A DNA stretch of 64,000 bases from an uncultured Gemmatimonadaceae bacterium (GTDB taxonomy: Bacteria; Gemmatimonadota; Gemmatimonadetes; Gemmatimonadales; Gemmatimonadaceae), in the NCBI GenBank assembly GCA_963781585.1, contig CAWAGQ010000004.1, forward strand, positions 160,001 through 224,000. Reading direction: 5' to 3'. The notes beneath the pieces were generated by a model. That model had not been told where the DNA came from and did not search any database. It was given only the letters and a program-made list of their open reading frames with translations. The first letter of the stretch is position 1, and every line of letters starts with the position of its first letter. Of the stretch, positions 1 through 64,000 are shown piece after piece. Position numbers and translations under genes: made by a program.

Positions 1-1
1 G

Positions 2-163
2 CGCGAAATCGCCCGCTACGTCTTCGGCCCCGAGGCCGGCGAGGAACGTTCGGCGCGGGACGACGACGTCATCCAGAGCGCCGTGCACCTGGCTGCAGGC
101 GCCACTTCGACCAACGAGCTTCTGGAGCGCGCCCGGCAGGAGCCGGGTGCCACCAAGAACTGA
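2..163 (+). CDS. 3' end of a gene entering from the left edge; possibly the C-terminal tail of an S41 carboxyl-terminal protease
   Basis: Open frame REIARYVFGPEAGEERSARDDDVIQSAVHLAAG...TKN* with GC3-rich codons, stop at 161-163, convergent with lolA. The family call is from resemblance only. Confidence 0.4.
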   Translation, partial: REIARYVFGPEAGEERSARDDDVIQSAVHLAAGATSTNELLERARQEPGATKN

Positions 164-178
164 GAACCCGCCGGCGAC

Positions 179-832
179 TCAGCCCTGTCCCGGCGCCGAG
201 CCGTCGACCACCCGCACTCCCTTGGGCGGCCGGAAGGTGAACGCCCCGGCACTCACGGGCACGTTCGGTGCAAACGACGTGATGCGAACGCGTCGCGTGA
301 TGCCGCTCGGCTCCTCCGCCTCGAACTGGCGCAGGGTGCCGGAAGGGTCGATCCAGACCTTGGCGTGGACGAACGCGGCGTCGCGATTCCGCGGCGTGAG
401 TGTCACCACGCGCGTGGCGTGCCCGCCCACGGTATCCGCGCCGGCATCTCCGATGACGTAACGCGTACGGGGGTTTGTGAAGAACTCGCCGATCAGATCA
501 AGCGATCCGGCGGACCCGCGCTTGAGTGGGGCGCGAATCACCTGGCCCGGCGCCGAACTCGGCAGATACAGCCAGACGTAGCGTCCGTCGGAGAGGATCA
601 GGTCGCCCTTCGGATCGTCGAAACGGAACACGAACTTGTCAGGGCGCTGCTGCTCGAAGACGCCTCGTGAGGTGAGTGTGCTCCCGGTCAGCGGATTGTC
701 GATCGACTGTTCGAACCGGGCTCGCGCGGTGCGAACGCGGGAGTAGGCCGAAACCGCCGCGTCGAGTGCGCGGTCGGCAGGTCCCTGCGCGGGGAGGGTC
801 ACCGCGAAACCGAGGGCGAGCGCGAGCATCAT
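179..832 (-). CDS. lolA: Outer-membrane lipoprotein carrier protein LolA
   Basis: Signal peptide, then ARFEQ...G.F..QRPDKF.FRF...LILSDGRYVWLY.P...QV and C-terminal FTFRPPKGVRVVD typical of LolA. Start reassigned to MMLALALG. Confidence 0.85.
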   Translation of the reverse strand: MMLALALGFAVTLPAQGPADRALDAAVSAYSRVRTARARFEQSIDNPLTGSTLTSRGVFEQQRPDKFVFRFDDPKGDLILSDGRYVWLYLPSSAPGQVIRAPLKRGSAGSLDLIGEFFTNPRTRYVIGDAGADTVGGHATRVVTLTPRNRDAAFVHAKVWIDPSGTLRQFEAEEPSGITRRVRITSFAPNVPVSAGAFTFRPPKGVRVVDGSAPGQG

Positions 833-1076
833 GGCTGCAGATTCGAGTGTGGGGAGTGGCGTCCCCTGGGCTCCCCAGGCACGCGCGCCACATCGACGCG
901 CCATACGCTGAGTAAACCCCACTATCCGCGAAGTTGCGGCATCGGGTCGCCGAAGAAGGTCGGGGCCCCGATGTGAGATCTTCCGGCCCACGCCAATCGG
1001 ACACCACTCGCGACATGCGGGGCGGCCCCGCTGCCCGCGCGAACACCCGCAGCATCCCGCGGTTGGGGCGGCGATC

Positions 1077-2129
1077 TCACCCTACCCGGACTTCGAGCAT
1101 TCCCGGCGTCTGGGCCACGGTGCGGTCAATCGCCTTCGCAATGAGGCGCAATTCGCGCATCAGGTTGGAGAACTGCTCGGGAAACAGGCTTTGGGATCCG
1201 TCCGAGAGCGCGCGATCGGGATTGGGGTGCACTTCCACCAGGATGCCGTCCGCTCCGGCAGCCACCGCGGCACGCGCCATCGGCGTCACTTTCTCCCGGA
1301 GGCCTGTCCCGTGGCTCGGATCGGCGATGATCGGCAGATGCGACAGCTTGTGTACGATGGGAATGGAGTTCAGGTCGAACATGTTGCGTGCGGCGCTGTC
1401 GAAACTCCGCACTCCGCGCTCGCACAGCACGACTTGTGAGTTGCCCTCGGCCAGGATGTATTCCGCGCTGAGCAGCAGGTCGGTGATGGTGGCAGCCATG
1501 CCGCGCTTCAGCAGCACCGGCTTGTTGATGCGCCCCACGGCCTTGAGGAGCGAGTAGTTCTGCATGTTGCGGGCACCGACCTGGATGCAGTCGGCGTATT
1601 CCGCCACCAGCTCCGCCTGCGCCTCGTCCATTGCCTCGGTAACCACCGGCAGGCCGGTCTCCCGCTTGGCGAGCGCGAGATAATCGAGTCCGCGCTTCCC
1701 GAGTCCCTGAAACGAATACGGAGAGCTGCGTGGCTTGAACGCGCCACCTCGGAGGGCCGTCGCCCCGGCGGCGCGCACCGCCCGGGCAGCGGTGACGATC
1801 TGCTGCTCCGATTCCACAGAGCACGGACCGGCAATCACGACCACGTCGGGTCCGCCAATCAGGACCCCGGGAGCGAGTGACACGACCGTCGTCTCCGGCT
1901 TCCACTCCCGAGAGACCTGCTTGTAGGGCTTGGAGACGTGAATGACTTGCGAGACACCGGGAAGGCCGAGGATGTGCGAATCGTCCACCCGTCCATCGTT
2001 GCCGACCAGGCCGATGGCCGTGCGTTGTTCGCCGGGCATGGGCGCAGCCTGGTACCCCATTTCCCGGATCACCCGACAGACCGTGTCGATTTCGGCCTGG
2101 GTGGCGCTGTGGTGCATTACGACGAGCAT
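1077..2129 (-). CDS. aroF: 3-deoxy-7-phosphoheptulonate (DAHP) synthase, type I-beta with N-terminal regulatory domain
   Basis: [46 protein letters not shown] motifs. Start MLVVM at 2129. Confidence 0.95.
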
Positions 2130-2896
2130 TACGTTGCCTCGATCGGCATCGACCACCCGTCCTCGCACAGCGCGATCCGGCCGCCGAACGACTCGGCGAT
2201 CTGCGAAGCGATCGCCTCGCGCTCGACGGGTGGATAGAAGTGAGTGAGCGCGAGCAGTCCAGGGCGCGCCGTTGCCGCGATGGCCCCACACTGCCGAGGG
2301 GTGAGATGAAGGGGAAGCGACAGCGAGTCCGGCAACGAGCACTCGCACAGCAGTATACCGCACCCATTCGCCCACGCCCCGAGGTCGGCATCGAAGCCCG
2401 TGTCGCCGGTTATGACAACGCGACGACCCTGTCCGGACAGGGAATATGCCACACTCTCATCCGTGTGCGGAACCTTTCGGGAGGTGAGCAGCAGCTCGTC
2501 CCCCAGCATCCACTCTTCTCCGGCGGCCAGCTCGACCGCGGTGATGGCCGGTGGAGGATCGAGCAGGCCGGCCCCGAAGGCGTCCACCATCCCCGTGAGC
2601 CGTGCGGCGAGGCCGGCTGGTCCAATGATCTGGACCGGGTCGGACCGGGGCTGGCTCAGGCCGTATCGCCACGCGTACAGCAGGTTTGCCAGGTCGGTGG
2701 TGTGGTCGGCGTGAAAATGGGTGAGCGCCACGTGGGTGATCTGGTCCCACCGCAATCCCAACTGCGCCATGCGGAACACGACGCCGGCGCCGCAATCGAC
2801 CAGGACCTTCACCCGGTCACCCTCCACCAGCGCGCCGCTCTGCACCCGGCGCGGATGGGGGGCGGCGGTACCGGTCCCGACGGTGACCAGCCGCAT
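2129..2896 (-). CDS. Metallo-beta-lactamase fold hydrolase, RNase Z/BN-like
   Basis: [36 protein letters not shown]. Start MRLVTVG overlaps the upstream stop. Confidence 0.85.
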
Positions 2897-3399
2897 CAGC
2901 GTCCCCGGAACGCGATTTTCTTGGTACCGTGAAACGACTCGGTGGTGAGTCGGAGCAGGTACACGCCGGTGGTGACATATCGGCCGTCGTTGCCGCGCCC
3001 GTCCCAGCTGAAGCGGGGGTCGCACCCCTGGCCAGGTCCCAGACTGCCGCGGCCGAATTGACCGGCGGGGAAGGCGTCGGACAGGAGTGCGCTCGGCACC
3101 AACGTGCGGATCAGATTGCCACGGATGTCGTAGATGGAGAGTCGCACGTGCGACGGTCTGTCCAGATCGAACCAGATGCAGGTGATCGTGGACGACGCCG
3201 TGGGAAACGGGTTGGGGAAGTTCTGATACAGAATCGTCAGCTTCGGCGCGTTGGAACCCTGGTGGCTCGGCCCGCGCGCTGGCAGGCGCAACTCGCGGCG
3301 CGCGCTCCACGCGGGCGCCGGAGCGTCGCTTCGTGGCGGGACCGAGGCAAGCGTCCCGGCCAACCCCAGGGTAGCGAGTCGCCGGCCCACGCCGATCAC
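2896..3399 (-). CDS. Small secreted protein consisting mainly of a FlgD-Ig / T9SS C-terminal-sorting-like domain
   Basis: Signal-like N-terminus, LYQNFPNPF...VRLSIYDIRGNLIRTL...WDGRGNDGRYVTTGVYLLRL...TKKI. Confidence 0.75.
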   Translation of the reverse strand: MIGVGRRLATLGLAGTLASVPPRSDAPAPAWSARRELRLPARGPSHQGSNAPKLTILYQNFPNPFPTASSTITCIWFDLDRPSHVRLSIYDIRGNLIRTLVPSALLSDAFPAGQFGRGSLGPGQGCDPRFSWDGRGNDGRYVTTGVYLLRLTTESFHGTKKIAFRGR

Positions 3400-6300
3400 A
3401 GCGGAAGCGCGACCTCTTCGTTGCTGGGGGCCGCGGCCAGCTCCCGGTCCTCAATGGCGTCGTCCGGCTCAGACTCATCCACCGGCGACCCACGCATCCG
3501 GACACTCACGACCGACGACACCCCCGGGTCCTGCATGGTGATGCCGTAGACTGCATCCGCCGCCTCGGTGGTCGTGCGCGGGTTATGCGTGATCACGATG
3601 AACTGGGTCTTCTGCTTGAACTCATTCAGCATGCGCACGAAGCGTCCGATGTTGGCGTCATCCAGTGGCGCGTCGACCTCGTCGAGCAGACAGAACGGAC
3701 TCGGCTTGGTGAGGAAGATGCCGAACAACAGAGACAGCGCTACCAGCGCACGTTCTCCACTCGAGAGCAGGTGAATCCGCTGTGTGCGTTTGCCGCGCGG
3801 GGACGCATGGATCTCGATATCGCAGTCGAGCGGCGCCTCGGGGTTCTCGAGGCGGAGGTCGCACTCGCCGCCGCCGAACAGCGTCATGAAGATCCGATGA
3901 AAATTCTCGCGGACCTGCGTGAAGGTGGAGAGGAAGAGCTCACGCGCCGTGGTGTCGATCTCCCGTATGACCTGTTGGAGCGAGTTCCTGGCGTCATGAA
4001 GGTCGGCGCGCTGCGTGGTGAGGAATTCGAGGCGCTTGAGCTCTTCATCGTGTTCCTCGATTGCCATCGGGTTCACGGGGCCGAGCGCTTCCAGCTGCTG
4101 CCGGAGGGTTTCCGCCTCGACGCGCAGGGCATCTTCCTCCACGTCTAGCGGCTCCACCGCCGCGAGCATATCGTCGAGGGAGCGCTTCCATTCCGTCTCG
4201 AGGCGCTCGCGAATGGCGGCGCGTCGACCGGCGAGCTCAGTATATCGCAGCTCGGCGTGATGGAGGTTGTCCGCGCGCTCCTGCGACTGACGACGTGCTC
4301 CGTCCAGCTCGTGATCGGCGGCGGCGAGGGCGGCGTCCGCGTCGGCCACGCTCTGTTCGGCGGCCGTGAGCCGAGCCTCGGCGTCGGTCTGTGTGGCGGA
4401 ACGGGCGGCCAGGTCGGCCTGCCACGCCGCCATCTGCTCGGCCAACTCGCGTCCAGCATCGTCGAGCGAGACCAACTCCTGTTCCAGGGTGTCGAGTCGT
4501 CGCGAAGCCGAGACGCGGTCTTCCTCCACCCGGTGTTCCCGGTCGCCTGCCACTTGCAGTCGCGCCTGCACCTGGGCAACCGTCACTTGGGCTGCGGTCC
4601 GCTCCTCGCGCGCCGAATCCGCGCGTTCCTCGGCCTCGGTGAGGCCCTGCCGCATGGCGACAACCCGTTCATCTTGTTCGCCGAGGACGTAGACGAGCTC
4701 CGCGAGCCTGACATCCGAGTCGCGGCGGAGCGCAGTCAGCTCCTCCGTGCGGGTGGTCATGCGGGTGGCCAGCGTCAGGGCGTCATGGAGGTCGCGCTCG
4801 CTGCGCGCGGTACGACGCTCCAGGTCGGCCAGGGCTTCGGCGGTGGCGCGTTCACCCTCTACGGCCTCGCTGGCCTGGTCCACGCGGCGAGCGACATCGC
4901 TTTCCGCGGCGAGGAAGGCGCTGCGCGCCTCGTCGGCGGCGCGTGAGGCGGCGGCACGCGCCGCCTCGGCGTCCGCCAGCTCGGCACGCAGCGCGAAGAG
5001 TTCGGCTCGCCTCCGGAGCGGTCCCGGTCCGGCGGTGGAACCCGGAAGCCACACGGCGCCGCGGGCGTCAATGAAGGCGCCGTCATGCAGTGTCCGCACG
5101 CGCTCCAGGAACACGCGGATCCAGCCCTGTGCCTCGGGTGCCGCGTCGATTCCGGCGAGCAGATCCCCCTCAGGGCTTCCGGTGTCGATCGGGACACTGT
5201 CGAGCGGAAGCAGGAGAAGGGGACCCGGGTTCACGCTCGCGTGCCAGGCCCGGATCGTGTCCGCGGCGGCGCGGTCACGGACGATCACGGCGTGCACCGA
5301 CATTCCGAGGAAGCGTTCGACTGCCGCGGCCGAGGTGGTGGATGCGGTGAGGTAGTCCGACAGCGGGCCGAGCACCGCGCCGTCGCCAAAGCGGTCGCGC
5401 TCGCGCAACAGCCGGACCGCCGCCGGAGCCAGTCCCACGCGCTCGCGTTCCAGGCTCTCGAGCCCCTGCACGCGTCCCTGCAGCGCTGTATATCGCCCCT
5501 CCGTCTCCGCGAACTCTGTACGCGCGATGACGTCATGGTCCTGGGCCAGCCGGGCTGTTGCCCGGGCCTGGTCGAGTTGCCGCGCCGCGCCCTCGACCGC
5601 GCGTCGCGCCACGTCCTGCTCGGCGCGCGCGCCGTCCAGTTCGCGCCCCAGCGCCTGGGCAGTCTCGGCGATCGCGTCGCGTTCCGAGTGGAGCTTTCTC
5701 GCTCGTGATTCGAGCTCGAGAAGCTCGCGGTCGGTGCTGTCGCGCTGGAGCTCCAACTCCCGTACGCGGTCACGTAATGCGCGAAGGGTCTGCTCCGTCT
5801 CCTCAAGCATGCTCCGCGCTTCGTGAACCGCGGCGCGTGCGGTCGCTTCGTCGGCCGTGCACGCCCGGAGCCGTTCCTCGGCGCCCGCCATCTCGCGCGC
5901 GCGCGCGGCGCGTTCTTCGCCGGCTCGCGCCAGCTCGCCTTCCAGGCGGGCGCGTGCCGAGTGTCCTTCGTGGCGTTCATCCGCAGCGCGCTGGCGCCGC
6001 TGCAGAGTGTTGCGATGGCGCTCTTCGGACACCGCGATGCTGGCGCGGAGGGTCTGGACGCTGTCGCGGAGGGACGCGACCTGGTGCGCCATCTCGTTGC
6101 GATGTGCTTCGGCGGCCGCACGCCGGTCGTGGGCGTCGTCGCGCGCACGTTCGGCTTCGCGCACCGCCCGCTCGAGCGCCGGCACCGATTCGCGCAGCCC
6201 CTTGACCTGCGCCTCCAGCTCCTGGAGCTCGTCGCGCCAGGACTGCATGTCGCGGGCTGCGAGCGTGAGTTCGACGACGAAACGTCGTGCCGTCAGGTCC

Positions 6301-6947
6301 TTGTGGCGTTCGGCGCGCTTGCGTTGGCGGGCCAGGGACCGCACTTGGCTCTGGACCTCGTTGATCAGGTCATCGAGCCGGGCGATGTCGTGGGCCGTCT
6401 CCTCGAGACGCCGCTCGGTGCTGCGACGTCGCTCGCGGTAGAGGCCCACGCCGGCCGCTTCCTCGAACAGCTCGCGCCGTTCGTCCGGGCGATCTGACAG
6501 GAGTGCGTCGATCATGCGCTGCTCGATGACCACGCCGGAATCGGCGCCCAGGCCAGTGCCGCGCACGAGATCGTGGATGTCACGCAGCCGGCAGGGGGCG
6601 CCGTTGAGGAGGTAGTCGCTCTCGCCCGAGCGGGACAACCGGCGCGTGACCACCACCTCGCGGAACGGCACCGGGAGCCCACCGCTGCTGTTTTCGAAGA
6701 CGAGCGACACCTCCGCCACGTTCACCGCGCGTCGTGCCGAGGACCCCTGGAAGATCACCTCTTCCATCTTGGCGCCGCGGAGTATGCGCGCTCGCTGTTC
6801 GCCCAGCACCCAGCGCACCGCATCGGACACGTTCGACTTTCCGCACCCGTTAGGTCCGACGATGGCGGTGACGCCCTGGTCGAAGAGCATCACGGTCGGG
6901 TCGGCGAACGACTTGAAGCCCAGCATCTCGAGCTTGGTCAGACGCAC
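3396..6947 (-). CDS. smc: Chromosome segregation protein SMC
   Basis: GFKSF, Walker A GPNGCGKSN, long coiled coils with a central hinge, LGPVN, signature LSSGE, Walker B LLDEVDAPLD. Confidence 0.97.
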   Translation of the reverse strand: MRLTKLEMLGFKSFADPTVMLFDQGVTAIVGPNGCGKSNVSDAVRWVLGEQRARILRGAKMEEVIFQGSSARRAVNVAEVSLVFENSSGGLPVPFREVVVTRRLSRSGESDYLLNGAPCRLRDIHDLVRGTGLGADSGVVIEQRMIDALLSDRPDERRELFEEAAGVGLYRERRRSTERRLEETAHDIARLDDLINEVQSQVRSLARQRKRAERHKDLTARRFVVELTLAARDMQSWRDELQELEAQVKGLRESVPALERAVREAERARDDAHDRRAAAEAHRNEMAHQVASLRDSVQTLRASIAVSEERHRNTLQRRQRAADERHEGHSARARLEGELARAGEERAARAREMAGAEERLRACTADEATARAAVHEARSMLEETEQTLRALRDRVRELELQRDSTDRELLELESRARKLHSERDAIAETAQALGRELDGARAEQDVARRAVEGAARQLDQARATARLAQDHDVIARTEFAETEGRYTALQGRVQGLESLERERVGLAPAAVRLLRERDRFGDGAVLGPLSDYLTASTTSAAAVERFLGMSVHAVIVRDRAAADTIRAWHASVNPGPLLLLPLDSVPIDTGSPEGDLLAGIDAAPEAQGWIRVFLERVRTLHDGAFIDARGAVWLPGSTAGPGPLRRRAELFALRAELADAEAARAAASRAADEARSAFLAAESDVARRVDQASEAVEGERATAEALADLERRTARSERDLHDALTLATRMTTRTEELTALRRDSDVRLAELVYVLGEQDERVVAMRQGLTEAEERADSAREERTAAQVTVAQVQARLQVAGDREHRVEEDRVSASRRLDTLEQELVSLDDAGRELAEQMAAWQADLAARSATQTDAEARLTAAEQSVADADAALAAADHELDGARRQSQERADNLHHAELRYTELAGRRAAIRERLETEWKRSLDDMLAAVEPLDVEEDALRVEAETLRQQLEALGPVNPMAIEEHDEELKRLEFLTTQRADLHDARNSLQQVIREIDTTARELFLSTFTQVRENFHRIFMTLFGGGECDLRLENPEAPLDCDIEIHASPRGKRTQRIHLLSSGERALVALSLLFGIFLTKPSPFCLLDEVDAPLDDANIGRFVRMLNEFKQKTQFIVITHNPRTTTEAADAVYGITMQDPGVSSVVSVRMRGSPVDESEPDDAIEDRELAAAPSNEEVALPL

Positions 6948-7176
6948 GGCTCGCACACTCCCGACTCTCCCGGCAAGAGTCGCGTGGGTGTCCAGACGCA
7001 GATGAGGGACGCGCGGAGTCGCGTCGCTCCGATTTCAGGAGTTGTAGGACAGTATTGTGTCGCGACGAAGGAATCTACTGCCTGACGAATGTCGATTCGC
7101 GACGCCGCGGCACGGCTGCCCGTCGGCATCCGGTGCGCCGCGAGGCAAGCTGCGGGACCACTCCGCGAGCGGGCGC

Positions 7177-8676
7177 TCAGGGCGGTCCCTCGAAGACCCA
7201 GAACGAGTGCCCCGACGCGCGTCCCACGCGCTCGGCGTCGGGGCGCGTGGGGTAGGGTCCGAGCACCACCCGATAAATGCGCACGCCTTCGGTCACGGTC
7301 ACCACCACCCGCGCCGAACGGCCGTCCGCACTGATCTGGCGCGCCAGTTCCTGCGCGCGCGCCTCGGAGAGAACCGCGGCGAACGAAACCGTCCACGCGA
7401 CACGCGCTGGCGGCGCGTGAACAACGCTGTCGGTCGGACCGCGGCTGAGTGCTTTCGTCGCCGTGGAGTCGACACGCCGCACTCGCGCCGGCGTGGTGGT
7501 CTCGGCCACCTCCGCGGCGGGGATGCGCAACGTCGTGGTGCTCTCCTCCTGGAAGACGACCGGTTGATCCAGTCCCTTGGCGCGAGGCCGGAACCCGTTC
7601 CAGAACACGAAATGCCAGATGTCCTTCGCGCCATCCTTCACGATCACGCGCGGCCGCTGCTCGCCGGCGGCCGTGAAATTCACGCTCCCGTCGGCCACGG
7701 TGGCAATCAGCCCATCAACCGCGACCGTCGGCAGATCCTCACGCCACTCGGTGCGCACGGTGCCAGCGAGGGCATTGGTGGCGAGCGACACGACCCACGC
7801 CGAGTCGCCCTGCAGCGGGCGAAGAAGTACCAGGCGACCGAGGGGATCGATCCGGATGTCCCGGACCTGCCCCGGCAGAGGGATGGACTCCTGCCGTTGA
7901 TTGCTGAAGCGGTCGAGGACCGCCAGCTGCGCGCTCCCACGAGTGGCGACGAAGATCCGATCGCCGCTTGGCGTGGCCGCGAGGGCGACGAGGTCGGCCG
8001 CGAATCGGGTGCGCGAAAGCGATTTCAAGGTCTGGCCACCGAGCGACAGCAGCTCCTGGTGGACGGCGAAAAACAACCGATCACCCAATGGTCCCATGAT
8101 CGCGTGCTGTGGACCGGGAACGCTGGCGGAATCGGTGAATGCCGATTCCGGAGGATGCAGTCGCACCAGGTGCGTCGACCCGCGCTGATCGACGAGCAGC
8201 ACCAGTGATCCATCCGGCAGCGGGAAGAGCCGGAGAATGCGTCCCTTGATTGGTACCGACCAGTCGCCGCTCGGAGTCAGGCGCTGGACCGCTGAATCGC
8301 CGCGAATGCCGTAAATGGCCCACCCGTCATTCGACGCGACGTCGCTGAGGCGCGTCCGCGTGGCCTGGACCACGTCTCCCAGACGCAGGTCGATCCAGCC
8401 GGGGAGTCCGTTGCGATCGAGATAAACGAGCGCGCCGTTCTCCTCGTCGAACGCGAGAATGCCCGCCAGCGGAGGCGCCGCCCGCGAGGACTTCCAGACC
8501 AGGGAGTCGAGTCGCGGATAGCGGTATGCGCGCACCAGGCCCCCCGCCCGCGCGATGCGAAGGACGATCGGATCCGGCCCCGACGCCGCGGGGGCGGATC
8601 GCATTCTCCCACCTTGCGGTCCCTCCGGCGCACACGAGAGCAGGAGGGCCAACGCGACAGGTTGCCAACGCCTCAC
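7177..8676 (-). CDS. SPOR-domain lipoprotein with N-terminal beta-propeller-like region
   Basis: Lipobox LLSC. C-terminal WTVSFAAVLSEARA...YRVVLGPYPTRPDAE is SPOR-like. Confidence 0.8.
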   Translation of the reverse strand: MRRWQPVALALLLSCAPEGPQGGRMRSAPAASGPDPIVLRIARAGGLVRAYRYPRLDSLVWKSSRAAPPLAGILAFDEENGALVYLDRNGLPGWIDLRLGDVVQATRTRLSDVASNDGWAIYGIRGDSAVQRLTPSGDWSVPIKGRILRLFPLPDGSLVLLVDQRGSTHLVRLHPPESAFTDSASVPGPQHAIMGPLGDRLFFAVHQELLSLGGQTLKSLSRTRFAADLVALAATPSGDRIFVATRGSAQLAVLDRFSNQRQESIPLPGQVRDIRIDPLGRLVLLRPLQGDSAWVVSLATNALAGTVRTEWREDLPTVAVDGLIATVADGSVNFTAAGEQRPRVIVKDGAKDIWHFVFWNGFRPRAKGLDQPVVFQEESTTTLRIPAAEVAETTTPARVRRVDSTATKALSRGPTDSVVHAPPARVAWTVSFAAVLSEARAQELARQISADGRSARVVVTVTEGVRIYRVVLGPYPTRPDAERVGRASGHSFWVFEGPP

Positions 8677-8798
8677 GGATCCAAGTTAGGCAGGGGTCGG
8701 TGCGGATGGGAGTCGCGAGACAACCGTTGCCACCTGTGCAAAGGGCGCCGATTCCCGTCGGCGCCCTTTGCGTTCATCCCGGCACGCAAGCCCGCTCG

Positions 8799-11700
8799 CT
8801 AGAAGCTCGGCCCCACCGTCCACACCCAGTAGCCCTTCCGACCCGGGCGGTCGAGTGGGATGGCGTAGTCCCAGCGCAGGAGCGCGAGGTTGAACAGGTT
8901 GAGCCGGATTCCCATTCCGTAACTGCGCAGCGGGTAGCGCATGTCGTTCTGGTTGTAGTCGGCGGGCTTGCGCAGCGAAATGCTCTGCCCGCTGGTCCAC
9001 GCCATGCCGGCGTCATAGAAGAACAAGCCGTCCACCGGGGGCAGGGAAAGGGGAATCACGCCCAGGTCGAAGCGGCGTACCAGCGGAAAGCGCAGCTCGA
9101 CGCTTGCCAGGGCAAACCGGCTGCCGAGCAATTCGGTGGCGGAACAGCTGGACGTGTCGTTGATCAGGCCGCCGCAGAGCTGCGACGTGAACTGCTGGTG
9201 ATCGTACCCACGCATGAAGTCTGCCCGGCCGATGTACTTCGGGAACTGCGTCTCGTCGCGGCCGACCGAGAGGTCGGCTTGCGCGCGCCAGGCGAGCGTC
9301 AGGAAGTTGAAGAGGATCGGCACGTACTTCCGATAATCGGCCGAGTACTGGATCCAGCGAAGCCCACCCACGGTCGGCTCGATCTGGAATCGGTACCGCC
9401 GTCCCGCGATAGGGCCGGTGTAGCCAAAGAGCGTGTTGTCGGATACATAGGCCAGATACGGGGCAATGAAGTTCAGTCCCCGCGACTTGAGCACGCTGTC
9501 GACCTGGTACGGCGTCGAGGCGCCGGAGATGGCGTCGAATTGCCTCCCGATGAACTGGGTCGAGATCGACACGTTGTTCACGGTGGCGCCGCTCTCAACC
9601 CGCGTGAACCGATTCTTGGGTCGCATCGCGATCGCGAATGCCTGCCGCATCACGTACGTGGAGATCGCGAATTCCTCGTTGTACACGGACGACCCGTCAC
9701 CGAGCGGGTACGCGTTGTGGTAGTCCACGATGTAGTAGGGTACCTGCGAGAGTCCGGTTGTGTACTGCACCCGGTTCCCGAGATTCGTGTAGCCGGCGTA
9801 GAACAACGCCTCGCTGAGGCGGCCGTTCACCTGGCCTTCCAGGACAAGCTGGTTGTTGCCGAGGAGATCGCTGAGCAGGATCCCCGCCCCCCCCGCCAGT
9901 CCCCGCCCGTAGGTGTTCTGCGTGTATCCGATGCTGGGACGGGCAACCGCCTCCGGCTGGAAGGCGACCTTGTAGTCGTACTCCTTGAACGTAGTCGTGT
10001 CGGGGAGGGCGAGATCGGCGCTATCGAGCAATTGCGCGACGCTCACGGGCGCGACGCCGGAGCGTTCAGCCGCCGACGGGGCTTCGTCCGACGGCCTAAT
10101 CCCGGTAGACGACCGGTACACCGAGATCTGCTGGCTGGAGTCACCGCGGGTGGAATCGGCGGCCCGGGTGGCGGTTTCGATCGCCCGAAGCATCTCGGCG
10201 GCGCGAGCGGCCTGGGCCGCCTTCACATCGGCCTCGCGAGGGCTCTTCGCCGCGGCGATGACCTGGGCGGGCTGCGGCTTGGGGCGATACGGGTCCTTTT
10301 TCAGGTGTCGCGGATTTTTCACCATCCAGATGGTGTAGTCTCCGTTTTCGTAGTAGGTGAACGCGAGCTTGTCCGCGCGATGTGCCCAGGTGATGGCGGG
10401 GCTGTATTCCGTGAACGCGCTCACGGCGCCGATCACGTTCGTCAACTGGTAGTGCTGTTTGGTGTCGAGGTCGTACAGAAAGATGTTGGCGATGCCGGTG
10501 CGATCGGAGATGTACGCGATCGACTTCCCGTCAGGCGCCCACTGCGGGTTCAGGTTCAGGCCGCCCTGGCCTGGCAACACCGACACGGTGCCCGACTGCA
10601 GGTCGTAGGTGGCGATGTGCCACGGCGCGAGGCGCAGCAGGTCCAGGTCGGTATCTCCCCCGCGCTCGGTCGCGAACGCGATCGTGCGTCCATCCGGGGA
10701 CCACGCGGGTTGCTCGTCACCGTACTTGTCGTTGAGGATCTGGCGTGCCTTGCCGGTTTCGCAGTCGACGATGAAGAGGTCGGTGATCCCGGTGCTCGTG
10801 CCGCTCACCACGATCTGTTTGCCGTCAGGGCTCCACGCGGGTGATGTCACCCACTCCAGTCCGAGGTCGTAACGTTTGATGTTGCTCCGATGCTGGATCT
10901 CCATGACGTACAGGACGTCGCGGCCGTCCCGCTGTGCGGTGAACGCGAGATACTTCCCATCGGGCGAGAACGCGCTCTGCGAATAGAGCAGGCGCAGCTC
11001 CTCGAAATCGGCTGAGGTGGTGGATTTCACCAGCCGCGCGATACGCTTGCCCGTCTCGGCGTCTCCCAGCCACAGGTCCGGAAAGACCTCGCCGCGCAGC
11101 CAGCTTCCCTGTGCGATGAAGGTGATGAGCTTCCCGTCGGGCGACAGCGCCGGCGCGACGAAGATCTGGGCGAACCCGCCCGAGCGGCGCTGATTGAGCA
11201 GGGGCTCGGCGAACTTGCGGGCCCGCTCCAGGTCGGCTACCTGCGGCAGGTGCTTGACCTGCATGGCTTCGCGCCATTCGTCGCTCAACTCCTCGAGCGT
11301 GAGCCCGAGCTCCCGTTTGAAGGCGCGTTCGACCCCCACGTTGGGGACGGAGTTCATGATCTCGCCGATGACGTCGTCGCCCCACCGCTCTCCCACGTAC
11401 TCCCAGAGTGCCTCGCCGTAGCGATACGGGAAGTAATCCTGGGGATCGGTGGTCATCTGCTGGATTGTGGGAAGGTGGCCGTTCAGCGCGGCGTCGCGGA
11501 CCCATGCCTGCGTGAGAACGTGTCCAGGTCCGAGCGACAGGTATTCGGCCATGCCTTCCATGAACCAGAGCGGCGGCTCGAGCTGCGCCAGCGTCTGCAG
11601 GCCGTTGCCGGCCCGGCCGCGGGCGAAGATGTCATACTGGAACGCGTGCACCATCTCGTGCGTGAGCACGTGTTCGAAGCTCTTGTAGTCGCCAGTGAAG

Positions 11701-12062
11701 GGGAGCAGCATCCGGTGCCGCAGTGCCTCGGTCACCCCGCCGGTGCCCTCGCCAAGGTCGCCGGTGACATTGTTCTGCGCGAAGTCTCCGCGCGACCGGT
11801 ACAGGATGATCGGCTTCTTCTCGCGGAACTGGTGGTCGAGCAGGCGCGACAGCCGTGCGTACGAGCGCTCCGCCATTCGAGCCGCGTCGGTGACCGCCTC
11901 GCGCTCCTCCGGATAGAAGTAGATCTGGAAGTGCGCGGTCTCCTTCACTTTCCAGCGGAAGCGATCGTACTGGACCTGGTTCTGCCCGAAGTACTGCTGG
12001 GCATGAAGCGGCGAGGCACTTCCCAGGGCGAGAATCGCCCCGATCACTGGTGCGAGCTTCAT
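8799..12062 (-). CDS. Omp85/BamA-family outer-membrane protein with N-terminal zincin-like domain and PD40/TolB-like propeller
   Basis: Signal peptide; HEMVH...WFMEGMAEY; repeated P.(W/F)SPDGK; barrel region with GSRFALASVELRFP, YGMGIR and terminal Phe. Confidence 0.85.
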   Translation of the reverse strand: MKLAPVIGAILALGSASPLHAQQYFGQNQVQYDRFRWKVKETAHFQIYFYPEEREAVTDAARMAERSYARLSRLLDHQFREKKPIILYRSRGDFAQNNVTGDLGEGTGGVTEALRHRMLLPFTGDYKSFEHVLTHEMVHAFQYDIFARGRAGNGLQTLAQLEPPLWFMEGMAEYLSLGPGHVLTQAWVRDAALNGHLPTIQQMTTDPQDYFPYRYGEALWEYVGERWGDDVIGEIMNSVPNVGVERAFKRELGLTLEELSDEWREAMQVKHLPQVADLERARKFAEPLLNQRRSGGFAQIFVAPALSPDGKLITFIAQGSWLRGEVFPDLWLGDAETGKRIARLVKSTTSADFEELRLLYSQSAFSPDGKYLAFTAQRDGRDVLYVMEIQHRSNIKRYDLGLEWVTSPAWSPDGKQIVVSGTSTGITDLFIVDCETGKARQILNDKYGDEQPAWSPDGRTIAFATERGGDTDLDLLRLAPWHIATYDLQSGTVSVLPGQGGLNLNPQWAPDGKSIAYISDRTGIANIFLYDLDTKQHYQLTNVIGAVSAFTEYSPAITWAHRADKLAFTYYENGDYTIWMVKNPRHLKKDPYRPKPQPAQVIAAAKSPREADVKAAQAARAAEMLRAIETATRAADSTRGDSSQQISVYRSSTGIRPSDEAPSAAERSGVAPVSVAQLLDSADLALPDTTTFKEYDYKVAFQPEAVARPSIGYTQNTYGRGLAGGAGILLSDLLGNNQLVLEGQVNGRLSEALFYAGYTNLGNRVQYTTGLSQVPYYIVDYHNAYPLGDGSSVYNEEFAISTYVMRQAFAIAMRPKNRFTRVESGATVNNVSISTQFIGRQFDAISGASTPYQVDSVLKSRGLNFIAPYLAYVSDNTLFGYTGPIAGRRYRFQIEPTVGGLRWIQYSADYRKYVPILFNFLTLAWRAQADLSVGRDETQFPKYIGRADFMRGYDHQQFTSQLCGGLINDTSSCSATELLGSRFALASVELRFPLVRRFDLGVIPLSLPPVDGLFFYDAGMAWTSGQSISLRKPADYNQNDMRYPLRSYGMGIRLNLFNLALLRWDYAIPLDRPGRKGYWVWTVGPSF

Positions 12063-12439
12063 CTGACGACTCCTTGCGGCGCAACGGCGACTACGTCGGC
12101 ATCTCCCCACAGGCGTTCGAGCTGGTAGAACGCACGCAACGTGGGATGAAAGATGTGGACCACGAAGTCCACGAAATCGATGAGGACCCAGCGCCCCTGC
12201 GCCAGGCCTTCCACATGATGGGCAGCCGCGCCCCGCTTCTTCATCCCCTCCATGACGTGCTCGGCGATGCTGCGCACGTGCGTGTCCGACGTTCCGCTCG
12301 CAATGACGAAGAAGTCGGTCATCTCGGTCACACCGTCCAGGTCCAGAATCACTACGTCGTTCGCCTTGTTGTCGAGGCAGAGCGTGGCGGCCGTCTGGGC
12401 CAAAGCGGCGCTCGGCCGGGGACTGTTCGCCGACGTCAT
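12059..12439 (-). CDS. rsfS: Ribosomal silencing factor RsfS
   Basis: DNKANDVVILDL, DFFVIASGTS..HV, WVLIDF.DFVVHIF, FYQLERLWGDA. Confidence 0.95.
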   Translation of the reverse strand: MTSANSPRPSAALAQTAATLCLDNKANDVVILDLDGVTEMTDFFVIASGTSDTHVRSIAEHVMEGMKKRGAAAHHVEGLAQGRWVLIDFVDFVVHIFHPTLRAFYQLERLWGDADVVAVAPQGVVR

Positions 12440-12779
12440 GTCGCGCGATGAAGCTCGAATCGGACCTTGTATATGATCACGCCTGGATTGTTCCGAGACT
12501 CTCCCACGCGCGGTCCGCTCCGCCCGTGGCGCTCAGTTCAAGCATAACGTCGGCGTGCGCCGCGCGAAACAGCGGAACGGCGGAGGACATGGCCGGTCAG
12601 GTGAAGGTGCGGTGTGACGGGACGAAGGGCGGCATCGCGAGCTCTCCGGCTCCCGACGACACCTACCGGGTCGCCCGTCCGCAGCGATGCCGGGCGTGGC
12701 CGTCGTCCGGTCGGTCGCCATGGTCGCTCGCGGCGCCTCTTGGCCAGAAACGCGGCCGCCGACCCGTGGACCGAGGTCC

Positions 12780-13223
12780 CTACTGCTTGATGACCCAGAC
12801 CTTGATCTCGGGCTTCACATCCGCGTGCAGCCTGATCGGCACCCGGTAGACTCCAAGTGCCTTGATCGGCTCGTGCAGGTCGACCTGGCGCTTCTCGATG
12901 TGGTATCCCTGCGACTCCAGTTGCTGCACGATGTCCGCAGCGGTCACCGAGCCAAAGAGCTTGCCTTCCTCGCCCACACGGGCCGAGAAGGTGAGGGACA
13001 CCTGCTCCACGCGCTGGGCGAGTTCGGCGGCCGTCTCACGTCGCGAGCTTTCCGCCGCCTCCAGGCGCTGTCGCTGCTGTTCGATTCGCTTCTTGTTGCC
13101 AGGGGTCGCCGCCAGCGCGATGCCCCGGGGAATGAGGTAGTTGCGCGCGTAACCCGGTGAGACCTTCACCACGTCGCCGGGCTGCCCGAGCTTTTCCACC
13201 GCCTGCTGCAGGATCACGTCCAT
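12780..13223 (-). CDS. rplI: 50S ribosomal protein L9
   Basis: LG..GDVVKVSPGYARNYLIP, GKLFGSVT, PIKALG. Confidence 0.98.
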   Translation of the reverse strand: MDVILQQAVEKLGQPGDVVKVSPGYARNYLIPRGIALAATPGNKKRIEQQRQRLEAAESSRRETAAELAQRVEQVSLTFSARVGEEGKLFGSVTAADIVQQLESQGYHIEKRQVDLHEPIKALGVYRVPIRLHADVKPEIKVWVIKQ

Positions 13224-13240
13224 CTGTTGGCCTCCGATCG

Positions 13241-14296
13241 TTAGGTCAGCGGGCGAAGACGTCCGCGCCAGTCAATCCAGGTATCCGCCAGGCCGAGACC
13301 CAGCGAAATCAACGCCACCAGGCCGATCACCGGCCAGAACACGACGGCCAGGAGGACCAGCGCCACCCGCGCCCTCGGGCGCGGCGCGACAAACCACGCC
13401 AGCACCCCCAGTCCGCCGAGGGCGTACAGCGTTCCAAAGAATACGACCAGGTTCAAGCCCAGGCTGCGCACGGCGGCCAGTGCGGGAATCACCGTCATGG
13501 CGAGCCCCGCCAGAAAGCCCCACACCATCTGATCGTTCAGTCGGAATTGTCGGAGCGGGGTGAACGGTGGCCCGACGCGGGTCCGGCTGATCCGGTGGAC
13601 CAGCCCCCAGGCGAGGGCGAGCGCCACCAGAGATTCCAGCGCGAGCAGGGCTGGAAAGAGCAGGAGCGTTGTGTTGCGAACCCCCGGTGCCTTGGCCCGC
13701 GCTTCGTTTTCCTCGACGAACCGCGCCACCTCCGGGTGATCCGCGGAGAAGCGCTGCCATTCGGGGGTCTGGGACCGTCGATCGGTGGCGTCGTTCCACG
13801 CCGCCAGCCGCCGGCTCAGTTCGTCCGAGAGGGTCCGCTCGACGCGAGAGGGCGACACATTCGACACAAGTACCACGGCGGCCGCCACCGCAAAGGTGAC
13901 GCCGAGGGTGGACAGGGCACGGGTGAGGAACGGGCGCCGCCCGCTCACCACATTCACCACGCCGAAGACGGACACCAGCACGATCGCCCACCCCCGCGCG
14001 AGTGCATCGTACGCCCCGGCCCCGTGCAGTGACCGGGCGAGCATCCACGCCGATACCGCAACCCACACGACCGCGAGCCAGAGCCGGCCGCCCATCCACC
14101 AGGCCACCAGGGTGCTCACCGCGATCAGTGGGCCGACCAGGAGAACGGTCTGTTCCATCGGGACCACCATGCGGAGCGGATCGATCCTGGGCACCAGCAG
14201 AAACAGGAACAGCGCGACCAGGATGCCGATCCAGCCTCGCTCGCGTTGCGTCTCCCGTGGCAGATCCTCGCGGCCATCATCGGGCGGATGCGAAAT
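13241..14296 (-). CDS. DUF2232/YybS-like multi-pass membrane protein; start uncertain (probable ATT at 14296, first canonical start is GTG at 14194)
   Basis: Many hydrophobic segments, C-terminal LGLADTWIDWR, and the usual position between rpsR and rplI. Confidence 0.75.
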   Translation of the reverse strand: MSHPPDDGREDLPRETQRERGWIGILVALFLFLLVPRIDPLRMVVPMEQTVLLVGPLIAVSTLVAWWMGGRLWLAVVWVAVSAWMLARSLHGAGAYDALARGWAIVLVSVFGVVNVVSGRRPFLTRALSTLGVTFAVAAAVVLVSNVSPSRVERTLSDELSRRLAAWNDATDRRSQTPEWQRFSADHPEVARFVEENEARAKAPGVRNTTLLLFPALLALESLVALALAWGLVHRISRTRVGPPFTPLRQFRLNDQMVWGFLAGLAMTVIPALAAVRSLGLNLVVFFGTLYALGGLGVLAWFVAPRPRARVALVLLAVVFWPVIGLVALISLGLGLADTWIDWRGRLRPLT

Positions 14297-14311
14297 GCGG
14301 CCTCCCGTCCC

Positions 14312-14533
14312 TCAGGCCTGGTGCCCGCGGATGTACGGAATGATCGCCAGGTACCTTGCTCGCTTGATCGCCGTGGACAACTGCCGCTGATGGCGAGCAC
14401 AGACTCCACTCAGTCGACTGGGAAGGATCTTCCCGTGGTCGGTGATGAACCGCCCCAGCGTCCGATCATCCTTGTAGTCCACATACCGAACCCGGCTCTC
14501 GCAGAATGGGCAGCTTTTCTGGGCGCGTCTCAT
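14312..14533 (-). CDS. rpsR: 30S ribosomal protein S18 (Zn-binding type)
   Basis: CPFC...[28 protein letters not shown]. Confidence 0.98.
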
Positions 14534-14536
14534 CGG

Positions 14537-14899
14537 TCAATCCTCGTCGTCATCGTCGTCCTGTCTTCGGGTGGCGGCCAGGTCTTCATCGGCGAGGCTC
14601 GCTGGCGCGCCCACCTCGTGCTCGTACAGAGTGATGAGATAGCGCACCAGGCCGTCATCGAGCCTCATCGCGCGCTCGAATTCCGGGAGCACGGCCGGAT
14701 CGACCTGGAATCGGGCGACCACGTAGTAGCCCGTCTCCCGCGGACCGATCTTGTAGGCGAGCTGTCGCCGACCCCAGTGATCGACGGTGATCTCGCCGTC
14801 CGCGTTGAGGAGCGCGTGGAAGCGGGTCAGCTTCTCCTGAATGGCGGTGTCTTCGAGCGCGGAGTCGAAGAGGTACACCGCTTCATAGCGGCGCGTCAT
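14537..14899 (-). CDS. rpsF: 30S ribosomal protein S6
   Basis: RRYEAVYLF, WGRRQLAYKI, GYYVV, acidic tail. Confidence 0.97.
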   Translation of the reverse strand: MTRRYEAVYLFDSALEDTAIQEKLTRFHALLNADGEITVDHWGRRQLAYKIGPRETGYYVVARFQVDPAVLPEFERAMRLDDGLVRYLITLYEHEVGAPASLADEDLAATRRQDDDDDED

Positions 14900-14910
14900 G
14901 CGATGGCAAT

Positions 14911-14965
14911 CCTCCCTGTGGTCTGATGCCGCCTCTCGCCGGTTGCCTGGGTGAGAGGAGGGGGC
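14911..14965 (-). promoter_or_regulatory. Probable S6:S18 ribosomal-protein leader RNA
   Basis: Minus strand reads CCCCCT-CCTCTC...GAGAGG-CGGCATCAGA-CCA-CAGGGAGG: a hairpin, a CCR motif and a pyrimidine tract able to pair with the SD, directly upstream of rpsF. Confidence 0.5.
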
Positions 14966-15174
14966 CGTGTCGGCCGGCACATCGGTTGTTGTGAGGGGCG
15001 AAAGGTAGTTAGTTAGAGTGAGTTGCGGGAGGCCGCCCGGCAGGCGGAAGCGGTGACACCCGCCAGCAATACCTCGCATCCCGCGTGTTCCGCCGGCAGC
15101 GCGTGCCCCGGGGACGCGTGTCGCCGACCATGCGCGCATCCTTGACGCGCGTCCTCTCCCGCGACGCCCTTTCC

Positions 15175-15849
15175 ATGTGCGGCCGTTTTGGCTTGACCCG
15201 ACCGGAGCGACTGGACCTGCACCGATTTGGCGTTGCCGCCTTTCCGCAACTCGAGCCGCGGTTCAACATCTGCCCAGGGACCGACGTCCTTGCCGTGCGC
15301 GAGCGGAATGGCGAGCGCCGAGCCGAGTTTCTGCACTGGGGACTCATCCCCTACTGGGCGACCGATCCCGGCATGGGGGACCGACTGGCCAATGCCCGTG
15401 CCGACACGGCATACGAGCGGCCGACCTTCCGCGCGCCCATGCGCAGCCGTCGATGCCTCATCCCGGCGGATGTGTTCTACGAGTGGCAGGTGGTGCCTGG
15501 CGAGCGACGCAAGCAGCCGTACGCCGTGCGGCTCAAAGGCGCGGAACCGTTTGCCCTGGCGGGCCTGTGGGACTACTGGCGTCCGACCGAAGGCGGGGAC
15601 GGCATCGCGAGCTGTACGATTCTCACGACCGACGCCAACACGCTCATGACCCCGATTCACGATCGCATGCCGGTGATAATACGCCCGAACCGATATCGGA
15701 GCTGGCTGGATCAGCGCACTCCGGTGCCGGCCGTCAAGGACATGCTGCAGTCGTACGATTCGTCGGAAATGGAGGCGTGGCCCGTGTCTCTTCGCGTGAA
15801 CAACCCGCGGGAGGACGATCCCGGCGTGCTCGATCCCGCTGCGTCCTAG
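15175..15849 (+). CDS. SOS response-associated peptidase (SRAP/YedK/HMCES), abasic-site protecting protein
   Basis: N-terminal MCGRF (catalytic Cys2), RFNICP, WGLIPYW, NARADT, FYEW, IHDRMPVI, VNN. Confidence 0.95.
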   Translation: MCGRFGLTRPERLDLHRFGVAAFPQLEPRFNICPGTDVLAVRERNGERRAEFLHWGLIPYWATDPGMGDRLANARADTAYERPTFRAPMRSRRCLIPADVFYEWQVVPGERRKQPYAVRLKGAEPFALAGLWDYWRPTEGGDGIASCTILTTDANTLMTPIHDRMPVIIRPNRYRSWLDQRTPVPAVKDMLQSYDSSEMEAWPVSLRVNNPREDDPGVLDPAAS

Positions 15850-15860
15850 ATCGGCGGTTA

Positions 15861-16490
15861 TCAGGGCGTTTCCAACCCGCCGTCGACGGGTGGCGGCGGC
15901 TCCTTCGCCTTGTCTCCGCGCCGATTGAACCGGCTCATGGCCTTCTCGATCCCTTCGGTCATCCAGCATTCGACTGCAGCGGTGATGTCGGGCAGGAGGT
16001 CGGTCACGATGGCCTTCTCCTGCTTCCCCATCCGATCGAGGACGTAATCGGCGAGATCTCCGCTGCGATCGCGCAGGAGTGGGGGCCCGACGCCGACACG
16101 CAGTCGCGGATACTGCGTCCCTCCCACCGCGGACTCGACGGACTTGAGTCCGTTGTGCCCGCCCGAGCTTCCCTGGGCGCGCAGCCTGAACTGGCCCACT
16201 GCAAGCGCCACGTCGTCCACGATCACGAGGAGGTCGGCGCTCGCGGATAACCGTGCGTCACGGAGAAACGGGCCCAGGGCATCACCGCTCAGGTTCATGT
16301 ACGTCGTCGGCTTGAGCAGCCGCACGTCGAGGGAGCCCAGGCGTCCGCGGCACATCTCGGCGTTGAAACTCCGGCGCCACCGATCGAAATGCCACACGTC
16401 GGCCAGATGGTCCACCACCCACCAGCCGACGTTGTGGCGCGTGTGCGCGTAGGAGCGACCGGGGTTCCCCAGGCCAACGATGAGTTTCAC
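15861..16490 (-). CDS. pth: Peptidyl-tRNA hydrolase
   Basis: LIVGLGNPG..Y..TRHNVG, KPTTYMNLSG, GGHNGLKS. Confidence 0.97.
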   Translation of the reverse strand: MKLIVGLGNPGRSYAHTRHNVGWWVVDHLADVWHFDRWRRSFNAEMCRGRLGSLDVRLLKPTTYMNLSGDALGPFLRDARLSASADLLVIVDDVALAVGQFRLRAQGSSGGHNGLKSVESAVGGTQYPRLRVGVGPPLLRDRSGDLADYVLDRMGKQEKAIVTDLLPDITAAVECWMTEGIEKAMSRFNRRGDKAKEPPPPVDGGLETP

Positions 16491-16504
16491 CTATCGGGGG
16501 GCGA

Positions 16505-17170
16505 CTACTCCTCCCCCTCCTCTCCGGCTTCCTCCTCTTCCTTCGGCTTGCGGATCAGCTCCGGCTCCGTCGGAACCTCGGTTTCGGTACCGGCTACCGG
16601 CGTCTCCTCCTGCGCCTTGGGGGCCGCGACCACGGCGATCGTCTCCTCGGCGTCGTCCAGAACTTCCACGCCCTCGGGCACCATGATTTCACCCACGTGC
16701 ACCGAATGGCCGATGCTGACGTTGGTGACGTCCACCGTGATGTGACTCGGCATGTGCGCCGGGTCGACGTGGCACTCGAGCTCCTGCATCACCTGGCTCA
16801 GGATGCCGCCGGACGTCCGCACGCCTTCTGGAATCCCCTGGAGGACAATGGGAATGCGGACGGTGACCTTCTCGCCCGCGACCAGCTCCTGGAAGTCGAC
16901 GTGCAGCACGTCGCGGCGAATGGGATGGCGCTGGATCTCGCGGATCAAGGTGCGCGCCACCGACCCGTCGACGGTCAGCTCGATGACGGTGGTCTCAGCC
17001 GCGATCCGCTCCAGGAGGCGCTCGAGATCGGTGGCATTCACCGACAGCGATTGGGGCGGTCGGGACCGGCCGTAGATGATGGCCGGAATCTGCCCCTGCT
17101 GGCGAAGAGTGCGTGCGGCGCCCTTGCCGGAGTCGGCGCGCGGATTGGCGGAGAGGGTGGCGTTGGACAT
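16505..17170 (-). CDS. rplY: 50S ribosomal protein L25 / general stress protein Ctc
   Basis: GKGAARTLR..GQIPAIIYG, QRHP....LHVDF, Ctc C-terminal domain, acidic tail. Confidence 0.96.
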   Translation of the reverse strand: MSNATLSANPRADSGKGAARTLRQQGQIPAIIYGRSRPPQSLSVNATDLERLLERIAAETTVIELTVDGSVARTLIREIQRHPIRRDVLHVDFQELVAGEKVTVRIPIVLQGIPEGVRTSGGILSQVMQELECHVDPAHMPSHITVDVTNVSIGHSVHVGEIMVPEGVEVLDDAEETIAVVAAPKAQEETPVAGTETEVPTEPELIRKPKEEEEAGEEGEE

Positions 17171-17260
17171 GCGTTTGAGAAGAGTAAGGGGTCTGGCTGG
17201 AAATTCGAGGGCTGCGAAGCGAGCCGCGGCCGGGTCAACTGGCAGGAATGCAGCGGGGCG

Positions 17261-18223
17261 CTAGTCCTCCGCCTCGAACAGGCCCGACAGCGACCTGTCG
17301 TCGTGGGTGTTCTTGATGGCCCTGGCGAGCAGCGGGCCGACCGAAAGGACGGTCAGCGTGGAGAACCGCTTTGATTCGGGGACGGCGATGGAATCCGTAA
17401 TTACCACTTCGCGAATTGGCGCTTCACAGAGACGGTGGACTGCGGGGCCCGAGAGCAGGCCGTGGGTGGCGCAGACGTAGATGTCGCGGGCGCCGAGCTC
17501 TTTCAGTGTCCGGGCCGTTTCGGTGACGGTGCCGGCGGTATCGATCATGTCATCGGGAATGACGCAGTCACGCCCATCCACCTCACCCACCAGGTTGAGC
17601 ACCTCAGCCACGTTAGGCATGGGGCGCCGCTTGTCGATCAGCGCGATCGAGGCGTCGAGTCGCTTCGCGAAGCCGCGCGCCATCTTCGCCGAGCCCACGT
17701 CGGGCGCAACAACCACCAGGTCGGTGAACTGCTTCTTCCTGAAGTGAGAGACGAACACCGGCGCGGCGTACAGATGATCGACCGGGATGTCGAAGAACCC
17801 CTGCAACTGATGCTGATGAAAATCGAGGCCGAGGAGTCGGTCGGCACCGGCGGCCTCGATCATGTTGGCCAGCAGCTTCGCCCCGATCGACACGCGCGGC
17901 TGGTCTTTCCGGTCCTGCCGTGAATATCCGTAGTAGGGCATGACGCCGGTCACGCGCTTGGCCGACGCGCGGCGCGCCGCGTCGATCAGGAGCAGGAACT
18001 CCATCACGTTTTCCGCCGGCGGGTTCGTTGGCTGCACGATGAACACGTCCGCGCCACGGACGTTCTCGTCGATCCGGACAAAGATTTCGCCGTCGGCGAA
18101 CCGCGTCAGCGTCACCTTGCACAGGTCGACCCCGAGATGGCGGGCGATCTCCCGGGCCAGACCTTCATTGGCAGTTCCCGCAATGAGCTTGAACCCGCGG
18201 AATCCGCCCGGCAGATGGTCCAT
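17261..18223 (-). CDS. prs: Ribose-phosphate pyrophosphokinase
   Basis: FADGE, PYYGYSRQDRK, VAPDVG, DDMIDTAGT. Confidence 0.97.
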   Translation of the reverse strand: MDHLPGGFRGFKLIAGTANEGLAREIARHLGVDLCKVTLTRFADGEIFVRIDENVRGADVFIVQPTNPPAENVMEFLLLIDAARRASAKRVTGVMPYYGYSRQDRKDQPRVSIGAKLLANMIEAAGADRLLGLDFHQHQLQGFFDIPVDHLYAAPVFVSHFRKKQFTDLVVVAPDVGSAKMARGFAKRLDASIALIDKRRPMPNVAEVLNLVGEVDGRDCVIPDDMIDTAGTVTETARTLKELGARDIYVCATHGLLSGPAVHRLCEAPIREVVITDSIAVPESKRFSTLTVLSVGPLLARAIKNTHDDRSLSGLFEAED

Positions 18224-18279
18224 GACCGTACTCGGCACCTCGGTGGGGGCTCGTGTGTAACCCTGCGCGCGCCAACGCA

Positions 18280-18350
18280 TTGCCCCCGGTGGATTCGAAC
18301 CACCATTCTCGGATCCAAAGTCCGATGTCCTGCCGTTGGACGAGGGGGCA
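18280..18350 (-). tRNA. tRNA-Gln(TTG), CCA not encoded
   Basis: Minus strand TGCCCCC...GGGGGCA acceptor stem, anticodon arm TCGGA-CT-TTG-GA-TCCGA, T-loop GGTTCGAATCC. Conserved ispE-tRNA-Gln-prs order. Confidence 0.95.
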
Positions 18351-18367
18351 ATCGCGAGTCCCCAAAC

Positions 18368-19288
18368 CTAGTCGATCCGAACTACAGGCTCAACGCGCTC
18401 GGCGGTGGCGGTTTCGATGATCGACACGCCCGGTTCGTCCACGCGCCAGCTGGCCGGACCAGCGCCGTCGGCCGACGGCGCTCCAGCGAGGGCGACGACC
18501 GCCGAGCCGGATCCCGACAGCAGGCAGATGGAACCGGTTCCGAGGAGACTGGCGGCACCGCGACTGCGCAGCGTGTTGAGCAGTCGGGCGATGACGGGCT
18601 CGTGGCCCGCGACCGGGCGCTCGAAGTCGTTGTGGACCCAACCGGCGACCGCCGGCCACGACCGGAGGGCCTGGGATGGCAGCACGACGGCCGGCGACGC
18701 CTGCGGGTCCTGGTCGATCCACTGGTAGGCGTCGTGGGTCGACACCGATACCGAGGGCATGAACACCCAGCCGCGGCGCGCCGTCAATGGCGGCAGGGCA
18801 AGCAGCCGCTCTCCGCGGCCCCACCCCAGGGCCAGCGGCGAGACGTCCTGTGTGAGAAAGGGAACGTCGGCGCCTAACGAGCCCGCCAGGGAAATCAGCA
18901 ATTCGGGCTCCACGGGACGCGGATTCAGCGCATTCAGACCCCGGAGCACGGCGCCGGCATCGGCGCTCCCGCCACCAAGGCCCGCGCCCACCGGAATCCG
19001 CTTGCGTATCCCGATCGCGAATCCGGTTGGCCACCCGGCGCGCTCGCGGTAGGCGGATGCCGCCCGCCACGCGAGGTTGTCTTCGACCGGACCCAGTCGC
19101 TCCAGCGAAACGCCCTCGCCGTCGCAGTCCAGCGACCGGTCACGCGCCGGCGCGCGCACCGTCACATCGTCGCCGAGCGCCAGCCGGCAGTAGAGCGTCT
19201 CCACCTGATGGAAGCCCGTGACGTCGCGGGCCAGGACGCGCAGAAAGAGGTTGACCTTCGCCTGGGCGAGCAGCCGCGCGGCACCCAT
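18368..19288 (-). CDS. ispE: 4-diphosphocytidyl-2-C-methyl-D-erythritol kinase
   Basis: AKVNLFL, KRIPVGAGLGGGSADA, LGADVPF, NDFE, LSGSGS. Confidence 0.95.
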   Translation of the reverse strand: MGAARLLAQAKVNLFLRVLARDVTGFHQVETLYCRLALGDDVTVRAPARDRSLDCDGEGVSLERLGPVEDNLAWRAASAYRERAGWPTGFAIGIRKRIPVGAGLGGGSADAGAVLRGLNALNPRPVEPELLISLAGSLGADVPFLTQDVSPLALGWGRGERLLALPPLTARRGWVFMPSVSVSTHDAYQWIDQDPQASPAVVLPSQALRSWPAVAGWVHNDFERPVAGHEPVIARLLNTLRSRGAASLLGTGSICLLSGSGSAVVALAGAPSADGAGPASWRVDEPGVSIIETATAERVEPVVRID

Positions 19289-19292
19289 GGGT

Positions 19293-20315
19293 TCAGTGCT
19301 CGACGGCGGGGGCGCTCAGGTCGCGGAAGTGCAATCCGAGCCCCGCGAAGTACCAGAGACCGATTACCGTGATCGGAATGAACGAGAGCAGGTGGTATCC
19401 AATCGCGAAACTCACGGCCACCGTTTCGTCGACGCCGTAGACGGTCAACCCGGCCTTCGAGATGGCCTCGAAGACACCGAAAAACCCGGGTGACGAGGGA
19501 ATGGCCACGCCCAGGGCGAGCAGGCTCTGAATGAAGATCGCCGCCGAGAACGGGGCGGTAATGCCGAACGCCCGAAAGGCGAGCCAGAACGAGACACCGT
19601 TCACCCCCCACTGCACCAGGCTCCAGGCGAGCACGATGGCGAACCGTCCCGGATCGCGAAGCACGCCGAGTCCCGACGCGAACGAGAGCAACAGGCCCCG
19701 GCCGCGCTCGGCGAATCGCGGGAGCAGCCGGCCAGCCGCTGCGTCCCACAGGCGGAGCATGGTCTGCGGAAAGAAGGCGATGACGGCGATGAAGACGAGC
19801 GCCGACAGCGCGACCACCGCCCCCAGCAGGAGCCAGTGCTCCGCCGGCCGCCCCCCGATCCTGGTGCCGCGGGGAAACGAGGGAGCGACCACCACCACCA
19901 GCAGGAACGCCAGTATCGCGATGCCGTCGAAGATCCGATCCACGGCCAGCGATCCGAGCGCGGCGGCAAAGGAGACGCGCGACGACTCACGCGCCGTTTC
20001 GCGGGTGAGCGTGAAGGCGCGCGCCAGCTCCCCGGCCCTGGCCGGAACGACGTTGTTGACCATCATCCCGATCGCCGTCGATCGCCAGAGCGCGCCATAT
20101 GACACATCGGGCGCCACCGGATGGAGGATGTATCTCCATCGCCACGCGCGGATCGGAAAGGCCGTGGTGGCGACGGCGACCGCGGCCAGCAGCAGGTACA
20201 CATTGGCGCCGCGCAGGATCTGCCAGACCCGCGCCAGCGACACGTCGTGCAGGGTCCAGTAGAGGAGCGCGACGCTGAGGGCCATGCCTAAAGCGCCGCG
20301 CCATCCGATGCGCAT
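19293..20315 (-). CDS. Lysylphosphatidylglycerol synthase TM-domain (flippase-like) membrane protein
   Basis: RAWRW, NNVVPARAGE.AR, DRIFDG, IPSSPGFFGVFE; multi-pass hydrophobic. Confidence 0.85.
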   Translation of the reverse strand: MRIGWRGALGMALSVALLYWTLHDVSLARVWQILRGANVYLLLAAVAVATTAFPIRAWRWRYILHPVAPDVSYGALWRSTAIGMMVNNVVPARAGELARAFTLTRETARESSRVSFAAALGSLAVDRIFDGIAILAFLLVVVVAPSFPRGTRIGGRPAEHWLLLGAVVALSALVFIAVIAFFPQTMLRLWDAAAGRLLPRFAERGRGLLLSFASGLGVLRDPGRFAIVLAWSLVQWGVNGVSFWLAFRAFGITAPFSAAIFIQSLLALGVAIPSSPGFFGVFEAISKAGLTVYGVDETVAVSFAIGYHLLSFIPITVIGLWYFAGLGLHFRDLSAPAVEH

Positions 20316-20320
20316 CGACC

Positions 20321-21868
20321 CTACTCCGCGCGCGCGAGGTCGAGCAGGTCGTACAACTCCTTCAGCGACTCCTCATCCGCTGCCCCCCGCTCGCGCATGG
20401 CGTCGCGCACTTCGATCGCACGGTCCAGCGCCGACCGGCCACGATAGAGCAGGGTGTCGATCGGGACGATGTCGTCGCTCTCGAGGCGCGCCGGTGGGCT
20501 GAGCGGCTCGTCCTCGAGCGACCGCAACCCCGCGAGGCCCGTCTGCAGGAGTGCCTGGAGCGCCTGACCCGAGGCGCCGCGATTCGGTGATGGGACCTTC
20601 GCCCCCAGCGGAACCCGGGCGGCCGCCGGTTCCGAGGGAGCGACCCCGGAGCGCACCGCGGGCTGTGCCGCCGGCGTCACGCGCCGAGACCGCGACAGCA
20701 GTGCCACCCGCTGTTCGATCTCCGCAACCGGGACGCCCGGCAGAAGCAGGATCTGTGCTGCGGCATCGACCGCATTCAGCCCTTCGACGTCGAGCGGATC
20801 CGATCGACGTCCGGCGTCCCCGAAGAACGCAGCGGCCTGCGGCGCATCGAACCCGGCGGCGAATCGTTCCATCCGGTCCAGGTTGAGGCGGAGATCCCGA
20901 CGAACGCGTTCGCGAGTGATGGGGTCGACGGCGACCCGCGCGTCGGCCACGAGTCGGCGAAGGTGCTCGGCGCGCGTCGTGCCTTCCTCGCGAAAGCGCG
21001 CGTCGGGGGCGCTCGCAGTCCCGCGCTCGACAACGTGCGGTCCGGTGTCGGAATAGAACAGCTGGTCGATCGGCACCACCGGAGGCTCGGATTCCAGGCG
21101 GGTATCGCGAGCAGCCGAGGCGCGCGCGAATCGCGCGATCTCGCCGCTGGCCAGGTTGATGCGGCCGCGGGCGCGCAGGTCGGCGGAGGCGCGCCGGAGC
21201 AGGGCAGCGGCCGCGCGAAAGAGCTCCCCTTCGGTCTCGGTCAGCGGTGCGTCGGGAGACAGCGAGCGGAGTCCGGTCTCGACGCTGTCCGCGACATCGC
21301 CCAGCGGCGCGTGATCCGCCACGCCGGCGATGCCGCGCAGGCTGCGGACGCGGCTCACGACGTCGTCCAGCAGCGCCCGGTTGCTGGAATCGGCGACGAA
21401 CGCGTCCAGATCGGTGGCGATGGCGGCGATCTGCAGCGCGACATACACCGGCGCGGTGGTCGCGGCCGGCGCCGGGGGTGTCGGCCGCGCTCCTTCGTTA
21501 GGCACGTGCCGTCGCAGGGCGGTGATGCGGCGACTGGCGCGCTGATCGTCGGCCGCGGTCCAGCTCGAGGCGGCCGTGATCAATGCCCGCAGGTCTTCAA
21601 CCGCGTCGCGCAGGTCGTCCAGCAGGCCCAGCGACCAGGACAGTCCGCCATCCCGAAGCTCGTTGCCGATCCGCTCCAGCACGAACGCCAGCTCTCCTAC
21701 GCGCGGCACGCGGGCCATGGTAGCGCTGCCTCTTAGCGCCCGCGCAGCGGCCACGAAAGCCCCGGCGTCGGGCTCGCTGTCGTGCCGGGCGAGCTCTCCC
21801 TGAATGGCCTCCAGGTACTCGTCGGCCTCGGCATGGAAGAATCGCAGCAGATCCGGGGAGTGAGTCAT
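20321..21868 (-). CDS. Protein with two degenerate Hpt-like domains
   Basis: FF..EADEYL...ARALRGSATMA...LA..LE and a second VRSLRGIAG...VA..VE; internal repeat VPID.L.Y. Confidence 0.7.
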   Translation of the reverse strand: MTHSPDLLRFFHAEADEYLEAIQGELARHDSEPDAGAFVAAARALRGSATMARVPRVGELAFVLERIGNELRDGGLSWSLGLLDDLRDAVEDLRALITAASSWTAADDQRASRRITALRRHVPNEGARPTPPAPAATTAPVYVALQIAAIATDLDAFVADSSNRALLDDVVSRVRSLRGIAGVADHAPLGDVADSVETGLRSLSPDAPLTETEGELFRAAAALLRRASADLRARGRINLASGEIARFARASAARDTRLESEPPVVPIDQLFYSDTGPHVVERGTASAPDARFREEGTTRAEHLRRLVADARVAVDPITRERVRRDLRLNLDRMERFAAGFDAPQAAAFFGDAGRRSDPLDVEGLNAVDAAAQILLLPGVPVAEIEQRVALLSRSRRVTPAAQPAVRSGVAPSEPAAARVPLGAKVPSPNRGASGQALQALLQTGLAGLRSLEDEPLSPPARLESDDIVPIDTLLYRGRSALDRAIEVRDAMRERGAADEESLKELYDLLDLARAE

Positions 21869-21904
21869 GAGCGGATGGCGGCTGGGATATCCGTGGGCAG
21901 GCGA

Positions 21905-22642
21905 CTACGCCCCGCCCCGCGCGTGACGCATCGCGGTGAGCATCTCACGGACGGCGCTTCCGATCCCTGCGAACACGGCACGGCTCACGATGGAATGTCC
22001 GATGTTGAGTTCCTCGATCTCAGGGACGGCTGCCACCCGCCCGACGTTTCGCAAGGTAAGGCCATGGCCGGCATGGACGTGCAGGCCAAGACCCACCCCG
22101 TGGGCCGCCGCCTTCCGGATTGCCGCGATCCTGGACGGGTCGTCGGGCGCCTCCGCGTAACGCCCGGTGTGAAGCTCGACGGCGTCTGCGCCAAGGTCCC
22201 GAGAGCGGGTCACGGCGTCCGCGTCCGGATCGATGAAGAGGCTGACGCGAACGGACGCGGCGCGCAGCTGTTCGACGGCTCGGGTAAGCGCACCCTGGTG
22301 ATCCCGTCCCACATCGAGCCCTCCCTCGGTCGTCAGCTCTTCCCTCCGTTCCGGCACCAGGGTCACCTGATACGGCCGGAGGCGTCCGCCGATGCCCAGC
22401 ATTTCGTCCACGCAGGCCATCTCCAGATTGAACACCGTCCGAATGGTGCGCGCCAGCCGCTCGACGTCGCCGTCCTGGATGTGCCGGCGGTCTTCTCGGA
22501 GGTGCGCGGTGATCCCGTCGGCGCCGGCAGCCTCGCACTCCAGCGCGGCGGAAACCGGATCGGGTTCCGCACCATGACGCGCCTCGCGGATCGTAGCGAT
22601 GTGATCGACGTTGATGTACAGCCGCTGACGGGGAATTGGCAC
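21905..22642 (-). CDS. pdxJ: Pyridoxine 5'-phosphate synthase
   Basis: NVDHIATIREAR, ITAHLREDRRHI, VPERREELTTEGGLD, ELHTG, HAGHGL, ELNIGH. Confidence 0.97.
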   Translation of the reverse strand: MPIPRQRLYINVDHIATIREARHGAEPDPVSAALECEAAGADGITAHLREDRRHIQDGDVERLARTIRTVFNLEMACVDEMLGIGGRLRPYQVTLVPERREELTTEGGLDVGRDHQGALTRAVEQLRAASVRVSLFIDPDADAVTRSRDLGADAVELHTGRYAEAPDDPSRIAAIRKAAAHGVGLGLHVHAGHGLTLRNVGRVAAVPEIEELNIGHSIVSRAVFAGIGSAVREMLTAMRHARGGA

Positions 22643-22749
22643 GGTCAGGAATCGTCTCGCGTGGCGCGTCCCCGGCTGTTGCCCGACGGGACGTTGCTCG
22701 TCGCAACCGGGGTCATTACGTTCGCTGGTAATCTCGCTCGGAGCAGTCC

Positions 22750-23178
22750 GTGAGAAAGTGGGTATTGCTTGCCTTGCTGGCGTGCGGGTGCGGTCGAAAT
22801 CCCGGCCCCGGTGTGTCGATGACCGGCGCGGTGGCGCCACGGCAGGCGGTGATCGTGTTCCTGAACGCCGTGGAGTCGCAGGACCTGCAAGCCATGTCGA
22901 CCGTGTGGGGCACGTCTCAGGGACCGGCGCGGGACCAGATCGACCGATCGGACCTCGATAAGCGGCTCATCCTGATGCAGAGTTGCTTTGCGCACGATCG
23001 CTACCAGGTGGTCGACGAGGGACCCGCCCCGACGGGCGAGCACCAGGTGCGAGTCACGCTGGTGCGCGGTGCCAAGTCCCGGACAGTGTCGTTCGTTACG
23101 TACAAGGGTCCATCGGATCGCTACTACATGAGCGTTCTCGAGAAGGACTTCAACGCCATCCGCGATTTCTGCTCGTGA
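22750..23178 (+). CDS. Hypothetical lipoprotein (possible NTF2-like fold)
   Basis: MRK + hydrophobic stretch + LACGC lipobox; GC3-rich codons; fills the gap between pdxJ and mce. Confidence 0.75.
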   Translation: MRKWVLLALLACGCGRNPGPGVSMTGAVAPRQAVIVFLNAVESQDLQAMSTVWGTSQGPARDQIDRSDLDKRLILMQSCFAHDRYQVVDEGPAPTGEHQVRVTLVRGAKSRTVSFVTYKGPSDRYYMSVLEKDFNAIRDFCS

Positions 23179-23214
23179 TCCGCGCATAGCGGAACCGCGT
23201 TGCCTGCGGCGAGA

Positions 23215-23625
23215 TTAGTACTCGGACAGTTCGACAAGGATTCCCGACGTCGACGAGGGGTGGAGAAACGCGATTCGTTTCCCCTCCGCTCCCGTTCGTG
23301 GGTGTTCATCGATCACACGCAGGCCGGCGTCACGACAGCGCTGCAGGGTGGCGTCGAGGTCATCCACCGCGAAGCAGATGTGGTGGATTCCGGGTCCGCG
23401 TCTGGCGAGGAACCGCCCGATGGGCGACTCAGGCTCTTGTGCCTCGAGCAGCTCGACGAGCGACCGATCGGCGGTGAAGCCCGCAATGCGTGCGCTGTCA
23501 GCATCGGCCAGCGCCTGTTCCGGCAACCCCAGAATGTCGCGGTAGAAGGGCACCGCGTCGGCCAGGGACCGGACGGCGATTCCGACGTGCGCGATGCGCG
23601 TGGCGCGGGTGCGGGGGTCCTCCAT
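23215..23625 (-). CDS. mce: Methylmalonyl-CoA epimerase (VOC family)
   Basis: IAHVGIAV, VELLE...SPIGRFL..RGPGIHHICFAVDD, IAFLHP.ST.GILVEL. Confidence 0.9.
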   Translation of the reverse strand: MEDPRTRATRIAHVGIAVRSLADAVPFYRDILGLPEQALADADSARIAGFTADRSLVELLEAQEPESPIGRFLARRGPGIHHICFAVDDLDATLQRCRDAGLRVIDEHPRTGAEGKRIAFLHPSSTSGILVELSEY

Positions 23626-23708
23626 CGAACAGGCGCTCCGAGAGGCGGTGCGCGCACAAGCTAGCCTGCGTCCATGGTGACGCGAAGGCCCAGGGAGGCC
23701 AACCGAAC

Positions 23709-24035
23709 ATGTCCACTGCGGTCGCGGTAACCGATCAGACGTTTGAACTGGAAATCGAGAAGCACACCGGACTGGCGGTCGTGGACTTCTGGGCTGGGTG
23801 GTGCGGTCCATGTCGCCTCATCGCCCCAATTCTTGACCAGCTGGCCGTCGAATACGCCGGCAAGGCGAAGGTCGCCAAGATGGACGTTGATGCGAACATG
23901 CGGACGCCGACCCGGTTCAACGTTCGGTCCATCCCGATGGTGCTGTTCTTCAAGGACGGGCTCCTGGTCGATCAGGTCGTGGGTGCCGTCCCACGTCCCG
24001 TGCTCGAGGAGAAGTTTCGCAAGCACGCCGCCTAA
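23709..24035 (+). CDS. trxA: Thioredoxin
   Basis: VDFWAGWCGPCR, VRSIP; SD GGAGG upstream. Confidence 0.97.
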   Translation: MSTAVAVTDQTFELEIEKHTGLAVVDFWAGWCGPCRLIAPILDQLAVEYAGKAKVAKMDVDANMRTPTRFNVRSIPMVLFFKDGLLVDQVVGAVPRPVLEEKFRKHAA

Positions 24036-24051
24036 CCCCTGGCGGGGCGGC

Positions 24052-24888
24052 ATGGACACCGTCGTCGCGGGCGGCATTCTGTACGTCGTTGCCACGCCGA
24101 TCGGCAACCTCGGCGACGTCACGTTGCGTGCCCTCGACGTGCTGCGCGGCGTCCACCTGATACTGGCAGAGGATACCCGAACAACGCGGATTCTGCTCGA
24201 TCACTTCGGCATCCGAGCGTCCATGCGGTCCCTGCACGAGCACAACGAGGCGCGTTCGATTGGCGGCGTGCTGCAGCGCCTGGCACGAGACGAGGCGGTC
24301 GCGCTGGTGTCGGACGCGGGCACGCCGCTCATTTCCGATCCCGGTGGCCGCCTGGTGCGTGCCGTCTGGGAGGCTGGACGGCGCGTCGTCCCCGTCCCTG
24401 GGGCGAGCGCGGTCACCGCGGCCCTCTCCGCGGCAGGCGTGGACACGAACCGATTCACCTTCCTCGGCTTCCTCCCCCGTTCCGGAAAGGAGCGCGCGGC
24501 GGCGCTGCACGCGCTTAGCACAATGCCGCACACGAGCGTACTTTACGAGTCTCCCGGGAGGCTCGCGCGTACGCTCCGGGACCTTGCCGGAGTCGGGTGC
24601 GGCGACCGGGAAGCGGTAGTCGCGCGCGAGGTGACCAAACGATTCGAAGACTTCCGGCGCGGAACGGTGTCCTCGCTCGCAGCGTACTACGCTTCGTCGC
24701 CCCCACGCGGCGAAGTCGTGATCGTGTGCGCGGGACGTCCCGAGGAAGTGGCCGACGAAACGATGCTCCGTGAACGTGTGCGTGCCATGCAGGAGAACGG
24801 CGCCAGCGCGCGCGAGATCATGAGCGCGCTGGCGCGTGAGCATGGCGTCGCCCGGAATCTGGCGTACCGGCTGGCTCACGGCGCATGA
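24052..24888 (+). CDS. rsmI: 16S rRNA (cytidine1402-2'-O)-methyltransferase
   Basis: LYVVATPIGNLGD, AEDTR, VSDAGTPLISDPG, YESP.R, REVTKRFE. Confidence 0.96.
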   Translation: MDTVVAGGILYVVATPIGNLGDVTLRALDVLRGVHLILAEDTRTTRILLDHFGIRASMRSLHEHNEARSIGGVLQRLARDEAVALVSDAGTPLISDPGGRLVRAVWEAGRRVVPVPGASAVTAALSAAGVDTNRFTFLGFLPRSGKERAAALHALSTMPHTSVLYESPGRLARTLRDLAGVGCGDREAVVAREVTKRFEDFRRGTVSSLAAYYASSPPRGEVVIVCAGRPEEVADETMLRERVRAMQENGASAREIMSALAREHGVARNLAYRLAHGA

Positions 24889-25622
24889 AAGCTCCCGGGA
24901 TCGCCGCGGCGCTGCTGGCGTTCGTGTTCGCGCCGCCGGGCACCACCCTCCCGGTGCGCACAACTCGCGCGCCGGCGGCCTCCCTGGAACATGGGCACGC
25001 CGGTCTCGCGTCGGCTCCGCGGATGACGATCGCGCGGCTTCAGTACGGCGGCGGCGGAGACTGGTACGCCAATCCCTCCAGCCTCCCCAATCTGCTGAAG
25101 GCGATCAACGAGCGAACGACGCTGCGGGTGGAGAATACGGAAGCGCGCGTCACGCTCATGGACGAACGCCTGTGGGACTTTCCATTCCTGCACGTCACCG
25201 GACACGGAACCATCCGGTTCTCCGACGAAGAGGTCGTGCGCCTGCGGGACTACCTGCTGCGCGGCGGTTTCCTGCACGTCGACGACAATTATGGATTGGA
25301 CGAGAGCTTCCGGAAGGAGATCGGTCGCGTGTTCCCCAACCGGCCGCTCGTGGACGTGCCGCTGACCCATCCCATCTATCACATCGTCTACGATTTCCCC
25401 AAGGGTATTCCGAAGATCCACGAGCACGATGGAGCGCCGGCACGCGGCTTCGGCATCTTCATTGGAGATCGGCTCGCCGTGTACTACAGCTACTCGAGCG
25501 ATCTGGGGAATGGATGGGAGGACCCCGGCACGTACAACGATCCTCCCGCGCTGCATGAAGCGGCGCTGCGCATGGGAGTCAACCTGTTCGTCTACGCCGT
25601 GACCAGCCGGCCCACATCATGA
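24885..25622 (+). CDS. DUF4159 domain secreted protein
   Basis: IARLQYGGGGDWY, PFLHVTGHG, LRDYLLRGGFLHVDDNYG, DLGNGWED, ALRMGVN. Confidence 0.85.
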   Translation: MKAPGIAAALLAFVFAPPGTTLPVRTTRAPAASLEHGHAGLASAPRMTIARLQYGGGGDWYANPSSLPNLLKAINERTTLRVENTEARVTLMDERLWDFPFLHVTGHGTIRFSDEEVVRLRDYLLRGGFLHVDDNYGLDESFRKEIGRVFPNRPLVDVPLTHPIYHIVYDFPKGIPKIHEHDGAPARGFGIFIGDRLAVYYSYSSDLGNGWEDPGTYNDPPALHEAALRMGVNLFVYAVTSRPTS

Positions 25623-28600
25623 GTCTTCGCGATCTCCTCGAACGAGAGCGACGCCGGGTCACCTGGCTGTCGGCCGCCGCCGTCGCCACGGTACTGACCG
25701 GCACAGTAGCGGTCCTGGTCGCACTCTCGGCGCTCCTGCTGGCCGGAGCGCGATGGCTGGTGCTTCCGCGGCCGGTGCCGTACTTGCTGTGGCTGGTGAT
25801 TGGCCTGGTGTTGGCAACAGGTGTCCGATTCGCGCGACGTCGTCTGGCGCGCGATGGGTCCGTCGGCGGGGTCGCACGCGCGGTAGAGCACGAGCGCACG
25901 CTGCGCGACGGCGCCCTGCGCGGCGCGCTTGAAGTCGCCGACTCGGGCGCCCTGGGACGTCTCAACGCCGAACGGATGGCTGACCGGCTGTCGTCGCTGA
26001 GCGGCGGCGCGTTGGCACCCCGGATGCGCCAACGGATGCGCCGGCGGGTCATGGCGGGAAGCGCGGCGGCGGTTGCAGGCGCCGTAATGCTCGTGGCCGG
26101 CGCGACGACGGCCACGGATGGCTGGGCAGCGCTGGTCCATCCACTCCGCGCCTGGCGGGGAACGCTCCTCGATGGAGTTCGACTGGACCGGGTGCCGCGG
26201 GCAGTGCTGCGGGGAGAACGCGTGTCGTTCGAAGTGCGTGCGCCCGGACGTCGCGAGGTGTCGGTCGCGTATCGCATCACGGGCGCGTCGTGGCGCGAGT
26301 CGCACTTCCCGGTGCGCGACGGCAGTGCCACGGTGCGACTCGATCCGGTGGATGCCGACGTGGCGCTGTTTGCCACCGACGGCCGCGCCGTGAGCGATAC
26401 CGCCGTGGTGCGTGTCGTGGAACGGCCGTTCGTTGGCGACGTGACCATCCGCGCGCAGTTCCCGGCGTATCTCGACCGGCGTGAAGAGACCATTCCCCTC
26501 GGCGAGCCCGCACGGGTGCCTCAGGGCACCGTGCTGTCGTTCGACGGCCAATCATCCACCGAACTGCGCGACGTGCGACTCGTAAACGGCCGCGACACGG
26601 TTGCGATGCGGGCCGAGACCCGGCACTTCTCCGGTCGCATGTCGGCTGCGGCGAGCGGCAGGTACGAATGGCATGCCGTCGGCGCGGGTGGTCCGATTGC
26701 CGACGTACCGCCGCCGCTCGATCTCGAAGTGCTTCCCGATTCGGCTCCACGCGTGGAGATCCTCGCTCCGTCGGGAGACACGACCGTGATGGCCGGCGAT
26801 ACGGTCACGGTATCTGTCCTGGCAACCGACGACCACGGGATCCACTCGATCGATTTGCGGTCGTGGATCGTCACGGCGCGAGGCGCCGTGCGACCGTGGT
26901 CCGGCCGTTCGGTGGATGTGGCGAATCAGCCCCAATGGGCGGGGGAGACTGCCCTCATTACGTCGGCGCTGACACCCGGCGACGCCATGCACGTGGTGGT
27001 GTCGGCTTTCGACGGCTCGCCGTGGCATCTCAAGGGAGAAAGCCGCGAATTGGTGTTGCGCCTCCCAACACTGAGCGAACAGCGGGAGGCGGCGCGGGCA
27101 GCTGGTGACTCGACAGTGGAGCGCGCGGCCGCCACGGCAGCAGCCGAGAAGCAACTCCAGCAGCGCACCAGCGACGCGTCGCGCCGCCGCGATCGCGAGA
27201 CCAGCAGCGCAACCAACGCGCGCGGGCAGAGCGCGATGAGTTATCAGGCTTCGGAGGAGGCCAAGGCGTACGCCAAGGAGCAGCGCGATCTGACGAATCG
27301 CGTCCAGCAGCTCCAGCGTGCCGCCCAGCAGCTCGAGCAGCAGCTTCGGCAGGCGGGGGCGCTCGACAGCGGTTTGCAGGCCCGGCTGCGGGAAGCGCAG
27401 CAGCTCTTGAACGAAGCCCTGACGCCGGAGTTGGCGGAGCAGCTCAAGAAGCTGGAGCAGGCATCGCAGAAGCTGTCGGCCGAAGACGCGCGGAAGGCAT
27501 TGGCGGACCTGGCGCAGCAGCAGCAGCGGCTCCGGGAACAACTCGAGAAGAGCGTGGAGATGCTGAAACGCGCGGCGCTGGAAGGCAGCATGGCGACGCT
27601 CAAGGATGATGCCAACGACCTGGCAAAGCGCGAACGCCAGCTCGCCGATTCGTTGGCGCGCGCCGACGCGCAGCAGCGGCAGGGAGACGCCCAGAGCGAG
27701 GCGAAGAAGCTCGCCGATCGCTCGCGGGATCTGGCGGACGAAGTGAAGTCACTCCAGCAGCGGCTCCAGCAACAGAATGCCCAGAGCGGCGCCGAGCGGG
27801 CCGCGGAGGCACAGCGCCGGGCGCAGGAATCGGCCCAGGCGCTAGACCGCGCGGCGCAGCAGTCAGCCACCCAGCGGCCCAACGACGTGCCGCAGCGTCC
27901 GCAGCAGAACGGCCAGCAGCAGAGCGGCCAGCAGCAGAATGGCCAGCAGCAGAATGGCCAGCAGCAGAGCGGCCAACAGCAGAGTGGTCAGCAGCAGAGC
28001 GGCAAGCAGCAGAGCGGCCAACAGCAGAGCGGCCAACAGCAGAGCGGCCAGCAGCAGAGCGGCCAGCAGCAGAGCGGCCAACAGCAGAGCGGCCAACAGC
28101 AGAGCGGCCAACAGCAGGGTGCCCAGTCGGGCAATAGCTCGCAGGCCGGGCAGCGCCCCGGACAGCAGAGCGGGGCGGACAAGGGCGGCGACAAGCAGAG
28201 CAGCGAAGGGGCCGCTCGTCAGGCAGCGCAGGCGATGGAGGAGGCTGCCAACCAGCTCGCCAAGGCGCGCGAGCAGCAGGTGAGCGAGTGGAAGCAGGAG
28301 CTGACCACGGAGCTCGACCGTTCGATTCAGGAAATGATCGAGCTGGCGCGCACGCAGGATGCGCTGGAACAGAAGGCGCGCCAAGGCGCGACGCCGCAGG
28401 ATCTGCGCGCCGAGCAGGGGACCCTGCAGCAGGGTGTGGACAAGTCGGCGCAGCGGCTCCAGGACGCGGCGCAGAAATCATCGCTCCTGTCCCAACGTTC
28501 GCTGCGGATGGTGTCGGACGCGCGAAAATCGGTCGAGGAAGCCACACGCCAGACGCAGGCGTCGTCCGACGGCTCGCAGGTCGCGAGCGCCATGCGGGAC

Positions 28601-29212
28601 GCTTCGGAGTCGCTCAATCAGGCGGCGGCGTCGCTCGTGCGCGACCGCGAGCGAGCGCAGAACGCCAATTCCGCGTCGGGATTTGCCGAGATGCTGCAGC
28701 AGCTGCAGCAGATGGCGCAGCAGCAATCGTCGCTGAACTCCTCCGTTCAGGACCTGCTGCCGCGGACCGGGGCGCAACTCGACGCCAAGGGGCAGCAGAT
28801 GTCGCGCCAGCTGGCGCGCGACCAGCGGGAGGTGGCCGCGAAGCTCGACGACGTGGCCGATCAGGATGCGACAGGGCGCGCCGAGGAACTGGCGAAGGAG
28901 GCGCGCCAGATCGCGCAGGCGCTGGAAGCGGCCCAGGTGGACCCGAATGTGGTGGCCCGACAGGAGCGTCTGTTCCGCAAGATGCTCGATGCGGGCCGGC
29001 TGCTCGAGGACGACCAGCGAGAGGACACCGGAAAGCGGGAAGCCAAGGCGTGGACCGGCACGGAAGTTTTCACGCCGCAGACCAGCACGGCGGCGGGTCG
29101 CTCGGCATCGCGATTCCAGCCGCCCACCTGGAACGACCTGCGCGGACTGACTCCGGAGGAGCGCCGGTTGGTCCTGGAGTATTTCAAGAAGATCAATGGC
29201 GAGCGGCCGTAG
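25619..29212 (+). CDS. Large membrane-anchored coiled-coil protein (DUF4175-like) with a Gln-rich repeat
   Basis: Three N-terminal hydrophobic segments, Ig-like region (PDSAPRVEILAP, ATDDHGI), long Q/E/A coiled coil, C-terminal LVLEYFKKI. Confidence 0.8.
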   Translation: MSLRDLLERERRRVTWLSAAAVATVLTGTVAVLVALSALLLAGARWLVLPRPVPYLLWLVIGLVLATGVRFARRRLARDGSVGGVARAVEHERTLRDGALRGALEVADSGALGRLNAERMADRLSSLSGGALAPRMRQRMRRRVMAGSAAAVAGAVMLVAGATTATDGWAALVHPLRAWRGTLLDGVRLDRVPRAVLRGERVSFEVRAPGRREVSVAYRITGASWRESHFPVRDGSATVRLDPVDADVALFATDGRAVSDTAVVRVVERPFVGDVTIRAQFPAYLDRREETIPLGEPARVPQGTVLSFDGQSSTELRDVRLVNGRDTVAMRAETRHFSGRMSAAASGRYEWHAVGAGGPIADVPPPLDLEVLPDSAPRVEILAPSGDTTVMAGDTVTVSVLATDDHGIHSIDLRSWIVTARGAVRPWSGRSVDVANQPQWAGETALITSALTPGDAMHVVVSAFDGSPWHLKGESRELVLRLPTLSEQREAARAAGDSTVERAAATAAAEKQLQQRTSDASRRRDRETSSATNARGQSAMSYQASEEAKAYAKEQRDLTNRVQQLQRAAQQLEQQLRQAGALDSGLQARLREAQQLLNEALTPELAEQLKKLEQASQKLSAEDARKALADLAQQQQRLREQLEKSVEMLKRAALEGSMATLKDDANDLAKRERQLADSLARADAQQRQGDAQSEAKKLADRSRDLADEVKSLQQRLQQQNAQSGAERAAEAQRRAQESAQALDRAAQQSATQRPNDVPQRPQQNGQQQSGQQQNGQQQNGQQQSGQQQSGQQQSGKQQSGQQQSGQQQSGQQQSGQQQSGQQQSGQQQSGQQQGAQSGNSSQAGQRPGQQSGADKGGDKQSSEGAARQAAQAMEEAANQLAKAREQQVSEWKQELTTELDRSIQEMIELARTQDALEQKARQGATPQDLRAEQGTLQQGVDKSAQRLQDAAQKSSLLSQRSLRMVSDARKSVEEATRQTQASSDGSQVASAMRDASESLNQAAASLVRDRERAQNANSASGFAEMLQQLQQMAQQQSSLNSSVQDLLPRTGAQLDAKGQQMSRQLARDQREVAAKLDDVADQDATGRAEELAKEARQIAQALEAAQVDPNVVARQERLFRKMLDAGRLLEDDQREDTGKREAKAWTGTEVFTPQTSTAAGRSASRFQPPTWNDLRGLTPEERRLVLEYFKKINGERP
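27911..28120 (+). repeat. In-frame tandem repeat, 14 x 15 bp (consensus GGCCARCAGCAGAGC), encoding (GQQQS/N)n
   Basis: Units counted directly in the DNA and the translation. Confidence 0.95.
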
Positions 29213-30896
29213 ATGCACCATCGTGCTGTCGGTGCTGCTCTGGCTGGTGCCGTGCGCCGTCACCGCTCAGGCTGGATCGCTTCCGCAGGCGCTGAACCTG
29301 GAGCAGGCGGGAAAGTGCGGCGACGCGTTCCCGCTTTATCGGCAGGCACTCGGCGAGGGTGATGTCGCCGGGGCCCTGCTCGGCCTCGAACGATGTGCGT
29401 CGGAGCTCGGTCGCGGCGACACCCTGTTGGTGGTGCTGGACAGCGTACTGCGGCTTCGCCCGCGCGATCCGGTGGCGCGCGACGCGCAGCTGCGCACGCT
29501 GACCTCGGCGGAGCGGTTCGACGCGGCGTCGGCGGCGTTCTCGCAATGGACGGCCGCCGCGCCCGGGGATGCCGCGCCTTATCGCCAGTACGCGCACCTG
29601 CTGCTCCAGGCCGGCCGGCCGGCCGCCGCCGATACCGTCCTCACCGCCGCGACCTTGGCGTTAGGCGGCACGCGTGAAATCGCCGCCGAGCTGGCGGAGA
29701 TGCGTGCCACACTCGGGATGTGGGATGCGTCGGCGCGAAGCTGGCGTGAAGCCATGGTGTCGCTGCCGTACCTCGAACAGGCGGCGGTGTACGTCCTGAG
29801 CCAGGCGCCGCCCGCGGCGCGCGACTCGGTGCGCACGGTGCTGCGAGGCCCCCCGGTCGAGATCCACGTGCGTCGAATACTCGCGGGACTCGAGTTGCGC
29901 TGGCGCTCCGCCAGCGAGGCCTGGCGGGCCCTGAGCGTGCTCCCCGCGAGCGATTCCGCGGTCGCCGCGTGGCTCGAGTTCGCCGCCGATGCCTCGCAGC
30001 AGGACGCGTGGCTCGCGGCGCGCGACGCGTACGTGGCGGTGCTCGATCACGGCGCGCCGGGCGACAAACTCGTGGTCAACGCCGCGACGGCCGCACTCCG
30101 GGGCGGTGAGCCCGCCTCCGCGGTGGAGATTCTGGACGCACACCCGACCACCGCCGACTCGTCGGTCGCGACGCGGATGGTGCTGCTGCGCGTGCGTGCG
30201 TTGAGTGACATGGGACGCCCCACCATGGCCGACAGTCTCCTTGGTGCAAACGCCTCCGTGCTCGATTCCGCATCGCGCGACGAAGCGATTCGAGCGGTCG
30301 CATGGGGCTGGATCCGCAGCGGTGACGTGGAGCAGGCCAGGACCACTCTGGCACGCTCCGCCTCGAGTGCCGGTCCCGATGACGAACTGGCCTCGTGGTT
30401 TGCGCTTTACGAGGGCGATCTCAAGACGGCGCGCTCGGGCCTCCGCCATTTCGACGAGACCTCGCGGGACGCGGTGCTCGCCATGGCCCTGTTGACGCGA
30501 ACCCGCGCCGATACGTCCGTGAACGCGGGCCAGGCCTTTCTGGCGCTGGCCCGCGGCGACACGGCGCGAGCCGCCGCCGCATTCGAGGCGACAGCCGCGA
30601 CGCTCACCGATGCCGCCCCATTCATGCTGGGGGTCGCGGCACGGCTGTATCGGAGCACGCCCGATTCACTGCGGAGTCCCGGCATCTGGAAGATGCTCAT
30701 CGAGCAGTACGCGCAGGCACCGGAGGCCGCCGAAGCCGACCTCGAGTGGGCCCGCACGCTCCGCCGCCACGGCGACAATGCTGACGCGGTCACGCGCCTC
30801 GAGCATCTTATACTGACGTATCCGCAAAGCGCCCTCGTCCCGCAGGCCCGGCGCGAGCTGGAGCTCGCGAAGGGCGCCATTCCTCCGCTTCGATGA
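29196..30896 (+). CDS. Secreted TPR-repeat protein
   Basis: Signal-like N-terminus, Ala/Leu-rich helical repeats, C-terminal LIEQY...PEA...LEHLILTYPQSALVPQAR (BamD/CpoB-like TPR end). Start uncertain. Confidence 0.8.
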   Translation: MASGRRCTIVLSVLLWLVPCAVTAQAGSLPQALNLEQAGKCGDAFPLYRQALGEGDVAGALLGLERCASELGRGDTLLVVLDSVLRLRPRDPVARDAQLRTLTSAERFDAASAAFSQWTAAAPGDAAPYRQYAHLLLQAGRPAAADTVLTAATLALGGTREIAAELAEMRATLGMWDASARSWREAMVSLPYLEQAAVYVLSQAPPAARDSVRTVLRGPPVEIHVRRILAGLELRWRSASEAWRALSVLPASDSAVAAWLEFAADASQQDAWLAARDAYVAVLDHGAPGDKLVVNAATAALRGGEPASAVEILDAHPTTADSSVATRMVLLRVRALSDMGRPTMADSLLGANASVLDSASRDEAIRAVAWGWIRSGDVEQARTTLARSASSAGPDDELASWFALYEGDLKTARSGLRHFDETSRDAVLAMALLTRTRADTSVNAGQAFLALARGDTARAAAAFEATAATLTDAAPFMLGVAARLYRSTPDSLRSPGIWKMLIEQYAQAPEAAEADLEWARTLRRHGDNADAVTRLEHLILTYPQSALVPQARRELELAKGAIPPLR

Positions 30897-32215
30897 TTCC
30901 TTCATCTGGACGCCAGCTTTCGCCGGTCGCGACACCCCGGCCCCGTCCGCGACGCTCGTCAATCGCCGCGCTCGCGCTCATGCTGGCGGTCGGCCTGCCG
31001 GTGGCCGGGCACGCACAACACTTGCTCGTCCCGATGGACGACTCGCAGACCAACGATCTCAAGGCGTACGGACTGACGTACAATGCCCTGCGCGACGGGA
31101 TCAAGGCGGAGTGGTTTCTGAACTACCGCGGCGGATCGTTTCTCCTTCCCGATCTGCCGGAGCTGCGTCGGCGCGCGTCGCTCGACGGGATCGTCTTCGA
31201 GGCGGTAAACGATGCCGCGCTCGCGTCGATCCGCGCCGAGATCGCCGAAAACAACATGGACGCGATCTCGCTCGAGCGAGCGCCCAGGATCGCCATCTAC
31301 ACGCCGCCGAAGGCGCCGCCGTGGGACGATGCGGTCACCCTCGCGCTCAAGTACGCCGGAATCGAATACACGGCCGTCTGGGACGACGAGGTCATGAACG
31401 GCGACCTGGTGAAGTACGACTGGCTGCATCTGCACCACGAGGACTTCACCGGGCAGTTGAACAAGTTGTATCTGACGTATCGCGATGTGCCGTGGTTCGT
31501 CGAGCAGCGCGACTGGAACCTGGCTGCCGCCAAGCGGCTGGGGTTCGCGAACATTCCGGCGCTGAAGAAGGCGGTGGCCGAGAAGATCCGGCAGTATGTG
31601 GAACGCGGCGGGTTCCTGTTCGCCATGTGCGGCGCCACCGAGACGCTGGCGCTCGCCATCGCGGCCGACAAGACCGACATCGCCGCCGCGTACGCCGATG
31701 GCACACCGATGGACGAGAACGCCGACGCCATGCTCGACTGGGACCGCTCGTTCGCGTTCCAGAATGTGCATCTGGAGCAGTCGGCCTTCGTGAACTCGAT
31801 GAGCGACATCGACGGCCATCAGGTGAACGTACCTGGCCGCCGCCAGGCGCTTGGCCAATTCACGCTGTTTTCGTTCTCGGCCAAATTCGACCCCGTGCCG
31901 AGCATGCTGGTGCAGGATCATCGCACGGTGATCCCCGACTTCTACGGCGTAACAACCAGCTTCACCAAGGCGACTCTCAAGCCCGGCGTTACGGTTCTCG
32001 CGAGCGAAGAGGGCGCGCCGTGGGTCAAGTACATCCACGGCGACTACGGGAAGGGCTCGTGGACATTCCTTGGCGGGCATGATCCCGAATCGCCGCAGCA
32101 CAACATCGGTGCCGCGCCCACCGATCTGTCGCTCTTCCCGACCTCGCCCGGCTATCGCCTGATTCTGAACAACGTGCTCTTCCCGGCGGCGAAGAAGAAA
32201 CCGCTGAAGACCTAG
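30893..32215 (+). CDS. Secreted class-I glutamine-amidotransferase-like protein (family often labelled 'asparagine synthetase B')
   Basis: Signal peptide, LLVPMD..Q..LKAYG, PWDDAVTLAL.YA, YDWLHLHHEDFTGQ, GGFLFAMC, GGHDPE, SPGYRLILNNVLFPAA. Confidence 0.75.
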   Translation: MIPSSGRQLSPVATPRPRPRRSSIAALALMLAVGLPVAGHAQHLLVPMDDSQTNDLKAYGLTYNALRDGIKAEWFLNYRGGSFLLPDLPELRRRASLDGIVFEAVNDAALASIRAEIAENNMDAISLERAPRIAIYTPPKAPPWDDAVTLALKYAGIEYTAVWDDEVMNGDLVKYDWLHLHHEDFTGQLNKLYLTYRDVPWFVEQRDWNLAAAKRLGFANIPALKKAVAEKIRQYVERGGFLFAMCGATETLALAIAADKTDIAAAYADGTPMDENADAMLDWDRSFAFQNVHLEQSAFVNSMSDIDGHQVNVPGRRQALGQFTLFSFSAKFDPVPSMLVQDHRTVIPDFYGVTTSFTKATLKPGVTVLASEEGAPWVKYIHGDYGKGSWTFLGGHDPESPQHNIGAAPTDLSLFPTSPGYRLILNNVLFPAAKKKPLKT

Positions 32216-32218
32216 GGC

Positions 32219-34723
32219 GTGTCGGCGCGCATTGCGGCCAGCGCCGCGGCGGGGATCCGCACGGCGATCAGCCTGGCCGGCGGCAGGGAAGTGTGTTTCG
32301 TCTGCACGGCCGACGCGGACGGCAGCGTGGTCACCGCACGGGTGGTTTCCAGGGGCGATGTGCGCGGCGTGCTCGCACTCCCCGGGTTCGCCCAGCGCGG
32401 CGAACTGCTGCTCCACAACCATCCCTCGGGAATCCTGGAGCCGTCGGATCCGGATCTGGAGATCGCGGCGCGGATGCACGACCAGGGCGTGGGCTTCGCC
32501 ATCACCAACAACGACGCGACCGATCTCTACGTGGTGGTGGAGGTGCCGCGGGTCCGACCAGTGATTCGGGTCGATCTGGCGGAGATCGAAGCCGAACTCG
32601 GTCCGGACGGCGACATCGCCCGCCTCCACGCGCGCTACGAGGACCGTCCGGGGCAGCGTGCCTACGCGCGATCGGTGGCCCGGCTGTACAACGGTGGCGG
32701 CATCGGACTCCTCGAAGCCGGTACCGGGATCGGCAAGTCGTTAGGCTATCTGCTTCCGGCGCTGCGCTGGGCGGCCGCCAACGGGGAGCGTACCATCGTC
32801 TCCACCAACACCATCAACCTCCAGGAGCAGCTGGTCGGCAAGGACCTCCCGTTTCTCGCGCAGGCGCTGCGGGACCAACCGGTGCGATTCGCGCTGCTCA
32901 AGGGATGGCGGAACTACCTCTGCCTCCATCGGCTCGACCAGGCCCGGTCGGCCGGCACCACCCTGTTCGATGCCGACGCGGAGGGCGATCTCGAGATGCT
33001 CTCGGCGTGGGCGGCGCGCACGCGCGACGGAACGCGCAGCGACCTGCCGGTCGAGCCTCGCGACGAGGTGTGGGACGAGGTGGCGGCGGAATCCGACCTC
33101 TGCCTGCGGCTCAAGTGCCCGCATTTCGACCGCTGCTTTCTCTATGCGGCCCGGCGTGAGGCGGCGCAGGCCGACGTCATCGTGGTGAATCATCACCTGC
33201 TGCTCGCCGATCTGGCGGTGCGTCGAAGCACCCAGAACTGGGAGGACGCCGCGGTCCTTCCCCCCTACCGGCGTCTGGTGATCGACGAAGGGCACCATCT
33301 GGAGGACGCGGCGGCCGCCCACCTGGGGGCATCGATCTCCCGGAGGGGCCTCGATCGGTTGCTCACCCGCCTGGAGCGCCGCGGCAAGGGGCTCCTTCCG
33401 ACGCTGGCCGCCAGGCTCGAGGGGCGGAAGGATCTGCTGAGCGTGGCGAGCCTCGACCTGGTGCATGCGCGCCTCTTCTCCTCGGTCCGCGCGGCAGCTG
33501 CGAAAGGGGGGCTGGTGTTCGACCTGCTCGACACCGTGCTGGTGGAAGCCTCGCAGCCGGTCCTTCGGGTGGACGACGCCTTTGGCGAACACCCCGCGTG
33601 GCGTGGCGGGCTGCGGGCCGCGCTCGACGATCTGGTGGGGGAATTGGCGCTGCTGGCCGATGGACTGCGCCTGGTGCGAGAGCGGCTCGAGCAGGACCCG
33701 CTTGCCGCCGAGCAGGTCGCCGCGCTGATCGGAGAGGTGCGCGGCGTGACGCGCCGGCTCCAGGCCGCGGGCGACGCACTGCGATCGGGCCTCTCGCCCT
33801 CTCCCGACGCACCGCCGGCCGTGCGCTGGATGGAAATCCGCGGACGGGACCGCAATCTGGCGGTGACGTCGGTGCCGCTGGACCTGGCGCCGATTCTGCG
33901 CGACGACCTGTTCCGGCGTCTCGAGACGGGCGTGGTGACCAGCGCCACGCTTGCCGCCGAGGGGCGTTTCGACTTTCTGCGGGGGCGGCTGGGGCTGGAC
34001 GAGCCCGATGTGGAGCCCGAGTGCGGCGTGTTCCGGTCGCCGTTCGACTTCTACTCTCAGTCGGTGCTGGGGATCCCGATCGATTTTCCGGCGCCTAACG
34101 ACGATCCGCGCGCGCACCTGGACGCCGTCTCGTCGGCGGTGGCCGAACTGGTCGAAATGGCGGACGGCGGCGTGTTCGCGCTGTTCACGAGTCATCGGGA
34201 CGTGCGTCTGGTGGCCGAGGCGCTGCGTGCCCGCGGGATCGACCGGCGATGGCCCCTGCTGGTGCATGGGGACGAAGGGCGCGATGTGTTGTTGCGCCGA
34301 TTCCGGGAGACGGGGCGCGGCGTGCTGCTCGGCACGGCGAGTTTCTGGGAGGGGGTGGATGTGCCCGGACAGCCGCTGCGGGTGCTCGTGCTTGCGAAAC
34401 TTCCGTTTCGCGTTCCCACCGAGCCGCTCACCGCCGCGCGAAGCGAGGCGGTGGAGGCGCGGGGTGGGAATGCCTTCCTCGACTACCTTCTTCCGGACGC
34501 GGCCCTCAAACTCAAGCAGGGCTTCGGACGCCTCATCCGGACGACTGAGGACTACGGCGCCGTGGTGCTGATGGATCCGCGGGTCTTCACCCGGTCGTAT
34601 GGCGCGTCGTTGGTGGACGGCCTCCCGCCCGCCCGCCGCGTCGTGGGCCCGTGGGATGAGGTGCGACGCGAGATCGCGAAGTTGTTCGCCCACGTGTCGC
34701 CCACCGCCCTCACCGTGCGCTAG
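32219..34723 (+). CDS. dinG: DinG/YoaA-family Fe-S helicase with N-terminal JAB/MPN domain
   Basis: HNHPSG..EPS..D; AGTGIGKS; LKG..NYLC and CLRLKCPHFDRC; DEGHH; TSATL; FWEGVDVPG; QGFGRLIR. Confidence 0.9.
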   Translation: MSARIAASAAAGIRTAISLAGGREVCFVCTADADGSVVTARVVSRGDVRGVLALPGFAQRGELLLHNHPSGILEPSDPDLEIAARMHDQGVGFAITNNDATDLYVVVEVPRVRPVIRVDLAEIEAELGPDGDIARLHARYEDRPGQRAYARSVARLYNGGGIGLLEAGTGIGKSLGYLLPALRWAAANGERTIVSTNTINLQEQLVGKDLPFLAQALRDQPVRFALLKGWRNYLCLHRLDQARSAGTTLFDADAEGDLEMLSAWAARTRDGTRSDLPVEPRDEVWDEVAAESDLCLRLKCPHFDRCFLYAARREAAQADVIVVNHHLLLADLAVRRSTQNWEDAAVLPPYRRLVIDEGHHLEDAAAAHLGASISRRGLDRLLTRLERRGKGLLPTLAARLEGRKDLLSVASLDLVHARLFSSVRAAAAKGGLVFDLLDTVLVEASQPVLRVDDAFGEHPAWRGGLRAALDDLVGELALLADGLRLVRERLEQDPLAAEQVAALIGEVRGVTRRLQAAGDALRSGLSPSPDAPPAVRWMEIRGRDRNLAVTSVPLDLAPILRDDLFRRLETGVVTSATLAAEGRFDFLRGRLGLDEPDVEPECGVFRSPFDFYSQSVLGIPIDFPAPNDDPRAHLDAVSSAVAELVEMADGGVFALFTSHRDVRLVAEALRARGIDRRWPLLVHGDEGRDVLLRRFRETGRGVLLGTASFWEGVDVPGQPLRVLVLAKLPFRVPTEPLTAARSEAVEARGGNAFLDYLLPDAALKLKQGFGRLIRTTEDYGAVVLMDPRVFTRSYGASLVDGLPPARRVVGPWDEVRREIAKLFAHVSPTALTVR

Positions 34724-34877
34724 ATTCGCCCACCCACCCATGGTTCCCTCCCACGGCGCGCACGCGGAACCGGGCGAGACTCGATGGTCGTGTTCGCGCG
34801 CCGCCGACCACCGATGATCGCTGGACGCGGAACCCCTGTAGCTGATAACTCACTTCGTCTGAGAACCGATCCATCCC

Positions 34878-35495
34878 ATGCTTCCCCGTCCCTCGAAAAT
34901 CGTCTGCGTCGGCCGGAACTACCTCGAACACGCCAAAGAGCTCGGCAATGACGTTCCCAGTGAACCGCTGATCTTCCTCAAGCCGCCGTCGAGTATCATC
35001 GCAGACGGCGATTACATCGAGCTGCCGCCGCAGTCGACACAGGTGGATCACGAAGCCGAGATCGGGATCATCATCGGCAAACGCCTCAGAAACGCGAACG
35101 AGGACGCGGCGACGCAGGCAATCCGTGGTGTCGCTGCACTCAACGACGTCACCGCCAGGGATCTGCAGCGAAAGGACGGCCAATGGACGCGTGCGAAGGG
35201 ATTCGACACGTTCTGTCCGATCGGTGACGTGTTCGAGGGAAAGGTGGACCTCGGCGCCCTGGAGCTCGTCGGCAAAGTGAATGATGAGGTCCGACAGCAC
35301 GCGACGAGCGACGAAATGGTGTTCCCCATTCCGCTACTGTTGTCGTACATCTCGCACGTCATGACGCTCGAGCCCGGCGACGTGGTGGCAACCGGCACGC
35401 CGGCCGGAATCTCCAGGCTGCAACCAGGCGACGTGGTGGAAGTCGAGATCGTCGGGGTTGGCAGGGTGCGCAATCCGGTGCGGAGTGCGGGCTAG
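34878..35495 (+). CDS. Fumarylacetoacetate hydrolase family protein
   Basis: KIVCVGRNY.EHAKE, FLKP, HEAE, NDVTARDLQ, KGFDTFCP, TGTPAG. Confidence 0.95.
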   Translation: MLPRPSKIVCVGRNYLEHAKELGNDVPSEPLIFLKPPSSIIADGDYIELPPQSTQVDHEAEIGIIIGKRLRNANEDAATQAIRGVAALNDVTARDLQRKDGQWTRAKGFDTFCPIGDVFEGKVDLGALELVGKVNDEVRQHATSDEMVFPIPLLLSYISHVMTLEPGDVVATGTPAGISRLQPGDVVEVEIVGVGRVRNPVRSAG

Positions 35496-35709
35496 CATCT
35501 TGCAGGGCACGCGACGTGGGGTGCGCGGAGCGAAATGTGTCTGACTATGGGCACTGTCCACGGTGCCTGACTATGCAGCGGCAGGTTCCGACCGACAGCG
35601 CTCCGCGTGCAGCGGAGCTGTGTCGCAACCAGTAGATTACTGCGGGGTAGCTAGAGATCCGCCGTCCGGCGACGGGGGTTCCTTCCTGGCGTCGAGAGCA
35701 TATTCACGG

Positions 35710-36651
35710 ATGAGAATGCAGCTCCGACTCGCACGAAACGCCCAGCTCGAAGCAAGCGCCGAACCACCGAAGCGGCGATTGGTGTCGCCGACGGCGATTT
35801 CGCTGGTGCTGCACGTGGTGCTCGGAGTCGCCCTGTGGAACGCCCTGCTGGTGCCTGCCGGTTTCCAGCGACTGCTCACGCCGCGCGAGACCACCCCGCG
35901 AACCGGGGAGCGGGTCGAATTCGTGACCACCGCACCGGCGGCGAACTCCGCGGTCGCGCCGGCACGCCCCGGCCAGCCTTCGGCGCGACCGGCGGCGCAG
36001 GAGCCCCCTCCGTTGGTTGCCCCCACGGAGGTTCCTGCCAGCATTCCGGAGCCGGCGAAACCAGGGGCGCCCGTTCCCTCATCGCTGTCGGGCAGCGGTC
36101 CGCCGGGCGCGCTGGCCGGCGGCACCGGGCCATCGCGTGGTGCGCAGCCGACCTACGTGGATCCTCGCGTCTGGGTCGAGGCGCCCCCGCTGGTGTACGC
36201 GCCCAAGACGGACGAGGAGCGTCTCGACAGTGCGCTGGTAACGACGCTGCGACGGACAGCGGATTCCCTCGCGGCGAACACCCACACGCCTAACAAGTTC
36301 GAGCGCGGCGACTGGACGGTGGAACGGAACGGAAAGAAATACGGGATCGATCAGAAGTACATTCACCTCGGAAGCTTCTCCATTCCCACCGCGCTGCTCG
36401 CGCTCCTGCCGCTGAATCGGGCACAGGGGAATCCGATCGCCATGGATCGGGATCGCGAGATGGCATTCATGCATTCCGACATTCAGTATCACGCGCAGGC
36501 GGCGCTCACCGAGGCGCAATTCCGGGCAGCGGTGAATGCGATCCGCGAGCGCAAGGATCGGGAGCATCGGGGACTGGGCAGGACAGTGGCCGGCTCCATC
36601 CCCGGCGATCCGCGCACGCTGGTGGCGCCGGGCGAGCGCCCGCCCCAGTAG
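35710..36651 (+). CDS. Hypothetical single-pass membrane protein with Pro-rich linker (TonB-like architecture)
   Basis: TM segment AISLVLHVVLGVALW (S..LH motif), Pro/Ala-rich linker, globular C-terminus. Start uncertain. Confidence 0.7.
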   Translation: MRMQLRLARNAQLEASAEPPKRRLVSPTAISLVLHVVLGVALWNALLVPAGFQRLLTPRETTPRTGERVEFVTTAPAANSAVAPARPGQPSARPAAQEPPPLVAPTEVPASIPEPAKPGAPVPSSLSGSGPPGALAGGTGPSRGAQPTYVDPRVWVEAPPLVYAPKTDEERLDSALVTTLRRTADSLAANTHTPNKFERGDWTVERNGKKYGIDQKYIHLGSFSIPTALLALLPLNRAQGNPIAMDRDREMAFMHSDIQYHAQAALTEAQFRAAVNAIRERKDREHRGLGRTVAGSIPGDPRTLVAPGERPPQ

Positions 36652-36679
36652 GGCTGCACGGGCGAGCACGCGGGCAAGC

Positions 36680-37318
36680 TCAGCCCGCCGCCTCCGGCTC
36701 GTCGTGGAAGGGGCGAAGTACCGCGGCCACCACCCCGAGCACCTCGAAATCATCGTTCGGTCCCACAATCCACTCCGGCTCGTCGGCCGACGCCGTTGTG
36801 AGGGCGACGTGCATCCCGCGATGCGACAGCGACCGCACGAGGCACTGGTCTCCCACTCGCACCGCCACCGCGTCAGTTTCGCGGGCCCGCACCGACGGGT
36901 TCACCAGCACCAGATCACCGTGCTGAATGCCGCGGGCGTTCATCGCCTGATCGGCCACCCGCAGAAAAAATGCATCGTCGCTGGGCACGAAGGCGCGATC
37001 CATGGCGATGAACCGTACGCGATTGCCATCGGTGAGGCGTGGGCCGGCGGAATTCACCGCCGCGTACAGTGGAACCGGCTGCGTCTGGCCGATGGATGAG
37101 AATCCGATGATGCGCACGCCACGGGACCGGGCGCCGTTGCGCTCGATGTATCCCTTGATCTCGAGCGAGCGGAGAATCTCGGCGACCGATTTGGTGGACT
37201 TGATGCGGAAGTGCCGGCCGATGTCGCGGACGCTCGGCTGGAACGTGTTCTCCGCGAGGAAATCGATCAGGTAGTGGTAGACGCGCCGCTCGAGCGGCGT
37301 GAGCGGCTCCGGCATCAC
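36680..37318 (-). CDS. lexA: LexA-like repressor with degenerate S24 peptidase domain
   Basis: LTPLERRVY..L.....QPSVRDIG..F.IKS...V...L..LE.KGYIER...RSRG winged helix; C-domain FFLRV....M...GI..GDLVLV. Confidence 0.8.
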   Translation of the reverse strand: MMPEPLTPLERRVYHYLIDFLAENTFQPSVRDIGRHFRIKSTKSVAEILRSLEIKGYIERNGARSRGVRIIGFSSIGQTQPVPLYAAVNSAGPRLTDGNRVRFIAMDRAFVPSDDAFFLRVADQAMNARGIQHGDLVLVNPSVRARETDAVAVRVGDQCLVRSLSHRGMHVALTTASADEPEWIVGPNDDFEVLGVVAAVLRPFHDEPEAAG

Positions 37319-37463
37319 GACTCCGCGCAGTCAGGTCCCGGTGCGTGAGACCGAGTGGTGCAGCGCCCGAGATTGCATCACGCCACTGACCGCGTCAACC
37401 GCTCCGGCCCGCATCGAGGACGCGCGATCCGGCGGCTGGCTTGCCTTCGGACTGACCACCGCG

Positions 37464-38924
37464 TCAACCGCGCACGTTTTGGCCATCCGAGGCCTCGAGA
37501 TAGCGCACTGCCGCGTCCATACGATCGAGCGATTTTTCGCGCCGCAGGGCGAGCAGCACGTCGAAAATGCCGGGGCTCACCGCCAGACCTGTCAAAGCGA
37601 CGCGGAGGGGCTGGAAGATTTTGCCGCCCGCCACCCCTCGTTGCTCGGCGAGTCCGCGCAGGGAGGCCTCGAGGGACTCCGGGGTCCATTCCGCGACCGC
37701 CAGGCGGGCGCGCGCCTGCCGCAGGATGTCGGCCGACTCCACGGCGTCCTTCCAATTCCTGGCTACCGCGTCGGGATCGTAGTTGATGGCATCACGGAAG
37801 TACGGCGCGGCCTGCTGGACAATGTCGTGCGTGGTGCGCGCACGCACGCGCAGGAGGTCGAGGAGACGCAGCCACCAGTCGTGGCGCGTCTGGAGCTCGC
37901 CGGTCGAAACAAGGCCCGCGGCCACGATCAGCGGAGTGACGACGGGTTCCAGCCGATCGAGCGGAATGCGGCTCAGGTGCTGCCCGTTCATCCACTCCAG
38001 CTTCTTCGGATCGAAGATCGACGCCTTGCGGAGCATCCCATCGGACGAAAAGAGCTCGATCATCTCGGCCCGGGTCATGATCTCGCGATCGCCGCCGGGC
38101 GACCAGCCGAGGAGGGCCAGGAAGTTGCACATGGCCTCGGGGAGGATGCCGAGGTGCTGATAATCGGCCACCGCCGTGGCGCCGTGGCGCTTGCTCAACT
38201 TCTTCCCGTCCATCCCGTGGATCATCGGAAGGTGGGCGAACGTGGGCAGCGTCGCGCCCAGGGCGCGGTAGAGCATGATCTGCTTCGGAGTGTTCGAGAT
38301 GTGATCGTCGCCGCGCATAACGAGGCTGATGCGCATGGCGATATCGTCGGACACCACGGCCATGTTGTACACCGGCGTGCCGTCGGAGCGCAGGATGATG
38401 AAGTCGTCGACGTCCTGGTTGGGGAAGCTGATGTGCCCATGTACCAGGTCGTCCCATTCGGTGGTGCCGGCCGGAGCGCGGAAGCGGATGGCGTATGGCT
38501 CATTGCGTGCGAGACGGCGCTCGATCTCGTCGTGCGGAAGATCGGCGAGGCGGTGGTCGAACTTGAACGCCCGCCGTTCGGCCTCGGCGGCCCGGCGAAG
38601 CCGGTCGAGCTCCTCGGAAGGGGTGAAGTCGCGGTAGGCGTGGCCCGACTCGAGCAGTCGGCGTGCATCGCCCTGATGGCGCTCGAGATTCGCCCCCTGA
38701 TAGACGACCTCTTCGTCCCATTGGAGTCCGAGCCAGGTCAGGCCCTCGAAGATGGCCCGGGTGCTGGCGTCGGTACTCCGCGCCTTGTCGGTGTCCTCGA
38801 TCCGGAGCAGAAAAGTGCCGCCGTACTTTCGCGCGAAGAGCCAGTTGAACAGCGCCGTGCGCGCGCCGCCGACGTGGAGATAGCCGGTGGGCGACGGGGC
38901 GAACCGCAGGCGCGGCGCGTTCAC
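37464..38924 (-). CDS. gltX: Glutamate--tRNA ligase
   Basis: RFAPSPTGYLHVGGARTALFNW, LRIEDTD, RGDDH, KLSKRHG. Confidence 0.97.
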   Translation of the reverse strand: MNAPRLRFAPSPTGYLHVGGARTALFNWLFARKYGGTFLLRIEDTDKARSTDASTRAIFEGLTWLGLQWDEEVVYQGANLERHQGDARRLLESGHAYRDFTPSEELDRLRRAAEAERRAFKFDHRLADLPHDEIERRLARNEPYAIRFRAPAGTTEWDDLVHGHISFPNQDVDDFIILRSDGTPVYNMAVVSDDIAMRISLVMRGDDHISNTPKQIMLYRALGATLPTFAHLPMIHGMDGKKLSKRHGATAVADYQHLGILPEAMCNFLALLGWSPGGDREIMTRAEMIELFSSDGMLRKASIFDPKKLEWMNGQHLSRIPLDRLEPVVTPLIVAAGLVSTGELQTRHDWWLRLLDLLRVRARTTHDIVQQAAPYFRDAINYDPDAVARNWKDAVESADILRQARARLAVAEWTPESLEASLRGLAEQRGVAGGKIFQPLRVALTGLAVSPGIFDVLLALRREKSLDRMDAAVRYLEASDGQNVRG

Positions 38925-38966
38925 CTGAGCGCGCGTGCGGCGCGCCCGTGATCGGGCGTGTGTCGA

Positions 38967-39057
38967 CGGAGACGGAGGGATTCGAACCCTCGATACAGGT
39001 GTAAGCCCGTATAACGGTTTAGCAAACCGCCGCCTTCAGCCTCTCGGCCACGTCTCC
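38967..39057 (-). tRNA. tRNA-Ser(GCT)
   Basis: Minus strand GGAGACG...CGTCTCC-G, anticodon loop TT-GCT-AA, long variable arm, GGTTCGAATCC. Confidence 0.95.
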
Positions 39058-39479
39058 TCGGAAGCACCCGGCACGGCCGCCGGGACGGGCCCTCGACGGG
39101 GCACGCGCCGCCGGGGTTGCGCATCATATCGGCGCCACGCGCCTCGGTCAACGGATGCAGCCCGCCCGTCCCGTTGGGTCTCACGTACTCGACCTATGCA
39201 ACGGGTCTGTGGCGGTGACACCGCCCGGACGACTGATCCGCGTACGCCGCGCTTCCCTGCTATCATTCGGACTGACGGCGGGTTGTCACGCCGGCGACAG
39301 GTCGCCGGTGACAGACTCGGGACAGGCAGCATCGCCGGGCAAGGCTCCAGCCGGGTCGCGCAGCAGCGCGCGGCCGCCCTCGCTGATGACGCGATCTGTC
39401 CGGAACCCGGGATTCCGCCACTGCGTGTTTCGCGCCGGCACTCGTCGGCACTCTCCCATTCCTCCAGGACCGTGCCAAC

Positions 39480-40787
39480 ATGATTGCGTGCAGAGGCATC
39501 TTTGTGTGGTCGACCCTCCTGTTGCTCGCGGCGGGCGCGGGCGCGCAGGTCGCGCCAGTGCCCCGTGCGGACTCCGCCTCGGAGGTACTGCCGCGCGTCT
39601 TTCTCGATTGTCAGGCGGATGGGTGTGACACGGATTTCCTGCGCACCGAGCTCACCTGGATGAACTTCGTGCGCGATCGGAACGTCGCGCTGGTGCACAT
39701 TCTCGCCACCGACCGATCGACCGCCTCCGGGGGACGCGAGATCACCATCGCGTTCATCGGGCAGGACTCGCTGAGCGCGGTGGTGGACACGATCGTGCAA
39801 TTCGCGCCGTTGGGGGCCACGGACGACGAGCAGCGGCGGTTGGTCGCGCGGACCATCGCCCAGGGCATGCTGCGGTTCGTACGGGCGTCGCCGCTGGCGA
39901 CGCAGCTGAGCGTCGTGTACCGTCCCCGCCCCGGTGGGCTGATCGTAACGGATACGCGTGGCGCCCGCGACCGGTGGCATCTCTGGGTCTTCCGCATCGG
40001 CGCCAGCGGGTTCCTGAACGGTGATGAGAACTACAAGTCCTCGTCCTTGTCGGGCTCGGTGCGGGCCACCCGGACGACCGAGCGCTGGAAGGCGAGTCTG
40101 TCGGTCAGCGGCGACTACCGGGAGAACAGCTACGCGCTCTCGGACAGCGAGACGCTGGTGACGTATCGTCACGGCTACAACGTCGACGGTCTGGTGGCCA
40201 GGAGTTTGAGCACCCACTGGTCGTTAGGCGTGCAGGCGAACGCGGCCTCGTCAGTAGTCTCCAATCTCGACCTCGGGCTGCGAGTGGGGCCGGCGCTGGA
40301 ATACGACGTTTTCCCGTACTCGGAGTCGACCAGGCGGCAGGTCATCGTGCGGTACGGCGTGGGCGTAAAGGCGCTCAACTACTCGGACGTGACGATCTAC
40401 GACAGGACCAGCGAGACGCTGGTCGATCATCGTCTGGTGGTGGCGGCCGAGATGACCCAGCCCTGGGGCGAGCTCGGCGCCGACGTGTCGGTGAACCAGT
40501 ACCTGCACGACATGACCAAGCGGAGCTTCAACGTTGGCGTGGGGGTGAGCTGGCGCGTGCTCACCGGTCTCAACCTCAATCTCGACGCCGGCTATTCGCA
40601 GATCCGCGATCAGATCAACCTCAAGCGCGCCGAGCTGACGGACGAGGATGTGCTGCTGCAGCTGCGTCAGTTGCGGACCGGGTATTCGTACTACGGGAGC
40701 GTGGGGCTCAGCTACACGTTCGGGTCGATTTTCCAGAACGTGGTGAATCCGCGGATGTCGCGGAACAACGGCAACTTCTTCTTCTAG
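39480..40787 (+). CDS. Hypothetical outer-membrane beta-barrel protein with periplasmic N-domain
   Basis: Signal peptide, VFLDC....CD motif, alternating amphipathic strands, C-terminal GLSYTFGSIFQNVVNPR. Confidence 0.75.
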   Translation: MIACRGIFVWSTLLLLAAGAGAQVAPVPRADSASEVLPRVFLDCQADGCDTDFLRTELTWMNFVRDRNVALVHILATDRSTASGGREITIAFIGQDSLSAVVDTIVQFAPLGATDDEQRRLVARTIAQGMLRFVRASPLATQLSVVYRPRPGGLIVTDTRGARDRWHLWVFRIGASGFLNGDENYKSSSLSGSVRATRTTERWKASLSVSGDYRENSYALSDSETLVTYRHGYNVDGLVARSLSTHWSLGVQANAASSVVSNLDLGLRVGPALEYDVFPYSESTRRQVIVRYGVGVKALNYSDVTIYDRTSETLVDHRLVVAAEMTQPWGELGADVSVNQYLHDMTKRSFNVGVGVSWRVLTGLNLNLDAGYSQIRDQINLKRAELTDEDVLLQLRQLRTGYSYYGSVGLSYTFGSIFQNVVNPRMSRNNGNFFF

Positions 40788-41260
40788 TGCGCCGGATTCG
40801 GCGCCGGAACCTCCACGCGCCGGGAGAGGGATGTGCGCCACGAGGGATGTTGCACCGCGTCGAAAGTGGTGCAGGGAGGGTTTCCTGTGGTGGGGCTCGG
40901 CGAGCCTTGTCGGGAGCTGCGCGACGGCACCCAGGGTCGTCGGGCGGCTCCCGGCGGCGCGCTGTTAGCACCCGGCCAGCCGCTTTTCGGCTGGCGCGTC
41001 GTGGCGGCGTCCGCGAACACCCCGATTGTTGACGCTGCAATGCGGGTACAGCCGTGCCGCGGTACTGTCCCGGAGCTTGCGAAGCAGTGGCCGATCGTCA
41101 GTTCTTCAGTTCCATCAACCTCCACATCGACGAGGTTAAATTCGGTCCCGCCGGCCCACTCGTATGTCGCACAATCTGTCAGTAGTTAGGGCGAATTCTG
41201 ATTGGTCCCCTTGGCAGTGTAATCCTGGTAATGCAGTTGAGCCTGGAGGTGCGGTTTCTG

Positions 41261-41818
41261 ATGCGAGTGCTCGATTTGGGATGCGGACAGGGGCGGGATC
41301 TGGGTTCCTGGGGTGTCAACGCTTCCGATGAGATCGTTGGACTTGACATCCACGGCAGCAGTCTGGAAATCGCCAGGGAGCGATTCCCGAGCCGAACCTA
41401 CCTGCTAGGCGCCGGGGAACACTTGCCATTCCAGGAAGAGAGTTTTGAGCGAGTGATCTCAGCTGTTGCGCTCCCGTATATGAACATCCAAAGGTCACTT
41501 TCGGAAATTCGCCGCACCCTCGTTCCTGGTGGGACTTTGTCGCTCAGTCTGCATCTTCCGAGTTTCACAATGGCGGAACTACTCCACAATGCGCTGCCGA
41601 ATCCAATCCCCACGCTCTTTCGGCTCTACGTCATGGCCAATGGCCTGTTTTTCCATTGCACTGGCAGAACCGTCGCATTCCTCCACGGGCGGACAGAATC
41701 ATTCCAGACCGAGCGAGGGATGAGAATCGCGCTGGAGCGTGCCGGATATACCAATTCTTCGTTGCGTCGAGTAGGCGGGCCCGCCGGCGAATCGCTGTTT
41801 GTGGAAGCCACGAAATAG
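41261..41818 (+). CDS. Class I SAM-dependent methyltransferase (low GC, probably horizontally acquired)
   Basis: VLDLGCGQG, GLDI, GEHLPF..ESFE.V, EIRRTLVPGG. Bases 41461-41520 are 31/60 GC. Confidence 0.85.
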   Translation: MRVLDLGCGQGRDLGSWGVNASDEIVGLDIHGSSLEIARERFPSRTYLLGAGEHLPFQEESFERVISAVALPYMNIQRSLSEIRRTLVPGGTLSLSLHLPSFTMAELLHNALPNPIPTLFRLYVMANGLFFHCTGRTVAFLHGRTESFQTERGMRIALERAGYTNSSLRRVGGPAGESLFVEATK

Positions 41819-41919
41819 AATTTGGCCATGATACCGGAGCCAACACGTCCGGGCATGTACACACCCGATCCGCCAACCCGCGAGCCGCTCGCCTAACGCG
41901 GCAGCGGCCCTAGTTCCAA

Positions 41920-42005
41920 CGGAGGGCACAGGATTCGAACCTGTAAGGGTGTCTCCACCCGGCGGTTTTCAAGACCGCTGCCTTACCAGTTAGGTCTAGC
42001 CCTCC
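41920..42005 (-). tRNA. tRNA-Ser(TGA)
   Basis: Minus strand GGAGGGC...GCCCTCC-G, anticodon arm GCGGT-CT-TGA-AA-ACCGC, long variable arm, GGTTCGAATCC. Confidence 0.93.
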
Positions 42006-42035
42006 CGAATCCGTAGTATCGCGATCCTGCGGCGC

Positions 42036-42084
42036 CAGACGCAACGCGGCCCCGGGAAGGGCTCCCGGGGCCGCGTTGCGTCTG
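42036..42084. terminator. Perfect 22-bp inverted repeat with 5-nt loop; terminator-like hairpin after the PEP-CTERM gene
   Basis: CAGACGCAACGCGGCCCCGGGA-agggc-TCCCGGGGCCGCGTTGCGTCTG; no U-tract. Confidence 0.6.
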
Positions 42085-42103
42085 ACGCTCCAGCGGTATC
42101 GAC

Positions 42104-42775
42104 CTAGCGCCGTTTGCGCCGGCGCGCCACCGCGCCACTCAGCATCCCGACCAGGCCCGTGCCCATCAGCGCCAGCGACGCCGGCTCGGGGGCCACCGTC
42201 GGTCCGGGTCCTGGATCAACTGTCGGACTGGCGCACGAGGAATCGTACGGCCCGTTGTTCGCCACGCCGTTCGTTACAACCAGCTTGGTGGAGCAATCGT
42301 TGGGACCCGCCTGCCCGTGGATGGCCCAATTCGCGGTATTGAGACTGGCGAACGTGGGTCCCGAGATGCGGAACGTGAACTGCGTCGTCTGGCCAGGCTG
42401 CAATCCGTTCTTCACGGGAGAGGGATTGGGATGCACTCCCCCCGCGTTCTTGGTGATGCCGGCGCCCGACAGGCCGTTCGTCCCGAGCGACCACGACCCC
42501 GGTCCCACCACCGAGAGCGATCCGTTGACGTAGCTGAAGTTCGCCACGCCGAACAGACCCATGGCGGTGAAGATGGTGCCGCCATAGGTGCCGTTGAAAC
42601 CGGCGTTGTTGGTCACCATCATCACGATCTCCGTGATGCTGGACGTGATCGACGTCTTCGTAATCGAGACCGAAGCACAAGTCGAGAATGTATTCCCGCC
42701 GCACACCTGCGCCTGCGCCACGTTAGGCACCACCGAAACAAGCGCCGCAACCGTTGCTGCTCGAACGAACTTCAT
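42104..42775 (-). CDS. PEP-CTERM sorting-domain surface protein
   Basis: Signal peptide; S/T/N/G-rich body; C-terminal APEPASLALMGTGLVGMLSGAVARRRKRR; SD AAGGAG. Confidence 0.92.
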   Translation of the reverse strand: MKFVRAATVAALVSVVPNVAQAQVCGGNTFSTCASVSITKTSITSSITEIVMMVTNNAGFNGTYGGTIFTAMGLFGVANFSYVNGSLSVVGPGSWSLGTNGLSGAGITKNAGGVHPNPSPVKNGLQPGQTTQFTFRISGPTFASLNTANWAIHGQAGPNDCSTKLVVTNGVANNGPYDSSCASPTVDPGPGPTVAPEPASLALMGTGLVGMLSGAVARRRKRR

Positions 42776-42844
42776 GGTCAGGGGCTCCTTCGCCCGGTTC
42801 TTCGCCCGCACATTTGGCCATCTGAACAGCTTGCTTCGCACATT

Positions 42845-42872
42845 AAATTAACAACATCTAACATTCGCGCAA
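42845..42872 (-). promoter_or_regulatory. Candidate sigma70-type promoter for the PEP-CTERM gene
   Basis: AT-rich patch reading TTGCGC-N16-TAATTT on the minus strand. Confidence 0.35.
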
Positions 42873-42912
42873 TGCTCTGTCGCGCAGCAGGATACGACCT
42901 TTCGGACCCGCA

Positions 42913-43404
42913 TCATGGACCGCGAAGTCGCCCGATCGAGAACACCGCAGACCAGATGTGGAACAACCCGTACGCCACCAGCGCGGCTACCGCCTTGATG
43001 ATCCCCGACTGCAATCCGCTTCGCGCCACCGGCTCCTGCACCGAACGCAGCGCCAGCGGCACGTCCAGCACGTAGAACACTGCACATCCTGCCAGAAACA
43101 GCGTTACCGCGATCGACCACACCGTCGCACCAAGTAACTGCGCCCTTCGGTCCCGTGCCGCAGCCTGCGCCAGCACGAGCGCGAATCCCATCGCCGGGAC
43201 CGGCATGTTGTTGAGCGTGGCGCTGATCGTTCCGAATTCCCACTCCGGAGATCCGACGTGCAGCGGAAGCCAGGCGAGCAGCAGATCCACCACTCCCACC
43301 ACGAACAGTGCGAGTCCGACCGACCCCACCACGCTCCACGCGGCACTGGTCTCGGTGTCTCCCGGCGGTGCTGAATCGGGGAACCCGGTCTTAGGCGCCG
43401 TCAT
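42913..43404 (-). CDS. Hypothetical four-TM membrane protein
   Basis: Four hydrophobic segments, GSPEWEFG motif. Confidence 0.75.
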   Translation of the reverse strand: MTAPKTGFPDSAPPGDTETSAAWSVVGSVGLALFVVGVVDLLLAWLPLHVGSPEWEFGTISATLNNMPVPAMGFALVLAQAAARDRRAQLLGATVWSIAVTLFLAGCAVFYVLDVPLALRSVQEPVARSGLQSGIIKAVAALVAYGLFHIWSAVFSIGRLRGP

Positions 43405-43603
43405 GTTGTCTCAGCTGTGAATGGACGCGCACTCTTCGCCTCAGAAGTGAGGCAAGTCACAGGCCGATGGCATGGCATCCGAGAGCACGGTGCCACACCA
43501 GATAACCGCGCCGACACCAATCACTTGAGGTCCTGTCGGAGCCGATTCATCTCGCCACCAGCGCGTCGCTGTAGCACGTGCGCAGCGCACGAATACTGCA
43601 GTG

Positions 43604-45898
43604 TCACTTCCTTGGCACCGGACTCTTCGGAACCGCGGGGACCAGCTGTTTGGCGGCGGTGTCGGTGTTCACCGCAGGCGGAAGGTTCGGCTGCGCCGAG
43701 AAGTCAAAGAATTCTTCGATGTGTGTCGCCCGGGCCACCTGCTCAACCTGATTGAGGACGCGGGTCGCCGTCGTGTCATCGTGTGCGGACCGCAGCACGT
43801 CATAGAGCATCATCCCGGTCTGCACGTAGAGCGCCGGGATTCCGATGGACGCCTTGTCGGGCCATCCATTCTTCCGGATCATCGCCTCGGGTCCCAGGAA
43901 GTCCTTCGTCCAGAGATCTCGGGTCCGCGCCACGTCGACGAATCCTTCGCCCGGCACGAGTACCGTATCCCGCCCGGGATTGGGGACACTGTCGATCAGC
44001 TTGCGCGCCAGCCCCTGGGTAAGCAGCCACGGTCCGAAGCCGAACTCCTCGCCATACCGGCCCGAGGTGCGACTGAAGTACACGGGACGGTTCGGGTTGT
44101 CCTTGATCATGCGCAGGACCGCGATGTCCGCCTTGGTGATGACCCGGGGGGGAATAGTGGTCCTGATGTTGCCGGCCTCGAAGACGGCGGAATCGGACAA
44201 CTGCTGGGCCAGCGGGATGGCGTCCGCTTCATCGAGGGACATCCTGAGCGGTGGCGCGTCCGGCTTTGGCCACGACCTGCCGCGAAACAGGGCCGGACCC
44301 CGGGCGGCGTCGTATGCGCGCACCGGTGCGCGAATGAGCTGCCGCACGTACCAGTCGGTGTTCAGGAGCGAGGTGTTGGCGATCACGACATCGCGGCGGA
44401 TGCCCTCCACCTCCTGGGCGTACCAGAGTGGGAAGGTGTCGTTATCGCCCACCGTGACGAGAATGCCGTACGGCTCCACCGAGTCGAGGAGATCGTGGGC
44501 GAAGTCGCGTGTGCTCGTGTCGCCGTGTCGCGTCGCGGCCGACCAGTTGCCGATCAGAGGAGCTATGGCCAACGCCAGCACAGGCGCGGACAGCGCCCAG
44601 CTCCTGCGGCGCGGGAGCTCGAGCACCTGCTTGCCGAGTCTGACCATCTCGGTGCCGATCAGCGCAGCCACCGATTCCCACACGAAGATCAGCCCCAGTG
44701 CCGCCCAGACGCTCCAGGCCGAGAAGCTCCAGAGGTAGAAGTAGTCGCGATCGCGCACCTCGCGATCGACAGAATCAGCGAGGCCCGGCGACTGTGAGTA
44801 TCCGTATTTGAAATTCAGGTAGTAGATGAGCAGCAGTGTCAGCGTCAGCATCAGCGGCCCGAAGAACCAGAAGCTCTGGCGGTCGCGTTTCCAGTGCACC
44901 CACGCGCCGAACATGCCCAGCACGAGGAAGAGCGCTGCCAGGACGGCCTGCAGCGCCGCGTGCCGGCTGTACGGGTCGCGCAGCCACTGCCAGCGGAAGT
45001 AGGTCCACCACATTCCCACCTGTGCGGGGAATGGGGCCTGCCGTTCGGTAAGCGACGGCTTGCCGTACTGCTCTCGATTGAAGTTGTACTTGAACGCCTC
45101 CCAGGTCTTGGCGCTGAACGTGCAGCTCCAGTTGAATTCCGTGCGGCATCCGGTGGGCTCCCCCTCGTTTATGGCGGGGAAGTAGGCCGCCCGAATGGGC
45201 TGGGTCGCGAACGGCGTGAGTCCAAAGACGAGTGCACCAACGCAGGCGAGCAGCAGTCGCCAGCGCACCAGTGTCTGCGGCCGGCGCACCAGCACGGCCA
45301 CGGCCACGGCCGGGCCGGGAATGAAGCCCGCCATGTGATTGGCGTAGCCCAGGCCTAACAGGTAGGCGATGAGCACCAGCAATCGGTCGGCCTTGGGGCC
45401 GGCGGGGTCGTCGCACCAGCGCACCGTCAGCCAGGCGATGATAGCCACGCCGGCCAGCGCGACCGTGTAGACCTTCTCGTTCACCACCGACTGACTCCAC
45501 ACCGTGAATGCGGTGGCGCCGATCAGGGCTGCCAGCGCGCCCCCGGTGATGCGCTGCCACCGCTCGGCCAGCCAGGAGACCAGGACTCGCTCGGTGATGA
45601 GAAACCACATCCCGGCCGAGGTCGCGCTGCAGAGGGCCGCGAGGACGTTGACCCGCAGGGCCGCGTTGCCACCGATCGGCAAAATGGTGAACACGCGGCC
45701 GAGCAGCACGAAAAGCGGATTGCCGGGCGGATGAGGGAGGCCGACGAGATACGCCGCCGAGATGTACTCGCTCGTGTCCCACATGGCCGTCGACGGGCCG
45801 AGGGTAAGCAGGTACAGGAGAAACACGAGCCCGGCGGCAATCGCCGCGGCGCCGTAGGACGGGCGATAGTCGAGATCCGACGGGGCGCGCGTGCTCAT
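43604..45898 (-). CDS. DUF2723 / TMEM260-like GT-C glycosyltransferase (putative protein O-mannosyltransferase)
   Basis: WDTSEY...GLPHPPGNPLF, EKVY, REVRDRDYFY, GDNDTFPLWY.QEVEG.R.DV, LLNTDWY. Confidence 0.88.
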   Translation of the reverse strand: MSTRAPSDLDYRPSYGAAAIAAGLVFLLYLLTLGPSTAMWDTSEYISAAYLVGLPHPPGNPLFVLLGRVFTILPIGGNAALRVNVLAALCSATSAGMWFLITERVLVSWLAERWQRITGGALAALIGATAFTVWSQSVVNEKVYTVALAGVAIIAWLTVRWCDDPAGPKADRLLVLIAYLLGLGYANHMAGFIPGPAVAVAVLVRRPQTLVRWRLLLACVGALVFGLTPFATQPIRAAYFPAINEGEPTGCRTEFNWSCTFSAKTWEAFKYNFNREQYGKPSLTERQAPFPAQVGMWWTYFRWQWLRDPYSRHAALQAVLAALFLVLGMFGAWVHWKRDRQSFWFFGPLMLTLTLLLIYYLNFKYGYSQSPGLADSVDREVRDRDYFYLWSFSAWSVWAALGLIFVWESVAALIGTEMVRLGKQVLELPRRRSWALSAPVLALAIAPLIGNWSAATRHGDTSTRDFAHDLLDSVEPYGILVTVGDNDTFPLWYAQEVEGIRRDVVIANTSLLNTDWYVRQLIRAPVRAYDAARGPALFRGRSWPKPDAPPLRMSLDEADAIPLAQQLSDSAVFEAGNIRTTIPPRVITKADIAVLRMIKDNPNRPVYFSRTSGRYGEEFGFGPWLLTQGLARKLIDSVPNPGRDTVLVPGEGFVDVARTRDLWTKDFLGPEAMIRKNGWPDKASIGIPALYVQTGMMLYDVLRSAHDDTTATRVLNQVEQVARATHIEEFFDFSAQPNLPPAVNTDTAAKQLVPAVPKSPVPRK

Positions 45899-46092
45899 GC
45901 GCGGCACCGGCGCGCGTGGCGCGCCGGTCGTTGCCTGAAACTGATGGGGTGGCCGCTCACCGGATCACTCATATCGCTCTGACGTTCCAATCAAAGGCCT
46001 CGCTTCCGCGAGGCCACGCACAAAGATGCCCGTCGTCGAAGGTCGATGGTAGTGAGCGCGGATGGCTTGGCCCTGGGCTTCTGGCTCTTGGC

Positions 46093-47625
46093 CTAGTGTC
46101 TGAACAACCGCTGCCCCGTGAAGACCATGGCCAGTCCCTTCTCGTCCGCCGCGGCGATGACTTCCTGATCGCGTACGGATCCGCCGGGTTGAACGATGGC
46201 CTTTACCCCGGCGTCTACGGCCTGGTCCACTCCGTCGCGAAACGGGAAATAGGCGTCCGATCCGAGCACGGCGCCGTCGATGACGTGGCCCGCGAGGCGC
46301 GCCTTGTGCACCGCGATGAACGCGGCATCGACGCGGGACATCTGGCCGGCGCCGATGCCGATCGTGGCACCTTCTCTGGCGAGGACGATCGCGTTGGACT
46401 TGACACTGGCGACCGCACGCCAGGCAAAAGAGAGGTTCGCCTGCTCCTCCGCGGTGGGGCCTCGTCTCGTGACGACCTGCCACGCGCTGTGGTCGGCCAA
46501 TTCCGGCATGCGCTCCTGCACCAGGAATCCGCCGCGGACACGCTTCACGTCGAGGGCGCCATTGCTCCAGCGGGCCGTTCCTTCCAGCACGCGCAGGTTC
46601 TTTTTCCGTCCGAGGATGTCGAGCGCCTCGGCCGAGAAAGCCGGCGCGACCAGGCACTCCACGAAGAGCGACGAGATTGCTTCGGCCGCGGCTGCGTCGA
46701 CCGGCGCGGTAAAGGCGATGACCGACCCGAATGCCGAGACGGGATCGCAGGCCAGGGCCTTCTGATACGAGTCGAGGGCGGACGTCCCGATCGCGATGCC
46801 GCACGGCGTGGTGTGCTTGATGATGGCGCAACACACCTCACCGGCGAACGGGTCCGTGGCGTGCAGCGCCCCCTCGAGATCGAGCAGATTGTTGAACGAA
46901 AGCTCCTTGCCGCCGCGCTGAACGAGCGCGCCGAGTCCGGCTTCGCGATCCTCGAGGTACAGGGCGGCGCGCTGCCCGGGGTTCTCGCCGTAGCGCAGCG
47001 TCTGTCGGCGCGTTGCCGAGATCGTCACGCATTCGGGGAACTGCTCGCCCCGGGTCGCGGCGAACCAGGCGGCGATGGCGGCGTCGTAGGCTGCCGTGTG
47101 CGCGAACACCTTGCCTGCGAGAAGCCGCCGCAGGTCGAGATCGTCGTCTCCGGCGCCGAGGGCCGACAGTACGCGCTCGTAGTCTTCAGGATCGACCAGC
47201 GCGTAGACGCTTGCAAAATTCTTGGCCGCCGAGCGCAGCATCGAGGGACCGCCGATGTCGATCTGTTCTATAACCGCCTCGGGAGCAACCTGCGGCTTCG
47301 CCGCAGTTTCCCGGAATGGATAGAGGTTCACGGCGACGAGGTCGATCGGGGCAATCCCATGCCCGGCCAGCGCCTGCATGTGCTCCGGGAGGTCGCGGCG
47401 CGCGAGCAGGCCGCCGTGCACGCCGGGGTGGAGGGTCTTCACCCGGCCGTCGAGCATCTCGGGAAAGCCCGTCAGCGCTTCGACGTCCTCTACGTCGAGA
47501 CCGGCCGCCCGCAACGTGCGCGCCGTGCCGCCGGTGGAGACGAGCTCCCAACCTAACGAGACGAGGGCGGCGGCGAATTCGGTGAGGTGCGACTTGTCGT
47601 AGACGGAAAGAAGGGCGCGGGGCAT
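46093..47625 (-). CDS. purH: Bifunctional AICAR transformylase / IMP cyclohydrolase
   Basis: RALLSVYDK, STGGT, GRVKTLHP, IDIGGP, LRYGENP, VKSNAI, GQMSRVD, QPGGSVRD. Confidence 0.98.
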   Translation of the reverse strand: MPRALLSVYDKSHLTEFAAALVSLGWELVSTGGTARTLRAAGLDVEDVEALTGFPEMLDGRVKTLHPGVHGGLLARRDLPEHMQALAGHGIAPIDLVAVNLYPFRETAAKPQVAPEAVIEQIDIGGPSMLRSAAKNFASVYALVDPEDYERVLSALGAGDDDLDLRRLLAGKVFAHTAAYDAAIAAWFAATRGEQFPECVTISATRRQTLRYGENPGQRAALYLEDREAGLGALVQRGGKELSFNNLLDLEGALHATDPFAGEVCCAIIKHTTPCGIAIGTSALDSYQKALACDPVSAFGSVIAFTAPVDAAAAEAISSLFVECLVAPAFSAEALDILGRKKNLRVLEGTARWSNGALDVKRVRGGFLVQERMPELADHSAWQVVTRRGPTAEEQANLSFAWRAVASVKSNAIVLAREGATIGIGAGQMSRVDAAFIAVHKARLAGHVIDGAVLGSDAYFPFRDGVDQAVDAGVKAIVQPGGSVRDQEVIAAADEKGLAMVFTGQRLFRH

Positions 47626-47707
47626 GGAGTGACAAAGGTCAAGGGCCAACGGCCAGGGGCCAATGGCCGGGGGTCATCGTTCAGGGCCGGAATTCACAGG
47701 CAAGACA

Positions 47708-48424
47708 TTATCCTCTTGCTGCGCGTGGTGGCAGCCCGAGCATCTTCCGCAGCGACGAAACGGCCGTCCGCGTGTCGGACGCCAATGCGAAGACACCGGT
47801 GCGCGCCTCGGCGCCCCAGCCCTCCACGCGTCCGTCGTCGTTCAGCCGGATGCGGCCTGCACACAGGGCCTGAATCACGCGCGGATAGAGCAGGTGCTCC
47901 ACCGCGAGGACCCGGGCGGCCAGGGTTGCGGGCGTGTCGTCGCCGTACACCGGCACCGGCCACTGCGCCACAATGGGACCGTGATCGTATTCCGCGTCCA
48001 CGAAATGCACGGTGGCGCCGGTGAGCCGCGCGCCGCTCGCGAGGACCGCCTTGTGCACGTGCTCTCCAAACATCCCGCGGCCCCCGAATGCTGGCAGCAG
48101 CGCCGGATGAATGTTGAGCATGCGGCCGCGATACGCCGATGTGACGGCGCCCGGCACGCGACGAAGGTACCCGGCCAGTACGACTGCGCCTATATCGTGC
48201 TCGCGGAGTATGGCGGCCAGGCCGTGCGACCGCGCGGTCCCCTCGAGCACCTGCGTCTGCACGCCGTGTAACGCGGCGCGACGCAGCGCGCCGGCATCGG
48301 CGCGGTCGCTGGCGACCAGCGCTACCTCGCCGCTGCAGGCGTCGTCCAGCGCGTCGCGGTGATCGAGGATCGCCTGCAGATTGCTGCCACCGCCCGAGGC
48401 CAGGACCGCGATTCGCGTCGGCAT
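47708..48424 (-). CDS. purN: Phosphoribosylglycinamide formyltransferase
   Basis: IAVLASGGGSNLQAI, LAGY, NIHPALLP.FGG, GATVHFV...YDHGP. Confidence 0.96.
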   Translation of the reverse strand: MPTRIAVLASGGGSNLQAILDHRDALDDACSGEVALVASDRADAGALRRAALHGVQTQVLEGTARSHGLAAILREHDIGAVVLAGYLRRVPGAVTSAYRGRMLNIHPALLPAFGGRGMFGEHVHKAVLASGARLTGATVHFVDAEYDHGPIVAQWPVPVYGDDTPATLAARVLAVEHLLYPRVIQALCAGRIRLNDDGRVEGWGAEARTGVFALASDTRTAVSSLRKMLGLPPRAARG

Positions 48425-48480
48425 GCGGCGGATAGTAGCCGTCACGATGCGCGGACCGATAGAGGGCCGCGAAACCCGGC

Positions 48481-49032
48481 TCAACCGGGCGCGGACTCGA
48501 GGAATCGCCGCACGGCGTCGTCCAGCGATTGCGCGAGGACACCATCGCGACGCGCGTGCTCCAACTCGTCGGGAGGGGTGCGGTGAGAGGGGACCAGCAG
48601 CGCGACGGCGCCGGCGGCAATTCCGGGTAGCACGTCACGAGTCCGATCGCCCGCATAGAGCGACGTCCCGAGATCCAGATCGAGATCGCGGGCAGCGCGC
48701 CGAAAGAGCCCGGCTCCCGGCTTGCGGCAATCGCATGGCCCCGAGAACTGGGGATGGTGCGGGCAGTGATATTGTGCGTCGATTCGTGCGCCGGCCCCGG
48801 TCATCAATACCTCCAGGCGCGCACGGGTCTCCTGGTACTGGCGCTCGGTGATCAATCCCTGCGCAATTCCCGACTGATTCGTCACCACCACTACCGCCAC
48901 CCCTGCGTCGTTGAGCCGACGCACGGCCGCCGCTGCGCCGTCGAGCAGCCGCATCGCCATCGCGTCCGACAGGTAGTCGGCGTCTTCGACGAGGGTCCCG
49001 TCCCGATCGAGGAACGCGGCGCGGCGGGACAC
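48481..49032 (-). CDS. gmhB: D-glycero-D-manno-heptose 1,7-bisphosphate phosphatase (HAD IIIA)
   Basis: FLDRDGT, VTNQSGI, CPHHP...CDCRKP, GDR..D. Confidence 0.85.
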   Translation of the reverse strand: MSRRAAFLDRDGTLVEDADYLSDAMAMRLLDGAAAAVRRLNDAGVAVVVVTNQSGIAQGLITERQYQETRARLEVLMTGAGARIDAQYHCPHHPQFSGPCDCRKPGAGLFRRAARDLDLDLGTSLYAGDRTRDVLPGIAAGAVALLVPSHRTPPDELEHARRDGVLAQSLDDAVRRFLESAPG

Positions 49033-49034
49033 CC

Positions 49035-50417
49035 TCAACCGTCGCCCAGGGTGTCGCGCACCACCCGCTCGAAGGCCGCATCTTCCGATTCCGCTATCGA
49101 GCGCAGGTCGAGCAGGAAGCGGCCGTCGGCGATGCGACCGATGACAGGGATGCGCGCCGCACGCAGGCGCGCCTCCAGCAACGATGGATCTCCCGGTGGC
49201 GAGACCGCGCACGATGGCAATCGGGCCGTGGGGAAGGCGCCCCCGCCCACGCTTCCCTCGGAGCTGACGATCTCACACTCTACGCCGCGCTCTCGCAGGG
49301 TGGCGACCAGGCGCTCCGCCCGTTCGCGCACGCGATTTACGGGCGCCGTGATCATGGCCAGGGCCGGAATCTCGCGTACCGCGCGCTCGGGATCGCGGTA
49401 GAGCGCCAGCGTGGATTCCAGCGCCGCCAGCGTCAGCTTGTCGACGCGCAGCGCGCGCGCCAGCGGATTGCGGCGACACCGCTCGACGATCTCATGTGCC
49501 CCGACGATGATTCCGGCCTGTGGTCCGCCGAGGAGTTTGTCGCCGCTCATGCAGACCAGAGTGGCGCCATCGGACACTGCCTGATGGGCCGTGGGTTCAC
49601 CGGTGAGCCCGAATCGCTCGAGCGATACCAGCAATCCGCTTCCCAGATCGAACAGCAGCGGCACTCCGGCTTCGTCGGCGATCGGGCGCAGATCCCGCAA
49701 CGACGCTTCGGCGACGAAGCCGCGCACCTCGAAGTTGCTGCGGTGCACCTTCACGATCGCGCCGGTGTCCGCGCCGAGCGCGCGCCGGTAGTCGTCGGCG
49801 TGCGTGCGATTGGTCGTCCCGACTTCGCGCAGGATGGCCCCGCTTCGCGCCATGATGTCGGGCACGCGGAAGCTTCCACCGATCTCGATGAGCTCCCCGC
49901 GCGAGACGATCGCCTCACGGCCGTTCGCCACGGTGTTGAGCGCCAGCACCAGCGCCGCGGCGCCATTGTTGACGACCATGGCGTCTTCAGCGCCCGTCAG
50001 TTCGCACAACAGCGCGGCACAGTGCACGTAGCGGGAGCCTCGTTCCCCACGCGACAGATCGTACTCGAGGTTGTTGGCGCCGCCCGCGGTCCGGGCGATG
50101 GCCTCCAGCGCCGCGGGTGCCAACGGCGCCCGACCGAGGTTGGTGTGCAGCACCACTCCGGTCGCGTTGAACACCGGCCGCAACGACGGGCGCTGGCGAA
50201 GCGCCACTTCAGCGCTGATGGCGGCCACCCAGTCGCGCTCGCTCATCCCGGTGGTCGTGGTGGCAACGCGCGGATCTCCCGTGGTGCGAACGCGATCGAC
50301 CACGGCGCGCACCGCGTCGACGACGAGGGAGCGAGGCGCCTGCGCGAGAAGCGTCCGCACGCCCGACAGCTCGAGCAGGGCCGCCACCGCGGGTAGCGTG
50401 CTCCGCCGGTCACCCAC
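49035..50417 (-). CDS. selA: L-seryl-tRNA(Sec) selenium transferase
   Basis: NATGVVLHTNLGRA, NLEYDL..GERGSR, SRGELIEIGGSFR, EVGTTNRT, KVHRSNF, SGDKLLGGPQ (PLP Lys), RALRVDK. Confidence 0.95.
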   Translation of the reverse strand: MGDRRSTLPAVAALLELSGVRTLLAQAPRSLVVDAVRAVVDRVRTTGDPRVATTTTGMSERDWVAAISAEVALRQRPSLRPVFNATGVVLHTNLGRAPLAPAALEAIARTAGGANNLEYDLSRGERGSRYVHCAALLCELTGAEDAMVVNNGAAALVLALNTVANGREAIVSRGELIEIGGSFRVPDIMARSGAILREVGTTNRTHADDYRRALGADTGAIVKVHRSNFEVRGFVAEASLRDLRPIADEAGVPLLFDLGSGLLVSLERFGLTGEPTAHQAVSDGATLVCMSGDKLLGGPQAGIIVGAHEIVERCRRNPLARALRVDKLTLAALESTLALYRDPERAVREIPALAMITAPVNRVRERAERLVATLRERGVECEIVSSEGSVGGGAFPTARLPSCAVSPPGDPSLLEARLRAARIPVIGRIADGRFLLDLRSIAESEDAAFERVVRDTLGDG

Positions 50418-51678
50418 GCGGCCGCCCGGTGAGGAGCCGGCGCACCGAAGAGGTGTCCTTCGGTGGTGGGGGTCGCGGGGTGTTGAACACCCGATCGGTG
50501 GAGCGCAAGGCGCCGGTAATGCTGCGGAGGTCTGCCGCGTGCAGCCGGAGGCTGCTGCCTGGCGGAAGGGCACGCTGGAGCTGGATCACCAGCTCGGTAC
50601 TGGGGATCGGTGCGACCGGTCTGGGGGCAACGCGATGTGTTGTGTCGGCCGACGATACTTGCGGCGGCGCGGTGGCAACGCCGGGGCGTCGGCCGGTCGG
50701 ACGTGACGGCGGAGCGGCACCGGCGCGGGCGCTGTCGGCCGCACGGATCGAATCCCGCCGGGCGGCGGCCTGCACCGAATCCTGAACGTGCTTTGCGACG
50801 ATGGAGTCGGCGATGTGTCGCTCCACTTCGCGTGCGGTGAGGACGGTGTCGATGGCGAGCTGCGTGCTGTCGCTGGTCTTGAGGGTGAACAGCGAGGACG
50901 TGAGCGTGAATGCCGTGTCCAGTGCGCGATCGAGCGTCACGCGCAAGGTCAGGCTGTCCTTGACCGTCACGCTGGCGATACCGGGCCCCAGTGAGTCACG
51001 CAGGATGGCGAGCATTTCGCGTCGCACCGAGTCCTGCAGCGGGATCGTCACGGAATCGAACAGTTCGCGCGGGTCGAGAAGCCGATTATGATTCTGGTCG
51101 ACGATCGCGCGGACGAGGTAACTGCCAGCCGGCATGTTGTCGATCCGGAACGCGCCAAGGGAATCACTGGTCGCCGAGTATCGCGTGCTGTCGGGCAGGA
51201 CGAGCGCTTCCACATAGGCCTGCGGCGCCGGTCGCGCGGCGAGCCAATCGAATACGCGCCCTGCGATCACGCCGTGGGCGATCTCCGCGCCGGTGGAGAA
51301 GACGATTACACGGCCGACCGAATCGACGTTGTTGGAGAGGTCGCTGACACCCGGTCGCATGCGAACGGTGTAGGTCGTGTTCCGCCGGAATCCGCCGTCG
51401 ATGGTGACGACGACGCGCGACCGGTGCCAGGACACCCTCGGCGTCCCGTCGCTGGGCGAGACGAGAAAAAGGTCGGCGAGGGACGTCGCGCCACGGGGGC
51501 GTTCGCTGACGACTTCGTTGAAGTCGAAGCTCACGCCTCCGGTGCGGACGTCCCGCGAGTTGCTGTCGGGGCGCACCCGGACCACCTTCGGCGGCGTGAC
51601 ATCGGTCGGTCCACCGGGCGGGACGCCGGGTTGGTAGCAGGCGGCGGTCACGGCCGCGATCGGAATCAGCCACCGCAC
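50410..51678 (-). CDS. Ig-like (Big_5) domain lipoprotein
   Basis: Lipobox TAAC, PPGGPTDVTPP, F.FNE, NTTYTV....V.DL..N, FSTG, D.N.N..LD. Confidence 0.8.
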   Translation of the reverse strand: MRWLIPIAAVTAACYQPGVPPGGPTDVTPPKVVRVRPDSNSRDVRTGGVSFDFNEVVSERPRGATSLADLFLVSPSDGTPRVSWHRSRVVVTIDGGFRRNTTYTVRMRPGVSDLSNNVDSVGRVIVFSTGAEIAHGVIAGRVFDWLAARPAPQAYVEALVLPDSTRYSATSDSLGAFRIDNMPAGSYLVRAIVDQNHNRLLDPRELFDSVTIPLQDSVRREMLAILRDSLGPGIASVTVKDSLTLRVTLDRALDTAFTLTSSLFTLKTSDSTQLAIDTVLTAREVERHIADSIVAKHVQDSVQAAARRDSIRAADSARAGAAPPSRPTGRRPGVATAPPQVSSADTTHRVAPRPVAPIPSTELVIQLQRALPPGSSLRLHAADLRSITGALRSTDRVFNTPRPPPPKDTSSVRRLLTGRPRG

Positions 51679-54431
51679 AGCGTTGCGACCTTCGCGGCGA
51701 GCTGCTGCCGGCGGGTGCTCCACTCGGTCTCGCGGCGGCGCTCGGCGTCGACGACGTCGGGCTTCGCTCTCGACACGAAGGTCGGGTTCTCGAGGCGGGC
51801 GCGCAGCGCGGCCAGCCGCTGATCGAGCGCTTCCAACTCACTGCCGAGCCGCGAGCACTCCTTGTCGATGTCGATCGCACCCGCGAGCGGCAAGACCACT
51901 TCGGTGCCGTCGACGAGGACGGCGTGCGCGGCGGGCCCGGTGGGCGCATCTGCAGCCAGCGTTGCGGTGCACCGGGTGAGCCGGCCGATGAGGCCGGCCT
52001 CGGCGGCGACCGCGGCCTGTGCGTCCTCACCAGGAACGATGACGAGCGGAAGGGTGGTGGCAGGCGGGATCGCGTAGTCGCCGCGAAGCTGCCTGGTGGC
52101 GGTCACGATCTCCCGCACGAGATCGAAGGAGCTGGTCTCGCCCGGCACGTCCCGCGGTCGCGGCCACGGCGCAGAGGCGAGGAAGTCCTGTTCGGTGATT
52201 CCCGGAAGCCGTTGCCACAGGGTCTCGGTAACGAACGGGACGATTGGTTGCAGGAGGCGAAGCGCCTGGTCGAAGGCGTACACCAGCACCGCGCGCGCCA
52301 CGTCACCGTCGTCGGTGCTGGCGAGGCGGCCGCCCTTGACCGACTCGAGGTACCAGTCGGCGAGCTCGTTCCACACGAATGCGCGCGCCGCCTCGGTGTA
52401 TTCGTTGAGTCGCAGGCCGGCCGTCCGCTCCCGGGCGGTCCAGCCGCCGGCGGTGGGGCGCGCGGGCCCGAGGGCGGCGTCGCAGGCTGCCACCGCCGCG
52501 TTCACCCGACCGAGGATCCAGCGATCGGCGCTGGTGAGCCGTCCGGGCGCGATGGCGTCCAGGTCGGTGACCGGTGCGGTGCCGACATGGGTGAGCAGGT
52601 AGCGGCCGATGTTCCACAGCTTGGTAACGAAGTTCCGTCCCGGGGCGAACGACCGATCGAGGTCGCCGGGGTCGAGAATCGTATCGGCGCCGAGTCCCAT
52701 GCCGGCGATGACGGTGTAGCGCAGGGCGTCGGCGCCGTAGAGCGACACCACGTCCAGCGGGTCGATCCCGTTGCCTAACGATTTGGACATCTTCACGTGC
52801 GACGTGTCGCGCACCGTGCCGTGCAGGTACACGGTATGAAATGGCGCCTCGCCCAGGAAGGCGAAGCCGTTCATGATCATCCGCGCGACCCAGAAGAACA
52901 GGATTTCGGGCGCGGTGATGAGGGCGTCGGTGGGATAGAAGGCGCGCAGGTCGGGCGTCTCATCGGGCCAGCCGAGGGTGGAGAATGGCCACAACCCGGA
53001 GGAGAACCAGGTGTCGAGCACATCCTCGTCCTGGCGCACCGGGCCGGAACACGCCGGACACCGGGTGAGATCATCGCGACTGGCGGTGACCTTGCCGCAC
53101 CCGTCGCAATACCAGACCGGGATGCGGTGTCCCCACCAGAGCTGCCGCGAGATGTTCCAGTCGCGGATGTTCTCCAGCCAGTTCACGTATACGGCCTCCC
53201 AGCGCTCGGGCAGGATTCGCACTCCGCCGTCGCGCACCGCCTGCAGCGCGGGCTCGGCGAGCGGTCGCATGCGCACGAACCACTGCTCCGAGAGACGCGG
53301 CTCCACCACCGTGTCGCACCGGTAGCAGCGCCGCAGCGCCACCCGGTACCGCTCCTGCTTCACCAGCAGCCCCTCAGCGTCGAGCATCCGCACGATCTGC
53401 TTGCGGGCCTCGAAACGATCGAGGCCGCGAAGCTCGTCGGGCACGCGTCCACCGGCATCCATCACCTCGCGCATCGCGCCGTGCTCGTCGATCACCACCG
53501 GCATCGCCAGCTGATGCCGCTGCGCCACCTCGAAATCGTTGGCGTCATGCGCCGGCGTGATCTTCACCACGCCGGTCCCGAAGGCCGGATCGGTGAATTC
53601 GTCGGCGATCACCGGGATCTCGATCCTGGCGATGGGCAACGTGACGGTGCGTCCCACCAGATCGGCATAGCGTTCGTCGGCCGGATGCACGGCCACCGCC
53701 ACGTCGCCCAGCATGGTTTCGGGCCGGGTGGTGGCCACCACCAGGCGCGGCTCGGTCGACCCTCGTGGCGCCGCCGTGAGTGGGTAGGCGATGTGATACA
53801 GGGTGCCGTCCGTCTCGTGGTGCTCGGCCTCTTCGTCGGACAGCGACGTAAGGCACCGTGGGCACCAGTGAATGACCCGGTGCCCCCGATAGATGAGGCC
53901 CCGTTCGTACAGGCGCACAAACGCCTCGCGAACGGCGCGCGAGAGCTGTGGTGACAGTGTGTACGCGGTGCGCGTCCAGTCGGCCGACGATCCGATCGCA
54001 CGCAACTGCTCGAGGATCGTGCCGCCAGTCTCGGCCACGAACCCCTCCGTCCGCTTCACGAAGGCCGCCCGGCCGATGTCGTGGCGCGACACTCCCTCCT
54101 GCACCAGCAGCTTCTCCACCACATTCTGCGTGGCGATGCCCGCGTGGTCGGTTCCGGGAACCCACAGGGTCTCGTCGCCGCACATGCGGCGCCACCGGAT
54201 GATGACGTCCTGGACCGTGTTGTTCAGCCCGTGCCCCATGTGCAGGACCGCGGTGACGTTCGGCGGAGGCATCACGATCACGAACGCGTCCCGGTCGCCG
54301 CCGGAGCGGCGCGACCGGGAGGCGTTCGCCGTGAAGAGGCCGGCCGCCATCCAGCGCGCGTAGAGCGGACGCTCGACGGCGGCCGCATCGTACTGCGGGG
54401 GAAGGTCGGTCAGGAGAGGCGTCGCGGACAC
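51666..54431 (-). CDS. valS: Valine--tRNA ligase
   Basis: PPPNVT..LHMGH, GTDHAGIATQ, ATTRPET, ITPAHD, WNISRQLWWGH, DTWFSS, KMSKS, C-terminal coiled coil. Start approximate. Confidence 0.97.
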   Translation of the reverse strand: MSATPLLTDLPPQYDAAAVERPLYARWMAAGLFTANASRSRRSGGDRDAFVIVMPPPNVTAVLHMGHGLNNTVQDVIIRWRRMCGDETLWVPGTDHAGIATQNVVEKLLVQEGVSRHDIGRAAFVKRTEGFVAETGGTILEQLRAIGSSADWTRTAYTLSPQLSRAVREAFVRLYERGLIYRGHRVIHWCPRCLTSLSDEEAEHHETDGTLYHIAYPLTAAPRGSTEPRLVVATTRPETMLGDVAVAVHPADERYADLVGRTVTLPIARIEIPVIADEFTDPAFGTGVVKITPAHDANDFEVAQRHQLAMPVVIDEHGAMREVMDAGGRVPDELRGLDRFEARKQIVRMLDAEGLLVKQERYRVALRRCYRCDTVVEPRLSEQWFVRMRPLAEPALQAVRDGGVRILPERWEAVYVNWLENIRDWNISRQLWWGHRIPVWYCDGCGKVTASRDDLTRCPACSGPVRQDEDVLDTWFSSGLWPFSTLGWPDETPDLRAFYPTDALITAPEILFFWVARMIMNGFAFLGEAPFHTVYLHGTVRDTSHVKMSKSLGNGIDPLDVVSLYGADALRYTVIAGMGLGADTILDPGDLDRSFAPGRNFVTKLWNIGRYLLTHVGTAPVTDLDAIAPGRLTSADRWILGRVNAAVAACDAALGPARPTAGGWTARERTAGLRLNEYTEAARAFVWNELADWYLESVKGGRLASTDDGDVARAVLVYAFDQALRLLQPIVPFVTETLWQRLPGITEQDFLASAPWPRPRDVPGETSSFDLVREIVTATRQLRGDYAIPPATTLPLVIVPGEDAQAAVAAEAGLIGRLTRCTATLAADAPTGPAAHAVLVDGTEVVLPLAGAIDIDKECSRLGSELEALDQRLAALRARLENPTFVSRAKPDVVDAERRRETEWSTRRQQLAAKVATLCGG

Positions 54432-54608
54432 AGGGGAGAAAGATAGAGGCTGGCCGCCACTGGCACGGCACCCGACACCAGCGGTGCCGGGTGCCCGTCT
54501 ATGGTCTTCACCGGCAGCCGCCGGGAGGACAGAAACGACCGCGCTGGACTGCGCCGCAACGATCACGTCCGCCCGGGCAGCGGGTGATCGGGAAGACGCG
54601 CCGGGGCA

Positions 54609-55277
54609 TTACGGCGCAGCGGGGGGCGGCGAACCCTCCTCGTTTTCATCATCTCGCGGCACGCTCGCCGTATCGACGCTGCCGGATCCGCGCACCGTCA
54701 CACGGTTCAGAACCATCGTAACGCCGGGGGTGTGCCGCGCGACCGACGCGGCGTGGTCCGCTTCTTCGATGGCGTGGACGGACCCGGTCAGCTCCACGAC
54801 ACCGCGGCCCACGGCACCGATGGATACGCCGCGCTCGCGAAGTACGGGATCGTGCTCGAAGGCGGAGAGGACGGCCCGTTCGAGCGCGCGCTCCTCACGC
54901 CGATCGACCGGCGCCGGAGCGGCCGGCACCTGGTCTGCCGAGTCGGTGAGCTCCTGCACATCGTCATCGCTGACCAGCGCGGGCATGGCGTCCGCTCCCG
55001 CGTGCCGCGATGCCGTGTCGTCTTCCTCGTCCAGCAGGTCGTCGCTCTCGTCGGCATCCAGCACATCCGCTTCCTCCTCGTCGAGCTCGTCCGCCGTGGC
55101 GTCCCAGTACTCGCGCAGCCTGGCCAGTCCGCCGCGCAGGGCATCAACCACTTCGGCGCGCGTGCGGTACCGCCGCGCGAGGTACGCACCGGCAGCCCCG
55201 CCGCTGATCGCTCCCGCGACGAAGAAGAACAGCGCGCGACCTTCCGCCTCCTCTCGCTCATATGTGGTTCGGCGCAT
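54609..55277 (-). CDS. BON-domain protein with N-terminal membrane anchor and acidic linker
   Basis: Hydrophobic segment FFFVAGAISGGAAGAYL; BON-like GVVELTGSV...A..VAR..PGVTMVLNRVTV. Confidence 0.85.
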   Translation of the reverse strand: MRRTTYEREEAEGRALFFFVAGAISGGAAGAYLARRYRTRAEVVDALRGGLARLREYWDATADELDEEEADVLDADESDDLLDEEDDTASRHAGADAMPALVSDDDVQELTDSADQVPAAPAPVDRREERALERAVLSAFEHDPVLRERGVSIGAVGRGVVELTGSVHAIEEADHAASVARHTPGVTMVLNRVTVRGSGSVDTASVPRDDENEEGSPPPAAP

Positions 55278-55324
55278 CGGTGGTCCTGTGGCGTGAGGTA
55301 TAGTCCTAGGATAATTTGGCCTTC

Positions 55325-55477
55325 GTGAATTTGCGAACCGACGAGGAAATCGGCCGACCGGCGCGCGCCGGGACGTATCTCGTGTGGGCCGTCGTGGCCC
55401 TCGCGATCGTGGCGGGCGTGGCGCTGGCATTCGAGCTGGGACCCCGGATGACTCCGCTGCTCGACACGCTTCGCTGA
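55325..55477 (+). CDS. Small 50-aa single-TM protein (absent from the ORF track)
   Basis: GTG start, MNLRTDEEIGRPARAGTYLVWAVVALAIVAGVALAFELGPRMTPLLDTLR*; stop 3 nt before the thrS ATG. Confidence 0.65.
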   Translation: MNLRTDEEIGRPARAGTYLVWAVVALAIVAGVALAFELGPRMTPLLDTLR

Positions 55478-55480
55478 TCG

Positions 55481-57445
55481 ATGACCGGGGCCACGTCGGG
55501 CGGCAACGGGGACGACCTGCTGCGCCTGGAGCTTCCGGACGGTTCGGTCCGCCAGGTGAAGCCAGGGACGCCGGCCCGCGACGTGGTAGCCTCGATCGGA
55601 CCGCGCCTGCTGCGGGACGCGATCGCGGTGAAGCTGGGCGACGAGATCCAGGATCTCGTGACGCCGCTGCGGCGCAGCGGTCCGTTCCGGGTTCTCACGC
55701 AAAAGGACGGGGAGTCGTTGACCGTCCTCCGGCACTCGGGCGCGCACGTGCTCGCCACCGCCGTGCGGCGGTTGCGTCCCGACGCCCGGATCGGCTTCGG
55801 CCCCGCCATCGCCGACGGGTTCTACTACGACTTCGAGGTGGAGTCGCCGTTCACGCCGGAGGATCTTCAGGCGTTCGAGGCCGAGATGGCGAAGGTGGCC
55901 GGCCAGAAACTTCCCTTCGTGCGCGAAGAAGTCAGCCGTGCGGAGGCGTTGCGGCGCTTCGCCGATGACCCGCTCAAGCTCGAGCGCATCGCCGATCTGG
56001 GTGCGGACGAAGTGATCAGCGTGTACACCGACGGTTCGTTCGTCGATCTCTGCCGCGGCCCGCACGTTCCGGACACCTCGTACCTGAAGCACTTCAAGCT
56101 CCTGCACACGGCGGCCGCCTACTGGCGGGGTGACGAACGACGGCAGCAACTGCAGCGGATCTACGCCACGGCGTGGTGGTCGAAGGATGAACTGGAGCAG
56201 TACCTCCATCGGATCGAGGAGGCGAAGCGTCGCGATCACCGCGTGCTGGGCAAGGCACTCGATCTCTTCCAGTTTCACGCCGTGTCGCCGGGCGCGCCGT
56301 TCTGGACGGAGCGGGGAACGACGATCTACAACCTGCTGGTGGACTATTTGCGGGAGTTGCAGCGCGACGCGTTTCAGGAGGTGAAGACGCCGCTCCTGTA
56401 CCACAAGGCGCTCTGGGAGCAGTCGGGTCACTGGGGCAAGTACCAGGAGAACATGTTCCTGGTGCTCAACACGGAGTCCGGCGAGCACGATACGGGCGTG
56501 AAGCCCATGAACTGTCCATCGCACTATCTGCTGTATCTGGCCAGGAAGCACTCGTACCGCGAACTGCCGCTGCGGCTGGTCACGTTCGACGTGTTGCATC
56601 GCAACGAGGTGACGGGGGCGCTGTCGGGGCTGACGCGGGTACGGCAGTTCCAGCAGGATGACTGCCACGTATTTCTGATGGAATCGCAGATCGCCACCGA
56701 AGTGCGGTTTCTGCTCGAGTTCATTCTTGGCTACTATCGGACGTTCGGCCTGCAGGCGAGTCTGCGGTTCGCGACCCGTCCCGAGACGCGGATTGGCGAC
56801 GACGCCCTCTGGGATCGGGCCGAGGCGGGGCTCAAGGCCGCGCTGGACGCGACCGGAATGGCGTATGCGTTCAAGGCCGGGGACGGTGCGTTCTATGGCC
56901 CCAAGATCGATTTCGACGCGACCGACTCGTTAGGTCGCGCGTGGCAACTGGGCACCATCCAGCTCGACTACAACGCGCCCGAGCGGTTCGACCTCCAGTT
57001 CGTGGGCGAGGACAACACGCTCCACCGGCCGGTGGTGATCCATCGGGCGGTGAGCGGCTCGATGGAGCGGTTCATCGCGATCCTGATCGAGCATTTTGCC
57101 GGTGCCTTTCCGGTCTGGCTGGCGCCCGAGCAGGTGCGGGTGATGCCCATTACCGACGACCTGGCGGGTCACGCCCGCGCGGTCACCGCCCGGCTGCGGG
57201 CGGCGGGGGTACGCGCGCACTGCGACGACCGGAACGACACGTTGAACTACCGCATTCGAGAAGGGGAAATGATGAAGGTCCCCTACATGGCGGTGGTCGG
57301 CAAGCGCGAAGCCGAGAGCGGCACCATCGCGGTGCGCGTGCGCGGCGCAGGGAGGAAGCAGGAGATCGTGACCGTGGAGGCTTTTCTGGCGCGTCTCGCC
57401 GACGAGATCCGGACGCGCGCGCTGGCTCCGGCGCCGGCATCCTGA
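55481..57445 (+). CDS. thrS: Threonine--tRNA ligase
   Basis: TGS domain, RHSGAH, DLCRGPH, RDHR, KPMNCP.H, RVRQFQQDD.H, FYGPKID, IHRA..GS.ERF. Confidence 0.98.
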   Translation: MTGATSGGNGDDLLRLELPDGSVRQVKPGTPARDVVASIGPRLLRDAIAVKLGDEIQDLVTPLRRSGPFRVLTQKDGESLTVLRHSGAHVLATAVRRLRPDARIGFGPAIADGFYYDFEVESPFTPEDLQAFEAEMAKVAGQKLPFVREEVSRAEALRRFADDPLKLERIADLGADEVISVYTDGSFVDLCRGPHVPDTSYLKHFKLLHTAAAYWRGDERRQQLQRIYATAWWSKDELEQYLHRIEEAKRRDHRVLGKALDLFQFHAVSPGAPFWTERGTTIYNLLVDYLRELQRDAFQEVKTPLLYHKALWEQSGHWGKYQENMFLVLNTESGEHDTGVKPMNCPSHYLLYLARKHSYRELPLRLVTFDVLHRNEVTGALSGLTRVRQFQQDDCHVFLMESQIATEVRFLLEFILGYYRTFGLQASLRFATRPETRIGDDALWDRAEAGLKAALDATGMAYAFKAGDGAFYGPKIDFDATDSLGRAWQLGTIQLDYNAPERFDLQFVGEDNTLHRPVVIHRAVSGSMERFIAILIEHFAGAFPVWLAPEQVRVMPITDDLAGHARAVTARLRAAGVRAHCDDRNDTLNYRIREGEMMKVPYMAVVGKREAESGTIAVRVRGAGRKQEIVTVEAFLARLADEIRTRALAPAPAS

Positions 57446-57608
57446 TTTCTGCGCCATGGTCGCGGCCACGTCAGGCAGAGCTGGTGAATCCCGTCCTGCT
57501 GGTGGAAGGTCGAGGCGATCGCGGTCTTCCCGCCTCGCCAGGCCACGGTACACCTTTGACGCCCGCGCGCTGTCCAAGGGCCGTGACCCGTTCCCGATCC
57601 CATCACAC

Positions 57609-59555
57609 ATGACCGCCTTGCACCGGCGCCGCCCGCTCGCCCTGGCCGGCGCGCTCATCCTGGTGGGCGGCTGCATCCAGCCGCTGCGCCTGGCCAGGGA
57701 CGATTCGCCCGTTGTTCTGGCGCACCAGCTGCTGAACGCGCCGGATCCCAGCGCGCACGGCCAATACCGCGTTCGCACCCTGTACTACGGCAGCGGCACG
57801 GACAAACGTCGCCCCGAATACCGCGACTCGGTGACGCTGAAAACACACAGCGTGGACGGGAGCAAGCTCGCGGAAGCGCCGAGTCCGGCCGCCGGCAAGG
57901 ACCGCGCGAAGTACTGGGGGTTCGACTTCAAGAAAATGCCGGTGAACGGGAGAGTCTGGTATCCGGATGGGAACGGGCCGTTCCCGCTGGTGCTGATCGT
58001 GCACGGCAACCACAACATGAAGGACTACTCCGACCCGGGTTACGGGTACCTGGGCGAGCTGCTGGCGTCGCGCGGTTTCATCCTGGCGTCGGTGGACGAG
58101 AATTTTCTCAACGGCAATATCCGCGGAGAGAACGACGCACGCGGGTGGATGCTGCTCCAGCACCTCAAGGCATGGCGGGGGTTCAACGATTCCGCGACGT
58201 CTCCGCTCGCGGGGAAGATCGACATGCACCGGATCGCGCTCATGGGCCATTCGCGGGGCGGGGAAGCGATCGCCGTGGCCGGCGCGTTCAACCGGCTGAC
58301 GCACTACCCCGATGACGCGACGATCAAGTTCGATTTCGGATTCGACATCCAGTCGCTGGTGGCGATCGCGCCGGTCGACGGACAGTACCGGCCTTCCGAC
58401 AAGCCGACCCCGCTTGCCGACTACAACTACTTCCTGATCCACGGCTCGCACGACGGCGATGTGTCCACCTTCAGCGGCCTGACCCAGTACGAGCGCATCC
58501 GGTTCACCGACGGGCAGCCGCGCTTCAAGGCGGCGATCTGGGTGTACCGCGCCAACCACGGGCAGTGGAACACCGTGTGGGGAAACAAGGACAACGGACC
58601 ACGCAGCGGCCGGGTGCTCGATCTCCGCGGACTCCTGCCGCCGGAGGATCAGCGTCGCTTTGCCGAGGTGTACATCACGGCCTTTCTCGAGGCGACCCTG
58701 AACGGACGCCACGAGTACCTGCCCATGTTCCGCGACCACCGGGTGGTGGGGCATTGGCTGCCGAAGACGATGTACGTGACCCGGTTTCAGGAGAGCGGGT
58801 TTCACGCCGCGGCCGACTACGAAGAAGACATCGACGTCACCACCGGAAGCGCCCCCGGCATCGTACTGTCCGGGGACTCGCTTTCGACCTGGAAGGAGGC
58901 GGCGGTGCCGTTCCGGTCGCGGAACAGCAACATGGCGCACGACGCGGTGTGGCTCGGCTGGAACAACCACATTGCCGGCGATGACACCACCAGGATGGGG
59001 CGCCCCGCCTCATACGCGCTCACGTTAGGCGATTCGATCCGGAGTGCGTGGCAGGTCGGGACGCGCAGTGAGCTCGTGTTCTCGCTCCGGCCTACCGATG
59101 CCCGACCGGGTCCCCGGTCACCGGCTCGCGACTCGACGAAGAAGGACTCCGTCAAGGCCAAACCGGCCCCGAAGCGCGCTGCACCGCGCAAGCCAGCCGC
59201 CGCCGATTCCACGCCGTTCGATCTCAGCGTGGAAGTGGCCGACGCCGCCGGGCACGCGGCCCGCCTCCCGCTGAGCCGGTACGGCGCCGTGCGCCGTCCC
59301 CTCGACGCGTACGTGTACCTGCGAAGCGGTCGGGACAAGCAGCGATTCGCCAGTCTCGCCGAAATGGTCCTCCAGACCTACGTCATTCCACTGGCCGATT
59401 TCCACGAGGCCGATTCCGCACTCGACCTGAGCTCGGTGAAGACGGTCCGGTTCGTCTTCGATCGCACGCCGGTTGGAACCGTGGTCCTCGACAACGTGGG
59501 CTTCTCGAACATGAGTCCGGATTTCCTGCTCGCCGCAGACGGACGGCCCCAATGA
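57609..59555 (+). CDS. Secreted/lipoprotein alpha/beta hydrolase
   Basis: Lipobox-like VGGC, PFPLVLIVHGNH, GY.YLGELLASRG, nucleophile GHSRGG, HGSHDGDV, ANHGQWN. Confidence 0.85.
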   Translation: MTALHRRRPLALAGALILVGGCIQPLRLARDDSPVVLAHQLLNAPDPSAHGQYRVRTLYYGSGTDKRRPEYRDSVTLKTHSVDGSKLAEAPSPAAGKDRAKYWGFDFKKMPVNGRVWYPDGNGPFPLVLIVHGNHNMKDYSDPGYGYLGELLASRGFILASVDENFLNGNIRGENDARGWMLLQHLKAWRGFNDSATSPLAGKIDMHRIALMGHSRGGEAIAVAGAFNRLTHYPDDATIKFDFGFDIQSLVAIAPVDGQYRPSDKPTPLADYNYFLIHGSHDGDVSTFSGLTQYERIRFTDGQPRFKAAIWVYRANHGQWNTVWGNKDNGPRSGRVLDLRGLLPPEDQRRFAEVYITAFLEATLNGRHEYLPMFRDHRVVGHWLPKTMYVTRFQESGFHAAADYEEDIDVTTGSAPGIVLSGDSLSTWKEAAVPFRSRNSNMAHDAVWLGWNNHIAGDDTTRMGRPASYALTLGDSIRSAWQVGTRSELVFSLRPTDARPGPRSPARDSTKKDSVKAKPAPKRAAPRKPAAADSTPFDLSVEVADAAGHAARLPLSRYGAVRRPLDAYVYLRSGRDKQRFASLAEMVLQTYVIPLADFHEADSALDLSSVKTVRFVFDRTPVGTVVLDNVGFSNMSPDFLLAADGRPQ

Positions 59556-60490
59556 GCCGCTTCGCGAGAGATGCGGTCCTCGCCGCCGGGCTGCTGGCCG
59601 TCTCCGCGGTAGCGGCGCGCGCCCAGCGCGACCGCTACGCGCCCATCGTGCTCCAGCTTCCAGCGTCGGCGCGCGCCACGGGTCTGGGCGGCGCGACCGT
59701 GGCCCTGCGGGATATCGAAAGCCTGTTCGCGAATCCCGCTCTGGCCGGCACCCTCACGGGGGTCGCGGTGTCGGGCGAACAGTTCCGGGCCAGCCGCCAG
59801 GGGACGATCGCCGCCAGCGTGTCGTTAGGCACCCTCGGGGTGTCGGTCGGCGCCCAGTTCTTCGACTTCGGGGTTTCGCAGGGTGCAGCCGACGGCTTCC
59901 CGACGGCGCGGCAGTGGCCCGCACCCAGTACCGTGATCGACGAGCGCGCGGCCGCGGCAGCCTCGAGTTTCTCCGGCGCCATCGCCCTCGCCGCGGCGTT
60001 CAAGGGCTACCGCTTCGGTCTTGCGGCGAAGTACATCGATGAGCGGCTCGGTGTGCGCCGCGCGGAAAGACCGGCGTTCGACCTCGGCATCGCTCGCGAT
60101 CGGGGGAGGGTGACAGTGGGCTTGAGCGTGCAGAACATCGGCCCCACCGTCGACTTCGCACCTCTGCGCAGTGCGCAGCTGCCGTTGCGCGCTACGCTGG
60201 GCATGGCGGCGTTCGGTCTCACCGAGGGCCCACTCGATCTCGGGCTTTCGGCGGCCGTCACGGTCCGACGTGACGGGTATGTCGCGCCCGCGGTGGGCAT
60301 GGAGTGGTCGTACTGGCCGCTCGAAGGGTACACCTTCGCGGTGCGCGCCGGCGTCCGCAGGCCGGAGCTGCGCGAACAACGGCCGCTGACGGCCGGCGCG
60401 TCATTCACGCTCGATCGGATCTCGGTGGACTACGCGTTCGAGCAGATGCGTCACGGCGCAGGACACCGGATCGGTCTGAGACTGCGCTAG
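59552..60490 (+). CDS. PorV/PorQ-like (FadL-type) outer-membrane barrel
   Basis: Signal peptide, LQLPASARATGLGGA, LFANPA, FDLG, VQNIG, LPLRATLG, DYAF, HRIGLRL. Confidence 0.75.
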   Translation: MSRFARDAVLAAGLLAVSAVAARAQRDRYAPIVLQLPASARATGLGGATVALRDIESLFANPALAGTLTGVAVSGEQFRASRQGTIAASVSLGTLGVSVGAQFFDFGVSQGAADGFPTARQWPAPSTVIDERAAAAASSFSGAIALAAAFKGYRFGLAAKYIDERLGVRRAERPAFDLGIARDRGRVTVGLSVQNIGPTVDFAPLRSAQLPLRATLGMAAFGLTEGPLDLGLSAAVTVRRDGYVAPAVGMEWSYWPLEGYTFAVRAGVRRPELREQRPLTAGASFTLDRISVDYAFEQMRHGAGHRIGLRLR

Positions 60491-60805
60491 CGGCGCGACT
60501 CTCCGGCGCCGGGTTGATTCGACCGGGCCGGCCGGCCCCCACCGAAGATGTGACCTTCTTGCAGTTCGGTTTTTGTCGCCGCGCTGCAACGAATCAGCGA
60601 TCTGTCCGCGCCTCGCGCGACAGCTGCGCACCGGACCAGGGGCGCCCCTCTCCCCGCATCGCATCTGACTGTCGCGCAACGACTTCAGCATCAATTCCGA
60701 CAACAGGTCTGGAGATTGCGTTATTCCCCGCACAACTCGGGCGGTGGAGGGGTCGCCGGTGCGCCGGCGACCGCGGGTACGGGGTCACCTCGGACTCTCA
60801 CACTC

Positions 60806-61381
60806 ATGAAAACAAGGAAACTCTGGCGTTCACTGCGGGCCGTGCTGGCGATCGTCGGCATTGCCGGCTGCGCATCGGATCCGACGTCGCCTGCTCCTGT
60901 TTCCGGGGCTTCCCCGAATCTCGTGGGGGGACTGCTGGGAAGCCTGACGACTGTCAACGCACTCACGCGCATCACGCCGCTCAACAAGGACGTCTCCGTC
61001 TCGGCGGTGATCGGGAAGGCAGGCGGGACCATCCGGATCCCCGAAGCGGGCTTCACTCTTACCGTACCGAAGAACGCGGTGAAGTCGCCGACCACGTTCA
61101 CCGTCACCGCGGTGAAGGGAAAGCTGGTTGCGTACGAATTCGAGCCGCACGGAACGCAGTTCTCGCACAAGCCGGTTGCGGAGCAGGACCTCCGCGTCAC
61201 GAACTGGAACGGACGCCTGCTGCCGCTGCTCAAGGCGGCGTACTTTGCGGACCGGAGCCAGCTCGACCTGAAAAACCTCACGGCTGAGGTCTCGGAGATC
61301 ATCTCCGGGCTCCTCCAGCCGCTCACCGGGAAGTTCCGGTGGGACATTCCGCACTATTCAGGATACATCGTCTGCTGGTAG
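60806..61381 (+). CDS. Lipoprotein with ZU5-like domain ending in HYSGYIVCW
   Basis: Lipobox IAGC; IGKAGGTI.IPEAGFTLTVPKNAV; YEFEPHG.QF..PV; terminal IPHYSGY. Confidence 0.8.
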   Translation: MKTRKLWRSLRAVLAIVGIAGCASDPTSPAPVSGASPNLVGGLLGSLTTVNALTRITPLNKDVSVSAVIGKAGGTIRIPEAGFTLTVPKNAVKSPTTFTVTAVKGKLVAYEFEPHGTQFSHKPVAEQDLRVTNWNGRLLPLLKAAYFADRSQLDLKNLTAEVSEIISGLLQPLTGKFRWDIPHYSGYIVCW

Positions 61382-61485
61382 GTTGCCGGACAGTCTCGAA
61401 CCCCACGCCCCGCTAAGCAGTGGGCCGTGAGGGCGCAGGGTGGGGAAGCGCGATCATGGCGTTTCCCCACCCTTGTTTGCCTGGG

Positions 61486-63168
61486 ATGGAAACGGCTGAG
61501 CGGTCGCGCTCGTCGAGTTGGGAGGCTCGCGCCCCAGGCCAAATGCCCCGCCCATCCCATTCGAGCGTCAGAATCGACGATCCGTTCCCGAGCGCGCGCG
61601 GCGGCGACCCCGCGGCGGCGCTGGTGCGCGCCGCGCAGGCCGAGCGGGACGGCCAGCTCGCCGTCGCCCGCAACCTGTATGAGCAGTGCGTCTGGTCGCA
61701 CGCGCGCACGCTGTCGCCGGCGCAGATCGGCGCGTGCCTGATCGGCATTGCCCGCACCTATCATCTCGACGGTGACTCCGAGGCGGCGCTCGATGTGCTC
61801 GAGGCGGCGTTCGCGCTCGCATCGGCGCAGGGAGACGACGCGTCGCTCGGAGCCGCCCTCAATTGCCAGGCGGTGGTGCGTTGGCACCGCGGACAGCTCG
61901 ACGAGGCCGAGCGGCTCTATCTCGAGGCCCAGGACTGTGGCGCGCGAATCGGCGATCGCCGCCTGGTCGCCATGACGGCACAGAACCGCGGTATCATCGC
62001 GAACGTGCGTGGTGAGCTGTCGGTCGCCTTGAACCACTATCGCGAGGCCCTGGTGGCTTTCCGCGCCCTCGGCCTCACCCGCGAGGTGTGCAACGTCCTC
62101 GGCAATCTCGGGATGCTCCACACGGATCTGGAGCAATGGGACGATGCCGAGCGGGCCTTCGGCGAGGCGCGGGGGCTGGCGGAGTCGGCAGCCGACGCGC
62201 ACACCCGCGTGCTGATCGAAGTCAACATCGCCGAGCTGGCCATCGCGCGCGCCGAGTTCGATCGGGCCCGGGTCATCAGCGAGCAGGCGTTGCGCCTGGC
62301 GCACACGCTCGGCGACGCCAGCGCCGAGGCCGAGTTGCGGAAGCATCTGGGAGTGGTGTGCCGCGAGACGGGTCACTACGAAGACGCCGACCATCATTTC
62401 GCCATCGGCGAGTCGCTCGCCGAGCGCCGCCAGAACCTGCTGCTCCTGGCGGAACTGGCTCGCGAGCGGGCAGATCTGCATTCCCGCCTGGGGCGCTTCC
62501 GCGAGACGGTACGGTGTCTCAATCGCTCCCATCAGTTGTTCTCCGAGCTGCGCGCGCGGCGCGACATCGCCGACATCGATCGCCGTCACCTGCGCATCGA
62601 GAGCACGTTCCTCGACGTTGTGCGACAGTGGGGTGAGTCGATCGAGTCCAAGGATGCGTACACGCAGGGCCACTGTCTTCGTGTGGCCGATCTGTCCTGC
62701 GCGATCGCGCGTCGCGTTGGCGTGGACGACCGCCGGCTGTTCTGGTTTCGCGTGGGCGCGCTGCTCCACGATGTCGGGAAGATTGCCGTGCCGGCCGAGG
62801 TGCTGAACAAGCCCGGGCGTCTCACCAGCGAGGAATGGGCGCTGATGCGCTCACATCCCGAAGCCGGCGTGGAACTGCTGCGAGGCATCGACTTTCCGGA
62901 GGATGTCATCCCGATCGTGTTGTCGCACCACGAGCGCTGGGACGGGACCGGGTATCCCCAGGGGCTCGCCGGCGAGCAGATCCACCTGGCGGCGCGGATT
63001 CTCGGCCTGGCGGACGTCTACGATGCGCTCACCACGAATCGGAGCTACAAGCCGGGGATGACCCATGCCGACGCCATGCAGACCATGCGCGACGGGGCCG
63101 GCTCGCACTTCGACCCGGCGTTGTTCTCCGAATTCGAAGCGGTGATGATGACGCTCTCGCCGCGTTAG
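61486..63168 (+). CDS. TPR-repeat + HD-GYP cyclic-dinucleotide phosphodiesterase
   Basis: MalT/Rap-type TPR helices; KDAYTQGH, LLHDVGK, NKPGRLT, HHERWDGTGYP, ADVYDALT..RSYK, HFDP. Start uncertain (61456, 61486 or 61543). Confidence 0.92.
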   Translation: METAERSRSSSWEARAPGQMPRPSHSSVRIDDPFPSARGGDPAAALVRAAQAERDGQLAVARNLYEQCVWSHARTLSPAQIGACLIGIARTYHLDGDSEAALDVLEAAFALASAQGDDASLGAALNCQAVVRWHRGQLDEAERLYLEAQDCGARIGDRRLVAMTAQNRGIIANVRGELSVALNHYREALVAFRALGLTREVCNVLGNLGMLHTDLEQWDDAERAFGEARGLAESAADAHTRVLIEVNIAELAIARAEFDRARVISEQALRLAHTLGDASAEAELRKHLGVVCRETGHYEDADHHFAIGESLAERRQNLLLLAELARERADLHSRLGRFRETVRCLNRSHQLFSELRARRDIADIDRRHLRIESTFLDVVRQWGESIESKDAYTQGHCLRVADLSCAIARRVGVDDRRLFWFRVGALLHDVGKIAVPAEVLNKPGRLTSEEWALMRSHPEAGVELLRGIDFPEDVIPIVLSHHERWDGTGYPQGLAGEQIHLAARILGLADVYDALTTNRSYKPGMTHADAMQTMRDGAGSHFDPALFSEFEAVMMTLSPR

Positions 63169-63231
63169 GCAGCGGGCAGGCTCCAGCCTCGACCGGAATC
63201 CCGGGCCCCCACCGGGAATGCCGGCGCCCGC

Positions 63232-64000
63232 TCAGTGCCTGGGGATGGACGGTCTCCAGTTGAATGGCGGACCCTCATTGATTCCGATCAGCGAGACGTC
63301 GATCACAGACTCGAATGTTCCCGCGTCGATGAACTGCTGCATCTGCGCCATGGACTTCTGCATCTGGCCTTCGACCATCTGCTTCTGGCTCGCGTTCAGT
63401 TTCGCCAGCTCCGGCTGCATCGCGTCCCACTGCGCCTTGACCTTTACCATCGACTGTCGGGCCTTGGCCATCTCCTGCCGCCGCTTGGGGTCGGCCGCCA
63501 TCGCCTCGAGCATTCCCGACATCCGCATCACCAGGTGCTGGGGCTGATACATCGTCGCGACGTGGTGATAGTCCTTCTGCTGCAGTTCCAGCTCCACCGG
63601 AGTCGTCTTGCCGTTCATCTGCAGGTCACCGGCCACTTTCATTGCCAGCGGCACGTATTCCTCGGCGTCGATCCAGAGATCGAGCTCACGCAGGGTCATC
63701 TTCGCCGCGGATCCCGAATCGGCCAGCACGATGTCCGAGACCTTGTCTGCGATCAGTCGAAACGCGTCCCTGCCATCGATTGTTTCGCGCCCGGCCAGGC
63801 GGGCGCGACTCGTGAAGGCCGCCATTCCGGAGTCGGCCGCGGCCACGTCCGCTCTGCCGTCGTTCTCGTGATAATCCTGGGCCATCCGGAGCATTGCCGA
63901 CATGTCGCTCATCATCGAGTGCATGAAGATGTTGTGAGCTGGACCGATCTCCTTCGCGAATCCCTGATCGAGCAGGTCCAGCGCGTCGGCCATGCCGCCT
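63232..64000 (-). CDS. Hypothetical protein, probably truncated by the window edge; possible LolA-like beta-sheet fold
   Basis: Frame is open to the edge; LAGRETIDGRDAF...LWIDAEEYVP...DY pattern; Met/Gln-rich helical insert. Confidence 0.6.
   Translation of the reverse strand, partial: GGMADALDLLDQGFAKEIGPAHNIFMHSMMSDMSAMLRMAQDYHENDGRADVAAADSGMAAFTSRARLAGRETIDGRDAFRLIADKVSDIVLADSGSAAKMTLRELDLWIDAEEYVPLAMKVAGDLQMNGKTTPVELELQQKDYHHVATMYQPQHLVMRMSGMLEAMAADPKRRQEMAKARQSMVKVKAQWDAMQPELAKLNASQKQMVEGQMQKSMAQMQQFIDAGTFESVIDVSLIGINEGPPFNWRPSIPRH

Follow-up and report, generated by a model that had tools for sequence, protein, structure and literature searches.

An octamer written silently through the genes of a soil bacterium and scattered relatives appears to behave most like a DNA-uptake sequence

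The octamer CGTTAGGC is a real hyper-abundant genomic word. It is written silently through the genes of a soil bacterium and of scattered relatives, and its behaviour is probably best matched by that of DNA-uptake sequences. The force acting on this word reads double-stranded DNA, ignores strand and replication direction, and overrides codon preference. As a tentative first choice, we propose a molecular drive of the DNA-uptake-sequence kind, linked to homologous recombination between cells. To our knowledge, Neisseriaceae and Pasteurellaceae are the only families in which sequence-biased gene exchange with a hyper-abundant word as its mark is established. The word of the Gemmatimonadales could, still tentatively, represent a third such system, this time in a soil phylum not easily studied.

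Abundance of the word in the window and in the genome

An exact-match scan of the whole stretch of DNA that was analysed (64 kb, hereafter the window) found 13 exact copies of CGTTAGGC, nine on the + strand and four on the - strand. These are the same 13 copies, at the same positions, that had been listed in an earlier reading made by eye (the sequence-only reading). None of 100 dinucleotide-preserving shuffles of the window reached this number (mean 0.95 copies, sd 0.94, maximum 4). The zero-order estimate of 2-3 copies per window given in that reading is consistent with our expectation of 216.6 copies per genome. Reading frames, assigned from our own gene calls, are as follows.

17611..17618, +, antisense in the ribose-phosphate diphosphokinase gene (17264-18280, -); G-CCT-AAC-G (Pro-Asn)
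18872..18879, -, sense in ispE (18371-19288, -); TCG-TTA-GGC (Ser-Leu-Gly)
21496..21503, +, antisense in gene 20324-21868 (-); G-CCT-AAC-G (Pro-Asn)
29659..29666, +, sense in gene 29196-30893 (+); GCG-TTA-GGC (Ala-Leu-Gly)
32739..32746, +, sense in a DinG/YoaA-like helicase gene (32219-34720, +; family scores below curated cut-offs); TCG-TTA-GGC
34093..34100, -, antisense in the same DinG/YoaA-like helicase gene (32219-34720, +); G-CCT-AAC-G (Pro-Asn)
40222..40229, +, sense in gene 39480-40784 (+); TCG-TTA-GGC
41891..41898, -, intergenic, overlapped by no called gene
42721..42728, +, antisense in gene 42107-42841 (-); G-CCT-AAC-G (Pro-Asn)
52773..52780, -, sense in valS (51669-54431, -); TCG-TTA-GGC on the invariant KMSKS-Leu-Gly
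59023..59030, +, sense in gene 57609-59552 (+); ACG-TTA-GGC (Thr-Leu-Gly)
59823..59830, +, sense in gene 59552-60487 (+), weakly PorV/PorQ-like, below cut-off; TCG-TTA-GGC
63163..63170, +, provides the TAG stop of gene 61543-63165 (+); CGT-TAG-GC

The two in-gene readings that had been proposed account for most of these copies, with seven nCG-TTA-GGC (S/A/T-L-G) and four antisense G-CCT-AAC-G (P-N), but not for the intergenic copy or the one that forms a stop codon. The copy assigned to the KMSKSLG motif of ValS is confirmed, the gene scoring 1032 bits against the NCBIfam valine-tRNA ligase equivalog cut-off of 704. Of the word-poor relatives, 20 could be read at this site; none has the word there, and their leucine codon is CTC, CTG or CTT. 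The nine one-mismatch copies listed in the sequence-only reading are all present, but they had been picked by hand from 36 of a class that shows no enrichment in the window (49 matches in total versus 43.8 +/- 7.2 expected). The motif does occur in both orientations, but the 9:4 imbalance is meaningless, since the split is 724:718 genome-wide.

The whole genome holds 1,442 copies of CGTTAGGC, compared to 50.6 under an order-3 Markov model, which makes it the most over-represented 8-mer of the genome. Within genes, 804 sense and 348 antisense copies were counted, versus 20.5 and 29.6 (maxima 28 and 40) in 20 synonymous-codon shuffles, which preserve amino acids and codon usage. The word occurs at 0.19-0.34 copies per kb on every one of the 17 contigs. 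The sequence-only reading had allowed that the enrichment might vanish under a null preserving codons and amino acids, or might be absent from the rest of the genome; neither was the case, and the 8-mer is enriched under Markov and codon-shuffled nulls alike. Its proposal that the DNA motif itself is the target is supported, in that a force acts on the word through rare codons (TTA, CCT). Genome-wide counts of one-mismatch variants indicated that all eight positions are sharply specified, with a few variants mildly enriched (CGTTAGGT 5.4x, CGTTATGC 4.7x, CGTCAGGC 3.5x and TGTTAGGC 3.5x). The word has a weak flank extension, with a base other than C before CGTTAGGC and a purine after it, and these preferences recur in 171 purely intergenic copies.

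Codon use and placement of the word

As many as 54% of the 1,432 TTA codons of the genome sit inside the word, meaning that a DNA-level force distorts codon usage to the point of causing more than half of one codon's occurrences. The word occupies 769 of 4,826 [SPTA]-L-G sites (16%) and 279 of 1,172 P-N-[VADEG] sites (24%). Its density is 0.26 per kb in intergenic DNA versus 0.23 per kb in coding DNA, and 117 copies provide stop codons, 72 of them in genes ending in the CGT-TAG-GC style and 45 in genes ending in GCC-TAA-CG.

The word might be regarded as a by-product of coding or mutation, arising from a favoured peptide or codon pair, from a translational signal on the rare TTA, or from a C-to-T hotspot converting CGTCAGGC. 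A single frame does hold 67% of in-gene copies (769/1,152), and CGTCAGGC is itself common, with 1,519 copies genome-wide. Nevertheless, we consider this reading hardly credible. Antisense, intergenic and stop-codon copies are favoured equally, and the reading is refuted by the codon-preserving shuffle, by the frame occupancies (the frames that would make C-to-T silent are used least often in the genome, at 1% and 3%) and by the richest relative sampled, G009, which fills all four frames.

Placement along the genome depends on the composition of genes. From low-GC3 to high-GC3 genes, word density climbs 10-fold (0.043 to 0.405 per kb) and the occupancy of xLG sites rises from 3.5% to 26.5%. Four of the largest word-free stretches (on contigs C8 and C5) have a G+C content near 0.62, and the two for which genes were listed have a GC3 of 0.62-0.77. 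The shortage of the word in low-GC3 genes and in these stretches would be expected if the word accumulates with residence time and recombination. Any bias linked to recombination would likewise give a GC3 gradient, as would a word that itself stimulates recombination. Close pairs are rare (20 gaps under 200 bp versus 71 expected), only eight convergent pairs lie within 200 bp of each other, and no gene of the genome holds more than four copies. No replication polarity was detected, as leading and lagging genes were occupied at 16.2% versus 17.1% of xLG sites and 23.5% versus 27.1% of PN sites; the leading strand holds 53% of the copies because of gene orientation. Hence, the skew relative to replication for which the sequence-only reading proposed a check is not there.

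Distribution of the word among relatives

The word is on or off among genera of the Gemmatimonadales, which agrees with the earlier suggestion of a lineage-specific signal. Across 301 genomes counted, relatives displayed either the same word or baseline counts. Word-rich genomes carry about 1,400 to 6,400 copies each and fill 16-54% of permissive sites. Two genomes (G233 and G290) have about 4,000 copies each, versus 66 in G286 of the same genus. Such a pattern between close relatives means that the gene for the reader of the word should be findable by comparison. We found no alternative hyper-abundant word in 400 kb of G003, the one word-poor genome sampled in this way.

In 319 kb of G009, the word reaches 1.25 copies per kb, with about half of the permissive sites filled. 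All four open frames are used in this relative (occupancies of 37%, 51%, 54% and 23%), and its intergenic word density equals its coding density. The system is made tractable by this high saturation, up to half of the permissive sites, and by the availability in culture of a carrier whose genome is finished and whose methylome is published, Gemmatirosa kalamazoonensis KBS708, in which the first 50 kb of plasmid 1 hold 30 copies.

The word is conserved while its positions turn over. Between G000 and its same-genus relative G001, 42 of 54 word sites were retained, versus 39% for other 8-mers in the same phases, which amounts to twice the retention of ordinary 8-mers; synonymous sites nearby show normal divergence whatever their distance from the word. 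Between genera, only 15 positions were common to the 38 of G000 and the 158 of G009 in 107 ortholog pairs.

Candidate forces behind the word

Four functions had been offered in the sequence-only reading. Among these, a DNA-uptake-like signal is the best fit, as a tentative preference; a nucleoid-protein site remains as an unlikely option, while a Chi-like site and a methylation site are disfavoured. DNA uptake sequences are the best-known form of recombination-linked molecular drive. In the mechanism that we propose, a component of the type IV pilus/ComEA/ComEC route, at the surface or in the periplasm, would prefer word-bearing DNA fragments, alleles gaining the word would then be passed on more often, and the word would accumulate wherever protein sequence permits. 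The biased step may be uptake or the ensuing recombination. Saturation at the level seen in G009 is reached more easily by drive than by per-site selection. As with DUS of Neisseriaceae and USS of Pasteurellaceae, the word is short and non-palindromic, occurs in thousands of copies on both strands, is enriched beyond composition and codon nulls, sits in genes in the frames that cost least, in defiance of codon preference, is depleted in atypical DNA, persists as a word despite turnover of its positions, and is accompanied by type IV pilus, ComEA, ComEC and DprA genes.

ComEC was detected in 30 and DprA in 28 of 31 relatives, and all five genomes tested had PilT and a ComEA-like gene inside a conserved comEA-pilB-pilT-pilC cluster. 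These uptake genes are equally present in word-poor genomes and thus do not explain the on/off pattern. No ComP-type receptor, in Neisseria a dedicated sequence-specific minor pilin, was found together with the word among 31 genomes; the Pfam ComP_DUS model passed its cut-off in only one of them, a word-poor one, and pilins of about 40% identity were found in word-rich and word-poor genomes alike. The likeness to DUS and USS is proposed for a different phylum without known competence: we know of no case of natural transformation in the Gemmatimonadota, and our literature search on the subject found no paper. Also unlike DUS and USS, which come in dialects, relatives carry the same word or none (301 genomes; one word-poor genome scanned for other words). 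About half of known uptake sequences sit in terminators, according to a preprint (bioRxiv 10.1101/2025.10.24.684340). The Gemmatimonadales word, by contrast, is not concentrated in terminators or inverted pairs, as its intergenic and coding densities and the few convergent pairs indicate.

The strand symmetry predicted by uptake drive is equally predicted by biased gene conversion without any uptake bias, in which a nicking or mismatch-processing enzyme would read the word in heteroduplex and steer repair to the word strand, spreading it after any homologous exchange. This would also yield saturation, a link between GC3 and recombination, and excess conservation limited to eight bases, and an easily gained or lost enzyme gene fits the on/off pattern, including G233 and G290 versus G286. 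We nonetheless regard it as unlikely. No enzyme emerged as a candidate. The genome's single Vsr-type endonuclease is a C5-methylase fusion missing from other word-rich genomes, the TTA centre of the word is not creatable by Vsr-type T:G repair, and near-cognate neighbours are too scarce as a source pool. Similarly unlikely is that the word is the binding site of an abundant chromosomal protein (for nucleoid organisation, segregation or self-recognition) selected for overall density rather than at single sites. An 8-bp, highly specific, strand-symmetric word of equal density in genes and spacers would suit such a protein, as would conservation of the word despite turnover of its positions and the fairly even use of genes, with at most four copies per gene and few close pairs. 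However, 1,400 to 6,400 sites at 16-54% occupancy require an implausibly large per-site benefit, word-poor sister genomes manage without the word, and this explanation gives no obvious reason for the 10-fold dependence on GC3.

Chi of E. coli is 8 nt long and occurs about once per 4 kb; the word is likewise an asymmetric, lineage-specific, over-represented sequence of about this length and density. A Chi-like signal for an unrecognised DNA-end-processing machine would protect and recombine self DNA and be self-driving in incoming linear DNA, in keeping with the link between GC3 and recombination, and the on/off pattern would track changes in the recognising subunit. RecC was found in one of 31 genomes, and in the genome studied (93.5% complete) neither RecC nor an AddAB-sized PD-(D/E)XK protein was found, so that no RecBCD or AddAB/AdnAB enzyme is apparent; PD-(D/E)XK nuclease matches are confined to frames of 557 and 576 aa, and only one of three UvrD-family helicases is long (1,029 aa), without a nuclease match. 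Moreover, unlike Chi, the word is not co-oriented with replication once gene direction is allowed for, and its density in G009 far exceeds what Chi would need. KOPS and architecture-imparting polar octamers are also over-represented octamers, yet are strongly skewed to the leading strand, whereas the word is not. The lack of replication polarity and of a detectable RecC makes KOPS unlikely and leaves the Chi-like reading very improbable. Only marginally better placed is a word of the HIP1 type, recognised by an orphan DNA methyltransferase to which a repair activity may or may not be coupled. HIP1 (GCGATCGC) of cyanobacteria behaves alike: it is an octamer 15- to 300-fold over-represented and tied to methylases (PMC5861425, PMC4390886). 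It is hyper-abundant in genes and spacers and conserved beyond the neutral rate; its function, long unexplained, is now being linked to gene transfer. The genome studied does encode several DNA methylases. Nevertheless, HIP1 is palindromic, embedded in sites of two orphan methylases and near-universal in its phylum, whereas the word is asymmetric and on or off between genera. In the published SMRT methylome of KBS708, which speaks to m6A as m5C is poorly detected by SMRT, the only motifs are RGATCY, ATGCAC and CCAGN7TCA, none of which overlaps the word. The single C5 methylase of the genome had no relative in word-rich G001, G005, G009, G014, G015 and G030 at E <= 1e-10.

The sequence-only reading had pointed out that the motif contains the integron core, the R' box of attC and attI with the consensus GTTRRRY. 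This is correct: GTTAGGC, the canonical core, makes up seven of the eight bases, and the full 8-mer is the R' end of attC hairpins in cassette arrays of this phylum. By our count GTTRRRY is found in about 0.2% of 8-mers, which makes chance an unlikely source of the match, although the comparison is post hoc. The genome also encodes an intact IntI (434 bits, cut-off 265) and contains cassette-like arrays with the word at their boundaries. Hence, the dispersed copies could be secondary sites of IntI or an IntI-like recombinase, serving as cassette landing pads or as boundaries recruiting chromosomal genes; this we hold to be quite improbable. About 20 copies lie in arrays, and these, like the arrays of relatives, have the paired inverse core and hairpin of attC; more than 1,400 stand alone, lacking an inverse core, a hairpin or a cassette, and lie in frame in housekeeping genes, valS among them. 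Word abundance does not follow the integron integrase. The integrase is not sufficient, being full-length in word-poor G002, G003, G004, G006, G007, G011 and G286. It is apparently not required either, as it was not found in word-rich G005 and G015 and is in three frameshifted pieces in G009, these last two points being weakened by gaps in the MAGs; an IntI-like 301-aa recombinase occurs in only four of 31 genomes, one of them word-poor. We know of no recombinase chemistry that converts near-matches into matches. C at position -1 is disfavoured in dispersed copies and frequent in attC copies. Genomic insertion sites require no more than GWT, according to a preprint (bioRxiv 10.1101/2022.09.11.507474).

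That the word is an integron core site nonetheless offers a testable link of DNA uptake, or of another genome-wide process, to integron biology. A rather improbable version of the uptake-sequence reading is that the uptake or recombination machinery would be tuned to the universal integron core site, with environmental cassettes and arrays caught preferentially and the spread of the word through the genome as a by-product. If true, a bolder corollary would be that thousands of R boxes standing alone at the ends of genes and within them provide ready chromosomal boundaries for the integron integrase, opening a route from ordinary genes to cassettes that bears on the unsolved origin of integron cassettes. 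In one array of the phylum (contig G021:C95), 26 forward copies lie within 24 kb, each closing a hairpin of 82-95 nt with -26 to -32 kcal/mol.

Enrichment and reading of the word in the source genome

The window (C4:160001-224000 of G000, the source genome, a 5.72-Mb assembly in 17 contigs) contained exactly 13 exact copies of the word, nine on the plus strand and four on the minus strand, just as had been found by eye in the sequence-only reading. Dinucleotide-preserving shuffles yielded 0.95 ± 0.94 copies, and none out of 100 reached 13. The nine one-mismatch copies reported alongside exist, yet they are merely a subset of 36, and the window shows no enrichment of this class: matches including one-mismatch copies number 49 in all against 43.8 ± 7.2 expected. 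According to our gene calls, seven of the exact copies are read as nCG-TTA-GGC and four in antisense as G-CCT-AAC-G, the two proposed readings; the remaining copies are one intergenic and one that forms the TAG stop of a gene. The copy read as KMSKSLG does lie within a ValS gene, which passes the valine-tRNA ligase equivalog, and further carriers in the window include the housekeeping genes prs and ispE.

Across the genome, the word occurs 724 + 718 = 1,442 times over the two strands, compared with expectations of 216.6 (zero order) and 50.6 (order 3), making it the highest-ranking 8-mer by order-3 z-score. All eight positions are sharply specified, with the best one-base variants at just 3.5-5.4x. 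Every contig is enriched (0.19-0.34 per kb). The flanks are unique, with identical 28-mers numbering at most three, and therefore the word is not a repeat element. Genes were called with our own codon-usage caller (4,833 genes, 87% coding, approximate starts). A within-gene shuffle of synonymous codons, which preserves the protein sequence and the codon counts, the word's own TTA codons included, predicted 20.5 copies in sense and 29.6 in antisense, where 804 and 348 were counted, and shuffling codon order gave 14.9 and 18.1. Thus, the enrichment neither vanished under a null that keeps amino acids and codons nor was restricted to the window, which supports a force acting on the DNA motif itself. 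These shuffles, together with the frame counts below, also led us to reject a coding or mutational artefact.

Reading frames of the word in G000 genes
nCG-TTA-GGC: 769 copies
G-CCT-AAC-G: 279 copies
GC-CTA-ACG: 69 copies
C-GTT-AGG-C: 35 copies

The third phase is blocked by TAG and TAA and is employed at gene ends instead, as CGT-TAG-GC in 72 genes and GCC-TAA-CG in 45, so that the word supplies the stops of 7.6% of Arg-ending and 6.8% of Ala-ending genes. TTA makes up 0.86% of Leu codons overall versus 18.6% in [SPTA]-L-G, and 54% of all TTA codons of G000 lie within the word, in line with the use of scarce codons first noticed; the genome has tRNAs for TTA, CTA and CCT. Among permissive peptide sites, 15.9% of [SPTA]LG and 23.8% of PN[VADEG] carry the word, and therefore the 2.3:1 sense excess reflects opportunity rather than strand. 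Spacers carry the word as densely (0.26 per kb) as coding sequence does (0.23 per kb), and 171 purely intergenic copies share its weak flank preferences (C disfavoured at -1, purine at +9). Gene by gene, no G000 gene stands out in density, the maximum being four copies.

By smoothed GC skew, the leading strand holds 53% of the copies versus 61% of gene bases. Occupancy in leading versus lagging genes is 16.2% versus 17.1% at [SPTA]-Leu-Gly sites and 23.5% versus 27.1% at Pro-Asn sites. KOPS polarity is rejected, since both classes of genes are equally occupied. The suggestion of a Chi-like site fails on the same absence of a leading/lagging difference, and also on the detection of RecC in only one of 31 genomes and on the lack of any AddAB-like protein found in G000. 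The coefficient of variation of the word's spacing is 1.0, with short gaps depleted (20 under 200 bp versus 71 expected). Along the gradient of gene GC3, word density climbs 10-fold, from 0.043 to 0.405 per kb, and [SPTA]-Leu-Gly occupancy from 3.5% to 26.5%. Four of the largest word-free stretches (on C8 and C5) have a G+C near 0.62, and the two with genes listed have a GC3 of 0.62-0.77.

Distribution and turnover among relatives

Word counts were bimodal across 30 relatives, most of which are incomplete metagenome bins in which "not found" differs from "absent".

Copies of the word in relatives of G000
Rich: G001, 915 copies
Rich: G005, 605 copies
Rich: G009, 6,360 copies (1.25 per kb)
Rich: G014, 460 copies
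Rich: G015, 516 copies
Rich: G030, 345 copies
Weak: G013 and G016
Remaining relatives: 6-65 copies each, under the reversed-word control

Among 301 genomes of the phylum, rich ones occurred solely in family f1 (genera g1, g34, g37, g40, g41, g42, g44 and g45) and in g72, a genus of family f2; G030, from the 30-relative set, adds a rich genome in a third family, f3. Within g42, two genomes (G233 and G290) hold about 4,000 copies each versus 66 in G286. This distribution agrees with the lineage-specific word first proposed. Four word-poor genomes (G008, G078, G117 and G196) enter the tallies only, and no claim depends on them. In the cultured Gemmatirosa kalamazoonensis KBS708, 30 copies lie in the initial 50 kb of plasmid 1, versus none of the reversed word.

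Samples of G009, G001 and G003 covered 6-11% of each genome. The 319 kb from G009 have the word in every one of the four open frames (occupancy 37%, 51%, 54% and 23%), at a density as high in spacers (1.27 per kb) as in coding sequence (1.20 per kb). No comparable hyper-abundant alternative word appeared in the 400 kb sampled from word-poor G003, and dialects were rejected on this basis. In a quick single-gene tree of ValS, G009, G015, G016, G000 and G001 form one supported clade, poor G003 is the sister of rich G005, and G030 lies amid poor genomes. This topology implies that the word arose three or more times, or else was lost repeatedly.

The comparison of G000 with G001, a member of the same genus, covered 238 ortholog pairs at 88.6% nucleotide identity; of 54 word sites, 42 were intact, as opposed to 39% of other same-phase 8-mers. 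Synonymous divergence beside the word was normal and flat at every distance; protection is therefore confined to the eight bases, and a recombination footprint around them is rejected. Against G009 (107 pairs, median amino-acid identity 62%), G000 had 38 positions and G009 had 158, of which 15 were common, roughly as expected if permissive sites had filled up independently. In ValS, the invariant KMSKS-L-G is written TCG-TTA-GGC in G000 and G009 and TCG-CTA-GGC in G001, while in word-poor genomes the word occupies none of 20 readable sites and Leu is always CTC, CTG or CTT. The whole valS gene carries four copies in G009 and two each in G005 and G030, and none in poor genomes.

The integron link

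The integron core consensus is GTTRRRY. As the sequence-only reading had pointed out, the word contains it, and the word also closes attC hairpins in arrays of this phylum. Word-poor genomes have few copies, clustered on one strand at one per 500-700 bp. On contig C95 of the relative G021, 26 forward copies and one reverse copy in 24 kb sit between small unrelated genes (Arr, GNAT, DMP19, SDR, cupin), each closing an imperfect hairpin of 82-95 nt whose other end is GCCTAAC (-26 to -32 kcal/mol); these are integron attC sites. By our own count, GTTRRRY is present in about 0.2% of 8-mers; the identity between word and core is thus real and unlikely to arise by chance, although the comparison is post hoc. 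We found no literature on integron cores of Gemmatimonadetes. Where integron cassettes insert into genomes, GWT reportedly suffices (bioRxiv 10.1101/2022.09.11.507474).

Large one-strand cassette arrays of word-poor relatives
G021:C95:1-24000
G019:C3
G021:C80
G021:C43

Their cassettes include Arr (rifampin ADP-ribosyltransferase), GNAT, DMP19, SDR and ADP-ribosylglycohydrolase, with attC hairpins of 82-95 nt.

The integron integrase, IntI, is intact in G000 (C7:185885-186829; 434 bits, cut-off 265), where two cassette-like arrays are bounded by the word and hold merely about 20 of the 1,442 copies. Of 31 relatives, 18 have a full-length IntI above the cut-off, many poor ones included; it was not found in rich G005 and G015, in a set that includes incomplete bins, and it is intact in very rich G233, G290, G297 and G158 as well as in poor G286. 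IntI is thus not sufficient for the word, not clearly required and not antagonistic to it, and with its presence independent of word density it is not the reader of the word. In G009, the word-richest relative, IntI (C182:835-1781) is split over three reading frames, as the result of pseudogene formation or of misassembly.

Outside the window, G000 also carries three identical cassette-like units bounded by the 8-mer, with a defence island adjoining an array.

Cassette-associated features of G000
C7:172353-174654, cassette-like unit
C7:182952-185253, cassette-like unit
C13:307604-309905, cassette-like unit
C13:299346-307390, defence island encoding the Thoeris proteins ThsB (TIR) and ThsA (Macro), an SNF2 helicase of 1,131 aa that bears a PLD nuclease domain, and an Eco57I-type methylase of 1,000 aa

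Each unit comprises a 76-aa ORF together with genes for a 301-aa tyrosine recombinase and a 389-aa IS91-type Y2 transposase. The recombinase fits the integron-integrase model solely at positions 5-181 and 216-314, and so lacks the IntI-specific insert; the sister species G001 has a 100% identical copy. This match suggests a recently mobile element inhabiting integron arrays.

Candidate readers and the nature of the word

Co-occurrence with methyltransferase, competence or RecBCD/AddAB genes had been suggested as a check, and none of the following candidates tracks the word. RecC, with its single occurrence, is rejected as the reader, as are the C5 methylase-Vsr fusion (4/31 genomes, no rich one besides G000), the IntI-like 301-aa recombinase beside the IS91-type transposase (4/31) and VirB4-type type IV secretion (1/31, a poor genome), the last prompted by a HIP1 paper. 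ComP_DUS-type pilins occur without pattern relative to word density, and ComEC, DprA, PilT and ComEA-like genes are found in rich and poor genomes alike; these were rejected too. The ComEA-like gene sits in a conserved comEA-pilB-pilT-pilC cluster, and inspection by eye of its HhH domains in three rich versus three poor genomes revealed no rich-specific feature. The idea of a methylation site is disfavoured by the methylome paper on KBS708, which reports m6A solely at RGATCY, ATGCAC and CCAGN7TCA, motifs other than the word, and by the C5 methylase not being found in other rich genomes. In G000 this methylase belongs to a single 779-aa protein (C7:476337-478673) in which an HTH domain and a C5 cytosine DNA methylase are joined to a Vsr mismatch endonuclease; G007 alone of the 30 relatives has a close counterpart, as two separate genes.

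The force on the word acts on duplex DNA; it is blind to strand and to replication, prevails over codon choice and occupies as many as half of the permissive sites. It guards just eight bases, permits turnover of positions, is weak in atypical DNA and toggles on and off between close relatives. Selection acting site by site could hardly sustain thousands of sites, while a transmission or conversion bias could. Because the DNA uptake sequence is the known precedent for such a bias, we tentatively favour, with slightly less than even confidence, a recombination-linked drive of that kind, in which uptake bias would be the likeliest step. Known uptake-sequence families differ from the word in their association with terminators and in having dialects. 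With these two features lacking and the receptor search negative, we do not class the word as a member. Our searches found no literature joining Gemmatimonadota to uptake sequences or competence, and the 8-mer strings among the matches listed were primers or unrelated.

A second over-represented word family in G000 (TTTGGCCT, AAAGGCCA and others) derives from tandem heptamer repeats, (TTTGGCC)n; one 8-mer of this family has 328 copies, just 60 of them inside called genes. G000, with an estimated contamination of 7%, also contains near-duplicate syntenic regions (C2:150-168 kb versus C6:138-155 kb; C5:298-324 kb versus C8:284-322 kb), exemplified by a 1,076-aa Eco57I-type methylase with copies identical at 965/1076 positions, which reflect either a bin of mixed strains or the duplication of large segments. 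CTAG is strongly depleted, occurring at 0.28 times the level expected from a maximal-order Markov model, and TAG accounts for about 30% of stop codons in our gene calls.

Follow-up and report, generated by a model that had tools for sequence, protein, structure and literature searches.

The window analysed here is a 64,000-nucleotide stretch of DNA from an uncultured Gemmatimonadaceae bacterium (GenBank assembly GCA_963781585.1, contig CAWAGQ010000004.1). It contains two neighbouring genes on the forward strand, the first encoding a putative 191-residue lipoprotein and the second a protein that combines a TPR array with an HD-GYP domain. The features of the locus, numbered from the first nucleotide of the window, are as follows.

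60705..60719, + strand: degenerate sigma-54-type -24/-12 element, AGGTCT-N5-TTGC (6/10 match), 101 nt upstream of the lipoprotein ATG
60806-61381, + strand: lipoprotein gene, 191 aa, stop codon at 61379-61381
60806..60871, + strand: predicted signal peptide and lipobox (MKTRKLWRSLRAVLAIVGIAGC), with Cys22 at 60869-60871
60947..61378, + strand: predicted ZU5/GAIN (MAIN)-like beta-sandwich domain, residues 48-191 (structure model, Foldseek, Pfam, profile search of PDB sequences)
61352..61360, + strand: H183-Y184-S185, predicted autoproteolytic HX(S/T) site, with H183 at 61352-61354 and S185 at 61358-61360
61358..61378, + strand: SGYIVCW heptapeptide, last beta-strand and candidate released peptide (sequence, model, family alignment)
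61420..63168, + strand: TPR-HD-GYP gene, starting at GTG 61420, ATG 61456 or ATG 61486 (Pfam, 14 aligned orthologues)
61600..62619, + strand: predicted TPR superhelix, 17 helices repeating every 40 residues (model pLDDT 94)
61861-61863, 61984-61986, 62104-62106 and 62224-62226, + strand: invariant Asn ladder of the TPR domain (alignment)
62620..63165, + strand: HD-GYP domain, predicted c-di-GMP phosphodiesterase (HD_5, E 1.3e-43; HD and HHExxDGxGYP motifs)

The product of 60806-61381 is predicted to be a bacterial lipoprotein by its lipobox, IAGC (read within LAIVGIAGC), and by the invariance of Cys22 among 78 aligned homologues. Indeed, a lipobox regular expression matched 207 of the 221 family members. 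Both ZU5-like motifs named in the original prediction, GGTIRIPEAGFTLTVPKNA and FEPHGTQFSHKPV, are present in the 191-residue protein, and translation of the gene gives the C-terminal end expected from it, IPHYSGYIVCW followed by the stop. Pfam recognized ZU5 (PF00791) with 23 bits, the cut-off being 21, in an alignment restricted to residues 65-103 and profile positions 1-39 of 97, and the scan found no Pfam domain besides ZU5. A search for longer or fused homologues returned none, which is weak evidence. The family of stand-alone, autoproteolytic-type lipoproteins comprises at least 623 clusters at an E-value of 1e-10 or lower. A LolA gene is also present in the window.

An AlphaFold2 model of the lipoprotein, built from 78 sequences, exceeded pLDDT 90 over residues 50-191. 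When this model was searched with Foldseek, the ZU5 domains of ankyrin, UNC5B and ZO-1 ranked first (E 9.4e-5 to 1e-2, probability 1.00), followed by the GAIN domains of CELSR1, BAI3 and CD97. A profile search against PDB sequences returned weak ZU5 matches only, with the UNC5B ZU5 domain at E 0.014, and the ZU5 assignment therefore rests on the fold search. On the strength of the model, a beta-sandwich of ZU5/GAIN_B type is predicted with confidence.

In the same model, H183-Y184-S185 sits in the beta-turn that connects strand 176-180 to the last strand, 186-190. Neither H183 nor S185 varies among the 78 homologues, and the middle position is F in more than 90% of them; across the wider family the motif reads HFS in 215 proteins and HYS in 2, for a total of 217 out of 221. 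Judged from these alignments, such conservation of H-aromatic-S is not chance. We predict that the bond between Y184 and S185 is scissile, based on the invariant motif and on the cleavage of HFS that has been shown in bacterial MAIN domains. MAIN domains are microbial GAIN-like autoproteolytic domains such as that of Bacillus subtilis YfkN, and the self-cleavage of such bacterial domains was demonstrated only recently. Cleavage of the YfkN HFS motif was located between F and S by Edman sequencing and was lost upon S-to-A substitution, and other MAIN domains are cleaved as well (Brogan and Rudner, bioRxiv 10.64898/2026.05.12.724683).

Seven residues, SGYIVCW, lie past the predicted scissile bond. 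The tail follows a family core of S-G-Y-[LMIV]-[VIL]-[SA]-x, with clade variants such as SGYIVAW, SGYLVAVD and SGYILIST, and ranks with the best-conserved segments across the 78 homologues, while the h-region of the signal peptide is variable; the piece after Ser is 9-42 residues long, rather than 7-8, in 123 of 217 relatives. The tail is not a variable pherotype peptide. A strand needed for structure would be conserved in this way regardless of any role in signalling.

The 61420-63168 product contains five TPR_12 stretches and an HD_5 domain (E 1.3e-43) according to Pfam. Its HDVGK and HHERWDGTGYP motifs are intact, and none of the motif residues varies across 14 orthologues, as predicted for an HD-GYP c-di-GMP phosphodiesterase. 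A Kyte-Doolittle maximum of 1.11 over 19-residue windows indicates a soluble protein that probably has no membrane segment, and none is predicted in the candidate receptors of the module. The TPR domain is homologous to a group of TPR-only proteins encoded at related loci, and four Asn residues spaced about 40 residues apart are invariant across a set of 19 TPR domains and TPR-only proteins. Foldseek matched the TPR model best to LGN/Pins with extended peptides (E 6e-11) and then to NprR and Rap-pheromone complexes (TM 0.66-0.72); TPR folds are alike in general. With the hydropathy data and the Asn ladder, these matches indicate a cytoplasmic superhelix of the peptide-binding type.

These results uphold several elements of the original prediction, which had been made from the letters and open reading frames of this stretch. 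It had called the lipoprotein ZU5-like, and the Foldseek comparison returned ZU5 and then GAIN domains as top matches. It had noticed a motif of self-cleavage type near the C-terminus, which is now seen to be nearly universal in the family and to sit in the turn that precedes the final strand. It had also described a soluble protein with TPRs and an intact HD-GYP domain downstream on the same strand, in agreement with the Pfam, hydropathy and orthologue data.

Conserved neighbourhoods, promoters and import genes

To follow the gene pair outside of the window we compared loci encoding lipoprotein homologues, all of them centred on the lipoprotein gene. The hosts of the module are Gemmatimonadota. 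Of 56 assessable Gemmatimonadota loci, 35 have a homologous TPR gene whose start lies no more than 600 nt downstream of the lipoprotein gene in the same orientation, and 21 have no adjacent TPR gene. A TPR, HD-GYP or activator gene occurs somewhere in the locus in 43 of the 56, and the remaining 13 have no regulator within 6-kb flanks. Three layouts recur. The first, found in the window, is a lipoprotein gene followed by a TPR-HD-GYP gene, which is also the neighbour at L001 and L007. In the second, with intergenic gaps of 8-30 nt, the lipoprotein gene is followed by a TPR-only gene, a sensor-less sigma-54 activator gene and a TPR-HD-GYP gene. The third consists of duplicated lipoprotein-TPR pairs, which are arranged in tandem in L021, L023 and L024. 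In addition, arrays of two to five lipoprotein genes precede a single receptor gene, for example in L064 and L033. A related cluster is also present in a Gemmatimonas MAG (L050).

TPR adjacency recurs across several of the deeply branching clades in the lipoprotein tree, so that the conserved linkage anticipated by the original prediction was borne out by the survey. Chance adjacency was rejected on the basis of the layouts, the count of 35 in 56 and the shared gene families, for a set of loci that were all chosen around the lipoprotein. Four gene families, and no more, are widespread in these loci: the lipoprotein, the TPR protein, the activator and a family-5 binding protein. Genes for PorV/PorQ-like and hydrolase proteins upstream were considered as further parts of the module and rejected; they are common to L001 and L003 only, and in L001 they are about 4.6 kb distant. 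No intrinsic terminator or sigma-70 promoter was detected between the lipoprotein and TPR-HD-GYP genes, a result that is uninformative.

Distances among lipoproteins correlated with those among adjacent TPR proteins (Mantel r 0.76, equalled in 0 of 2000 permutations), and together with the tree this correlation is best taken as a sign of co-inheritance, not of binding. Mutual information between lipoprotein and adjacent-TPR columns (34 non-redundant pairs) placed tail columns 189, 191, 190 and 188 at ranks 14, 16, 19 and 94 of 127, in a signal dominated by shared ancestry; the tail columns do not stand out. Comparing the divergence of body and tail inside tandem lipoprotein arrays favoured no reading, since fold and catalysis constrain the tail in any case.

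Sigma-54 promoters precede lipoprotein genes of relatives. Sites matching at least 9 of 10 consensus positions numbered 45 in 1.2 Mb, of which 26 fell within 77 lipoprotein upstream segments, compared to 0.48 expected. One clade, with an ILIST tail, has an invariant TGGCCC-N5-TTGC together with an invariant upstream palindrome, TGTAAC-N5-GTTACA. In the window, the element at 60705..60719 retains GG-N10-GC and TTGC and was aligned by MAFFT with the canonical TGGCAC-N5-TTGC sites of L001-L005; it is weak on its own and was not recovered at up to two mismatches from the consensus. Some clusters also encode a sigma-54 activator. These activators contain GAFTGA or GAFTDA and lack a sensor domain; they consist of an AAA+ core and HTH_8 only, the NCBIfam alignment to PspF starts at PspF residue 1, and the Walker A motif GETGTGKE is present in eight aligned examples.

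Genes for peptide import form a further association. SBP_bac_5 genes, for family-5 binding proteins of OppA/DppA type, were found in 15 of the 60 loci. An operon divergent from the lipoprotein gene in L049, L050 and L052 runs from the binding protein through two permeases, one with OppC_N, to TPR-HD-GYP; permease genes were found in these 3 of 60 loci, which belong to one clade. NCBIfam assigned no substrate to the cluster binding protein, which scored far under the cut-offs of the models SapA, Opp4A, DppA, GsiB and NikA. Within the window we found no binding-protein, permease, activator or rpoN genes.

A possible peptide circuit and its alternatives

We tentatively propose that the two genes are a minimal Gemmatimonadota signalling module, in which the self-processed tail of the lipoprotein is the imported ligand of cytoplasmic TPR receptors. 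By its lipobox, the lipoprotein would be exported and lipid-anchored. An N-to-O acyl shift at Y184/S185 in the ZU5/GAIN-like domain would then cleave the chain, leaving SGYIVCW non-covalently held. In all characterised relatives the cleaved strands stay bound, and release therefore needs an extra step; domain unfolding, degradation or the help of a binding protein might supply it. An ABC transporter of Opp/Dpp type, such as those suggested by the cluster genes of relatives, could import the strand, which might then bind in the TPR domain's Asn-ladder groove and alter HD-GYP activity, and hence c-di-GMP. In the fuller modules, the TPR-only paralogue would control the sensor-less sigma-54 activator in trans, an interaction that we infer from gene order alone, and the activator would drive the lipoprotein promoter, resulting in autoinduction. 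Because of the outer membrane, a signal reporting on the cell's own periplasm is at least as likely as one that reports cell density between cells.

The binding-protein and permease genes, the sigma-54 promoters and activator, and the LGN/RRNPP-like TPR fold all fit such a circuit, as does the cassette-like behaviour seen in the duplicated pairs, the lipoprotein arrays and the Mantel correlation. The original prediction had interpreted the pair as a peptide circuit, and this interpretation is partly supported: its computable parts, namely fold, motif and linkage, held. It is tempered by the conservation of the tail, by the longer piece after Ser in 123 of 217 relatives and by the retention of cleaved strands in relatives. 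Also counting against it are the loci without an adjacent TPR gene or any regulator, the absence from the window of import, activator and rpoN genes and of more than a degenerate sigma-54 site, the NCBIfam result for the binding protein, the ranks of the tail columns in mutual information, and the general likeness of TPR folds. Irrespective of whether the peptide model fails, the lipoprotein family and its conserved regulator neighbourhood are undescribed in the literature searched.

The strongest alternative, which we nevertheless consider unlikely, reverses the direction of control. The lipoprotein would be the regulated output, a self-processing envelope protein with a structural or adhesive role, turned on by TPR receptors that act with the activator and c-di-GMP and respond to imported peptides of other origin or to a different ligand. 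This would agree with sigma-54 promoters lying directly upstream of lipoprotein genes, with the lipoprotein being the first gene of the operon, and with certain lipoprotein genes lacking nearby regulators. The tail is moreover conserved in the manner of a structural element, and the strands of related domains remain bound after the cut (10.64898/2026.05.12.724683). However, the promoter data are equally compatible with autoinduced precursor genes, and regulated output explains neither the duplication of lipoprotein-TPR pairs as units nor the arrays in which as many as five lipoprotein genes precede one receptor. Furthermore, a domain of about 145 residues with no other module and 6-7 residues past the cut offers no obvious effector part.

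It is more improbable still that the genes are merely co-regulated, sharing an operon and a sigma-54 regulon with no communication between their products, such that any cleavage would serve lipoprotein maturation or turnover. The predicted compartments do differ, with the lipoprotein in the periplasm and TPR-HD-GYP in the cytoplasm, and adjacency is missing in the 21 loci mentioned above. Yet the linkage survives lipoprotein identities of 30-57% and three rearranged layouts, and no more than four gene families are widely common to the loci.

Two further possibilities are barely credible. Enterococcal sex pheromones are cut from lipoprotein signal sequences, and a lipoprotein precursor adjoins a TPR receptor here, but a signal derived from the signal peptide instead of the tail fits poorly with a variable h-region and a conserved HFS tail, and it leaves the invariant autoproteolytic motif unexplained. 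Equally remote is resolution of the Y184/S185 ester by a nucleophile other than water, which would attach the new C-terminus covalently to some component of the envelope and make the heptapeptide a leaving group: the N-to-O acyl shift is established for HX(S/T) domains (10.64898/2026.05.12.724683) and the leaving piece is very short, but we found no precedent in the ZU5/GAIN/MAIN family in the literature searched, and the TPR and binding-protein linkage would go unexplained.

Relation to known systems

Self-cleaving domains of this type have been described in other bacterial settings. The ZU5 autopeptidases of polymorphic toxins similarly belong to the bacterial ZU5 superfamily, are predicted to self-cleave and match Pfam ZU5, but they lie at the N-terminus of large RHS/SpvB toxins or surface enzymes and release a big protein; in the portion of that paper available, we found no description of a small lipoprotein or a link to a regulator (Zhang et al. 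2012, PMC3482391). MAIN domains share with the lipoprotein an exported bacterial GAIN/ZU5 beta-sandwich and an HX(S/T) in the turn leading into the final strand. MAIN proteins average 158 kDa, are enriched in Bacillota and run from a signal peptide through adhesion or enzyme domains to the MAIN domain, followed by a C-terminal surface anchor; the cleaved strand is non-covalently retained in the domains tested, and the authors tie no signalling to the C-terminal fragment (10.64898/2026.05.12.724683). The cleaved strand is likewise reported to be retained in the FIIND of NLRP1 and CARD8. In the MAIN preprint text, lipoprotein, TPR, Gemmatimon, ZU5 and HD-GYP each have 0 mentions. The Gemmatimonadota lipoprotein does not have the MAIN surface-protein architecture, being instead a single 20-kDa domain that stands alone, is lipid-anchored at its N-terminus, lacks an ectodomain and ends 6 residues past Ser.

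The cleaved strand of an adhesion GPCR stays tethered to the 7TM receptor and is exposed by force. Signalling there depends on the last beta-strand past an HX(S/T) cut, as would be the case for the lipoprotein; the lipoprotein strand, however, has a free C-terminus and no tether, and its candidate receptor is in another compartment. The strand of the adhesion GPCR GAIN domain is described as a tethered agonist, the Stachel (10.64898/2026.05.12.724683).

A parallel for the activator can be found in PspF, to which the cluster activator aligns from residue 1 and which it resembles in having an AAA+ core and HTH_8 only. PspF is a sigma-54 activator regulated in trans by PspA. The putative partner of the cluster activator is instead the TPR-only protein, as suggested by gene order alone.

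A parallel in logic is the RRNPP family, in which an exported precursor gene lies beside the gene for a cytoplasmic TPR receptor, a short C-terminal peptide is imported by an Opp-type system, and cassettes are duplicated. In the Gemmatimonadota loci a TPR receptor gene adjoins that of an exported lipoprotein, the candidate precursor, in 35 of 56 cases, cassettes are duplicated, and NprR and Rap are among the closest folds (TM 0.66-0.72); if the model holds, the loci would also share a short C-terminal active peptide and Opp-type import. The parts differ. RRNPP precursors are propeptides of 40-60 residues cut by secreted proteases, whereas this one is a folded lipoprotein of 191 residues that would cut itself; RRNPP outputs are HTH or Rap-type phosphatase/anti-activator functions, whereas the outputs here would be HD-GYP and a sigma-54 activator, with TPR-only proteins carrying no output domain; and RRNPP hosts are Bacillota, whereas these are diderm Gemmatimonadota. 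Because the TPR domain is nearer to LGN than to RRNPP receptors by E-value, the likeness does not establish common descent. The RRNPP quorum-sensing systems of Bacillota include Rap-Phr, NprR-NprX and PlcR-PapR (PMC10075063, PMC10569065), and cytoplasmic TPR peptide receptors are regarded as a speciality of Bacillota (PMC10075063).

It is thus conceivable, though we hold this somewhat more tentatively than the module itself, that Gemmatimonadota run a circuit of RRNPP-like logic built from independent parts: a Stachel-like 7-8-mer, Opp-type uptake, an Asn-ladder TPR domain, and c-di-GMP together with sigma-54 autoinduction. If true, this would be the first instance of signalling through a cytoplasmic peptide receptor in a diderm phylum, and also the first cleaved GAIN/ZU5 strand to serve as a free, transported messenger. 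The module would give the cleaved strand a function and the HD-GYP enzyme a candidate ligand class, and it offers a candidate trans-regulator for the sensor-less sigma-54 activator, thereby joining cytoplasmic TPR peptide sensing and bacterial GAIN-like self-cleavage.

The lipoprotein and its ZU5/GAIN-type domain

Three features of the window are considered here:
60705-60719, + strand: degenerate sigma-54-type site AGGTCT-N5-TTGC, aligned by MAFFT with the sites of relatives
60806-61381, + strand: lipoprotein gene, 191-aa translation
61420-63168, + strand: TPR-HD-GYP gene, product of up to 582 aa

The first residues of the lipoprotein are basic and lead into a short hydrophobic segment, then the lipobox IAGC with Cys22. 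A linker of ~25 residues, disordered in the structural model, connects this part to an all-beta domain, and the protein ends in ...DIPHYSGYIVCW. Pfam ZU5 matches at 23 bits (cut-off 21) over the first 39 profile positions only. The model, built from 78 homologues, has a pLDDT above 90 for residues 50-191, and its top Foldseek matches are the ZU5 domains of ankyrin, UNC5B and ZO-1 (E 9.4e-5 to 1.4e-2, probability 1.00), followed by the GAIN domains of CELSR1, BAI3 and CD97. H183-Y184-S185 lies in the modelled turn that separates strand 176-180 from the final strand, 186-190, the same place at which GAIN domains and MAIN domains (microbial GAIN-like autoproteolytic domains) carry their HX(S/T) site. 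H183 and S185 are invariant in the 78 homologues, and position 184 is Phe in >90%. By predicted fold and motif, the domain is a member of the ZU5/GAIN/MAIN superfamily, and the ZU5-like lipoprotein of the original prediction is borne out, with its cleavage motif intact. A 2026 preprint on MAIN domains (10.64898/2026.05.12.724683) shows that bacterial members are cleaved at the F-S bond of HFS, that replacing S by A prevents this, and that the two products stay associated. The window protein is therefore likely to cleave itself as well.

At a threshold of E 1e-3 the family comprises 982 clusters, and at E 1e-10 still 623. Its members are almost uniformly 185-260 aa long and, wherever the taxon is known, come from Gemmatimonadota; a search for fused forms found none, which is weak evidence. 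For motif counts we pooled homologues, including the best 150 of the 982 clusters, and kept 221 of 222, leaving out one 119-aa fragment. The cleavage motif in this pool is HFS in 215 proteins, HYS in 2 and neither in 4, and a lipobox regular expression matches 207 of the 221. Following the Ser, the family core reads G-Y-[LMIV]-[VIL]-[SA]-x. In the same pool 94 of 217 proteins end 7 or 8 residues from the Ser, and the remaining 123 carry a hydrophilic extension that gives a post-Ser piece of 9-42 residues. Endings are clade-specific: VAW, SWH, AVD/GVD/AID, IST/ISI, SCG/SMG or NVWA.

At 3341-8089 of locus L064, five tandem lipoprotein genes (42-74% identity) share the locus-specific tail S[VR]Y[AS]LC[VI]E; a TPR gene lies 5' of the array, with a perfect TGGCAC-N5-TTGC ~330 nt upstream of it. 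Proteins of 448-477 aa from Fibrella and Fibrivirga (Bacteroidota; L059, L061 and L062) match lipoprotein residues 27-130 only, the N-terminal half of ZU5; they lack the HFS tail, end in ...RFRTGGG, and represent a different architecture with a related half-domain.

Gene neighbourhoods and sigma-54 sites

Gene linkage was surveyed from the lipoprotein side in 64 loci from one genome scan, whose search pattern (YEF[EG]PHGxxF) biases the sample to the window subfamily. We left out four loci, the three Bacteroidota ones with a partial ZU5 match only and L063 with its 661-aa protein, and 56 of the other 60 were assessable, their sequence extending 900 nt or more beyond the 3'-most lipoprotein gene. 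A same-family TPR gene begins within 600 nt downstream on the same strand in 35 of the 56, so that the predicted linkage is indeed conserved in this subfamily-biased sample. A TPR, HD-GYP or activator gene occurs anywhere in the locus in 43 of the 56, and in 13 none was found. When 469 proteins predicted in the loci were clustered all against all, only four families proved to be widely shared: the lipoprotein (52 loci), the TPR proteins (45), a sensor-less sigma-54 activator (14) and a fourth (13).

Gene layouts, in 5' to 3' order
Lipoprotein (one to three copies), TPR-HD-GYP: 14 loci and the window
Lipoprotein, TPR-only (about 326-359 aa), sigma-54 activator, TPR-HD-GYP: 13 loci and one truncated
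Two lipoprotein-TPR pairs, activator, TPR-HD-GYP: L021, L023, L024
TPR, five lipoprotein genes, TPR-HD-GYP: L064
Activator, lipoprotein, TPR, TPR-HD-GYP: L058

Gaps from lipoprotein to TPR gene in the multi-gene layouts are 8-30 nt. The fourth family is SBP_bac_5 (OppA/DppA/NikA family, E 1e-63), found by tblastn in 15 loci. Its gene lies immediately 3' of TPR-HD-GYP in ten loci of the clade with tail SGYILIST (the ILIST clade), at the edge of loci L026 and L032, and in L049, L050 and L052 at the head of an operon, divergent from the lipoprotein gene, that continues with a permease, a permease with OppC_N and TPR-HD-GYP. NCBIfam gave the cluster binding protein no substrate assignment, and the 64-kb window holds no SBP_bac_5 homologue.

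Other genes accompany particular clades. Giant fusion proteins are encoded 0.3-1 kb upstream of lipoprotein pairs with tails SGYNVWA and SGYLVSMG/SCG (L036 165-4877, L026 2484-5480, L032 678-5465). That of L036 (1570 aa) joins TPR_12, HD-GYP, GGDEF, an AAA_16 (STAND) ATPase and further TPR, and that of L026 joins GGDEF, AAA_16 and TPR; such fusions unite c-di-GMP synthesis, breakdown and a STAND switch within one protein. Upstream of the module at L054 1838-5549, and at equivalent positions in the ILIST clade only (8-9 loci), are genes for a DsbD_N lipoprotein, a membrane thiol-disulfide transporter of the DsbD type that bears a thioredoxin domain, and a PD40 beta-propeller protein.

A scan for TGGCAC-N5-TTGC covered every locus on both strands (1.2 Mb); GG and GC were held fixed, and a site had to match in at least 9 of the 10 positions. 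Of 45 sites, 26 fall within the 77 segments (390 nt) upstream of lipoprotein genes, versus 0.48 expected; the other 19 are mostly intragenic. Perfect sites occur in L001, L002, L004 and L005, close relatives of the window gene. In the ILIST clade TGGCCC-N5-TTGC is invariant and stands 61-63 nt 5' of the ATG; upstream of it is an invariant palindrome, TGTAAC-N5-GTTACA, of which nine loci each contain a single copy. In the window only AGGTCT-N5-TTGC is left, a weak candidate. Cluster activators have no domains other than an AAA+ core and HTH_8, and their alignment to PspF begins at its first residue; Walker A is GETGTGKE in 8 of 8 aligned, and GAFTGA is present in 8 of 19, otherwise GAFTDA. Alignment of the regions upstream of the lipoprotein gene in L041-L046, L054-L056 and L060 reveals a further conserved inverted repeat (CGTAAGTCGTTG...CAACGACTTAC by consensus) located 3' of the TGTAAC palindrome and 5' of the -24 element; it could serve as a second binding site for an activator or as one for a bending protein.

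The module sits among housekeeping genes (ThrRS, ValRS, GltX, SMC, LolA, SelA). Across the 64 kb we found neither rpoN nor genes for a sigma-54 activator or an Opp-type transporter. SelA, selenocysteine synthase (49035-50573, - strand; Pfam E 4e-143), means that the organism probably uses selenocysteine. At 57456-60490 a 699-aa alpha/beta hydrolase with weak chlorophyllase/PETase-like matches directly precedes an outer-membrane protein of the PorV/PorQ family (NCBIfam E 1.9e-17, below cut-off); this pair, also in L001 and L003, may be related to type IX secretion. An uncharacterised operon at 24885-32215 (+ strand) encodes, in this order, a DUF4159 protein, a 1197-aa protein without Pfam match, a TPR protein and a 440-aa protein likewise without match.

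TPR receptors and a candidate peptide circuit

The TPR-HD-GYP protein contains five TPR_12 stretches and HD_5 (HD-GYP, E 1.3e-43); the HDVGK and HHERWDGTGYP motifs show no variation among 14 orthologues. It is predicted to be soluble, since no 19-residue window exceeds Kyte-Doolittle 1.11, and is presumably cytoplasmic. Pfam, motif alignment and hydropathy thus agree with the TPR array, intact HD-GYP and lack of a TM segment first described. Because the first ~60 residues are unconserved, the true start may be 61420, 61456 or 61486.

TPR-only proteins align end to end with the TPR domains of the HD-GYP proteins, and four Asn ~40 residues apart (148, 189, 229 and 269 of the window protein) are invariant in both. 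The TPR model (17 helices, pLDDT 94) best matches LGN/Pins (E 6e-11 to 1e-9), in entries that are all complexes with an extended peptide. NprR, a quorum sensor, ranks next (E 7e-7, TM 0.66), followed by Rap proteins with pheromones (TM 0.66-0.72), a histone-tail reader and kinesin light chain with cargo peptide. Asn ladders in LGN-type repeats grip peptide backbones.

We tentatively propose, at slightly less than an even chance, that the lipoprotein serves as a precursor and also carries out its own processing, in a peptide circuit acting on TPR receptors. As a hypothesis, the lipoprotein would be exported and lipidated and would cleave itself at Y184/S185; its last strand would be freed, taken up via an Opp-type system and bound in the TPR groove. 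Binding would control HD-GYP activity in the window and, in fuller clusters, also the sensor-less activator, which would drive the precursor promoter. The outer membrane favours a within-cell route. Strand release is the weak link, because cleaved pieces stay together in NLRP1 and CARD8 FIIND and in MAIN domains (10.64898/2026.05.12.724683). Release would require unfolding or degradation of the domain, and the circuit might then sense proteolysis in the periplasm or the state of the envelope rather than cell density.

Less probably, the lipoprotein is instead the output under regulation, and the receptors respond to different ligands that are imported; duplicated lipoprotein-TPR pairs and multi-copy arrays before one receptor favour a precursor role without proving it. 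Co-regulation of the two proteins without communication is less probable still. A signal-peptide fragment as signal, or use of the ester for covalent attachment, is a long shot.

Comparison with known systems

The open literature searched on bacterial ZU5/GAIN autoproteolysis, RRNPP (the peptide/TPR-receptor systems of Bacillota) and TPR/HD-GYP described no such pair or cluster, in line with the novelty originally claimed. Unlike MAIN proteins, the lipoprotein lacks an ectodomain and a C-terminal anchor, and its lipid anchor is N-terminal. The logic resembles that of RRNPP systems, but the window module is not a member: precursor type, outputs and host phylum all differ, and LGN is nearer in TPR fold than any RRNPP receptor.
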